Shown: positions 1-43,573, counted from the stretch's first letter. The stretch is DNA of 43,573 bases from a virus (IMGVR_UViG_3300048577_000543:1-43573); one strand, 5' to 3'. Numbers and translations are program-made. Notes: generated by a model from the sequence alone, not told the origin.

Positions 1-1506
1 ATGTCCAGGCGCATCTCCTTTTATGCGGCGCTGGCCGCCACGGCGCTGGCCATGACGACGGGGGCTATCGGCTTTTTGGGGGGACCGTGGATCGTGGCGG
101 TCCCCATCCTGGCCGCAGTCTGCGTCGCGATCATCCTGGCCGGGCTGGCGGCCAGCGGTAAAGCGACGGCGAAGCTCGTCAGGGAACTGCAATCCCTCCT
201 GCCGCAGGAAACACTTCCTGCGGCGGAGGAACCGGATAACCTGCTGCAATGCCTGGGACGTCAAATGTGCGCCGCGCGCGAGGAGCGCGGGCGGGCCTTG
301 ACCCTTCTGGCGCGTCTTCCCTTTCCGTGCATGACGGTGATCTGTTCCGGCAGGCTCAGTTGGCAAAACGACTCCATGGCCGCGCTCCTGGACGAGGGCG
401 GCCCGGCGGCAACGACGGACCCCGTTGCCGCATTTTGCGCCAGAACCAGTGCAAGGACCTGGGAAAACCTGCGCGCCGGGCTTTGGGACGGTCCGTGGCT
501 ACGCGTCGTACGCCCCGATGGCGGCGAATCCCTGCTCCAGGTGGATATGGTCGAAATCGGTGGAGGGGATGCCGCAGGCTGCTGGCTGTGTCTTTTTCAG
601 GACATGACCGAACGCCATCGAGACGCCTTGCGGATCGAGTCTCAAAATACGGCGATCAAACAGTTAAACGCCAGGATTGAGGAAGGAACGACCACCCTTG
701 AGACCTTGGCCCGGGAAATCAGCCGCACCTTGGTTTCGCTGGTCGGCTCCATGCACGACTCCAAGGACCAGGCGCAGCAAGTGGCGCAGGCCATGCAAGA
801 GATGACCGACAACGTGCGTATGATGGCCACCATGGCCGCGGAAACCGCAAAAACCGCGACCGGTGCGGAGAGCCGGGCGCGCGAGGGTGTTGGAACCGTC
901 AAGCAAACCGCGGACGTGACCCACAAGGTCGTGGATTCCTACGATCATTTGCAGACCATTTTGTCGCAACTGGTGGAAAAGGCCGGGAACGTCGGGAAGG
1001 TGGTGGGCCTTATCTCCGACATCGCCGACCAGACGAACCTGCTCGCCTTAAACGCGGCCATCGAGGCGGCCAGGGCCGGAGAATCCGGCAGAGGCTTCGC
1101 CGTAGTGGCCGACGAGGTGCGAAAGCTCGCCGAGAAGACCCTGCAGGCGACCAGGGAGGTCCACGAGGCGGTACAGGCCATCGAAGCCTGCTCCAACCTG
1201 GCTGTTACGGCCATGGTCGCCACCAACCAGGACATCAAGACGTCCTTTGATCTGGTCCTGTCCGTGGAAGACAAGTTTGCGGCAATAGCCGAAGCCATGG
1301 TGTCCGCCTCACGGGGAATCGACGACATTGCCCACCGGGCCGAGAAGCAGTGCGCCTCCAGTTTCGAGATCAACATGTGCGCCATGAACGTGACCGACAA
1401 CTCTCAGGATGTGTACGATCAGGTGCATCGCACCAGTCAGGAGCTTGAACGTCTGGTCGAGGACGTCTCCAAAGTGCGGGCCATGGCCTCCGGGACGCAG
1501 GCCTAA
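1..1506 (+). CDS. Host methyl-accepting chemotaxis protein (N-terminal TM helices, PAS-like region, MCP signalling domain)
   Basis: Canonical signalling hairpin [40 protein letters not shown]; hydrophobic N-terminus; GC-rich host codon usage. Confidence 0.95.
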
Positions 1507-1545
1507 TCGACAGCCGACGCTTCAAGCGAAATGCTTATATGACGC

Positions 1546-1579
1546 GCCCAAAGGCCGCCCCGTGGCGCGGCCTTTGGGC
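1546..1579 (+). terminator. Strong GC hairpin downstream of the MCP gene (terminator or mRNA-stabilising stem)
   Basis: 13-bp perfect inverted repeat GCCCAAAGGCCGC / GCGGCCTTTGGGC, 8-nt loop; no clear U-tract. Confidence 0.5.
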
Positions 1580-1804
1580 AGACCTGCCGCCAGGACGTAC
1601 CCGCGGCGCCTTTTCAAGGAGAGCAAATCTTTTGAGACAGTGGGGCGCGGGGAGTGTCATTGCCGCCGCCGGTTGTGCCGCATAGCGCCGCAAGGTGATT
1701 TTCCGAAAACGAAAAATGTGTCGCCGCGCCATGAGAATTGCCCGGAGTCCTGTCCCCATGGATTGAAAAGCGCATCGAAAGCGGCTAGTACTCGCCTTCC
1801 CATT

Positions 1805-1898
1805 GGAAGCGTTTCGTCACCGGTGTGGCGCCTGGACTTCAAATCCAGTGTGTGGTCGAGAGGTCACAGGTAGGTTCGACTCCTATACGCTTCCGCCA
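1805..1898 (+). tRNA. selC: tRNA-Sec (anticodon UCA), prophage integration target
   Basis: 8-bp acceptor stem GGAAGCGT/ACGCTTCC, discriminator G plus CCA, anticodon arm CTGGA-CTTCAAA-TCCAG, long variable arm, 5-bp T stem around TTCGACT; 94 nt. Confidence 0.96.
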
Positions 1899-1913
1899 TT
1901 GTTAAGAAAAATT

Positions 1914-1960
1914 CTCCTAGAGGGTGCCTAAAAGGTACTCTGTGACACCCTCTAGGAGTT
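1914..1960 (+). terminator. Phage-supplied hairpin immediately after selC
   Basis: 13-bp inverted repeat CTCCTAGAGGGTG (1914-1926) / CACCCTCTAGGAG (1946-1958); short U-tail only. Confidence 0.55.
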
Positions 1961-1962
1961 CA

Positions 1963-1991
1963 TTGTGTCCCCCTTTGTGCCCCCGTTGTGC
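1963..1991 (+). repeat. Tandem direct repeats, probable integrase arm-type binding sites
   Basis: TTGTGTCCCCC (1963), TTGTGCCCCCG (1975), TTGTGC (1986), ~65-90 bp from the tRNA end. Confidence 0.55.
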
Positions 1992-2022
1992 TTCAAGTCC
2001 TTCTATTTCCATATATTTTTTA

Positions 2023-2045
2023 TATACTATTTCCCAACATTGGGA
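2023..2045 (+). promoter_or_regulatory. Candidate sigma70 -10 box (TATACT) followed by palindrome TCCCAA-CA-TTGGGA over the start site
   Basis: TATACT 2023-2028; palindrome 2032-2045; weak -35. Confidence 0.45.
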
Positions 2046-2081
2046 TATTGTTTTTCATAAACATGAAAGAGTGGACGTTTT

Positions 2082-2228
2082 ATGGTTAATTTAAAGGGAT
2101 TACTGGCAAAGGCGGTCTTTGGGTTCCTCTTACTTCCTAGACTCATTGGAGGAGGAACCTGGATAGGAACGTGCTTTGGCTATTTGATTTGCTTGGCTTT
2201 TCTCTATGCGGTCATCCGTGGCTACTAA
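2082..2228 (+). CDS. 48-aa hydrophobic membrane protein (not in ORF track)
   Basis: Hand translation MVNLKGLLAKAVFGFLLLPRLIGGGTWIGTCFGYLICLAFLYAVIRGY; GAGTGGA upstream. Confidence 0.5.
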   Translation: MVNLKGLLAKAVFGFLLLPRLIGGGTWIGTCFGYLICLAFLYAVIRGY

Positions 2229-2565
2229 ACGACTTACCAAGGGCTGGATATGGTATAAAACATAGTACAAGTAACTGAAAACATTGGATAAGGGCATTTA
2301 ATTGGCCTCCCTTAGGAGAAGAGACCGCCGAAAGCCTACGGGTCGAGTACGCGGGTCAAGTGTGTTGACTCATCCCTCTTTTTAAAAAGGTGGATAGACG
2401 AGCATGACTCTCTTCACAGAAACCCCAAGCCTTCAAAGACGTAGCCTCTCAGGGATGACCCCTGATGCTTCCTATTGCCTGGGTCTCGTAAGCCACTCCC
2501 TGTCATGAAAAAATGGCAAATTGCTTACAACCTCTATCCCACTGACTTTTTGGGGGTAGGGGGCA

Positions 2566-2745
2566 CTATAAGAATCTTATAGGTATCCTATAGGACTCCT
2601 TTAACATCTACTCTAAGAGGATAATATTAAGAGAGAATACTCATAAAGATGTCTTAGTTATTAAGACTCTCTATTACTCTCTCTTTTGATATTCTCAGCT
2701 TAAAGAGGATGTCTAAAGAGTCTTTAAGTTAACTTTCCTAAAAAC
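2566..2745. repeat. AT-rich array of short palindromes upstream of RNAP
   Basis: CTATAAGAATCTTATAG (2566-2582) then AGGTATCCTATAGGACTCCT; shares TCTTATAGGTATCCTA exactly with 36393-36408. Confidence 0.6.
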
Positions 2746-2763
2746 TTGAGGAAGGTATCAAGT

Positions 2764-5169
2764 ATGGCCTTTGATAACGACTACGATAGGCAAGTGTCAT
2801 TAGAGCAAGACTCGGCTAAAGAAGCCATTAATGCTTACAAAGCTGCCCTCCTTAAAGCTCGTCAGAAAGGCTCTAACCTAGAGTCTTTTGCACCTGAAAT
2901 GTGGTTGTTAAAGAAGAGTCTTAAACCTCTGGCGGATGCTATTGAAGTATTCGTTAAGGAGAAGAAAAAAGGAACCAATAGGTTACGGCCTGTCAGAGTG
3001 TTTTTGAGTCACTTGAATCTTTTGGAAGTGTCATTTCTTACTGTGCGGTATATCCTGAATAAGACCGTGGAGCTTACCCCTATTCAGTCAGTCGCAATAG
3101 GTCTAGCCCGTGATTTGAAATTCCATGCCGACTTCGAGACGCTCAAAAAGGACCAGCCTAAGCTTATTAAAGCTATCAAGGCTAGAACCAACCTCGATTC
3201 TCTTGTCCACCGTGTTCGGGTCTATAAGGCCAATATGCGCCGGTTTGAAATTAAAGGCATGACTGAGGATGAGCTTTTGTCCCTTGGCCTTTGCGTCATC
3301 GACCTTTTGATTTCGTCCAGTGGGATTATCAAGGCCGTAGACTACACGAAGCGGGGGAAGTCATTTAAAGGCCTTGTGTTGGCCGATGAGGTGTTATCTT
3401 GGCTGAATAAACAACATGGTCGTTGCGAACTCAGTCACGTCATAAACCCACCTATGGTTGTCCCTCCGAGGGTTTGGACTGACAACGAAAATGGTGGGTA
3501 TCTCACTAACTTCGCCTCAGGGCGTCAGCGTCTCGTAAAGACCCGCCATACTGAGGTACAATCCTGGCTGGCCAAGCCTGAAGCGGTCTACAGCGCGGTC
3601 AATGCTCTGCAAAGTACGCCTTGGAAGATTAACGCTAAGGTTGCTCAGGTATTGGAGGAAGTAACTAATCTAGGAGGAGGCTTTTCGGGAATACCGGCAC
3701 TTGATAGCCAGGAAAGGGAGCTTTTACAGAAACCCTGGGGAGACTCAAAGGCTGAATACGAGCAATTTAAGGCTACTAATCCTGAAGATGTTCGTAGCTA
3801 TTGCATAAAGGCCAAAGGTCTCCATGACGCATGGGCAAGGGAAACCTCAAAGAGGTCAGCTTTTTTTATGCAACTTCAGTTTGCCAGAAAGTATGGGAAA
3901 GAGTCTCAAATCTATTTTCCTTGGTTCCTTGACTGGCGTGGGAGGATGTACCCGACCGTAAGCTTTGTTAATCCTCAATCGGATGATGTTGGTAAGGGTC
4001 TACTGGAGTTTTCCGTTGGCAAACAACTTACCAAATCTGGAATATACTGGTTGTATGTTCACACTGCTAACGTCGCTGGAGTGGATAAAGTACCCTTTGA
4101 TGACCGTGTAAAGTTGGTTGAAGAGAACATGGAGGTTATTCTTGCTGTAGCTCAAGACCCGCTATCTAACCGTTTTTGGGTTGACGTAGATTCCCCCTTT
4201 AAGTTCTTAGCTTGCTGCTTTGAACTTGAGAGGCTCCACAAAGAGGGCCTGAGTTCCTTTGTGACTCATCTTCCTGTCGCCATGGATGGTTCATGTAATG
4301 GCCTTCAGCATTACTCAGCGCTTCTCCGGGATGACATCGCTGGAGCTGCTGTCAATCTCATCCCTCAGGATAAGCCTGGAGACATCTATGCCGACGTGGC
4401 TAAGGTTGTCTCAGAATTGGTTGACTCATCCACGGATGAAGAGGCTGTATGGTGGCGGGGACAGGTAACCCGGTCTGTCGTCAAAAGAAACGTCATGACC
4501 CTTGTGTATGGGGTGACCTCGTATGGCATGGGAGACCAGCTTCACGAGGTTGTCAAAGAGTTAGGAATGGATTGTGGTGGGATGGAGCTAAAAGCCGCTA
4601 CATGGCTTGCTACGCGTGTTTACGAGGGCATTGGGTCCGTGGCCTCATCCGCAAAGACCGGGATGGCATGGCTACAAGAATGCGCGAGAATAGTTGCTAA
4701 GACCAATGAGCCGTTGTCATGGACTACCCCAAGTGGTTTCAAAGTCTGGCATGGCTATTGGGAAACCAAAAGGAAGGTTATTAAAACCGTCTTTGGTGGT
4801 TGCACGATGAAGCTCTCATTGAAAGAAGACACAGGAACAATCTCATCCCGCTCACAAGCTAACGGTATTGCCCCGAACTTCATTCACTCATTAGATGCTT
4901 CCCACTGCGTTCTCACAATCAATAAAGCCCAAGAAAGGGGCCTTACTGACTTCGCTATGATTCACGATTCCTATGGCTGCCACGCATCCGACGTGGAAAC
5001 CCTTAATGCTACCCTTAGGGAGGCGTTCGTGGACATGTATAGTGGGGACGTACTTATGGACTTTAAAAAGGAGGTTGAGCAGAATAGTAGTGTAATCTTG
5101 CCAGATTTGCCCAAAAAGGGGACGCTCAATATCGAAGGTGTGTTGCAATCACGCTATTTTTTTGCCTAG
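2764..5169 (+). CDS. T7-like single-subunit DNA-directed RNA polymerase (gp1)
   Basis: Motifs LDWRGRMYP, DGSCNGLQHY, RSVVKRNVMTLVYG, APNFIHSLDASH, IHDSY; ATG 2764 with GAGGAAGG RBS. Confidence 0.98.
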   Translation: MAFDNDYDRQVSLEQDSAKEAINAYKAALLKARQKGSNLESFAPEMWLLKKSLKPLADAIEVFVKEKKKGTNRLRPVRVFLSHLNLLEVSFLTVRYILNKTVELTPIQSVAIGLARDLKFHADFETLKKDQPKLIKAIKARTNLDSLVHRVRVYKANMRRFEIKGMTEDELLSLGLCVIDLLISSSGIIKAVDYTKRGKSFKGLVLADEVLSWLNKQHGRCELSHVINPPMVVPPRVWTDNENGGYLTNFASGRQRLVKTRHTEVQSWLAKPEAVYSAVNALQSTPWKINAKVAQVLEEVTNLGGGFSGIPALDSQERELLQKPWGDSKAEYEQFKATNPEDVRSYCIKAKGLHDAWARETSKRSAFFMQLQFARKYGKESQIYFPWFLDWRGRMYPTVSFVNPQSDDVGKGLLEFSVGKQLTKSGIYWLYVHTANVAGVDKVPFDDRVKLVEENMEVILAVAQDPLSNRFWVDVDSPFKFLACCFELERLHKEGLSSFVTHLPVAMDGSCNGLQHYSALLRDDIAGAAVNLIPQDKPGDIYADVAKVVSELVDSSTDEEAVWWRGQVTRSVVKRNVMTLVYGVTSYGMGDQLHEVVKELGMDCGGMELKAATWLATRVYEGIGSVASSAKTGMAWLQECARIVAKTNEPLSWTTPSGFKVWHGYWETKRKVIKTVFGGCTMKLSLKEDTGTISSRSQANGIAPNFIHSLDASHCVLTINKAQERGLTDFAMIHDSYGCHASDVETLNATLREAFVDMYSGDVLMDFKKEVEQNSSVILPDLPKKGTLNIEGVLQSRYFFA

Positions 5170-5196
5170 TATATTCCAAATTTGGGAGATAGTACA

Positions 5197-5490
5197 ATGA
5201 AGCTGAATACTCGACGCATGATTTTCAAAGCTTTCTCTTTGAACCGTAAAGGTGTTCCGCTCCCGGTGGATATGTGCATGGCACTTAGTGCTGATGGAAT
5301 CAACCCGGACGCTCTTATGAGCTACTTCGATAATGGGAGCTTGTCCCCGAAAGAAGATGACTACCTCTCTGAAGAGAACCTGTTGGAGGCCGTTGCCTAC
5401 TACTGTCCCTCTTCTGATGAGGATGACCAGGGAGTTATCGTGCCGTTGCATTTGCAGGCCGATATCTTTGGTCGCACTTTGGACCTCTAA
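5197..5490 (+). CDS. Hypothetical acidic phage protein
   Basis: ATG 5197 with GGGAG RBS; fills the gap between RNAP and SSB. Confidence 0.65.
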   Translation: MKLNTRRMIFKAFSLNRKGVPLPVDMCMALSADGINPDALMSYFDNGSLSPKEDDYLSEENLLEAVAYYCPSSDEDDQGVIVPLHLQADIFGRTLDL

Positions 5491-5509
5491 ACTTATAATA
5501 GGAAACATT

Positions 5510-6157
5510 TTGGCTGATAAGCAGAAGTTTTTGAACATCGTTACCCCGGCTGGTTCAGCATTGTGGTGCAAGATTTTTGTCCCTGATACCAAGTACAAAG
5601 CCGAAGGTGAATACTCGACTAAGATGGTCCTGCCTGCTGATGAAGCGGGTGAACTCATCGACATCCTTAAAGAGGAAGTCGAAATAATCTGGAATGAAAC
5701 TATCCCAGGTTTGAAACCGGCGGTGGCGAAGCAGATGGCCCGTAGCTACCCCTTTACTGACGAACTGGATGAGGAGACCGGAGACGAAACCGGTAATCTC
5801 ATCTTCAAGTTCACCACTCGTGCCTCCTACAAAAAGAAAGATGGCTCCACGGGAGAAAACTCTGTGGCCCTCTTTGATGCTTCGGGAAAGGCAATCCCTA
5901 AGGGGGCTTCTCCGCGCATCGGCAACGGTTCCCTCATCAAGGTGTCCGCCACGGTCATCCCTTTCAGTTCCCCTGGCACCAAGAAAATCGGCGTCTCTTT
6001 GCGCCTCCGTGCGGTCCAGCTCGTGCAGCTTGAAGAATACGCTGGCGGGGACGGTGGGAGCTATGGCTTTGGTGCTTCGGATGGCTACACCTACAAGCCT
6101 GACGAAAGCGGTCCTGATGCTGGTGGAGAAGCTAACGACGAGGATGTGCCCTTCTAA
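5510..6157 (+). CDS. T7 gp2.5-like single-stranded DNA-binding protein
   Basis: TPAG..W....PDTKY, GVSLRLRAVQLVQL, acidic tail ending in F (EDVPF); TTG start after AGGA. Confidence 0.93.
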   Translation: MADKQKFLNIVTPAGSALWCKIFVPDTKYKAEGEYSTKMVLPADEAGELIDILKEEVEIIWNETIPGLKPAVAKQMARSYPFTDELDEETGDETGNLIFKFTTRASYKKKDGSTGENSVALFDASGKAIPKGASPRIGNGSLIKVSATVIPFSSPGTKKIGVSLRLRAVQLVQLEEYAGGDGGSYGFGASDGYTYKPDESGPDAGGEANDEDVPF

Positions 6158-6158
6158 T

Positions 6159-6557
6159 ATGGCTTATCCTCGTAGACACTGTAGTGCGGCTTACCGTTCG
6201 GGCCTAGAAGAGAAAGTGTGCGGTATGCTGGACGCTGCTGGGGTAAAGTACGAATATGAACCTTTCAAGATACCGTACATTACCCCTGCTAAAAAGCACA
6301 CGTATACCCCGGATGTCGTTTTGTCCAACGGCATCATTTGCGAATTGAAGGGCATGTTTGCTCTTGTAGACAGACAGAAGCACGAGTTTCTCAAAGAGCA
6401 ACACCCCGAGATTGACATTCGTATCGTCTTTCAGAACCCAAATACGACACTCTCTAAGCGGTCTAAGACACGCTATAGGGATTGGGCCGATTCTCGCGGC
6501 ATCAAATGGGCCGCTAAAACCATACCTCAGGAGTGGATTAATGAGCCAGCAAAGTGA
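6159..6557 (+). CDS. T7 gp3-like endonuclease I (Holliday junction resolvase)
   Basis: YRSGLEEKV, YTPDVVL.NGIICELKG, DRQKH, QHPEIDIRIVF, IPQEW. Confidence 0.96.
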   Translation: MAYPRRHCSAAYRSGLEEKVCGMLDAAGVKYEYEPFKIPYITPAKKHTYTPDVVLSNGIICELKGMFALVDRQKHEFLKEQHPEIDIRIVFQNPNTTLSKRSKTRYRDWADSRGIKWAAKTIPQEWINEPAK

Positions 6558-6780
6558 AATTCAATTCAAGCCCAGTCACGCTACTCAGGAAGAGTTCGTT
6601 CGGAACTACCTTTTGAGTGGCCTTGCTCTGACCCCTGTGAAGGCCATCGCTGAAGCTAAGATTTTCCGTCTGGCTGCGGTCATTCACACTCTCAAAAACA
6701 AAGGCATGAAGATTCGCTCTGTGCGACGTATGAGCTTTACCGGGAGACCGTACTGTGAATACTCCCTCGACACAATCTAA
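6541..6780 (+). CDS. Small winged helix-turn-helix protein
   Basis: LTPVKAI...IFRLAAVIHTLKNKGMKI...Y.L pattern typical of small phage wHTH proteins. Confidence 0.7.
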   Translation: MSQQSEIQFKPSHATQEEFVRNYLLSGLALTPVKAIAEAKIFRLAAVIHTLKNKGMKIRSVRRMSFTGRPYCEYSLDTI

Positions 6781-6934
6781 GGAAGAAGCCTTAGAACACA
6801 TCAAGACCAATAGGCTCTTTGTGTTTGGAGAAGGGCCTACTTGGTTCACATGTGAAGATGACTGCGGCCATGTCTTTCCGGTATTCTTTAAAAAGGAGGA
6901 GCATGGCGAAAAACAAATTGCCCCCGTTCGGTAA
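6755..6934 (+). CDS. 59-aa hypothetical protein (not in ORF track)
   Basis: GTG 6755 with GGGAG RBS; MNTPSTQSKEEALEHIKTNRLFVFGEGPTWFTCEDDCGHVFPVFF...; bridges HTH and primase genes. Confidence 0.5.
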   Translation: MNTPSTQSKEEALEHIKTNRLFVFGEGPTWFTCEDDCGHVFPVFFKKEEHGEKQIAPVR

Positions 6935-8615
6935 CTTCATCCAACATAAAGAATGCCCTCTTTGTGGCTCGTCCGATGCTCTTTCTGAGTTCGATAGTGG
7001 ACACGAATACTGCTACTCCTGCAATACCCTCGTTACATTCCCAGGAAAAGATGGAACCCCTAAGAAGGCGAAGGCTTCCAGTGGTAATGGCATCCCTTTG
7101 CTACAAGCTGAAGCTATTCAATTAAAAGCACGCGGCATTTCACAAGAAACATGCCGCAAGTTCAATTACCATGTGGGTAAAGACGAAAAAGGTAATTGGG
7201 TCCACATCGCCAACTACTTTAAAGAACGTCAGCTTGTTGCTCAACACCTCAGGGGAGAAGACAAGAAGTTCTCTTGGCGTGGAGATTCCAAAGACGTTGA
7301 ACTGTTTGGTCAGAATATCTGGCCAGCTAAGGGTTCAAGAGTAGTTGTTACTGAAGGTGAAATTGATTGCATGTCAATTAGCCAGTCCTTCAATAATAAA
7401 TGGCCCTGCGTCTCAATCCCTTCGGGCTGTAATAGTGCCCGCTCGGCTATCGAAAGAAACATTGAGTGGCTAGAGGGTTACGAAAGTATCGTCTTGGCCT
7501 TTGATGATGATGCACCAGGAAGAAAAGCAACAGAAGACGCTGTTCTGTTATTCACCCCTGGGAAAGTGAAGGTGATGTCCTTCCAGGGTCTCAAAGATGC
7601 TAATGAGCTTCTCCTTGCGAAAGATGCCAGCACGGTTTGCTCGTGTGTCTTTCAGGCCCGAGAGTACAGGCCAGACGGTGTTGTAAGTGGTTGTGACCTC
7701 CTTGATGAAGTCATGAAGGAACCTCAGAGTGGCTATTCTGTCCTGTATCCTAAACTCATGGAGAAGACCATGGGACTACGGAAAGGTGAGCTAGTCATGT
7801 TCACGGCCGGCTCAGGGATAGGTAAAAGCACTGTTGTAAATGAGATAGCGTATGACCTCATGATGCGGCACAAGCTCTCTATTGGCATCGTAGCTTTAGA
7901 AGAGAGTAAGAAAAGGACTGCTGAGAGATACATTTCTATTCGCATGAACAAGCCCATCCATTTGACAAGAGAGGGTGTTACCAATGAAGAAATAAAAGAA
8001 GCCTTCGATGCTACAGTAGGAACCGGAAGATTCTGGTTGTATGACCATTGGGGTTCTTTGCAAGTAGACACTCTACTGGCAAAGCTTCAATTCATGGTCA
8101 TATCCTGCAAGGTTGACTTCATCATTTTGGACCATATCAGTATCATCGTTTCTGGATTGGCTGAAAGTGAAGAGAGTGAAAGAAAAACACTTGACCGCTT
8201 GATGACTGCTCTACGTCAGCTTGTTGAAAGGACTGGAGTAGGAATGCTTGCGGTAGTCCATTTGAAGAGACCCAAGGACGGGAAGAGCTACAATGAAGGT
8301 CGCCAAGTATCCCTTACAGACCTAAGAGGCAGTGCTTCTTTAGAGCAAATCTCAGACATGGTTATAGCACTAGAGAGAGACCAACAGGATGATAACGATG
8401 AGGACTCTCAAGGTGAAGCTGAGGAGTCTAACATATCAGTCATCCGTGTATTAAAAAACCGTCCTATCGGTAAAACCGGAGTAGCTGACACCCTGAGTTA
8501 CTGTCACGAAACCGGACGCCTATCTGTAGTGGATAACCACAATGAGTATTTTCCTACCCGAAAGAAGAAGGGCAAAGGAAATAAACCTGTCACTCATAAT
8601 AACCCCGGCTTTTAA
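6903..8615 (+). CDS. T7 gp4-like primase/helicase
   Basis: Zn finger CPLCGSSD...YCYSC, TOPRIM TEGEIDC and FDDDAPG, Walker A AGSGIGKST, ILDHISI, DLRGS; ATG 6903 after AGGAGG. Confidence 0.97.
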   Translation: MAKNKLPPFGNFIQHKECPLCGSSDALSEFDSGHEYCYSCNTLVTFPGKDGTPKKAKASSGNGIPLLQAEAIQLKARGISQETCRKFNYHVGKDEKGNWVHIANYFKERQLVAQHLRGEDKKFSWRGDSKDVELFGQNIWPAKGSRVVVTEGEIDCMSISQSFNNKWPCVSIPSGCNSARSAIERNIEWLEGYESIVLAFDDDAPGRKATEDAVLLFTPGKVKVMSFQGLKDANELLLAKDASTVCSCVFQAREYRPDGVVSGCDLLDEVMKEPQSGYSVLYPKLMEKTMGLRKGELVMFTAGSGIGKSTVVNEIAYDLMMRHKLSIGIVALEESKKRTAERYISIRMNKPIHLTREGVTNEEIKEAFDATVGTGRFWLYDHWGSLQVDTLLAKLQFMVISCKVDFIILDHISIIVSGLAESEESERKTLDRLMTALRQLVERTGVGMLAVVHLKRPKDGKSYNEGRQVSLTDLRGSASLEQISDMVIALERDQQDDNDEDSQGEAEESNISVIRVLKNRPIGKTGVADTLSYCHETGRLSVVDNHNEYFPTRKKKGKGNKPVTHNNPGF

Positions 8616-8643
8616 AAAAGGGGTAAGGAGAAATCAATAACTT

Positions 8644-10443
8644 GTGATTTTCTTTGACATTGAAACAGATGGTCTCCTTGAAGAACTTACTAAACTCCAC
8701 TGCATAGTCCTCTACGACGACGCTACAAATACCTCCCTCGTGTATGACCCTGAGCATCCTGAAAACCTGACTCCAATACTGACAAAGCTTTCCGAAGCCG
8801 AGGCCATTTGCGCTCACTACGGCATAGCCTTCGACGTTCCAGCCTTGAAGAAGCTTTTTCCCTGGTGGTCTCCTAAAGGGAAAGTCGTAGATACCGTTAT
8901 CATGGGGCGGCTCTGCTACCCTGACATCAAAGCCACTGACTACGGTCTGTGGAGAAAGGGAATCCTCCCTGGTAATCTCATAGGTTCCCATAAGCTCAAG
9001 GCGTGGGGCTATCGCATTGGAGAGTACAAAGGAACCTTTGGAGAGACATCGGATTGGTCTACCTGGACTCCTGAAATGACGACCTATTGCAAGCAAGACG
9101 TCGTTGTTTTGGCCAAGCTCTACAAATACTTGATGGAGAACGGTAAACCCTCGAATGAGTCCTTAAACATCGAACTTCAAGTAGCCTCAATCATCTTCCA
9201 ACAGACGATTAACGGGGTTCCCTTCGATATCAAGAAGGCCGAAGCCCTCTACTTAACATTGAAACAGCGTCAAGAGGAAGTTCTAAAAGAGCTTCAGGCT
9301 ACATTCCCTCCGTTCTACTCCAAGGTCAAAGAGTTTACACCCAAGGCTGACAACAAGCGCTTCGGCTACCGTGCCGGGTGTCCTATGACCAAGATAGAAA
9401 GGAATGAGTTCAACCCTGCCTCCCGCCACCACATCGCCCATGTCTTGATGAAGCACAAGAAATGGAAACCCTTAGAGTACACCGATAACTCCGGTGAGCC
9501 TAAAATCGACGAGACCATTCTAGCGGCTCTCCCATGGCCTGAAGCAAAGCTCATCGCTGAGTACCTCATGCTTGATAAGCGTGTTGGTCAGCTAGGCAAT
9601 GGGAAAGAAGCCTGGATGCGCTGGTTTAACCCGAAAGATGGAAAAATCCATGGGGACGTGAATACCCTTGGATGCGTCACCGGCCGGATGTCCCACTCTA
9701 AGCCTAACCTTGGCCAAGTCCCTGCCTCCTACTCTCCATACGGCATCGAGTGCCGAGAGCTATTCTATGCCCCTCCTGGTTACGTCATGGTGGGCTGTGA
9801 TGCGTCTGGCCTTGAGGCTCGGAATCTTGGCCACTACATGGCTTGGTACGATGATGGAGCTTACGCAAAGGTCATAGTCGAAGGACGCAAAGAGGACGGC
9901 ACTGAGATTCACTCTGTGAACATGAGGGCCTTAGGTATTGCGTCCCGTGATGATGCCAAGACGTGGTTCTACGCTTTCATGTACGGCGCTGGCGATGGAA
10001 AGCTAGGGGCTATCCTAGGGAAGGGTCCATTAGAAGGGAAGAGAGGCAAGAAACGCTTCCTAACGGCTCTCCCTGCATTAGGAAAGTTAACTGATGCTGT
10101 TAAAGCTGCGGCTAAACGGGGATACCTCATAGGCCTTGACGGGAGACGCCTTCCTGTCCGTTCCGAACATGCTGCCCTTAATACTCTTCTTCAGTCAGCC
10201 GGAGCGGTTGTTATGAAGAAGGCCCTTTGTATCTGCTATGGCCGTCTTATTGCTTCCGGTGTTGAGTTCTACTTTGTTCTTAACATCCACGATGAGTTCC
10301 AGATTCTTACACCAATAGCCTCCGCTCGGTTCGTAGGTGAAACAGCTAGGCAGTCTATTATAGATGCCGGGGTGTTCTTTGATTTCAAGTGTCCATTGGA
10401 TGGTGAATACAAGATTGGACAGAATTGGGCAGAGACCCACTAA
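8644..10443 (+). CDS. T7 gp5-like family A DNA polymerase with 3'-5' exonuclease
   Basis: FDIETDGL, DASGLEAR, RDDAKTWFYAFMYG, HDE, C-terminal NWAETH. Confidence 0.98.
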   Translation: MIFFDIETDGLLEELTKLHCIVLYDDATNTSLVYDPEHPENLTPILTKLSEAEAICAHYGIAFDVPALKKLFPWWSPKGKVVDTVIMGRLCYPDIKATDYGLWRKGILPGNLIGSHKLKAWGYRIGEYKGTFGETSDWSTWTPEMTTYCKQDVVVLAKLYKYLMENGKPSNESLNIELQVASIIFQQTINGVPFDIKKAEALYLTLKQRQEEVLKELQATFPPFYSKVKEFTPKADNKRFGYRAGCPMTKIERNEFNPASRHHIAHVLMKHKKWKPLEYTDNSGEPKIDETILAALPWPEAKLIAEYLMLDKRVGQLGNGKEAWMRWFNPKDGKIHGDVNTLGCVTGRMSHSKPNLGQVPASYSPYGIECRELFYAPPGYVMVGCDASGLEARNLGHYMAWYDDGAYAKVIVEGRKEDGTEIHSVNMRALGIASRDDAKTWFYAFMYGAGDGKLGAILGKGPLEGKRGKKRFLTALPALGKLTDAVKAAAKRGYLIGLDGRRLPVRSEHAALNTLLQSAGAVVMKKALCICYGRLIASGVEFYFVLNIHDEFQILTPIASARFVGETARQSIIDAGVFFDFKCPLDGEYKIGQNWAETH

Positions 10444-10460
10444 CATAAGAAAGGTGGAAT

Positions 10461-10850
10461 ATGAAGCTTACAGAGACGATGGTTGAAAAGCTGGCAGCAA
10501 CTTGTGAAACACAGTACGAGTCTTTTGAGTCCTATTTTGAAGATGTTCTCATTCTCTTAATAGAGTTCAATCGGGCTGAAACATTCATTAACAAAGTGGC
10601 CTTTGGCTCTGCTCTTTTTGTATCCCTGTTAGGCTCCTCATTCCTGATTTCTTCCAATGCTAAAGCCAAGAGTGTTGTCAGTTCCATCATCCTCTATATT
10701 GGGTCTGTTCTTGAAAGATTCCCTAAGTACGACGATGACGCTTTTGAAAACATCGTATGTGCGGTAGCAACTAAGATTCTGAACGGTGGAAGTTACGATA
10801 AGGCGAGTGATGAAATCGCAACTCTTATTCTCGAAATGGTGGAGAAGTAA
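10461..10850 (+). CDS. Hypothetical protein
   Basis: 129-aa ORF with AAGGTGG RBS, tightly packed. Confidence 0.7.
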   Translation: MKLTETMVEKLAATCETQYESFESYFEDVLILLIEFNRAETFINKVAFGSALFVSLLGSSFLISSNAKAKSVVSSIILYIGSVLERFPKYDDDAFENIVCAVATKILNGGSYDKASDEIATLILEMVEK

Positions 10851-10852
10851 GC

Positions 10853-11233
10853 ATGGAAAGCATACGGTGTGAGAATTGCGGTAAGAAAGCTCTTTTCAAT
10901 TTAAAATGCAATGCCTACGTTTGCGGGTCTTGTAAATGGAAGGCGGTCACGGTGAGGATGCCTCGTTCTGAATATGAAAAAGGTATCTTCGGCCTTCCTC
11001 CTAAAAGGGATGCTCCTAAGGATGCTGGTGTAACACATCCTTCGCACTACGCCGAGAGAGGTATCGAGCCTGTAGATTTTGCCATCAAGAATAAGCTTGG
11101 ATTCTGCGAGGGTAACATTGTGAAGTACGTTACACGTTACCAATTCAAGAATGGAAAGGATGACCTCTTGAAGGCCCGATATTACATCGACCTGCTTATC
11201 AAAGAACTCGAAGAGGAGGCCACTAATGTCTAA
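10853..11233 (+). CDS. DUF3310 / T7 gp1.7-like nucleotide kinase with N-terminal Zn ribbon
   Basis: VTHPSHY...GIEPVDF...GFCEGNIVKYVTRY..KNGKDDLLKARYY; CxxC..CxxC at the N-terminus. Confidence 0.85.
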   Translation: MESIRCENCGKKALFNLKCNAYVCGSCKWKAVTVRMPRSEYEKGIFGLPPKRDAPKDAGVTHPSHYAERGIEPVDFAIKNKLGFCEGNIVKYVTRYQFKNGKDDLLKARYYIDLLIKELEEEATNV

Positions 11234-11462
11234 GTTCCTGGATAGATTCGGCAGGGAAGTTAAGCCCGGCGACCGTGTTGCCTATGCGATGACTGCGGGT
11301 AGGAGTGGGGTTCTTGCTCTTGGGACAGCTATAGGCTCTGAGAATGGGAAACTTAAATGGCAACGGGATGCTCGTGGTGTATGGAAATACAGGGAAAGCT
11401 GCATCAAGTTTAGTCACAACCTAGTAATCATCACTGGTCTTGAGGAGGTTGCTAATGATTAG
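11226..11462 (+). CDS. Hypothetical protein
   Basis: DRFGREVKPGDRVAY pattern common in phage proteins; GAGGAGG RBS. Confidence 0.75.
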   Translation: MSKFLDRFGREVKPGDRVAYAMTAGRSGVLALGTAIGSENGKLKWQRDARGVWKYRESCIKFSHNLVIITGLEEVAND

Positions 11463-11826
11463 TCCTTTTGAAATGTATATCCTGTTGAAGCTGGATAGTT
11501 TTCAAACACTGTTCGGAGTTGTAGGCCTTCTTCTCCTGATTTTTGGAGCAGTCCTTTGGTTTATTGTTAATGATGACTCTACATCGGACGGTCAAGTGTT
11601 TAGCGACCACCAAACCAAAAATAAAAAAATCTTTAAAGCTTGGATAGTTGGTTTAATTTTTACAGCAATTAGTATGTTTATGCCATCTACCGAAGAGTTC
11701 ATAGCTATCAAGGCTTTCCCTGCAATAGCCACATCGGAGCGTGTTGATAAGGTGACGGACCTACTTGATACGTCCCTTAGTGCGGCCCTGAATTGGGCAA
11801 AGGGCTCTAAAGAGGACAAGAAATAA
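11455..11826 (+). CDS. Membrane protein (2 TM)
   Basis: Two hydrophobic stretches; GAGGAGG RBS; ATG overlaps the upstream gene. Confidence 0.75.
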   Translation: MISPFEMYILLKLDSFQTLFGVVGLLLLIFGAVLWFIVNDDSTSDGQVFSDHQTKNKKIFKAWIVGLIFTAISMFMPSTEEFIAIKAFPAIATSERVDKVTDLLDTSLSAALNWAKGSKEDKK

Positions 11827-11828
11827 TT

Positions 11829-12422
11829 ATGGATGTTAAAATCCTCTCTGAAGGAGGCATCCATGAAGCTCTCTTGGGAATCTCTTTAAGCTATCAACAG
11901 AAGTTTGATTTTGACCACTTCTACAGAGTAGCTTTGAATCTCTCCAATAAAGACGGAGGCCACAACAAGTTCCTTGAGTCCATGATTGTGTGGCTGGATA
12001 TCAACGCCCCAAGATTCTGGTGGAGTCAATTTGACACCTATCGAGTAGGAACCACCAAGCAATCCGAAAGCACCATGCATACTCTCAGCCGAACAGATTC
12101 CTTCACTTCGGCCCAATTTGAACCTGGAACCCCTTGGATTTCCATAGTCCTGATGAACGTCCTTTTGAAAGCCGTGAAGGCTGGAGACTGTACTCTTGAC
12201 ACATTTAAGGCGGCCCTCCCTGAGGGCTTCCTTCAGCGACGCATTATCACCACGAATTACAAGGTTCTCAAGAACATGGTGGTGCAAAGAGGAAGTCATA
12301 AGCTTCCTCAATGGCAGGAGTTTGTTTTGAGCTTACGCAATAACCTTAACTACCCTGAGTTCATCTTTGATGACCTTAGAGAACTCAGAAAGGATACCAT
12401 AAAGAAAAATGGACCCGCTTAG
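11829..12422 (+). CDS. ThyX-like (flavin-dependent thymidylate synthase fold) protein
   Basis: GHNKFLES, APRFWWSQFDTYR...SESTMH, LPEGFLQRR, NYKVL, R..HKLPQW; canonical RHR motif replaced. Confidence 0.65.
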   Translation: MDVKILSEGGIHEALLGISLSYQQKFDFDHFYRVALNLSNKDGGHNKFLESMIVWLDINAPRFWWSQFDTYRVGTTKQSESTMHTLSRTDSFTSAQFEPGTPWISIVLMNVLLKAVKAGDCTLDTFKAALPEGFLQRRIITTNYKVLKNMVVQRGSHKLPQWQEFVLSLRNNLNYPEFIFDDLRELRKDTIKKNGPA

Positions 12423-12810
12423 TTTAATCGGAACCCTCGGCGGTCTCGTTTTCCCGGCCGCCTTCGACTTCATCAAAAAGAAATTCCTTCCGGCCACATC
12501 CGATACCCCCGAAGCCACCATGAGCACCTTGGCCACGACCAAGCCCGAAGTTCTCGGGGACTACATCAAAGGCATGGCCGACTATATGGCCGCCCAGGTC
12601 TTGAACTTCAACCGGGACGTCATTGGGACACCTTCTCGGTGGGTTACGGACCTCCGCGCCGTTATCCGCCCACTGGTCACAATTATGAGCCTTTTGGCCA
12701 TCATCGCTCAGATGGTTTGGCCTGAGACTCTTCACCTGGGAGATACCGCTGAGGCCTCTATGCTCTGCATCATATCTTCCTGGTTCGGTGACCGTCTGAC
12801 CATTCGCTAA
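12409..12810 (+). CDS. Putative holin (3TM, gene-transfer-agent type)
   Basis: SRWVTDLRAVIRPLVT and C-terminal SSWFGDR signature; hydrophobic segments. Confidence 0.75.
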   Translation: MDPLSLIGTLGGLVFPAAFDFIKKKFLPATSDTPEATMSTLATTKPEVLGDYIKGMADYMAAQVLNFNRDVIGTPSRWVTDLRAVIRPLVTIMSLLAIIAQMVWPETLHLGDTAEASMLCIISSWFGDRLTIR

Positions 12811-12837
12811 ATCAACACACAAAGAGGAACCGTATAT

Positions 12838-13218
12838 ATGTGCTACTCGTGTCATTGCCCTTACGAGAATAGCTACACTGGCGTATGTGGCCGAGAAGGA
12901 GGCCCTACCCATTCTGACGCCGGATGCTACGTCCCTGACGAGGCCAAAGAGAAATGCCCCTATGCTGATGGACTGAACCCTGTTGAAGCCTATCTGGTCC
13001 ACTCCTACCTTTACTACAAGCTCGACGCTCCGGTTATCTCTGACGCTCAGTTCGACGCCTTGTGTCGTTGGATGTATGACCATTTCGACGACCTTGAACA
13101 TCCTGAGCACATGCACCTTATCGAGAAACAAGCGTTAAGCTGCGGTTCTGGATACCATTTGATGTTCAAGATTCCCCCGGACATGCGAGAGAAAGCAGTG
13201 GCTATCGGGAAGTTCTAA
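12838..13218 (+). CDS. Stand-alone NAD-dependent DNA ligase domain Ia-like protein with Cys-rich N-terminus
   Basis: HSYLYYKLDAPVISDAQFDAL matches the LigA Ia motif YY..D.P.ISD..YD. Confidence 0.75.
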   Translation: MCYSCHCPYENSYTGVCGREGGPTHSDAGCYVPDEAKEKCPYADGLNPVEAYLVHSYLYYKLDAPVISDAQFDALCRWMYDHFDDLEHPEHMHLIEKQALSCGSGYHLMFKIPPDMREKAVAIGKF

Positions 13219-13238
13219 GAAACGAACTGAATTGAATG

Positions 13239-13275
13239 GAGGGGTCTAGTATTTTACTAGGCCTCTCTTTCTTTT
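13239..13275 (+). terminator. Intrinsic terminator
   Basis: GAGGGGTCTAGTA-TTT-TACTAGGCCTCTC followed by TTTCTTTT. Confidence 0.8.
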
Positions 13276-13293
13276 GAGTGGAGGTATCTTATA

Positions 13294-13521
13294 ATGTGCT
13301 ACGTGGACAAGGATGGAAGATATACAGACTCTTGGATTGGTAAGGTTATCACGGCCAGCATTCTTCTAGTTGTCGTGGCTATTTCCATCGTTATCAAGAT
13401 ATACGGCATTGCTGCTATTGGGGTGTTCGTTTTATTTCTGGTGGCTGGCGTCTGCTTTATCTTGATGAGCAATGCTTTCTCTGCAATTCGTAAACATAGT
13501 AAAGGGAATAACAATGCCTGA
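13294..13521 (+). CDS. Small 2-TM membrane protein
   Basis: GGAGG RBS; two hydrophobic helices, basic C-terminus. Confidence 0.7.
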   Translation: MCYVDKDGRYTDSWIGKVITASILLVVVAISIVIKIYGIAAIGVFVLFLVAGVCFILMSNAFSAIRKHSKGNNNA

Positions 13522-13903
13522 TAAAGATTGTACTCTGAATAATCTACAGGTTGGTGACAATCTATATTCTATCGCATTTGGTCCTGTTGTTGTCCAGCGT
13601 GTTTCTGGAGCGCACATTTATGCTAGCGGTAGAGAATGGTTCCGCGATGGCCGGTTTAATTATGGAGGAATACGCGACCTTTACTGGGGGAAACCTAGTA
13701 TTTTTCACACAGAATTTCGCCCTCACCGTGAGATTACGATTGAACGGTGGGTGAACGTGATGCTGTTTCCTGGTGGAGATATTACTACATCCACATATAG
13801 AAGCAAAGAAGATGCTGATAGTTCAGCCTTTATAAGTGCTGGAAAGCGTCTCGGAGAAGCGGAGCATGTGGTTTACACGAGGATAATTGAGGATGAAGCA
13901 TAA
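13514..13903 (+). CDS. Hypothetical protein
   Basis: ATG 13514 with AAGGGA RBS; overlaps both neighbours. Confidence 0.7.
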   Translation: MPDKDCTLNNLQVGDNLYSIAFGPVVVQRVSGAHIYASGREWFRDGRFNYGGIRDLYWGKPSIFHTEFRPHREITIERWVNVMLFPGGDITTSTYRSKEDADSSAFISAGKRLGEAEHVVYTRIIEDEA

Positions 13904-14699
13904 AGGCCCCTCAAATAAAGTCCTCCTAGTAGACGCTGACATCCTCCTTTACAAGTTTGCCTTTCCTCATCATCAAACAATTGAATGGGACTCAGAGACA
14001 TCATCTGAGGTAATCAATGCCGATAGGGCAGTAGAGGAACTAGACTTCTTTGTAGAGTTCCTGATGGAAAAGACCAAGACCCGTTCATGTAGGCTTTGTC
14101 TGTCTTCTGACTTCAACTTTCGATACCTTGTGCTTCCTACTTACAAGCACAATCGTGTTGAAACCGAGAAGCCGTATCTCTTTCAGCACCTCAAAGACCA
14201 CGTAGAGAGTAACTACGATATCGTATCATGGAAGTGGTACGAGGCTGATGACGTCTTAGGGGTACTCTCTACGGGAAGCCCTGGGAAGTACATAATAGCA
14301 TCCATTGACAAAGACCTTAAGCAAATTCCTGGTCAGCTATTCAACTGGAACAAAGGGAAGATGGTCACGGTAACCCCGGAAGAGGGAAGCTATTACCACC
14401 TTCAGCAAACCCTCATGGGTGACCCTACGGATGGCTACCATGGATGCCCCAAGATAGGCCCTAAGAAGGCTTCTATCCTCTTAGATGAGTTCCTCATGGG
14501 GTCCGATGGAAAGCTTCTTAAATCGCCGGATATGGCCCCTGTGTGGGATGCCATCGTTAAACAATATGAAAGGAGAGAACTGAATGGCACGGAAGCGCTT
14601 AGACAAGCCCGAGTCGCCCGAATCTGCCAACATGGCCAGTACAACCCAGGAGGAGTCCAGCCAACCCTCTGGAATCCCTACCCCGGATACCAACCCTGA
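13893..14699 (+). CDS. T7 gp6-like 5'-3' exonuclease
   Basis: LLVDAD, NFRY.VLPTYK.NR, EADDVLG, SIDKDLKQIPG, GDPTDGYHGCP.IG, ALRQARVARI. Confidence 0.96.
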   Translation: MKHKGPSNKVLLVDADILLYKFAFPHHQTIEWDSETSSEVINADRAVEELDFFVEFLMEKTKTRSCRLCLSSDFNFRYLVLPTYKHNRVETEKPYLFQHLKDHVESNYDIVSWKWYEADDVLGVLSTGSPGKYIIASIDKDLKQIPGQLFNWNKGKMVTVTPEEGSYYHLQQTLMGDPTDGYHGCPKIGPKKASILLDEFLMGSDGKLLKSPDMAPVWDAIVKQYERRELNGTEALRQARVARICQHGQYNPGGVQPTLWNPYPGYQP

Positions 14700-14829
14700 T
14701 AGGTGTTTGACATGTAAGTTTTGGCTTGGCTCCAAGACCACCACGGGTTCCTGCCGCCGGTATCCCCCGTTCATGGTCAGTGACGCCACCTATTGGTGTG
14801 GGGAACATAAGCCGAGGGAAAATGGCTAA
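14584..14829 (+). CDS. Small 4-Cys protein, HiPIP-like Fe-S or metal-binding
   Basis: CLTCKFW...GSCRRYPP...YWCGEH; own AGGAG RBS inside the exonuclease gene; overlaps the nrdD start. Confidence 0.65.
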   Translation: MARKRLDKPESPESANMASTTQEESSQPSGIPTPDTNPDRCLTCKFWLGSKTTTGSCRRYPPFMVSDATYWCGEHKPRENG

Positions 14830-16624
14830 ATCCCCTATGGTTAGGCTGAGTAAAGCTCAGATAGGAAAGAAGTTATCGTTCATTACTGACTACACAGGAG
14901 CCTCTAACGCTGCCTCAGGGTCAAAGCTCGATGCTAATGCCAATGTGGTCTTAAAGAACATTGCGACATTGCATAGTGAACTTCACAAGGACATTAACAT
15001 CCAAGTCAACCGAGAGTTAATGTGGACAAAGCTATCTGAGCTTTATGGTTTTGGTTTGGCCAATGAATACATACGTCAGCTTGAAGACCATGAAATCTAC
15101 TGCCACGATGAGACAAACATCTATCCATATTGCGTCTCTATCTCCATGTATCCCTTCCTGACGAACGGTATGGCCGCCTTAGGAGGAGAGTCTGCAGCCC
15201 CTAAGCACTTTGAGTCTTATTGTGGTAGCTTCATCAACTTGGTGTTTGCTATCTCAAGCCAATTTGCTGGCGCTGTGGCCACGGTCGAGTTCCTGATGCA
15301 CCTTGACTACTTTGCGCGTAAGGACTTTGGCCCTGACTATCTTACGACGCACACGAATGAACTTAATGCTGGCCTTCAGCAAGTCGTTTACTCTGTAAAT
15401 CAGCCTGCCGCCGCTCGTGGATACCAAAGTGTCTTCTGGAACCTCAGTGTGTTCGATAAGGATTACTTTGAGTCCATCTTTGAGGGCTTTGTTTATCCTG
15501 GAACGGATGACAGACCTTGCTATGAAAGCGTTGCTCGGCTCCAAAGCTATTTCCTTGATTGGCTGAATATGGAGAGGGAGAAGTCTTTATTGACCTTTCC
15601 TGTTGTCACTGCGGCTTTGCTTCATGACAAAGAGGCCCCGGTTGATAAGGATTTTGCCTTCATGCTCTCCAGGGAACTCTCCAGGGGAAACAGCTTCTTT
15701 ATCTATCAGTCTGACTCTGCCGACTCTTTGGCGTCATGCTGCCGTGTCCGTAACGCATTTCAGGAAAAACCTGAGTTCTCCTATACGCTAGGAGCAGGGG
15801 GTGTTGCTACCGGGTCAGTCAACGTCATGACCATTAACATGAATCGTTTGATTCAGGATGGAAAAGACCTCTTGGCTCAGGTCTACAAGATTCAACACTA
15901 TCAGATGGCCTACAGGGCTATTCTTGATGACTTCCTTAAAGCCAAGATGCTCCCGGCTTATGATGCTGGATATATCTACATGGACAAACAGTATTCAACG
16001 ATTGGCCTGATGGGCCTTGTTGAAGCTGCTGAGTTCTACGGGATTACCCCTGGTAACAATGTTGAGTATAAGGAGTTCCTTAAGAGAATCCTTAAGACTG
16101 TCTTTGAAGCCAACAGAAAGGGGGCTGAGTTTCATAAAGTACCCTTTAATACTGAGCTTGTCCCTGGAGAATCCCTTGGGGTCAAGTTCGCTCAATGGGA
16201 CAAAGAGGAGGGCTATGCGGTTCCTCGGGATTGCTACAACAGCTACTTCTACAAAGTCGAAGATGAGACCATTGATGTCTATGATAAGTTCGTTCTCCAT
16301 GGTGGAGAAGTCATAGAATATCTTGATGGAGGGTCCGCCTTACACTTGAACCTTGATGAGTCTCTTAGCGCTGACATGTACTACGAACTCATGTGCATAG
16401 CTTCTAAGGTAGGCTGTAATTACTGGACGGTTAACGTGAAGGCAACATGTTGTGAGTCCTGTGGGCATATCGACAAGAAGACTCTTCAGGCCTGTCCTAA
16501 GTGCGGTTCCACCAACATTACCTATGCCACTAGGGTCATTGGCTACCTAAAGAAAGTCTCTTCTTTCTCTGAAGAGAGACAGGAGGAGCATAAGAAGAGG
16601 TTCTATGCGAATCGCCCGGTATGA
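14822..16624 (+). CDS. nrdD: Class III anaerobic ribonucleoside-triphosphate reductase (no ATP cone seen)
   Basis: IYCHD, TFPVVT, SCCR finger loop, VPGES, CxxC...CxxC, glycyl-radical TRVIGYL. Confidence 0.96.
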   Translation: MAKSPMVRLSKAQIGKKLSFITDYTGASNAASGSKLDANANVVLKNIATLHSELHKDINIQVNRELMWTKLSELYGFGLANEYIRQLEDHEIYCHDETNIYPYCVSISMYPFLTNGMAALGGESAAPKHFESYCGSFINLVFAISSQFAGAVATVEFLMHLDYFARKDFGPDYLTTHTNELNAGLQQVVYSVNQPAAARGYQSVFWNLSVFDKDYFESIFEGFVYPGTDDRPCYESVARLQSYFLDWLNMEREKSLLTFPVVTAALLHDKEAPVDKDFAFMLSRELSRGNSFFIYQSDSADSLASCCRVRNAFQEKPEFSYTLGAGGVATGSVNVMTINMNRLIQDGKDLLAQVYKIQHYQMAYRAILDDFLKAKMLPAYDAGYIYMDKQYSTIGLMGLVEAAEFYGITPGNNVEYKEFLKRILKTVFEANRKGAEFHKVPFNTELVPGESLGVKFAQWDKEEGYAVPRDCYNSYFYKVEDETIDVYDKFVLHGGEVIEYLDGGSALHLNLDESLSADMYYELMCIASKVGCNYWTVNVKATCCESCGHIDKKTLQACPKCGSTNITYATRVIGYLKKVSSFSEERQEEHKKRFYANRPV

Positions 16625-17072
16625 GTTCTGTCCGTACAAAGGCTCCTTGGACGTCTACGTTTCTGGATGCAAGGAACACTGCTTTAGGTGTCATAACCCC
16701 GAGCTTTGGGACTTCAATGTCGGAGTGGACTGGCTTGAGGCTCTTCCTAATATCCTTGAAAAACTCCGTATCCTAAAAGGTGCTGCTTCTCGTGTGTTCA
16801 TCTTCGGAGGGGAACCTTTAGACCAGAATGAAGATGAGCTTTCATCTATGCTGTGGGCGTTTAGAGTGCGTGGAAAAGAGGTGTGGTTATTCACGGGAAT
16901 GACAATTGTTAACAAGGCATATCATCCAGCCATAAGGTATGTTGATTACCTCAAGTTAGGGCCTCATACTCCTTCTTTAGCCACTGATGGCAATATCCAG
17001 TACGGAATCAAACTCTCCTCTTCAAATCAGTTTATTCGCAAACTCAACAACAGAGGGAATATTTTATGTTGA
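16605..17072 (+). CDS. nrdG: Anaerobic RNR activating radical SAM enzyme
   Basis: SGCKEHCFRCHNPELWD (CxxxCxxC), GGEPL; adjacent to nrdD. Confidence 0.93.
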   Translation: MRIARYEFCPYKGSLDVYVSGCKEHCFRCHNPELWDFNVGVDWLEALPNILEKLRILKGAASRVFIFGGEPLDQNEDELSSMLWAFRVRGKEVWLFTGMTIVNKAYHPAIRYVDYLKLGPHTPSLATDGNIQYGIKLSSSNQFIRKLNNRGNILC

Positions 17073-17125
17073 AACTCTGCATAGGCCTTGTCCTGCTGGC
17101 CCTGGTCTTCTCCTGTGACGCCTGA
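17066..17125 (+). CDS. 19-aa signal-peptide-like mini-ORF ending in TGA, in frame with the endolysin
   Basis: GAGGG RBS; MLKLCIGLVLLALVFSCDA-TGA; 25 further open codons lead to ATG 17201. Confidence 0.45.
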   Translation: MLKLCIGLVLLALVFSCDA

Positions 17126-17200
17126 CTGTGTGATGAGTATGTAGAGACAATAACTTGTGTCTCTATTGAACCTTCTATCTCTCATGAGGAACCTTTTAAT

Positions 17201-17659
17201 ATGTCCTTTGACAAGAAACAGTTTCGAGACCTTATTACTGACGCTTTGAAGTCGGTAGACCTCTACTCGGAAGATGCTGTGGAACTCCTTATGCTGACTG
17301 CTGCCCAAGAGTCTGCCCTAGGGAAGTTCCTCAAGCAACAGGGTAGTGGCCCGGCCCTTGGAGTCTTCCAGGCTGAACCCGTGACCATTAAGGGCTATTG
17401 GGATTGGCTTGAACATAACAAGCCTGCCCTCAAGGCCAAGATTATCACGATGTGCGGTGAAGAAAGTCTCCTCGGTATGCGGGGCAATATCCTCCTTCAG
17501 ATTATCATGGCCCGTGTTCATTACCTGACGAAACCTGGGAACATCCCGTCTAAGTCTGACGTCCCCGGCATGGCTGCATACTGGAAGAAGTGGTATAACA
17601 CTCCTCTCGGTAAAGGCACTGTTGAGGAAGCAATCTCCAATTACAAGAAGTATTGCTAG
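17201..17659 (+). CDS. Endolysin, lysozyme-like/lytic transglycosylase fold
   Basis: TAAQES (candidate catalytic Glu), GPALGVFQ, YWKKWYNT..GKG; GAGGA RBS. Confidence 0.8.
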   Translation: MSFDKKQFRDLITDALKSVDLYSEDAVELLMLTAAQESALGKFLKQQGSGPALGVFQAEPVTIKGYWDWLEHNKPALKAKIITMCGEESLLGMRGNILLQIIMARVHYLTKPGNIPSKSDVPGMAAYWKKWYNTPLGKGTVEEAISNYKKYC

Positions 17660-17660
17660 G

Positions 17661-17843
17661 ATGATTGTTGTCCCGGTCCTCGCTACAGACCTTATTGACC
17701 AGCTTGAAGCTATCTACAAGCAACCAATCTTTGCTCCTGGAATGGACCATGAAGACCTTCTCTTCAAGGCTGGTCAATGGGATGTCGTCAATATGCTGAT
17801 TCAATCCCTTAAAACAAAGAAACAAAAGGAGGGCACCCCTTAA
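17661..17843 (+). CDS. Small protein at the start of the virion module
   Basis: LIDQLEAIY...LLFKAGQWDVVNML pattern; position upstream of the portal as in T7-like phages. Confidence 0.75.
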   Translation: MIVVPVLATDLIDQLEAIYKQPIFAPGMDHEDLLFKAGQWDVVNMLIQSLKTKKQKEGTP

Positions 17844-18167
17844 GTGTGTGGTGGTGGCGCTAAATCCAATATGATGTCTGTTATGTTGCAGCAACAAGCC
17901 CAACAGACCGCTCAAAGACAATTTGAAGAGCAAATGGCCTATACTAAGGAACAGCAAGCTAAGTCGGATGCCAGAACAGCGGCCCTTGATGCGGAGTATG
18001 CGGCTAAACAGAAGAAGGCCGATTTAACACCGGCAATAGATTCTGATTTTGAATCTGGAGTTGCTCTGACTGACCAAAACGATAGACTCCAAGGTACTAA
18101 GAAGTTTATTATTCCACTTGGTAAAACCCCTGTGGCCAGTACTACGGGCCTAAATGTCCCTGCTTAA
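17844..18167 (+). CDS. T7 gp6.7/7.3-like virion protein
   Basis: MCGGG N-terminus, TGLNVP C-terminus, directly before the portal; AGGAGG RBS, GTG start. Confidence 0.7.
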   Translation: MCGGGAKSNMMSVMLQQQAQQTAQRQFEEQMAYTKEQQAKSDARTAALDAEYAAKQKKADLTPAIDSDFESGVALTDQNDRLQGTKKFIIPLGKTPVASTTGLNVPA

Positions 18168-18190
18168 CATGGGAGGATAAGAAGTAAACT

Positions 18191-19807
18191 TTGGCAAAGA
18201 AGAAAACAACCTCAACTACTACACAAGCCTCGTCGAATGAGACCACAATAAAATCAGAGTTCTCCACGTTAGACACCAAAAGACAAACACTTCTTCAACG
18301 TGCCCGTGATTGCTCTGCTATTACCATTCCTAGTCTTCTGCCTCCTCAAGGCTCCAACGAGAACACCAAGCTCAATACCCCCTATCAGAGCTTCGGTGCC
18401 AGGGGTGTCAATAACTTAAGCGCAAAGCTCCTCCTGGCTCTCCTGCCTCCTAACTCTCCCTTCTTTAAAATGAGCATCCCTGATGCCGTGGCCAAGAAGG
18501 TCACTCTGAGTTCTGAACAGACAGACTACGCGCTGAGTCAGACGGAGAAAGCTATTCAAGCTTACATTGAAGCAAAGGCTCTCCGTGTTCCTGCATTCAC
18601 GGCTATTAAGCTGCTCGTGGCTACTGGAAATGCTCTTTGCTACCTCCCTGAAGAAGGAGGCATGAAGGTTTATAAGATTAACCAGTATGTAGTTCGACGT
18701 GACCCTATGGGAAATGTCCTTATGCTCATCACTAAGGAGCTTGTAAGCCCTGAGGCTATTGAAGATGAGCAGGTACGAAATCAGGCCTTATCCGCTGTTC
18801 AAGGTGGAGAAGGGGAGAAGTACGTCGAAGTCTACACCAAGTGCTGGCTTCAAGACAAGAAGTGGAACGTCATTCAGGAAATTGGAGATAAACCTGTACC
18901 TGGGAGTGACGGCACCTACCCTGTAGATGAAAGCCCTTGGATTCCCCTTCGCTGGTCGGCCCTGGAAGGGGAGGACTACGGTCGAGGTCATGTTGATGAG
19001 TACCTGGGAGACCTTAACGCCCTAGAGGGGCTGTCTCAGGCCATCCTTGAGAGTACAGCGGCAGCGGCTAAGTTACTGTTCCTTGTGAACCCTAATGGGG
19101 TAACTGACGCTAGGGACTTGGTTGATACTCCTAACCTCGGGTTTGCAACTGGTAGAAAGGAAGACGTATCTACACTTCAGTCAGACAAATACAATGACTT
19201 GAAGGTAGCCCTAGACGCAGCCATAAGGATTGAAGAAAGGCTTTCCCAAGCATTCCTTTTGAACTCCTCTGTTCAGAGGAAGGCGGAAAGGGTCACTGCT
19301 GAGGAAATCCGGTACATGGCCTCTGAGTTGGAAGAAGCCCTTGGTGGCATCTATTCAATCTTGTCCCAAGAGTTCCAACGACCTTTACTTATGCGGGTAA
19401 TGGCGCTGTTAAAGAGAACAGGCGGCATACCTAATCTTCCTAAAGACTCCGTTGATATGGTCATCACTACAGGGCTTGAAGCATTAGGCCGTGGCCATGA
19501 CCTCAATAAGTTAGTGCAACTTGGTGAAGTCATTTCTAAGGTGTTTGGTCCTGAGGTATTATCTCAAAACCTCATCGTAACTGGCTTCATTACCAGGGCC
19601 GGGACATCCTTAGGTATTGACATGGATGGCTTGGTTAAGCCTCCTCAGGATATGGCTCAAGAACAGCAAGATGAACAAATGAATGGAATGGCTGGACAGA
19701 TTATCCCTGGGGTAGCTCAAGAGGCTGTCAAAGGTATTGTCCAACAACAGGTCAACGCTCATGCGGCCAGCCTTCTCCCTAAACAAGCGTCTGCTCAAAC
19801 CCAATAA
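18191..19807 (+). CDS. Portal / head-tail connector (gp8)
   Basis: TPYQSFGARGVNNLSAKLLLAL, GEDYGRG, AERVTAEEIR, TGLEALGRG. Confidence 0.97.
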   Translation: MAKKKTTSTTTQASSNETTIKSEFSTLDTKRQTLLQRARDCSAITIPSLLPPQGSNENTKLNTPYQSFGARGVNNLSAKLLLALLPPNSPFFKMSIPDAVAKKVTLSSEQTDYALSQTEKAIQAYIEAKALRVPAFTAIKLLVATGNALCYLPEEGGMKVYKINQYVVRRDPMGNVLMLITKELVSPEAIEDEQVRNQALSAVQGGEGEKYVEVYTKCWLQDKKWNVIQEIGDKPVPGSDGTYPVDESPWIPLRWSALEGEDYGRGHVDEYLGDLNALEGLSQAILESTAAAAKLLFLVNPNGVTDARDLVDTPNLGFATGRKEDVSTLQSDKYNDLKVALDAAIRIEERLSQAFLLNSSVQRKAERVTAEEIRYMASELEEALGGIYSILSQEFQRPLLMRVMALLKRTGGIPNLPKDSVDMVITTGLEALGRGHDLNKLVQLGEVISKVFGPEVLSQNLIVTGFITRAGTSLGIDMDGLVKPPQDMAQEQQDEQMNGMAGQIIPGVAQEAVKGIVQQQVNAHAASLLPKQASAQTQ

Positions 19808-19819
19808 AGGATAACAAAG

Positions 19820-20686
19820 ATGCCTACTGAAACTTTCGAGGCTCCTGCCAATACCCTTGTCACTGAGGGAAACACTACCGGGGAACCGTCTGGCGACCAC
19901 GTTGAAAAGATGCTTGCCAAGGCTGAAGCTGGTACTGGCGTTGCGGTCACCCCGGAAGAGACCCTTTTGGCCGGGAAGTACAAGACCGAAACCGACCTGA
20001 AGGACGGCCTCATTAACCTCCTGACGAAAGACGGGAAGAGCCTGGAAGAGGTCTACAAAACCTTTGAGTCGGATGTGGGTAAGCCCAAAGAGGTGGGCTT
20101 GGAGATTCCTAAGGAAGAGAAACCTAATGAAGAGGCTCTCCCTAAGGTCGATGAGACCCCTAAGGACGGAACCAAAGAGACTCCTTCGGGCAAACTCGAA
20201 CTGGATAAATACACCACCGAGTTCTCTGCTGAGGGCACCCTGTCCAAAGCTTCCTACACCGAGCTTGAAAATCTTGGTCTTCCTCCTCAGATGGTGGACG
20301 CTTACATCGCCGGGCTTAAGGCTTCTGCCGCTCAACAGGCCTCCGAAATCTACGAGGTGGTTGGTGGCCCTGAGTCTTACCAACAGATTGTCTCATGGGC
20401 TACCGAGAGCTTGTCCCCTGAGGAAGTCACTGAGTTCAACAACATCATCACGACCGGGAACAGTCCCGCTATCAAGCTGGCCGTTCGGGGCCTTAAGCAA
20501 AGCTATTCGGATGCTAACGGGTCTCCCCCGAAGAACCTGATTAAAGGCACTGCGCCTTCCGTTGGGAACGCTGCCGGGTATGGCTCTATGGCTGAAATGA
20601 AGACTGACATGAGAGACCCTCGTTATAAGTCTGATGAGGCCTTCCGAAATACCGTCCAAGCCCGTCTCCGAAATTCTGATTTCTAA
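19820..20686 (+). CDS. Capsid scaffolding protein (gp9)
   Basis: LLAGKYK, VGGPESY..IVSWA, MRDPRY; acidic; between portal and capsid. Confidence 0.93.
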   Translation: MPTETFEAPANTLVTEGNTTGEPSGDHVEKMLAKAEAGTGVAVTPEETLLAGKYKTETDLKDGLINLLTKDGKSLEEVYKTFESDVGKPKEVGLEIPKEEKPNEEALPKVDETPKDGTKETPSGKLELDKYTTEFSAEGTLSKASYTELENLGLPPQMVDAYIAGLKASAAQQASEIYEVVGGPESYQQIVSWATESLSPEEVTEFNNIITTGNSPAIKLAVRGLKQSYSDANGSPPKNLIKGTAPSVGNAAGYGSMAEMKTDMRDPRYKSDEAFRNTVQARLRNSDF

Positions 20687-20721
20687 GTCTACATTCTCCT
20701 TTTAACTAGCCTAAGCCTTCC

Positions 20722-20788
20722 TAGAGGACTGCTGCGGTAGTTCTCTAAAAAGACACCTTATGCACAGTTATAAAGGGTGTCGTCTTTT
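20722..20788 (+). promoter_or_regulatory. Tandem hairpins in the capsid gene leader
   Basis: TAGAGGACTGC-TGCG-GTAGTTCTCTA (20722-20747) and GACACCTT...AGGGTGTC (20752-20781). Confidence 0.5.
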
Positions 20789-20855
20789 GTTGCGCCCTCT
20801 ATTTACCAAATCTCGAAAGTACAATCTTTAAACATAAAAGGAAAATTTACTCTAT

Positions 20856-21809
20856 ATGGCTAACGCTTCTGCAAATCGTATTGGTCAGATTAACTCTGCT
20901 GGTGATGACAAAGCTCTTTTCCTCAAGCTCTTTGCTGGTGAGGTCATTACTCAATTTGAGCAGAAGGCCTATACGCTCGACAAGCATCATGTTCGCACCA
21001 TTTCCAACGGCAAGTCTGCTTCCTTCCCGGTTGTCGGTAAGATGCCTGCCGCTCAGTATCACACTCCTGGTTCCGAAATCGTAGGCCAGAATGTGCCGGG
21101 TGCTGAGGTTATCATCACTGTGGATGCCTTGCTGCTGTCCCATGTGTTCATCGCGGACATTGATGAGGCCATGAACCATTATGACGTTCGGTCCATCTAC
21201 AGCAACATCATGGGTGAGAAGCTGGCTAACGCCTTCGATTTGAACATCATGCGCGAAATCATCCTTGGTGCCCGCATGGGTTCCGTGGTTACTGGCGGCG
21301 ACTCCGGTTCGTCCATTGTTGATGCGGCTCTTGTCTCTGCCACGGCTGATACCAAGGCTAACGCCTGGATTGACCGTATCTTCGAGGCTGCTGCTACCTT
21401 TGACAACAAGAACGCCCCCAAAGAGCGCTTTCTGGCCGTGAAGCCGTCCACCTACTATTTCTTGACCCGTTGGGTTGACGCCAATGGCTTCTCTCTGACC
21501 AACCAGGATTATGGCACTCAGGGTTCCGTTGCTGACGGCAATATTCTGAAGGTCGCGGGATTCACGATTGTTCCCTGCAACACCCTCCCGTCTATCGACT
21601 ACTCGACCGAGGCCTACCATGCTGTCAACGCTTCGACTACCCAGGCGATTGCGTGGACTCCTGATGCCGTTGGCACGGTGAAGCTCATGGACATGTCTGT
21701 GCAGTCGGATTGGGACATTCGCCGGCAGGGCACCCTCATGGTTGCTCGTTACGCGTATGGCCACAAGACCCTGCGCCAGGAGTGCTGTTACGAGTTCAAG
21801 TCCGCGTAA
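20856..21809 (+). CDS. Major capsid protein (gp10)
   Basis: ALFLKLFAGEV, RTISNGKSASFP, DEAMNHYDVRS, YGHKTLR.EC. Confidence 0.97.
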   Translation: MANASANRIGQINSAGDDKALFLKLFAGEVITQFEQKAYTLDKHHVRTISNGKSASFPVVGKMPAAQYHTPGSEIVGQNVPGAEVIITVDALLLSHVFIADIDEAMNHYDVRSIYSNIMGEKLANAFDLNIMREIILGARMGSVVTGGDSGSSIVDAALVSATADTKANAWIDRIFEAAATFDNKNAPKERFLAVKPSTYYFLTRWVDANGFSLTNQDYGTQGSVADGNILKVAGFTIVPCNTLPSIDYSTEAYHAVNASTTQAIAWTPDAVGTVKLMDMSVQSDWDIRRQGTLMVARYAYGHKTLRQECCYEFKSA

Positions 21810-21821
21810 TAAATAGATAAC

Positions 21822-21849
21822 CGACCTGGGTATGTCGTTAAACTGCCCA
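21822..21849 (+). other. Predicted H-type RNA pseudoknot downstream of the capsid gene
   Basis: S1 CGAC/GTCG, S2 TGGGTA/TGCCCA, 1-nt L1, 6-nt L3. Confidence 0.55.
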
Positions 21850-21877
21850 ATAACCCTAATAACAAATAGGAGGATAA

Positions 21878-22447
21878 TTGGAGTTTACCCCAACAACTGA
21901 ACTTGAGGCTGTCAATGACATGCTCCAGATGATTGGAGAACAGCCTGTGAACTCTTTGGATAACCCTGGGTTTCTTGCTGCTTCCTTGGCGAGGGTTCGT
22001 CTCCAAGCGGTCTCAAGGGCTATTCAGGCAAAAGGCCTAAATTGTAATTCCGAGGATTCGTACACACTGGCTAGGGCCGCTGATGGGACCATTCAAATCC
22101 CTTCCAATGTCCTTGAGCTTGACCCTGTGGATACATCAATCGACGGCGTTATGCGTGGTTCCAGACTATATGACAGAGCTAACCACACGTACTCTTTCGC
22201 TGGTGACGTACAGGTTAACGTCATTTTCTTCCTTGAGTTCGAGGAACTTCCTCAGACTGTCCGCAACTACATTACAATCAAAGCTGCCCGAGAGAATCTT
22301 GTCAAGACCATTGGTGCCGTGGATATCTATAAGATGACTGACCAAGAGGAGCGGGATGCTCTTGTTGCCTTTTCCCGAACTGAACTCAGGTCTCAAGACC
22401 TAAACTTAGGCACATCTTCCTCTGTCAGTAACATTTTAAAGAGGTAA
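21878..22447 (+). CDS. Tail tubular protein A (gp11)
   Basis: TELEAVNDMLQMIGEQPVNSL, RLYDR..HTY.F, FEELP...RNYIT.KAAR; AGGAGG RBS, TTG start. Confidence 0.95.
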   Translation: MEFTPTTELEAVNDMLQMIGEQPVNSLDNPGFLAASLARVRLQAVSRAIQAKGLNCNSEDSYTLARAADGTIQIPSNVLELDPVDTSIDGVMRGSRLYDRANHTYSFAGDVQVNVIFFLEFEELPQTVRNYITIKAARENLVKTIGAVDIYKMTDQEERDALVAFSRTELRSQDLNLGTSSSVSNILKR

Positions 22448-22570
22448 TTCAAAAAGTGACCTCGTAGGATGGCCTACAATGGAAGAGAGAACTTTTAATG
22501 ACTCATAGGCCATGGAGGAAGCTAAAACGCAACAGAAGACCGCTAATAGCGAAATGGTAGGGGTGTCTAA

Positions 22571-24640
22571 ATGGCTCTAGTTTCTAAGGCTATTCCTGGC
22601 CTTTACAATGGAGTTAACCAACAACCAGCACCAATTAGGCTTGATACCCAGTGTGAGGCTCAAGAGAATGCTTACGCCTCCCTCGTGGATGGCCTCATCA
22701 AGCGTCAGAACACAAATCACATTGCCAATCTATCCTCAAAAGCCGGAGAGAACTGTTTCGTCCATGTCATGAATCGGGACGATACTGAGCAGTACAATTA
22801 CACATTCACAAGTGACCCTGATGAACCCATTGAGATTTTCACCCTGGGAGGGGTAAAATGTAATGTTCGATATGGAACTCTCACAGATGCTCTTGTGTTC
22901 ACTGCTAATGCAGCTGTCAAAGACTACGCTAAGACTACTGACCCGACCAATCAGATTCGGTGCTTGACGATAGCGGACTATACCTTTGTTGTCAATAGGA
23001 CAAAAGTCACAGCTATGGGCACAACCCTTGATACGGGTGTCCAGACAGGACAGGTACAGACTTTTGCAAAGCTCCCATATGAGAACATCCCTGCCAACGC
23101 CATCTACGAGATTAGGGGGGATAGTACCTCTAAGTTTACGTCGTTTTACGTCCAGTACAATGGCGTAGTTTGGACAGAGCGGGTGAAGCCTGGATTGAAG
23201 TTGAACATTGATGGAGCCACCATGCCTCATAAGCTGGTTAGGACGGCCCTAAATGAGTTCACCTTTGCTCCTATTGTCTGGAATAATAGGCTCGTAGGGG
23301 ATGACTATTCTAACCCGGCTCCTTCTTTCATAGGTCAAGGAATCAACAACATCTTCTTCTTCAAGGGTCGCCTCGGATTCCTCTCAGGCTCCAGGGCATT
23401 TCTCTCCAGAACTACCGGATACTTTAACCTCTTTAGGTCTACTGTTCTGGATGTTCTTGATGATGACCCCATTGATGTTGACGCACAAAGTACCTTGCCG
23501 AACGCTGTGGTTAACCTTGAGGACTACGCACCATTTAACTCTCAGTTGTTTCTCATATCAAACAACCAACAGTTCATGCTTAGTTCTGGCAATACCATCT
23601 TAACGACTAAGACTGTAGCGATTACACCTGTAACTAACTTTCCTTTCAATGAAAAAAGTAACATAGCCGTCGCTGGTACTAATGTATTGTTCACACATAA
23701 CTCAGGTAACTATTCCTGTGTTCGTGAATATTTCGTCCAGCCTGACACGCTGGTTAACGATGCTGCTGACGTGACTTCCCATATCCCCAATTACATCCCC
23801 TATGGAACCACAAAGTTAGCCGTATGTAACAACATGGATACAATGTTTCTGCATACCTCGGCTGACCCATCCACCTTGTATGTCTACAAGTATTATTGGG
23901 CTGGTAGTGAGAAGCCTCAGAGCTGTTGGTCTAAGTGGTTATTTAGTGGAACCATCCTTGGAATGGGCGTCATTGATACTACCCTTTATATCATCATCAA
24001 GAGAGGCTCTGTTGTCTGTCTTGAGGCCATTGATATGAAGAAGCTAAATACCGGGACACTCGATTTTCGGATTCACCTGGATAGGCTCTGTAAGGTTGCA
24101 GGGGTCTATGACGCAATCCATGACAAGACGGTATTCAGTATACCCTATACTGAGTCCGGCTCATTGGTTTGTGTGCATCCTACCTCAGGTCTCGACCAGA
24201 CGCCTCTCCTAACAAAAATAAGTGATAGTTCTTATTCACTGCCGGGTGACGTCTCAAGTGATGCCTATTACTTTGGACTAGATTACCATTTTCGGTATGC
24301 GTTCTCAGAGTTCTACGTCAGAGATTCTCAGACAAAAACCCCGGACCTGACCTCAAACTTTCAGATGAGAACCATATCTCTCGGGTATGCAGACACCGGG
24401 TACTTTCAGTTATCCGTTAAGACTCCCTTTAGGGATGCCTTTGTGTCTGTCTTTACTGGCGTTCAAATTGGCAATGCCACTATTGGGGAGGCTGCTATTA
24501 GCTCTGGTATCCAGAAGTTCCTTCTCCTTGGAAAGAACCAGAAACTTGAAATAGTCATTCTCAATTCAACCTATCTTCCCTGTACTTTCCAAAGTGCGGC
24601 TTTCGAGTTCGATTACACTTGGAGGAGTAAGCCTATATGA
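22571..24640 (+). CDS. Tail tubular protein B (gp12)
   Basis: IPGLYNGVNQQP, GLIKR, ADYTFVVN, MPHKLVR, PAPSF, DDDPID, Q.CWSKW. Confidence 0.95.
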   Translation: MALVSKAIPGLYNGVNQQPAPIRLDTQCEAQENAYASLVDGLIKRQNTNHIANLSSKAGENCFVHVMNRDDTEQYNYTFTSDPDEPIEIFTLGGVKCNVRYGTLTDALVFTANAAVKDYAKTTDPTNQIRCLTIADYTFVVNRTKVTAMGTTLDTGVQTGQVQTFAKLPYENIPANAIYEIRGDSTSKFTSFYVQYNGVVWTERVKPGLKLNIDGATMPHKLVRTALNEFTFAPIVWNNRLVGDDYSNPAPSFIGQGINNIFFFKGRLGFLSGSRAFLSRTTGYFNLFRSTVLDVLDDDPIDVDAQSTLPNAVVNLEDYAPFNSQLFLISNNQQFMLSSGNTILTTKTVAITPVTNFPFNEKSNIAVAGTNVLFTHNSGNYSCVREYFVQPDTLVNDAADVTSHIPNYIPYGTTKLAVCNNMDTMFLHTSADPSTLYVYKYYWAGSEKPQSCWSKWLFSGTILGMGVIDTTLYIIIKRGSVVCLEAIDMKKLNTGTLDFRIHLDRLCKVAGVYDAIHDKTVFSIPYTESGSLVCVHPTSGLDQTPLLTKISDSSYSLPGDVSSDAYYFGLDYHFRYAFSEFYVRDSQTKTPDLTSNFQMRTISLGYADTGYFQLSVKTPFRDAFVSVFTGVQIGNATIGEAAISSGIQKFLLLGKNQKLEIVILNSTYLPCTFQSAAFEFDYTWRSKPI

Positions 24641-25125
24641 CCGCTCACAATACAGTGCGTCCATATAATCATCAAAAGGATTATGACAAGCTCCATGATA
24701 TGAAGCTTAAATCAACGGATATTAGGGAGCTTGAAGCGCTTCATCCTGGGGAAAGCATGGGATGTATTATAGCAAAGAGCATTGGGAATTCCACAAGCGT
24801 CTTTGTGGCTGAAAACAATAAAGGAGAGATTTGGGGTATCTTTGGTCTAGGTAAGGAGGAGAGCGGAGTTATGCTCCCATGGATGCTCTCTACGGATGAG
24901 ATTAACGCTAATCCTACCCTGACTCTTAAACACGCTCACTCTTGGCTTAAGGAAGTTCAAAAGACTTCCTATATCCTCTGCAATATTGTCTCTGTCGAAA
25001 ACTCAAACTCTATCCGCTTCCTTGAACATATTGGATTCAAATTCCTAACCAATGATGTTCATAACATCAACGGGGTTGACTTCATTATGTTCTATTGGAG
25101 CAAGGAGCCTATGAACATTGTGTGA
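24637..25125 (+). CDS. gp13-like internal virion protein (acetyltransferase-like)
   Basis: PWMLSTD, NIVSVENSNSIRFLEHIGFKF; synteny. Confidence 0.85.
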   Translation: MTAHNTVRPYNHQKDYDKLHDMKLKSTDIRELEALHPGESMGCIIAKSIGNSTSVFVAENNKGEIWGIFGLGKEESGVMLPWMLSTDEINANPTLTLKHAHSWLKEVQKTSYILCNIVSVENSNSIRFLEHIGFKFLTNDVHNINGVDFIMFYWSKEPMNIV

Positions 25126-25828
25126 ACCGATGACTCTAAGTATGGGCCTTGGCATGGGTGCTGCCCTCCTTAGTGCCGGAACGGGGATAATGTCTTCTAT
25201 GGCACAACAGGACGCTGTAAATTCAGCCAATGAAACAGCCCAACAGCAAGCCCTGTTTCAAAGTATGAATGACACGATGACCGCTAACCAGCAATCCTAT
25301 TGGGCTATGGAGCAAGCGAATCGTGCCGAAGACTCGGCTATGAAGAGTGCTGAGAATGACTACAAACTGCTTAACGAGCAAGAAGACCAGATTAATTCCG
25401 ATGCTGTCACTAAGTCTTTTGAGAGATTGCGGCAAGGACTCCGAGAACGCTCTAAGGTGATGGTGGCTGCGGCTGAATCAGGAGCTATGGGGCAGTCAGA
25501 ACAGACAGGAGAGGCTAATGTACTCTTTCAGACATCCTACGACCAAGCCCTTATTGAACAAGAGCGTCAAGATAAAGTCGCCTACTCTGAGGCACAAAAG
25601 GATGCAAACTCACTGAAGCTACGAGATAGGCTCAATGATTCGGACACTATGCGACTTCAGAGTAAGATTATTAAGGATACCGCTGTTACCACCGGGCTGC
25701 AACGACTTGCCAACGTGAAAACCTACTCCAATGTTAACCCTTTCGTGGAAGCGTTAAAGATTGGTGGTTCGTCTTTCTCCACTGGTATGAGTACCTATTC
25801 ATCTTCTAAGATAGCAACGAAAGTTTAA
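25118..25828 (+). CDS. gp14-like internal virion (ejection) protein
   Basis: MCEP N-terminus, Ala/Gln-rich, synteny. Confidence 0.8.
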   Translation: MCEPMTLSMGLGMGAALLSAGTGIMSSMAQQDAVNSANETAQQQALFQSMNDTMTANQQSYWAMEQANRAEDSAMKSAENDYKLLNEQEDQINSDAVTKSFERLRQGLRERSKVMVAAAESGAMGQSEQTGEANVLFQTSYDQALIEQERQDKVAYSEAQKDANSLKLRDRLNDSDTMRLQSKIIKDTAVTTGLQRLANVKTYSNVNPFVEALKIGGSSFSTGMSTYSSSKIATKV

Positions 25829-25854
25829 CATTTTAAAATAGGAGGCACCTTTAC

Positions 25855-27591
25855 ATGCCGAGGCAAGGTGGAAGTGCGCCTTTAAAGCAACTTCAATATG
25901 ATTCTAGGGATGTTACTAGATATGGAACTCCAGACTCACCCGTAGTTTCCAGACCCATGGATACTTATTCAGGTCCAGGGAAAACCGTAACAGTCCCTAG
26001 TGGGGACCGGCTCGGCTGGACAGATAGAGCGGGTCCAATCATTGATTCGGCTACACAGAATGCTAACAAGCTTAGTAGGGCCTTAACAGACTTCAACAGC
26101 GGCATGGCATCCTACGATGAAGTCAAGAAGTTACAGAATAAAGAAGACAAAGAAGTGGGGTACTCCGATGCCATGAAGGGTGCGGATGCTCCTGATGGGG
26201 CTTCTTACGCTTACATGGCAGGGCGCTCTATGTTCTCTGGTGAAGCTGACGCAATAAAGTACGATACTGCTATTCGTGATTTCGTCACCAAGAACTCTCA
26301 GGTAATGAGCAAAGAAGACCTCATGAAAGGTATTGATGATTTACAAAGTCAATACCTAGCGAACGATAAAGATAAGTTCTACACGATGGGCTTCCATGAG
26401 CGTGGTGTTGCAGCAAAGGTCAATGGCTACCATGAGATTAATGCGGCTATCGTCAATAGGGATAAGATTAAAAACACTGAGTCCCTTAGCTCTACGCTCA
26501 TGGATGACATGAACTCAGTGTTTGCTCAGAAGATGCGGCCGGAAGACCAAGCCAAAGCTATTCGAGACCTTGTGACAATCACTCAGGATAGAGGGGACGC
26601 CGTAGGTCTCACTAAGGGCGAGGTTTCTCAGTTTGCCGTGAAGAGTCTCGTGACCATGGCCAAGGAGAAACAAGACCCTGATATCCTCCTGGCTGGCCAA
26701 GTGGCTGACAAGGACGGAATCAAACTTGAATCTCTCCATCCTGAGGCTTTCGGTGCTGCTCGGATGTATATCAACACCAAGGCAGAGCAGGATGCGCGGT
26801 TGGCCAGGGCTGAGGCCAGGGAGGCCATGCGGGACTTTAAGGACTCCTTTGGGTCCAACCTCATAGGACAACTTCAGCGGAACCAGGGTGAGTCTAACGA
26901 CGATTACACCTCTCGGGTAGCGGGGCTGCAAGAGAAAGTTAATGATGGCCTCAGGAATGGATTCACTATGGCGAACGGCCAGAAGATTCACCTTTCCCTT
27001 GGCCACGCTGAGTCCCTTACGCATTACGTGGATAAGATATCCGATGACAGCGCCTATGCTCAAACAACCAAGCCTGAGGACATTTTGAAAGCTCAGGAAA
27101 TGGTGAATCGGGGGGAGTTCAAAGGGGATGCTGCGTTAGCTCAGGTTCCATATCTGGACAAGAATGAGTTTAAGCGTGCTGTCCAAGCTAGTGCCGCCAA
27201 TGAAAGGGCGATGAATAATAGCACCTATAAGCTCCTTATGGCTCAGGCCAGCAAAAGCTCTGATGCTATGATTGACCACGACATTGTTCTGAAAAGTCGT
27301 TTGACTACTCAGCCTGAAGTCTTTGAGTCCATAAAGAATGACTCAAAGGACTACATCAAGTCCATCCTCATGGATTTCACAAAGAACAATCCTGATGGAA
27401 CCATGGACTTACCTTCCCTCAATAAGCTGACAAATGAGGCCTATGAGTACGCTAAGGCTAAGTATGGACAAAGCAAAAGCAACGCCGCTCATGGTCTCAA
27501 CACCGAAACTGACATTCACGGTAATGCCGTTGATGTGAGTCCTACGAGCATCCGAGGTAAACTCAGGGCACTTAAAGTAGGTGATAAGTAG
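25855..27591 (+). CDS. gp15-like internal virion (ejection) protein
   Basis: 578 aa, synteny; AGGAGG RBS. Confidence 0.75.
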   Translation: MPRQGGSAPLKQLQYDSRDVTRYGTPDSPVVSRPMDTYSGPGKTVTVPSGDRLGWTDRAGPIIDSATQNANKLSRALTDFNSGMASYDEVKKLQNKEDKEVGYSDAMKGADAPDGASYAYMAGRSMFSGEADAIKYDTAIRDFVTKNSQVMSKEDLMKGIDDLQSQYLANDKDKFYTMGFHERGVAAKVNGYHEINAAIVNRDKIKNTESLSSTLMDDMNSVFAQKMRPEDQAKAIRDLVTITQDRGDAVGLTKGEVSQFAVKSLVTMAKEKQDPDILLAGQVADKDGIKLESLHPEAFGAARMYINTKAEQDARLARAEAREAMRDFKDSFGSNLIGQLQRNQGESNDDYTSRVAGLQEKVNDGLRNGFTMANGQKIHLSLGHAESLTHYVDKISDDSAYAQTTKPEDILKAQEMVNRGEFKGDAALAQVPYLDKNEFKRAVQASAANERAMNNSTYKLLMAQASKSSDAMIDHDIVLKSRLTTQPEVFESIKNDSKDYIKSILMDFTKNNPDGTMDLPSLNKLTNEAYEYAKAKYGQSKSNAAHGLNTETDIHGNAVDVSPTSIRGKLRALKVGDK

Positions 27592-27593
27592 CT

Positions 27594-30500
27594 GTGGTGG
27601 ATACTATAACTTCCATGGATGAGGACGGAGCTAACCCTACCGCTGTAATCCCTAACAATTCAGAACCTCCTCTTACTACTCCTGTTGGTAATCCTTCTAC
27701 GCCTCCTCCTGTCCTTGACCGAGCGGCTCTTTACGAGAAGCTGAAGACAGGCACTAAGATAAGTGACGACGACATTCAGAATGGATTCAAAGAGGGTCTT
27801 ATCACGGAGGACGAGGCCACAACTGCTCTTGTTAAAAGGGCGTATGCTGACAACCTCTTTAAGATGGACCCTGGGGATGTTGAGTACGGTTTAGATAAAG
27901 GCATCATCCCTGAGGAGAAAGCAGAAAAATACATTGACTACAAGAGGAGTCCTATTTGGTCTAGCATCAAGGACGGCCTCAAAGGTATTCCTTATGGCAT
28001 CCAAGAGGTCAATAACTCTGTCAACAGATTAACCTCTGATTTCCTGTCCATCGGCTCCAAGCCTGCCACTTACACAAGTGATGGGGTAGACTATCAGTCT
28101 GCCGGTGGAAACTCTGTCACGCTGCCTAATGCCCATGTTGTGGATGAGCCTGACACAATTGCCGGCCAAGTCATTGGTAAGGTTGTTGAATATGGCTTGC
28201 CTTTCACTGGAGTATTAAAAGGCGCTAAGGCTCTGGAGGTAGGGGCTAGACTTGGCGAAATGCTTCCTGAGGCGCTGTCTAAGGCTGGTCCCTGGTTAGC
28301 CTCTACGATTGAGAACCTTGGAGCCGGGGCTGTCACAGACTTCACCCTGTATGACTCTAAGGATGGCCACCTAGCGGACCTTCTCAAAGAACACCTGGAT
28401 ATCAACAACACGTTGATTGATTGGCTTCGGACTGACCCGAACGATGACGCCATGACAGGACGCTTTAAGGCTATGCTTGAGGGGGGTGTCATAGGCATCC
28501 CTGTGGGCGTGGCTGTAGATGCTTTGTTCAGTACACTGTCAGTCGTTAAGAAAGCCCTTTGGGTGAAGCATGGGGATAACCCTGTAGCTGTCATCCGGGC
28601 TACCAATTGGATGGAAGACTTCAAAGGAGCAGACGAGACCTTAGGGGCCTTCAACAAGATGCCTGAGGTATCCGACCAGTCCAAAGAGCTATGGTTACCT
28701 GGGGCCAAGTCTGAGGAAGCTTCGGTAAATCCAGGGGAAGCCTTTGGGTACAAGACCCCAATGGAGGATGGTTATGTCCTCCTCCCTGGTTCCGGGGAAA
28801 AGGCAAAGGTTATTAAGGTTGATGGAGATAAGATCTTTGTGGACGCGGGGGAGGGCAAGACCATTGCCTATAACAAGGATGAGGTTGTTACCTCCGACTA
28901 TTACCGGAACATGGGCCGGAATCCTGGTGAACCCTTTGTCGTCTCAAAGGTGGAACCCAAGGTCATCTTAGGGGATGAAGGTAAACCTCTGGCCCAAGTG
29001 GTGGAGACCACAACCGAACATGGGGGAGCCGGGGCCTATCTCCAGGTTGTAGAAGACCTCAAGAATGGCGTTCCTCAGCCAGTGGCCATCAAACCAATGG
29101 AAGGCTTGCTGGATAAGCTCTCGTCGAACAGAGAGGTTCCTAGCGAGGTTTTCAGGGCTGCTGGCGTTCTCTATGAGAATCAATACGCAGAGGCTACCAA
29201 AAGCTTTACCCAGGAAGAGATTAAGAAGGAAGGCGAAAAGGCTTTCGGTCAGTTCGCAAGTACCTATGGTCTCGGTCTCAAGGAAATGAAGAGTGTTTCT
29301 CAGGCTATGGGTGATGCTCCAGCTAAAATCTATGCCTTCACCAAGCAAACAGAAGCTTACTCTCAGGCCATAATGGATAAGATTTCAAGTCTTAACATCA
29401 ATGACCTTCATGGTAAAGCTGAAGTTCTTTATCATCTACTTGAATTTAGCAAGATGAATGAACAAATACTTAGCCTTAGAAGTCTTTGGTCCAAGATAGG
29501 CCATGGCTTCCAGACTAACTATAAGCTTGATGCCTTCCGTGATGTTGTCACCCACGGGGAGTTTAGAGACATACCGGCGGCTGAACTTGAGCATCTTATG
29601 TCCAGCAAGGGTATTGATGCTGATACGCTCATTAGAGCTTTCAGTGCATCTTCAGACATGCAGACAAAGGTGGCCCTAGCGAAGTCAGCCAATGGAACTG
29701 CTCTTCATAACGCTATGGGGTACTTCCAGGCCAACATGCTTTGGAGACCTGCTACACAGTTAAAGAACATATCTGAGAACGTCTCTACGCTCCTTAGGAA
29801 TGAATGGGCTTATCACATGGCCCTCGGGTATGAAGCCGCTAACGGGAAAGGCTATGGGGCCGCTCTAAGGGAGTTTGAGTCCCACTGGTATGGTTATGGC
29901 CAGGGTCTTGTTGATTCTATCCGCCTGCCTGATTCCTTGATGGCCGCTTACAGGGACAAAGGTGTTGTTGCTGCTATTGAGGAAGTGAAGACAAACCCCG
30001 AAGTAGGGAAGCTCTGGAAAGCCCTTCTTGATGGGCACGTCAATGCCGGGGATGCTGCCTTAGCCGGAAAGACCGAGGCTGGTAAGTTCCCGGACATCTT
30101 CACCATTCTCAACGTCAAAGACCAAAACACCAAAGAATCCCTCATGAAATTAACCATGGGGGACGTCCTTACCACGCCCTTCAAGCTCCTAGCTGCTGGT
30201 GACACCCTGTTCTCCAATCCTCTTTATCACTCCAGGCTTAATACCTTGATAGCGAGAGAGGCTAACGAGAGGATTGCTTCGGGAGTCCTTAAGGCTGCTG
30301 ATGCTCATGACTTTATGACCTCTTGGAGAATGAACGTCCCTCGGGAAATCCATGAGGAGGCCACCAAGTTTGCCCAAAGGGAAGTCATGACGACACCTCT
30401 TGAGGGAACCCTGGCCAAGCTCGATAGGGCTGTGACGGATAGCGCCTCGGGGATGGTCGTTAAAGCGATGACTGTGCCGTTCCTCAAGGTCATGACGAAC

Positions 30501-31730
30501 GTGGCCCGGTACGCCTATGAAATGTCCCCTCTCAAGCTCGTGTCTGTCCTCACAGGAACGGTTGCTGAAAGAGTTCCAGGGCTAAAGGATGTCCCTCTTC
30601 TGAATGGCCTCACTCGGCTGAGTAGTTCCTTTCGAGAGGATATCGCGGCTGGTGGGATGCAGCGCTATGAGGCCCTCTCTAGGCTGTCTACAGGGAACGC
30701 CATGTTTGCTGCTGCGGTTGGTCTGCAACAGAATGGATACATCACAGGGTTTGTTCCTCCTCAGTCTAGGGACGCTTGGTCCAACGCGGGTATGCAAGGG
30801 TACTCCATCAAGCTCGGCAAGGATTGGTACTCTCTGAACTCTATGGGGCCTGCTGGTATTCTCTTAGGCCTTGCTGCCTCCTGTGGTCAGTACATGGACA
30901 TGGTTGAACACATGGACGAGATACAGGCGGATAAAAGAACTGAAGCCCTAGTGTCCTCTGCTATCCTCCTCATGACTGACCCTGTAGTTAATCAGACGAT
31001 GGGGACAGGACTCAAAGACATTGCCGCTTTGTACTACAGTCCAGAACGTATGGACATGAAGAAGATGGTCGTTAAGAAACTTACTACTCTTGTCCCTATG
31101 AGTTCTGGATTAGCTTGGCTTAATGAGACAAAGAGAAGTCTTTATGATAACGATGACTCTCTTAGAGAAGTAGTAGGGGATGCTGGTATCCTTACGACTA
31201 TCATTGAGAACGTCATAGGGAAGGGTGACCTCCCTATGAAGCGCCACGCTATCTATGGGACTGTCATGGACAGGTCCAGCCACATCTTTGGGGTACGCGA
31301 GCAAGATGTTCAAATGACCAAAGATAAGGTCTTGGAGGAAATGGTTAACATCAACGCTGGCATTTCCCCTATGTCAAAGTTCATCCATCTTGGGGGAGGT
31401 GCCCCTGTGGTTGAACTTGAACCTTCCCAATATGAACGCCTCCGGGAAATCGTCTCCACTCTGCCCGTCAAAGAGACCCTGGCGGAAGTTATCAATGACC
31501 CTGGCTATAAGAGCATCCCTGATGACTTTGCTAAAGCGAAAGTCCTTAAGGGGATTGTAAATAACTTCAGGGCCGCTGCTAGGGGCCAATTCCTTGGAGA
31601 GAATGAGGACGTCCGAAACAAAGCCATAAGTGGCCTTGAACAAAAGGCCATGGCTTACCAGAATAACGACGCGGTACGCAATCCATTTGGATATCTCCAA
31701 CACCTTTCAAAGGCTATGGATGACCAATAA
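27594..31730 (+). CDS. gp16-like large internal virion (ejection) protein
   Basis: 1378 aa, synteny just before the tail fiber. Confidence 0.8.
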   Translation: MVDTITSMDEDGANPTAVIPNNSEPPLTTPVGNPSTPPPVLDRAALYEKLKTGTKISDDDIQNGFKEGLITEDEATTALVKRAYADNLFKMDPGDVEYGLDKGIIPEEKAEKYIDYKRSPIWSSIKDGLKGIPYGIQEVNNSVNRLTSDFLSIGSKPATYTSDGVDYQSAGGNSVTLPNAHVVDEPDTIAGQVIGKVVEYGLPFTGVLKGAKALEVGARLGEMLPEALSKAGPWLASTIENLGAGAVTDFTLYDSKDGHLADLLKEHLDINNTLIDWLRTDPNDDAMTGRFKAMLEGGVIGIPVGVAVDALFSTLSVVKKALWVKHGDNPVAVIRATNWMEDFKGADETLGAFNKMPEVSDQSKELWLPGAKSEEASVNPGEAFGYKTPMEDGYVLLPGSGEKAKVIKVDGDKIFVDAGEGKTIAYNKDEVVTSDYYRNMGRNPGEPFVVSKVEPKVILGDEGKPLAQVVETTTEHGGAGAYLQVVEDLKNGVPQPVAIKPMEGLLDKLSSNREVPSEVFRAAGVLYENQYAEATKSFTQEEIKKEGEKAFGQFASTYGLGLKEMKSVSQAMGDAPAKIYAFTKQTEAYSQAIMDKISSLNINDLHGKAEVLYHLLEFSKMNEQILSLRSLWSKIGHGFQTNYKLDAFRDVVTHGEFRDIPAAELEHLMSSKGIDADTLIRAFSASSDMQTKVALAKSANGTALHNAMGYFQANMLWRPATQLKNISENVSTLLRNEWAYHMALGYEAANGKGYGAALREFESHWYGYGQGLVDSIRLPDSLMAAYRDKGVVAAIEEVKTNPEVGKLWKALLDGHVNAGDAALAGKTEAGKFPDIFTILNVKDQNTKESLMKLTMGDVLTTPFKLLAAGDTLFSNPLYHSRLNTLIAREANERIASGVLKAADAHDFMTSWRMNVPREIHEEATKFAQREVMTTPLEGTLAKLDRAVTDSASGMVVKAMTVPFLKVMTNVARYAYEMSPLKLVSVLTGTVAERVPGLKDVPLLNGLTRLSSSFREDIAAGGMQRYEALSRLSTGNAMFAAAVGLQQNGYITGFVPPQSRDAWSNAGMQGYSIKLGKDWYSLNSMGPAGILLGLAASCGQYMDMVEHMDEIQADKRTEALVSSAILLMTDPVVNQTMGTGLKDIAALYYSPERMDMKKMVVKKLTTLVPMSSGLAWLNETKRSLYDNDDSLREVVGDAGILTTIIENVIGKGDLPMKRHAIYGTVMDRSSHIFGVREQDVQMTKDKVLEEMVNINAGISPMSKFIHLGGGAPVVELEPSQYERLREIVSTLPVKETLAEVINDPGYKSIPDDFAKAKVLKGIVNNFRAAARGQFLGENEDVRNKAISGLEQKAMAYQNNDAVRNPFGYLQHLSKAMDDQ

Positions 31731-31762
31731 TATAACGAACAAAAGGAGTCTTTAAACACTTC

Positions 31763-33349
31763 ATGGCTCTTTCTTATAAAGAATATGAAGGGGATAGTTC
31801 CAATAAAAACTTTGGGACTCCTCCTTATCTTAATAAGAGCCATATACACGTGTACGTTGCTGGAGTGGAGGTTAGCTATACTTGGTTGACCTCCGCTACT
31901 GTTCAATTAGCAACTGCTCCTGTGGCTGGCTCTCGTGTAGTTGTCAAGCGCCTTACAGATATCTCCACCAAGATGGGGGTATTCACAAACGCCTCTATGC
32001 TGTCTGAAGGTACTTTGAGTGCCATGCAGACACAGCTCTTGTACTCTGTTCAAGAAGCCTCTGACGCTTCTAATGGCATCGCATTTAACTCCATTCTGAA
32101 TACGGTTGATGCTGGTGGAAGGCGCATTACCCACGTGGCTGACCCTGTTGATGCTCAAGACGTTGCGACTAAGGAGTGGGTGGAAACTCTTCCCGGAACT
32201 GACATTTCATTGGCTGTAAGTGCCGCTCAAAATGCCGCCACCATGGCTTCTAATGCAAACTTGTCTGCCCTGGCTGCTGCCCATAAGGCAATTGATGCAC
32301 AAGGGACATTAGCTTCTGTCAGACAGGAAAAAACAAACATTGAAAGTGATGTACTTGCGTCCTTAAAAATTGGACAGGAAGATGGACTAGCTACTCTTAC
32401 TCAAAAAAAGCAAGTCACTCCTTCTCAATTGTCAAATGTTCCAAATGATAATTATATCATTAATGGTAACTTTGATATTTGGCAAAGAGCATTAACACAA
32501 ACAACTAATGGTTATGGCTCTGATGATAGATGGTCTAATAGCAATAACGGCTCTACTAAGACACATAGTAGACAGGTTTTTGCTTTGGGTGAAACAGATT
32601 CTTTTGATTCTCCAGCTAAGTATTTTAGTAGAACCGTAGTTACAAGTGTTGTTGGTGCTAGTAATTTCTGCGTTAAGGGACAACGAATAGAAGGGGTATC
32701 AACATTGTCTGGTAAAAAAGCAACCTTATCGTTTTGGGCTAAAGCAGATACACCAAAGAACATTGCTATAGATTTTTATCAAAATTTTGGTACTGGCGGA
32801 ACGCCTTCAACTACGATTACTGGCATTGGTTCGCAATTGATAGCAATAACTACAACGTGGGCCAAACATGTTGTTACTGTTGATATTCCGTCGATACTTG
32901 GTAAAACTTTAGGCACGGCAGATACTGACCACTTGCAGTTGAATTTCTGGTTTGATGCTGGAACATCCTATGCAACCACCACAAGCAATATTGGTCAACA
33001 GTCTGGCACGTTTGATATTGCACAAATTAAGCTTGAAGCGGGTAGTGTTTGTACTCCGTTTGTCAGCCGGACACCTGAAGTTGAGCTTGCCGCTTGTCAA
33101 CGGTTTTTTGAAACGGGACATTGTTACATTTACGCATTAGCAACATCAAACGCCTTTGTGTCGTCTCCTTATTCGTATTTAGTTCAAAAAAGAAAAGCGG
33201 CAACCTTGTCATATACCAATTCTAGTGCTTCTAACTTAGTGGATGCGGCCTTGATTGTTAGCAGCGTAAATGGGTTTGCTGTTAACATACAGTGTAATGG
33301 TGTTGGTTCTGCCTGGGATTTTTACTATATTGCCGATGCGGAACTATAA
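31763..33349 (+). CDS. Tail fiber (gp17-type N-terminal anchor, exchanged C-terminal module)
   Basis: YEGD....F..PYL.KSHI.V.V, QLLYSVQEA, DAGGRRITHVADPVDAQDVATK; C-terminal part begins NYIINGNFDIWQR. Confidence 0.92.
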   Translation: MALSYKEYEGDSSNKNFGTPPYLNKSHIHVYVAGVEVSYTWLTSATVQLATAPVAGSRVVVKRLTDISTKMGVFTNASMLSEGTLSAMQTQLLYSVQEASDASNGIAFNSILNTVDAGGRRITHVADPVDAQDVATKEWVETLPGTDISLAVSAAQNAATMASNANLSALAAAHKAIDAQGTLASVRQEKTNIESDVLASLKIGQEDGLATLTQKKQVTPSQLSNVPNDNYIINGNFDIWQRALTQTTNGYGSDDRWSNSNNGSTKTHSRQVFALGETDSFDSPAKYFSRTVVTSVVGASNFCVKGQRIEGVSTLSGKKATLSFWAKADTPKNIAIDFYQNFGTGGTPSTTITGIGSQLIAITTTWAKHVVTVDIPSILGKTLGTADTDHLQLNFWFDAGTSYATTTSNIGQQSGTFDIAQIKLEAGSVCTPFVSRTPEVELAACQRFFETGHCYIYALATSNAFVSSPYSYLVQKRKAATLSYTNSSASNLVDAALIVSSVNGFAVNIQCNGVGSAWDFYYIADAEL

Positions 33350-33358
33350 GGAAAAATT

Positions 33359-33865
33359 ATGATAATATACACCAATAATGACTCAAGTGTTACTGGTCCC
33401 AACGGCGAAGTAATCCCAAAGGATGAAGGCAACCGGCATTACATTGAAATGCTTTCCTTGCTTGAATCTGGAGAGGCTACTTTGGTTGAGGCCCCTGTTG
33501 ACCTTGAAGCCGTCAAATTAGCTTCCTGTGGCCGGATAGACAACCGCGCCGAAGCCCTCCGCCAGAAAGTACTTACCCCTGGGGCAGGCCAAATGGCTGC
33601 TTACCAGGAAAAAGAGATTCAGGCGGCTGACCTTCTCAAAGACTCCACGCCGACCGAAGCCGAGTATCCTGACATCTTCAACGAGATTGGCATTACTGCG
33701 GATTCTGCTGGTGAGGTTGCTTCGGCTATCCTTAGGGCAAGCGAGAAATGGCGCACCTACGGGAGAGCCATTGAGAAGACTCGGCTAACAGCCAAGAAGG
33801 CTATCAATCTTGCCACGACTCCTGAAGAGGTCTCGGCTATCGAATCTGGTATTGTTTGGCCTTAA
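33359..33865 (+). CDS. Tail fiber assembly/chaperone-like protein
   Basis: IPKDEGNRHY, GQMAAYQEK, C-terminal I.WP; directly after the fiber. Confidence 0.7.
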   Translation: MIIYTNNDSSVTGPNGEVIPKDEGNRHYIEMLSLLESGEATLVEAPVDLEAVKLASCGRIDNRAEALRQKVLTPGAGQMAAYQEKEIQAADLLKDSTPTEAEYPDIFNEIGITADSAGEVASAILRASEKWRTYGRAIEKTRLTAKKAINLATTPEEVSAIESGIVWP

Positions 33866-33896
33866 ACTAACACTTTAACAATAGGATAAAAAGTCT

Positions 33897-34013
33897 ATGA
33901 ATATCATCTTGTTGGTCCCTATGCTCATTTTCTTCATTGTGATGGTTTTGCTCGTTGCTAATGGAGTTCGCCAGGGTAAGTTTCCCCGCCTCAAGGACAT
34001 CTTTGGGAAGTAA
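33897..34013 (+). CDS. 38-aa single-TM peptide (not in ORF track), possible lysis accessory
   Basis: MNIILLVPMLIFFIVMVLLVANGVRQGKFPRLKDIFGK; AGGA RBS; TAATG coupling to the next gene. Confidence 0.6.
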   Translation: MNIILLVPMLIFFIVMVLLVANGVRQGKFPRLKDIFGK

Positions 34014-34291
34014 TGGGGTTAACCGAAGTCGATATCAAAAACATCGTAAAGGAAGCTGTTAGGGAAGTAGTTAAGGAAGAAGCTTCAAAGCATGTCTGTG
34101 CCCTTGAGGCTGTTGGTGTCTCTGACGAGGTTCACTGCCAGCATCATCTTTTCTTAGAGGGTCTCCTTGCTGACCGCCAAGCCATCAAAAGGGCTTTCTT
34201 CATCGGAGTAATTACCACCGTCACCGGGGGAATCTTAGGGCTTCTCTGGTGGGGGTTTAAGAACTCTCCTGCGAAATTACCCCCTTTCTAA
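34013..34291 (+). CDS. Small protein with C-terminal TM helix at the T7 holin position
   Basis: FFIGVITTVTGGILGLLWWGF; between fiber module and terminase. Confidence 0.65.
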   Translation: MGLTEVDIKNIVKEAVREVVKEEASKHVCALEAVGVSDEVHCQHHLFLEGLLADRQAIKRAFFIGVITTVTGGILGLLWWGFKNSPAKLPPF

Positions 34292-34304
34292 TTTAACACA
34301 CGAG

Positions 34305-34382
34305 AATGGCCCATAGAGGCCTTTTAGACTCCTTCCTATGACATTCTATGGGAAAGGTTATTTCGTTCCTCTATGGGCCATT
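34305..34382 (+). repeat. Long stem-loop before the small terminase RBS (RNase III-type site candidate)
   Basis: 15-bp perfect IR AATGGCCCATAGAGG / CCTCTATGGGCCATT with an inner imperfect stem. Confidence 0.65.
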
Positions 34383-34400
34383 TAGGAGGACTCTGCCTGC

Positions 34401-34616
34401 ATGACTATCACTCGGAAAGAACAGCTAGACCAATTGTGGGATTTAATTCTGAAGGAACTCATCACACGTATCAAAGAAGGAAAAGCGTCGTCGGCTGATT
34501 TGGCAAATGCTATTCGGTTCATCAAAGAGGGGGACATTGATTCCCTCAAGGATACGTTGCCGAATGCTGAGTTCCTGAAAGACTTGGAAGACATTGATTT
34601 TCAGGAGCTTAATTAA
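34401..34616 (+). CDS. Terminase small subunit (gp18)
   Basis: RIKEGKASSADLANAIRFIKE..I; synteny; AGGAGG RBS. Confidence 0.88.
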   Translation: MTITRKEQLDQLWDLILKELITRIKEGKASSADLANAIRFIKEGDIDSLKDTLPNAEFLKDLEDIDFQELN

Positions 34617-36349
34617 TCTTACCTAAAGAAATCGCACAGGACTTTAGAAAGTTTCTGTTTGTTGTTTGGAAACATCTAGGCCTTCCTCCTCCTACTAAAG
34701 TGCAATACGAGATTGCCCATTGGTTGCAGGAAGGCCCTAGACGAAAAATCATTGAGGGATATCGGGGGATAGGGAAGTCATGGATTACCTCAGCCTATGT
34801 TTGTTGGAGAGGTGCTAATGACCCTGAGCAAAAATTTCTGGTTGTCTCAGCCTCAAAAGGGCGGTCGGATGACTTCTCAATATTCACCCAAAGGCTCATT
34901 ACTGAGCTACCTTACCTCAACCACCTTTTACCCTCGAATGACCAAAGGTTCTCCAAAGTAGCCTTCGACTTCCGGCCGTCCCGAGCTTCCCACGCACCCT
35001 CTGTCAAATCCGTTGGCATCTTTGGCCAGCTTACCGGCTCCCGTGCTACGGAAGTTATTGCGGATGATATCGAGGTTGCTCAGAACTCCATTACTCAAGA
35101 CCTTAGGGAAAAGCTGCTTAAGGCTGTCATGGAGTTTGAGGCCATCATTGTCCCGAATGTAGGCAAGATAACCTATTTGGGAACCCCTCAGACCGAAGAG
35201 TCGGTTTATAACACACTGAGGAAGCGCGGCTATGTTGCCCGCATTTGGCCTGCTAGATACCCTGAGGCAGACAAGATGGAAGTCTATGGGGAAGCCTTGG
35301 CTCCAACCTTGGCTGAGGACTTGGTAAAGAAACCTTCACTCCATGGTAGGCCTACTGACCCGAAGCGCTTCTCTGATAGAGAGTTAGCCGAGCGTGAAGC
35401 CTCTTATGGACGCTCTGGATTTACCCTTCAGTTCATGCTTGATACGTCTTTGAGTGATGCTCAGAGGTATCCTCTTAAGACCTCTGACCTCATTTGCATG
35501 AACTTGAATACTCTTTCAAGTCCTACTTGCATTCAATACGCCTCATCTATTGACCTTCAGATTAAAGAACTCCCTTGTATCGGTTTTAGCGGGGATAGGT
35601 TTTATCGCCCTATGTACTTCAATAAGGACGTCCTAGCCGAGTATGAAGGGTCTGTGATGAGTATTGACCCGAGTGGACGCGGTAGTGATGAAATTGGCTA
35701 TTCCGTTGTTAAGCAAAGGCATGGTCAATTGTTCGCTCCTGACTTTGGAGGACTAAAAGGAGGTTATGAGGACCCCAACCTAGTGACTTTGGCGAAGATA
35801 GCTCAGACTAATAAGGTCAATGTCGTTATCATTGAGTCGAACTTTGGCGACGGGATGTTCACTAAAATCTTTACTCCGGTTCTGAGCAAATACCATAAAT
35901 GCTCAATAGAAGAAGTGAAGCATTCCACTCAGAAAGAGCGGCGAATCATTGATACCCTTGAACCAGTCATGAACCAGCACAGACTTATCCTGGACGTGGA
36001 GGCCATCAAGAAAGACCTTAAGGAGCTTGAGTCCCCCTCGCCGGTCTATTCCATGCTCTATCAGCTTACACGGATAACCAAGGAAAGAGGGGCATTGAAA
36101 CATGATGACCGCCTTGATGCCCTGGCTATGGCTGTGTCCTATTGGCTTGAGAGTATGGCCAAGGACGAGCTTAAAAGTGTTGAGTCTTTCAAAGAGAAGC
36201 TCCTTGATGATGAGCTTAGAAGGTTCACCCAGGATTGCTCCTATAGTGGCCCTATGACTGTCTACCGAGGAGGTAGGGAGGTTATGACCTATTCTCCCTA
36301 TGACAAGAAGTTGTCGATGAATAAGAAAGTTTGGGTTAAAATCCATTGA
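34616..36349 (+). CDS. Terminase large subunit (gp19), probable non-canonical ATC start
   Basis: GYRGIGKSWIT, LTGSRA, IADDIE, LGTPQ, IDPSGRG.DE, IESNFGDGMF, HDDRLDA; conserved DFRKFLFVVWKHLGLPPPT lies upstream of the track start at 34700. Confidence 0.93.
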   Translation: MLPKEIAQDFRKFLFVVWKHLGLPPPTKVQYEIAHWLQEGPRRKIIEGYRGIGKSWITSAYVCWRGANDPEQKFLVVSASKGRSDDFSIFTQRLITELPYLNHLLPSNDQRFSKVAFDFRPSRASHAPSVKSVGIFGQLTGSRATEVIADDIEVAQNSITQDLREKLLKAVMEFEAIIVPNVGKITYLGTPQTEESVYNTLRKRGYVARIWPARYPEADKMEVYGEALAPTLAEDLVKKPSLHGRPTDPKRFSDRELAEREASYGRSGFTLQFMLDTSLSDAQRYPLKTSDLICMNLNTLSSPTCIQYASSIDLQIKELPCIGFSGDRFYRPMYFNKDVLAEYEGSVMSIDPSGRGSDEIGYSVVKQRHGQLFAPDFGGLKGGYEDPNLVTLAKIAQTNKVNVVIIESNFGDGMFTKIFTPVLSKYHKCSIEEVKHSTQKERRIIDTLEPVMNQHRLILDVEAIKKDLKELESPSPVYSMLYQLTRITKERGALKHDDRLDALAMAVSYWLESMAKDELKSVESFKEKLLDDELRRFTQDCSYSGPMTVYRGGREVMTYSPYDKKLSMNKKVWVKIH

Positions 36350-36374
36350 CATTAATTATGACCTTTGCTACCCT
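36346..36374 (+). promoter_or_regulatory. Sigma70-type promoter at the end of terL
   Basis: TTGACA (36346-36351), 17 bp, TACCCT (36369-36374) with TG extended -10. Confidence 0.6.
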
Positions 36375-36550
36375 ATAAGATTCTTATAGTATTCTTATAG
36401 GTATCCTAAGAGGATATCTCTAAGGATTCCTTTAGGTATCTCTCTAAGAATATTCTATTATATTTCTCTTTCATATTCTCTATCTCTAAGAAGATATAAT
36501 AGGATACTCTAGGGATACCTAAGGGAGTCCTCTTGGGATATCTCTTGAGG
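36373..36550. repeat. Second AT-rich short-palindrome array (origin/packaging-like region)
   Basis: CTATAAGATTCTTATAG (36373-36389), TCTTATAGGTATCCTA (36393-36408), recurrent GGATAT/GTATC/CTAAG units. Confidence 0.65.
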
Positions 36551-36764
36551 GCAGAGTTAATGAGAGGAAGAAGAAAGAAATGTCTTGCCTCTCAGTACTG
36601 GATAGGTCATATTTTAAGATTGCCCTCTAGATGGTCAAATAAGAGCTTCTAGGTATCCAGGTGGAGAATGATGAGGAAAGATTGCCAGGATGGATTCTAG
36701 GGCCTATACGCGAAGCCTCAGGGGCATCTCTGTGGATGCCTTAAGCTACACAAGAGGGGTTGTG

Positions 36765-37145
36765 ATGAGAAAGATGGGATTGATTGGTGGGATGTTCCTA
36801 GTCATTACCCTTACTGCCTGTGGCCCCTTTGTCCATGTTGATAAAGTTTCCCCTGAGGAAGCCTCTAGGGTTCAAGACAAGGTTAAGATTTATAACAACT
36901 CCCAATTGTTTGGTAAGAGCTTTGAAGTCGTGAATGTCATTGAGGGCAACTCGTGCAAGAGTAAGACCTGGGATAAGCCAGCCTCAAGGCCTGCGGCTAT
37001 CGAACAGCTACGGTTCCAGGCATACAGGCTTGGAGCCAACGGCATTACGAACATCCAATGCCATAACCGAGAGGAAACCTCTTTGAGCACCAATTGTTGG
37101 GACTTGATATCCTGTACTGCTGAGGCCGTGAAGGTAAGCGAGTAG
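36765..37145 (+). CDS. RcsF-like lipoprotein (moron)
   Basis: Lipobox LTAC; VKIY...GKSF.....IEGNSC......PAS...A...L...A..LGANG.....C...C....C..EA resembles the RcsF core with four Cys. Confidence 0.8.
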   Translation: MRKMGLIGGMFLVITLTACGPFVHVDKVSPEEASRVQDKVKIYNNSQLFGKSFEVVNVIEGNSCKSKTWDKPASRPAAIEQLRFQAYRLGANGITNIQCHNREETSLSTNCWDLISCTAEAVKVSE

Positions 37146-37149
37146 GGGA

Positions 37150-37540
37150 TACCTTCGATATTTTTATTGCAAATTTCTGAACCTGTACCCTCGATAGGCG
37201 ATTGAGGGAGTTCCCCCGTGTGCCCACCTGATGACCTACGTGTAGGGGATTCTTTGCGCCTTCCTTACGTCCTGCCTCATCTTCCCTTGCGTCTCCAGCC
37301 TGCCAAGCACTCTCTATGCCTCTCTGTGCCTACCCTAGAAAGTCACAAGGTAGCTCTTAGCCAGCCTATAGCCTCATCATCCATTAGATAAGTAATCTAG
37401 TGCCTACCTATCCTGGCCCACGGGATGTCAAATTAGCCTTAACACTCCTTATATGCGTCCAAACGTGGGATGCTGCCTCTATCCTCGCCTGAATCTCTCA
37501 AGTTGCACGAATCACTCACACATTTAACGCTATTTGTTTT
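37150..37540. other. Non-coding probable virion genome-end (terminal repeat/packaging) region
   Basis: No convincing ORF; lies between the terminase module and the early genes; low-complexity GCCT-rich tract. Confidence 0.45.
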
Positions 37541-37546
37541 TTTCTT

Positions 37547-37596
37547 TACCAAACTTGGGAAATACCTTGACCAAACTTAGAAAGTACGTGTAGACC
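37547..37596 (+). promoter_or_regulatory. Candidate early host-RNAP promoter with two tandem CCAA-AC-TT(G/A)G sites
   Basis: TTGACC 37567-37572 and TAGACC 37591-37596; motif copies at 37547 and 37569, 22 bp apart. Confidence 0.5.
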
Positions 37597-37694
37597 TCTT
37601 CTCAACGGGCCACCACAAACAATGCGGGAGTAACCCACCGAGTCCCACGGGATAAAGAAAACGGGTTTCATCGAAGCAGGTGACAGACACAGTG

Positions 37695-37725
37695 GCTCTT
37701 TCAAGATTCCGAAAGCTCTTTGAAA
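37695..37725 (+). promoter_or_regulatory. Two boxA-like antitermination elements
   Basis: GCTCTTTCAA (37695) and GCTCTTTGAAA (37715) in the early leader. Confidence 0.5.
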
Positions 37726-37790
37726 TAGGCTGCACTAGAGGGAAACACTGGCTACCAGTCAATGCCTTTAGGGTTATACAGGGATGAGTC

Positions 37791-37847
37791 AACACCTTAT
37801 CAAAGCTCCATCAAGAAAAGTCTTGGTGGGGCAAATGGTAAGATGTT
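37791..37847 (+). other. Long hairpin before the first early genes (RNase III site candidate)
   Basis: GCTCCATCAAGA-AAAG-TCTTGGTGGGGC extended by AACACCTTATCA/TGGTAAGATGTT. Confidence 0.6.
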
Positions 37848-37967
37848 TAACAGCCAACAAAAGGAGCAAACTAAATGGATATATACATGGTTTATAGGAT
37901 TAGAGCGCCTTCATCATAGGAGGACTTAGAAACAGCACTTCAAGAACAGCAAATGGGGGTATCTACA

Positions 37968-38111
37968 ATGTTCACGAGCAAGAGACTTAATAGGTTTGCC
38001 TTGCATAGAGACTGGAGGGAATACGCTTGGATTATTCAAGTCCATTATGAAATTCTCTCACTACGGAAGGCATTGGGTTACACAAAGAACTTTGCAAGAG
38101 GATGGAAATAA
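37968..38111 (+). CDS. 47-aa early protein (not in ORF track)
   Basis: GGGGGTATCTACAATG start context resembles those at 38619 and 40245; MFTSKRLNRFALHRDWREYAW... Confidence 0.5.
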   Translation: MFTSKRLNRFALHRDWREYAWIIQVHYEILSLRKALGYTKNFARGWK

Positions 38112-38113
38112 GC

Positions 38114-38311
38114 ATGTCGTCATCATCTTATCCTATTCAGGCTGAATACCATGTAACTGGAATCCTAACCAATGGCACACGCTTTAAGACAATCAAAACA
38201 TCAAGCTATATACATGCCATGTGTATAAACCTTTGGTGTGGCTCGGTATGGTTAGTTGAAGACGCCAAACGTAAGCTTATAAGACGTGTTCAAAATGGAG
38301 TATATCAATAA
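38114..38311 (+). CDS. Early hypothetical protein
   Basis: YHVTG....G.RFK...HAMCINLW.GSVW pattern; tight packing. Confidence 0.7.
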   Translation: MSSSSYPIQAEYHVTGILTNGTRFKTIKTSSYIHAMCINLWCGSVWLVEDAKRKLIRRVQNGVYQ

Positions 38312-38436
38312 TGAGACACATCCTAGAAATCCTCTCATCATTTGCGTGGATTACTCCAAGGTCAGCACGTAAAGCGGCTTGTATTATCTGGCCTGCTTAT
38401 GCTGAAGAGATTCTTGCATACCCGTTCTTTTGGTAA
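38311..38436 (+). CDS. 41-aa early protein (not in ORF track)
   Basis: TAATG coupling, GGAG RBS; MRHILEILSSFAWITPRSARKAACIIWPAYAEEILAYPFFW. Confidence 0.5.
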   Translation: MRHILEILSSFAWITPRSARKAACIIWPAYAEEILAYPFFW

Positions 38437-38466
38437 ACCTTTTAATATTTAAAGGAGCTTCATACC

Positions 38467-38604
38467 ATGATATCTGTTTTAAATCCTCTTCCGGTTATCA
38501 TTGTTCTTACGTTGTTAACCCTTACGGTTGGTGGTTTTATCTCATTCTGGTGGCCTCTTGGGTTCCTTGGCATTTCTGTTTTAGCCACACTATTTGATAT
38601 CTAA
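38467..38604 (+). CDS. 45-aa 2-TM early membrane peptide (not in ORF track)
   Basis: AAGGAG RBS; MISVLNPLPVIIVLTLLTLTVGGFISFWWPLGFLGISVLATLFDI. Confidence 0.6.
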   Translation: MISVLNPLPVIIVLTLLTLTVGGFISFWWPLGFLGISVLATLFDI

Positions 38605-38618
38605 GAGGGGTCTTTACC

Positions 38619-39287
38619 ATGTCTATATCCCCAAACATCTACGTTGCGTCACTGTCTGATTACAACAACGGCAACCTATTAGGGGTCACAATCGAGTTAG
38701 AAGGAAAGGACGAATCCGAAGTATGGCAAGAGATTAACGCCATGCTTAAGCAAAGCAAGTACCCTAATGTCATGCGTAGAGACTGCGAATGTCTATCTTG
38801 TGGTCATAAGTGGACCCAAGACGTTAACAGTAAGACACCACTTGCTTGCCCTGAGTGCCTGGAAGATGACCCGGATTTTATGGAATATTCTTTAGCTTAT
38901 CCTTCTGCCGAAGAGTTCGCCATCCATAGTTACGACCTCGGAGGTATCCGCATATCGGAGTATGAGGCTATTAAGGATGTCCTTAAGATTTCCGATGCCC
39001 TTGTAGAACACGAAGAGGATGGAAACGGAGAAACATTTGCCTTGTATGTTCAGAATGTAGGCGTTGAAGCGGCCATAGATAACTATGAAGAAGCCTTTTT
39101 AGGTGAATACGACAGCGAAAGGGCTTACGCCGAGAACCTTTTAGATGACACTGGCCAGCTTGATGCCATCCCGGAGAACCTTAGAGGATACTTTGACTAT
39201 GAGTCCTTTGCTCGGGACTTATTCATGGATGGTTATAGTTCCGAAAGGCTGTCTAATGGTGGTGTTGCGGTGTTCTTGGATGTGTAA
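38619..39287 (+). CDS. ardA: ArdA antirestriction DNA mimic with inserted Zn ribbon
   Basis: IYVASLSDYNNG.L.G, EEFAIH.YD, IPENLRGYFDYESFARDL; very acidic. Confidence 0.92.
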   Translation: MSISPNIYVASLSDYNNGNLLGVTIELEGKDESEVWQEINAMLKQSKYPNVMRRDCECLSCGHKWTQDVNSKTPLACPECLEDDPDFMEYSLAYPSAEEFAIHSYDLGGIRISEYEAIKDVLKISDALVEHEEDGNGETFALYVQNVGVEAAIDNYEEAFLGEYDSERAYAENLLDDTGQLDAIPENLRGYFDYESFARDLFMDGYSSERLSNGGVAVFLDV

Positions 39288-39304
39288 GAAGGAGCATTAT
39301 TCTC

Positions 39305-39586
39305 ATGAAAGAAATAGATTTCACGCGGCCTACTTGGGGCCATGCTTTGCATCCTGGGACAGTTCATTCAATTGACACTAGAAGTTATTTCCAAAGACTC
39401 TTAAACTACAAGCCAAAGCCTGTATATAGTGTAATGTGTCATTGTCGTCTGTGCCCTCAAATTGGAGACAGCATAAGATTTAACTCTAAAGACGGAGAAG
39501 GGAGGGCCAAAATATTAGAGGTAATCCCATGCGGAGACCCTAACGATATGTTTACATTAGAAATTGTGGTGTTCTCGGATATCTAA
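39305..39586 (+). CDS. Early hypothetical protein
   Basis: AAGGAG RBS, 93 aa, WGHA...DPNDMF. Confidence 0.75.
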   Translation: MKEIDFTRPTWGHALHPGTVHSIDTRSYFQRLLNYKPKPVYSVMCHCRLCPQIGDSIRFNSKDGEGRAKILEVIPCGDPNDMFTLEIVVFSDI

Positions 39587-39612
39587 CTAGAAGGTAAAGA
39601 GGGCAGGATATT

Positions 39613-39813
39613 ATGACCAAAAGAATTTGTAAAACGTGCCTTATGTATGATGAGCCTACAAACATATATAATGGTTCTAAGGGGGTATGCAATCATTTGA
39701 CACGGAAGCAAGCCAAATGCCTAGCAGAGTATCTTCCTAACGGCTTAGGTAATGGATGTTATATCGAAGTAACCGTGTCTGATGATTATTGTTGTGACGA
39801 ATACATCAACTAG
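39613..39813 (+). CDS. Small Cys-rich early protein
   Basis: CKTC...GVC...DYCCDEY; AGGA RBS. Confidence 0.65.
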   Translation: MTKRICKTCLMYDEPTNIYNGSKGVCNHLTRKQAKCLAEYLPNGLGNGCYIEVTVSDDYCCDEYIN

Positions 39814-40037
39814 GATAGAAATTCTTGTATGCCGTCATCTTCTCGGCGGCACTATGGCAGGCATGTGCTTGTCATACATTAGCCGGGAAACCAACACAGG
39901 ATAGGCTTTTGATTCGTACTTTGTTAGTGGGGTTGGGACGTCTACAGGTGCTAGTGTGTGTTAGACCATACATAAACATTCTGCCCAACTCCGTTAACAA
40001 GGTGCGAATGTAGAGAAGCATACTTAACTAAAACAAA

Positions 40038-40229
40038 ATGGTGAGGGCAATGGACTATAGATTGATTAACCTTGACCTAAATGTGGCCTTAGCGGCTGTG
40101 CATGGCATTAAATGCGACCTTTCTAGATTATATAACCAACAGATTAAAGGCGCACAATTGTATGAAATTGCAAAAAACCTTCGAGCGGTGGCTGGCTTTT
40201 TAGATAAATTAGCAGAAGATATACACTAA
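40038..40229 (+). CDS. Early hypothetical protein (start may be 40050)
   Basis: GAGGG RBS precedes the second ATG. Confidence 0.55.
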   Translation: MVRAMDYRLINLDLNVALAAVHGIKCDLSRLYNQQIKGAQLYEIAKNLRAVAGFLDKLAEDIH

Positions 40230-40244
40230 TAGGGGGTCTTCACA

Positions 40245-40517
40245 ATGAATAACACTAGGCGCAAACAAATTGATAAGGTCTTAGCGTCCATTTCGGACAT
40301 TCGGGACTCTTTAAGGGAATTAGTTGAGACGGTAGACGGTCTAATGTGTGAGGAGCAAGACGCTTTTGATAACATGCCTGAGGGCCTTCAAGGAAGCGAG
40401 AAAGGGGAAAAGGTAGAAGAGGCCATATACAGGCTTGAATCCTCTTTCCAGTCTATTGACCAAGCTGTTTCTTGTCTTGATGAAGCTGAATCAGACCTTG
40501 AAGATGCAAAGGAGTAG
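40245..40517 (+). CDS. Acidic coiled-coil early protein
   Basis: MNNTRRKQI...EEQDAFDNMPEGLQGSEKGE pattern; strong RBS. Confidence 0.8.
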   Translation: MNNTRRKQIDKVLASISDIRDSLRELVETVDGLMCEEQDAFDNMPEGLQGSEKGEKVEEAIYRLESSFQSIDQAVSCLDEAESDLEDAKE

Positions 40518-40522
40518 TTTAC

Positions 40523-41074
40523 ATGAAGATTAATCGCAAACATCCTAAAGGCGCGTCACGTATAGCGGCCCTAGGGCGTCAAATAGAGGGTTATAGGGCT
40601 AACGAGGCTATTATGTCCTATGCAAACCAAAAGGACCGTGAAAGGGCTAATAGGGCCGAGCAATGGGCTAATAAGGTCTTAGATATGGTTCGCAATCTCA
40701 CCGGGGCAGACTTGAGGCCCAGGGAAAGTAACCTAGATGTTTCCTCGGGGTGTGTCCAGGTTCCTCATAAGATGAATCTTAACCCTTCCTTTATATCTCC
40801 AGGCTCCCCTATTGAAGACCTTTCATATAAGGTAGTCTCTTTAAACGTCCTTGAGTTAGCCATAAGGAACAATCGGGAAAACCTTAGTACCTATGTGGAG
40901 CTTCGTATACGCAGAAATGGTTTCGGTAAGACTATCGCTTATGCTGTCTCCGATTCCTGCTTTGCAGCACATAATGGGCTACCAATGTACTTTAAGGAGT
41001 ACATGGCAGAGAAGATACTTAATGGCTTATGTGAAAAGTTTAGGGAAGAAAGAGGGTATTCTGATGGCAGATAA
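40523..41074 (+). CDS. Early hypothetical protein
   Basis: 183-aa ORF, AAGGAG RBS. Confidence 0.7.
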   Translation: MKINRKHPKGASRIAALGRQIEGYRANEAIMSYANQKDRERANRAEQWANKVLDMVRNLTGADLRPRESNLDVSSGCVQVPHKMNLNPSFISPGSPIEDLSYKVVSLNVLELAIRNNRENLSTYVELRIRRNGFGKTIAYAVSDSCFAAHNGLPMYFKEYMAEKILNGLCEKFREERGYSDGR

Positions 41075-41294
41075 TGACGCCAAGCTTTTCCATGCCCCTC
41101 CGTGGCTTTTCCGGTGCATACATGAGAGAAAGAAAGCGTTTGAAAGGACGCTTTCGCATGTTCCGCATAGCAAACTTGAAGGGCCTTTGAGGGGGTTCAA
41201 AGCTACGATAGTCATCATTGACGACATAGGGCTTGACTTTGGCCAACGAGTGAGCAAGGGGGAAGTATGCGAAGGCGCATTGCCGACTACTTAG
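41064..41294 (+). CDS. Early hypothetical protein
   Basis: ATG 41064 with GAGGG RBS, overlapping the upstream gene end. Confidence 0.5.
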   Translation: MADNDAKLFHAPPWLFRCIHERKKAFERTLSHVPHSKLEGPLRGFKATIVIIDDIGLDFGQRVSKGEVCEGALPTT

Positions 41295-41413
41295 AAAAAA
41301 TGTCGGTAGGATTCTTGGTAGGGGCCTATTTTCAGGAGTCCAGCCTAGCGGCCCTTTTTAGTGTATTATCGCTAGGTTATTGTTTGAGTATGACCAGGAG
41401 GTTAGCTAAATGA
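41267..41413 (+). CDS. 48-aa membrane peptide (not in ORF track)
   Basis: AAGGGGG RBS; MRRRIADYLEKMSVGFLVGAYFQESSLAALFSVLSLGYCLSMTRRLAK. Confidence 0.6.
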   Translation: MRRRIADYLEKMSVGFLVGAYFQESSLAALFSVLSLGYCLSMTRRLAK

Positions 41414-41526
41414 GTGCCAATAGCGTCCTTTGGCTGGCTTTCATTGTCTGCACTGGTCTTTACATTTATGGACTGACCCTCCCGCCTGACAAGCCTAATA
41501 AGCGGCCCGGTCGAGGCTGCAAATAG
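41410..41526 (+). CDS. 38-aa single-TM peptide (not in ORF track)
   Basis: AGGAGG RBS, ATGA overlap; MSANSVLWLAFIVCTGLYIYGLTLPPDKPNKRPGRGCK. Confidence 0.6.
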   Translation: MSANSVLWLAFIVCTGLYIYGLTLPPDKPNKRPGRGCK

Positions 41527-41550
41527 CTCCCTTAAGCCTTCCTCTTCTTT

Positions 41551-41586
41551 AAGGCCCTGGCCTAACCAACCGGGGCTTTTCCTTTT
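41551..41586 (+). terminator. Intrinsic terminator closing the early operon
   Basis: AAGGCCCTGG / CCGGGGCTTT stem followed by TCCTTTT. Confidence 0.8.
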
Positions 41587-42076
41587 CTAAGTTACCCCAA
41601 GCAAATCTCCTAGCTATCCTGTCTAGTTTCCTTCTTTGTTTCTATTATATAAAGATTTTTTCACGATTGCTTTATCCATGTTAAAAATCATGTCTTGTAT
41701 AAGAGTGTTATCTGACATGAATATTCCTGGGGTGTAATAGATTCAAGTATTTTCTTTTTACAGTGTAACCGAGTTTAAATTTAGAGCGACTTAATTACTC
41801 GTTGTTTTGTAATGCATTCTATTGGCAGATATTTGCATTATAAGGAGTAATGCCAGTATAGTTATCATTCTAACAGTTAATTATTGCTAAGTTGCATAAT
41901 ATGGCCATAGTCGATAAATAATAGAATAGAAGTTTTCGCTTCATTCTTCGGGTAAAAGAATTACATTGACGTCATTACGCACAGGTAATATTCGGGATGC
42001 GAACTAAAGACTTTCGTTGAGTGGAAAAAGGACTTTCCAAAAACTCTTGACTAAACATTTCAGAGGAGCTAGTCCG

Positions 42077-42310
42077 ATGACTGTATGCACCCTAAGGCCT
42101 ACTGTTTATTCCTTGGAAATCACTAACGAATCTGTGTTTATCTCAGTTAAGACAGTAGGTGAAATGGAAGACGTTGATGGGCCTGGGGACCATGAATGCT
42201 CTAATTTCTCAGATTTGGGAGACCTCACCACGCAACAAAAGGACAAATTATGGATGCTATTATCAGATTTAAATGCGCTCTTGAATTTGCCCATGAGCAA
42301 TGCGGTGTAG
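42077..42310 (+). CDS. Hypothetical protein upstream of the regulator
   Basis: ATG 42077 with GAGGAG RBS; overlaps the next gene by 61 nt. Confidence 0.45.
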   Translation: MTVCTLRPTVYSLEITNESVFISVKTVGEMEDVDGPGDHECSNFSDLGDLTTQQKDKLWMLLSDLNALLNLPMSNAV

Positions 42311-42549
42311 AGACTAAGGGGCTATTGACATTCCTTACCTTAGCTTCTTTTCGTCGTTTATCGAAGGTGGAGTTGGGGGCACATTGTAAGTTACCTCCTG
42401 CCACTGCCCATAACATAGTGGTAAAGCTCATTGAAAAAGGGCTTATAAAACAGTATTCGTCGCCGCAAGGGGGTAATAGGACTGATTTGGAAATTACTGT
42501 AAAAGGGAGTGAGATAGCAAAAATGATTGCTACTAAACTTACAGCCTAA
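42250..42549 (+). CDS. MarR-like winged-helix transcription regulator
   Basis: [30 protein letters not shown]....GGNR...ITVKG. Confidence 0.85.
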
Positions 42550-42565
42550 AAAAGGGGGTCAGCCC

Positions 42566-43573
42566 ATGGGGATACACCTTAGGGGTAGTATTTGGTACTA
42601 CAAGTTTAAGGTCCGGGGCCATGTAATTAGGGGTTCCACTTCTACATCCAATGAGCAAGAAGCCCTAGAGTTTGAAACTAAGATAAAGAAACAAGTTTTG
42701 GCAGATTTAGAGGAGTCTGCTAAAGAAAAAAGTTCCATGAAGCTAGCGGGGGCTATTGACAGAATACAAGCTGAAAGGTTTGTTTACAATAAGTCTCCAG
42801 ATACCCCAAAAGCGCACCTTCTAGCCATTAAGGACATCTTAGGGGACATATCTTTAGATGAGATAGACACCTCTTCGATATCCTTAATCAAAAAACACCT
42901 GTTAGGCTTGAAAAAGCAACCTGCTACAGTCAACAGGTATCTAGCGGCATTAAAAACGCTCCTTATAACAGCAAATAGGGACTGGAGAACATTACTAACT
43001 CTCCCGCCCCGGATTAGCCTTTTCCCTGAACCTCAAGGGCGCATGAAGACCTTCTCCAGCGAAGAGGAGGAGGCCATAATTCATTACTGCCTAACGGCAC
43101 AAGGGGAAGCCATGCTAGATTTGGCGTGGTTGTTTCCCTTTCTTTGCTCCTCCGGGCTGCGCTTAGGGGAGGCCGTAGCTATAACCTATGCAACCCATAT
43201 CGATTTAGGCAGCCAGGAAGTCACCCTAGAGGCCGGGATGACTAAGACCTCCCGGAAGCGCTCTGTGCCTCTATCCGAGCTTGGTGCGGCTATTCTTTCG
43301 GACCGTAATACCGGGAGGCCTAGACCGTTCATGCTGCGAGGAAATAGTTATACAAAAGCATTCTCTATGGTCAAAAAGGCCTTGGGGATGGACAAAGACC
43401 CCGACACCTGCCTTCATGCGTGTCGTCACACATTTGCGTCCAGGTTGCGAAACAAAGGGGGCGACATGCACATTGTGGGTAAGCTCCTAGGTCACTCCAG
43501 CACCTACATGACGGACAGGTATGCCCACATATGGACAGAAACCCTCAAAGAAACTGTTAAGTTACTCGATTGA
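42566..43573 (+). CDS. int: Tyrosine recombinase / phage integrase
   Basis: Arm-binding-like N-terminus WYYKFKVRG...RGST; catalytic SGLRLGE, KT, HACRH, LLGH, RYAH; ATG 42566 after AGGGGG. Confidence 0.96.

Follow-up and report, generated by a model that had tools for sequence, protein, structure and literature searches.

The DNA analysed here (the window) is a 43,573-nucleotide stretch of a viral record (IMGVR_UViG_3300048577_000543:1-43573). It extends from the ATG of a methyl-accepting chemotaxis protein (MCP) gene to the stop codon of a tyrosine integrase gene, and the attR side falls beyond the end of the record. GC content is 0.62 over 1-1898 compared to 0.467 over 1899-43573. The features along it are:

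1-1506, plus strand: host MCP gene forming the left flank (Pfam MCPsignal)
1763-1791, plus strand: sigma70-like promoter candidate for selC, directed at the RNA polymerase gene (weight scan, consensus match only)
1805-1898, plus strand: tRNA-Sec gene, selC (ARAGORN; Rfam RF01852, 82.3 bits against a cut-off of 47)
about 1834-1898, plus strand: predicted att core, the 3' ~65 bp of selC, forming the attL end (from partial selC copies elsewhere)
1914-1958, no strand assigned: terminator-like inverted repeat (perfect arms of 13 bp, 19-nt loop) within the polymerase-side att arm
1963-1990, plus strand: tandem ~10-bp direct repeats seen in the sequence, likely integrase arm-type sites
2082-2228, plus strand: 48-aa hydrophobic ORF between att and the polymerase gene, without a Pfam or NCBIfam match, possibly membrane cargo
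2362-2377, plus strand: 16-bp near-dyad, a candidate repressor operator, with an exact reverse copy at 37780-37795
2554-2582, plus strand: candidate phage-polymerase promoter about 190 bp before the polymerase gene, with 10/12 core bases common to the site at 37723
2764-5169, plus strand: single-subunit T7-type RNA polymerase (RNAP), 801 aa, uninterrupted (PHROG 414, Pfam RNA_pol)
5333-14699, plus strand: replication module with SSB, endonuclease I, HTH_39 protein, primase-helicase, DNA polymerase, small ORFs and exonuclease
14726-16624, plus strand: NrdD, class III ribonucleotide reductase (RNR; NCBIfam TIGR02827, NF006127)
16605-17072, plus strand: NrdG activase (matches below cut-off)
18191-33349, plus strand: T7-like virion module with portal, scaffold, capsid, tail tube, nozzle, internal virion proteins and tail fibre
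34401-36349, plus strand: small and large terminase subunits (TerL at 34700-36349)
36690-37145, plus strand: RcsF-like lipoprotein ORF, likely start near 36768 (Pfam RcsF above cut-off)
37185-37336, plus strand: probable packaging terminal-repeat region and virion genome end, boundaries approximate (flanks resemble T7 genome ends by eye)
37723-37744, plus strand: best phage-RNAP promoter candidate, in a phiOL-like position (top weight-matrix match)
38102-41526, plus strand: early region with the ArdA antirestriction gene (38619-39287) and small ORFs
42250-42549, plus strand: 99-aa winged-helix (MarR-like) regulator, candidate repressor (top HMM match)
42566-43573, plus strand: tyrosine integrase (Int) of 335 aa that has the catalytic columns R, H-x-x-R, H and Y

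An Rfam scan of the window found no RNA family other than tRNA-Sec. Annotation gave the plus-strand order MCP, selC, RNAP, replication genes with NrdD/NrdG, virion genes, terminase, early genes, helix-turn-helix (HTH) gene and integrase, bearing out the order reported from selC onwards in a preliminary description of this DNA. The replication, podovirus virion and terminase genes all lie on one strand in T7 order, as in Autographiviridae, core phage genes are all full length with intact reading frames, and a non-coding stretch separates the RcsF-like ORF from ArdA. The RNAP gene starts 866 bp downstream of selC, co-directional with it, and lies ~35 kb away from the early genes in the prophage order, which supports the earlier claim of that separation in the lysogen. 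Since the integrase and RNAP genes sit at opposite prophage ends, the integrase would be upstream of RNAP in the free genome, as in temperate T7-like phages. The MCP protein is 64-68% identical to Desulfolutivibrio, Desulfovibrionaceae and Thermodesulfobacteriota MAG proteins, and the host is likely a sulfate-reducing bacterium of the Desulfovibrionaceae and likely an anaerobe. MCP followed by selC is also the arrangement in locus L012.

The RNAP matched PHROG 414 with an E-value of 1.8e-232, and its best isolate matches were LUZ100, S2B and Pasto at about 35-36% identity. The RNAP phylogeny that the preliminary description had suggested, here a quick tree of 31 proteins, grouped it with the RNAP of locus L011, a long branch (SH-aLRT 99), and outside the LUZ100/Pasto group, placing it in a divergent lineage. 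TerL was 55-56% identical to those of LUZ100 (54.6%) and Ralstonia T7-like phages, and the best integrase match among L001-L015 was again L011 (E 4e-38). The class III RNR proposed earlier was present, with NrdD scoring 875 bits against the TIGR02827 cut-off of 568 and also above the NF006127 curated cut-off, but such an enzyme is common in this host group: 6/7 relatives with the exonuclease-to-portal interval fetched carry a class III RNR in that slot. When 128 phage genomes with an RNR were surveyed in 2013, podoviruses had only class II according to the available text (PMC3653736). The MarR label fared less evenly: the 99-aa HTH protein was the top match among 454 window ORFs to an HMM of six MarR-like proteins that precede the integrase in temperate T7-like phages (E 2.7e-4), but it scored 22.5 bits against the Pfam MarR_2 cut-off of 27 and fell below every curated cut-off, so the label is weak. 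Its gene is whole, upstream of the integrase and away from att.

Scanning with a selC pattern found six other loci in viral contigs and 0 in metagenome contigs, and the partial selC copies in five other loci all start at tRNA position 30-31. L011 has the order integrase, selC 3' part, RNAP, and for 75 of the best 80 viral relatives of the window's integrase a T7-type RNAP gene lies co-directional just downstream. The same permuted order occurs in five Desulfovibrionales prophages, from which counts G262 and G317 were left out as having an RNAP match without T7 virion genes in the fetched stretch. Four of the five carry a tRNA-Leu att repeat on both sides (17 bp in G156, 12 bp in G103, 56 bp in G528 and 11-13 bp in G559), and no paired att repeat was found in G516. 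Single-protein scans with the integrase in genome and viral contigs, and with the RNAP in viral contigs, returned no relative. The attL side fits a tRNA att site. As attR falls outside the record, the position of attP between integrase and RNAP is one we infer, with good support; integration is indirectly favoured because integrase relatives precede RNAP, L011 carries a selC attP and the Desulfovibrionales prophages show paired cores. The element is thus very probably a genuine integrated prophage with attP between integrase and RNAP, and gene order and family context support its earlier description as a temperate T7-like prophage at selC.

Papers on HTVC019P-type pelagiphages and marine Autographiviridae (bioRxiv 10.1101/410191; PMC12361551) already describe it as usual for attP to lie between integrase and RNAP and for tRNA genes to be the targets. 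The central layout had therefore been published for temperate T7-like phages and is not a novelty. In these marine phages attP lies in a non-coding integrase-RNAP stretch and attB in tRNA genes, as predicted for the window; they share with it a MarR gene before the integrase, and integration puts integrase and RNAP at opposite prophage ends. The pelagiphages have marine aerobic hosts, cores of 11-46 bp and a class I RNR (nrdA/nrdF), whereas in the window the selC core is predicted to span ~65 bp and the RNR is of class III. Pseudomonas phage LUZ100 and Rhizobium/Agrobacterium phage Pasto (PMC10134795), the top isolate matches (RNAP at about 35.6%), are temperate Autographiviridae that likewise carry a tyrosine integrase with a MarR-like gene immediately ahead of it and a T7-type RNAP further downstream, along with a tRNA sequence near the integrase and T7 gene order; Pasto further has small membrane ORFs between integrase and RNAP, a place where the window has its 48-aa hydrophobic ORF. 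The window differs from both in being seen as an integrated prophage, in targeting selC rather than tRNA-Leu with the tRNA co-directional with RNAP, in carrying NrdD/NrdG and in its likely anaerobic host. The cyanophages P-SSP7 and S-TIP37 have an integrase followed by attP and a tRNA target, but the accessible part of PMC8776855 describes them without a repressor homologue or stable lysogens, while the window has an HTH gene and is an assembled consensus in a host contig. What is new here is the host group, the selC target, the divergent RNAP lineage and the class III RNR.

The arms of the 1914-1958 hairpin are longer than any in 100 shuffles (13 bp, longest shuffled arm 10; folding z -3.4 to -4.0), and it went unreported in a terminator scan that allows loops of 3-8 only. 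The preliminary description had the hairpin insulate RNAP from selC read-through. As a mechanism this is weak: the hairpin lies on the RNAP side of att, is the same in lysogen and excised phage, and is followed by a better U-tract when read on the minus strand; from its side of att it would dampen read-through from the integrase operon in the excised phage as it would that from selC in the lysogen. With the hairpins of this arm working the same way whether the phage is integrated or excised, a repressor acting in trans is predicted to be required.

Promoter and operator searches gave a few candidates. The selC promoter candidate is the best site in 1690-1810 in a weight scan, one sigma70 site was found before RNAP versus 1.3 expected, and promoter and terminator scans were at or below chance. 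A weight matrix built from the repeated phage promoters of relatives scored the 37723 site at 18.1 against a null maximum of 17.2 in 30 shuffles; the 2554 candidate scored 8.4, within the null. The latter overlaps a 17-bp palindrome (2566-2582) that recurs after TerL at about 36372-36388. A de novo search of the window for a multi-copy phage promoter found nothing convincing. The 16-bp repeat shared by 2362-2377 and 37780-37795 was equalled in length in 1/200 shuffles; G528, G516 and G103 showed no operator-like repeat common to the stretches before RNAP and around the early genes, and in G559 and G156 the motif common to these regions was the phage promoter itself.

Relatives differ in what accompanies the polymerase. 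A repeated phage-type promoter lies within 150 bp upstream of RNAP in three of the five full-length relatives (G559, G156, G103), while in G528 a phage promoter was found on the integrase side of att and none on the RNAP side. A CI-like repressor (Phage_CI_repr plus Peptidase_S24) is divergent from RNAP in G269 and G313. An HTH gene precedes the integrase in the window, G156, G103, G559, LUZ100, Pasto and HTVC019P, and the ORF picker found none there in G528, G516 and G535. In L011 the selC core runs antisense to RNAP, in the window it runs in the sense direction, and the relatives include both tRNA orientations.

We favour, with modest confidence, a reading in which the phage integrated via its own tyrosine integrase and is silenced mainly by the MarR-like protein; granted a genuine integrated prophage, the repressor is somewhat more probably than not the main control. 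The virion genome would run from the terminal repeat (about 37.2 kb) through the early genes, HTH, integrase, attP (selC 3' ~65 bp), RNAP, replication and virion genes to the terminase. Recombination at the anticodon loop of selC would leave the tRNA intact again and produce the observed order. Integration would remove integrase-operon read-through into RNAP, leaving RNAP behind the co-directional selC, and the MarR-like protein would act at promoters that stay with RNAP. Its operator may be the 16-bp near-dyad that the pre-RNAP spacer shares with the early region, or else the 17-bp palindrome overlapping the candidate promoter of RNAP. Induction would restart RNAP through loss of repression plus excision, and a phage promoter would give positive feedback. 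In favour of this reading are the phage promoters and CI-like repressors beside RNAP in relatives, the HTH genes before the integrase and the presence of the window's RNAP and integrase proteins on one long contig; against it count the HTH scores below cut-off, the relatives in which no HTH gene was found before the integrase, the want of a multi-copy phage promoter, the 2554 score within the null, the relatives that showed no shared operator-like repeat, and the G528 promoter on the integrase side of att, which fits control by recombination. A MarR repressor model has been proposed in the available text on LUZ100, itself as a hypothesis and with LUZ100 lysogens not obtained (PMC10134795).

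It is rather unlikely that the element integrates without a tight lysogeny circuit or is trapped, being either transient or silent through decayed phage promoters. T7-like cyanophages do integrate between integrase and RNAP without stable lysogens, according to the accessible part of PMC8776855, and the lack of a conserved multi-copy phage promoter in the window points the same way. Against this, the RNAP and integrase proteins of the window are both recorded on one 510,149-bp contig, an assembled consensus suggesting that most host cells carried the element, and the core genes are all full length. Near-identical short pieces in wastewater assemblies of one study, three runs of which carry 5-9% of the window's words, fit free or integrated DNA alike; none of them joined across the att site or carried the sequence usably beyond the integrase.

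In mycobacteriophages with integration-dependent immunity, attP lies inside the repressor gene. The att site of the window, by contrast, is non-coding and splits no gene. The preliminary description proposed that recombination itself could act as the lysis/lysogeny switch. On that account, which we regard as improbable, RNAP would be primed only by read-through across attP from the HTH-integrase operon or a phage promoter just after the integrase, so that integration by itself silences it and excision by itself starts lysis. It draws on the integration-dependent switches of mycobacteriophages, in which three genes (int, repressor, cro) decide between lysis and lysogeny in the text available of PMC3694055. 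In LUZ100, partial read-through past the terminator after the integrase, proposed in the available text of PMC10134795 to prime RNAP, is the path that integration would cut. The G528 promoter between integrase and att and the want of a clear sigma70 promoter before the window RNAP also favour it. However, selC and its promoter point into RNAP, the terminators between att and RNAP are identical in both states, the hairpin's U-tract is better on the minus strand, tRNA core orientation relative to RNAP is not conserved, and most full-length relatives keep a phage promoter beside RNAP. The proposal is weak, since integration replaces one upstream host-RNAP promoter, that of the integrase operon, by another, the selC promoter-like site, and several relatives have a phage promoter or CI-like repressor beside RNAP. 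A version specific to a selC-targeting lineage of T7-like phages of sulfate reducers, where RNAP would be primed from a different promoter after integration (integrase operon out, selC in) and recombination would thereby set lysis or lysogeny, seems just as doubtful; the P' arm would then block tRNA read-through and not that from the integrase operon or phage RNAP. If true, G528 would be a second such case.

It is very improbable that the join at about 1899 wrongly links a free T7-like phage to a host contig. attR lies beyond the record, and the search found neither a read nor a contig spanning 1898/1899; yet the break coincides exactly with the CCA end of the tRNA, arm-like repeats start less than 100 bp further on, the point of permutation is exactly that between integrase and RNAP, and a selC attP is present in a related phage.

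The element adds selC and, in all likelihood, the Desulfovibrionaceae to the targets and hosts of temperate T7-like phages. Our literature searches found no paper on a T7-like prophage in Desulfovibrio (the prophage tables of Boeckman et al. 2022, which two Desulfovibrionaceae papers cite, may list Desulfovibrionaceae hosts), on selC, prophage, integrase and Desulfovibrio together, on class III or anaerobic RNR in Autographiviridae or T7-like phages, or on separation of RNAP from early promoters. Control of T7-like lysogeny is still a hypothesis in the literature, and the relatives offer natural variants for studying it, with the tRNA sense or antisense, the promoter on either side of att and a MarR-like or CI-like repressor. 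T7-like prophages of this host group also usually carry a class III RNR in one slot.

A T-arm regular expression, which misses short cores and is not evidence, picked up tRNA remnants in 5/75 and 8/22 integrase-RNAP spacers. One relative, G019, had an integrase and TerL but no RNAP in the fetched stretch. By eye, tandem repeats comparable to those at 1963-1990 follow selC in L008, L012 and L013.

The window is a provirus clipped at gene boundaries, beginning with the ATG of a host methyl-accepting chemotaxis protein (MCP) gene and stopping at the integrase stop codon. One 510,149-bp contig carries both the window RNAP and integrase proteins, indicating that a long contig was cut down to give this record. 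GC content is 0.62 up to position 1898 and 0.467 downstream of it. Annotation bore out the gene order of the preliminary description (selC, RNAP, replication, virion, terminase, non-coding stretch, early genes, a gene labelled MarR, int):

1763-1791, plus strand (same direction as RNAP): promoter-like site, by consensus match
1805-1898: tRNA-Sec gene (selC)
1963-1990: tandem 10-bp repeats, putative integrase arm sites
2764-5169: T7-type RNAP
between RNAP and NrdD/NrdG: replication genes
14726-17072: NrdD/NrdG
after NrdD/NrdG, before TerL: virion genes
34700-36349: TerL
after TerL: non-coding stretch, then ArdA and small early ORFs
upstream of the integrase: HTH gene, 99 aa
last gene of the window: tyrosine integrase, catalytic columns conserved

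The host is likely a member of the Desulfovibrionaceae: along its entire length the MCP shares 64-68% identity with proteins from Desulfolutivibrio and related MAGs, and a Solidesulfovibrio MAG has a selC with 98% identity to the window copy.

Strong indirect evidence from sequence comparison supports integration with attP between int and RNAP, as had been proposed, with the predicted attR falling beyond the record. Among the best 80 viral relatives of the window integrase, int is followed directly by a co-directional T7-type RNAP in 75, suggesting that the two genes adjoin in the free phage. The selC 3' end was found in six viral loci, including a related phage (L011) with the order int, selC 3' part, RNAP. 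Among loci L001-L015, this phage has the integrase closest to that of the window (E 4e-38), and its RNAP clusters with the window RNAP and two metagenomic proteins (SH-aLRT 99, in a quick tree where L011 is a long branch). All five partial selC copies begin at tRNA position 30-31; on this basis attR should be ~65 bp long and equal to 1834-1898. This placement matches pelagiphages, in which every attP is described between integrase and RNA polymerase with attB in tRNA genes (10.1101/410191), and attachment sites are said to lie commonly between int and RNAP, both genes then adjoining host genes (PMC12361551). Misassembly at the joint is highly improbable, although no contig bridging it appeared in three distantly related sequencing runs. 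The partial copies, in five loci of the L006, L008-L013 set, mark selC as an insertion hotspot in these bacteria, and a non-T7 provirus in L012 occupies the same MCP-selC junction.

Among 401 genomes of the host family, 12 had a T7-type RNAP match, and among 401 of the host order, 9 had a TerL match. The stretches examined came from 10 of the RNAP-matching genomes and, in the TerL-matching group, from 7 genomes plus G269, which had been covered beforehand; G107 was left out. Five contigs (G156, G103, G559, G528, G516) share the window-like order RNAP, TerL, int, and a tRNA-Leu att repeat flanks both prophage ends in all except G516, where none was found. The tRNA-Leu of G103 and G559 runs in the direction of RNAP, as does the selC core of the window; the antisense orientation occurs for tRNA-Leu in G156 and G528 and for the selC core in L011. 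In G103 and G559 the host tRNA-Leu is apparently interrupted within the anticodon loop, and the prophage brings an intact tRNA-Leu of its own, placed just before attR (G103:C5 325703-325790, L045; G559:C1 255188-255276, L069), reminiscent of the tRNA-dependent lysogeny described in PMC10865867. The G156 prophage has a second, DUF6538-type integrase gene between att and RNAP (G156:C56 145436-147088, L040).

For the window prophage we lean slightly towards repressor-led control, which by analogy with relatives would be exerted next to RNAP. In G559, G156 and G103 a repeated phage-type promoter is retained no more than 150 bp from RNAP, and the T7-like prophages of G269 and G313 have a CI-like repressor gene divergent from RNAP. 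The encoded 256-aa protein combines an HTH with an S24 peptidase (G269:C5 35845-36615, L047; G313:C40 307-1077, L057), suggesting an SOS-cleavable switch. The window HTH protein was the top match among 454 ORFs to a six-protein profile of pre-int MarR-like proteins (E 2.7e-4). A 16-bp near-dyad at 2362 recurs reversed in the early region at 37780-37795 (a repeat of this length arose in 1 of 200 shuffles), and a 17-bp palindrome at 2566 is repeated downstream of TerL. With a PWM built from the relatives' promoters, a single window site, at 37723, scored above null; a candidate at 2557, ~190-200 bp before RNAP, agrees with it at 10 of 12 core positions (0.04 such sites expected per strand, a post hoc figure) but has a PWM score of its own within null. 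Several results speak against repressor-led control: motif search found no multi-copy phage promoter in the window, no equivalent of the operator-like repeat was seen in G528, G516 or G103, the ORF picker detected no HTH before int in G528, G516 or G535, and the promoter arrangement of G528 (below) fits RNAP feedback gated by recombination.

Two AT-rich, palindrome-rich tracts (2565-2730, before RNAP; 36370-36520, after TerL) have 19- and 16-bp strings in common and are possibly related to origin or packaging; L011 has a comparable tract upstream of its RNAP. A strong hairpin with a T-tail at 13238-13272 (z -4.2), after an ORF with a NAD-ligase domain, is likely a terminator inside the replication module.

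Loose or trapped integration of the element is a doubtful alternative, for which T7-like cyanophages reported to integrate without stable lysogeny (PMC8776855) offer a precedent. Recombination itself had also been put forward as the lysis/lysogeny switch, with RNAP insulated from selC read-through by a hairpin at 1914-1958. Integration would sever the int operon from RNAP, which in the integrated state starts 866 bp downstream of selC, and recombination-based switches are known from mycobacteriophages (PMC3694055). The hairpin is real (13-bp arms against a longest arm of 10 in 100 shuffles; folding z -3.4 and -4.0), but insulation fits poorly: it lies on the RNAP side of att and moves with RNAP, acting alike in the integrated and free states, and its five-T run is on the minus strand, the plus strand having an interrupted T tract. 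Both selC and the promoter-like site aim into RNAP. Because selC-side and int-side transcripts would leak through the spacer to a similar extent, recombination alone would be a poor switch here, and we consider this reading improbable. Its best natural case is the G528 prophage (G528:C1 3068951, in L077, and 3025969-3026210, in L075), where recombination could gate RNAP feedback. There the int stop and the att core are separated by a stretch with a phage-type promoter; on the RNAP side, no such promoter was found within 3 mismatches, and RNAP is preceded by a 14-bp hairpin with a T-tail.

Both the layout and the HTH-int module have been published: in PMC10134795 a MarR-int operon is described together with partial read-through past the int terminator and a phage promoter before RNAP, and MarR repression is given as a hypothesised model from Boeckman et al. 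2022. What is new is a host group that is likely anaerobic, selC as the target, the divergent RNAP (only about 35% identical to those of isolates) and the class III RNR. Our literature search returned no reports of cases in Desulfovibrio or at selC, of T7-like phages with class III RNR, or of RNAP uncoupling. The tables of Boeckman et al. 2022 may already list Desulfovibrionaceae hosts, since two Desulfovibrionaceae papers cite it.

Class III RNR is the rule among the Desulfovibrionales T7-like relatives: the exonuclease-portal interval holds NrdD and NrdG in 6 of the 7 in which it was fetched, G333 being the sole exception. A survey from 2013 reports no class III RNR among podoviruses (PMC3653736). 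The window NrdD (14726-16624) is 50-56% identical to NrdD of large Vibrio, Cronobacter and Desulfovibrio phages but just 26-28% identical to NrdD in the same slot of the relatives, suggesting that it was acquired separately or replaced. After TerL, the window encodes an RcsF-like lipoprotein (36690-37145); the lysogenic Autographiviridae phage vB_PaeM-G11 likewise has an annotated RcsF gene (PMC10142737).
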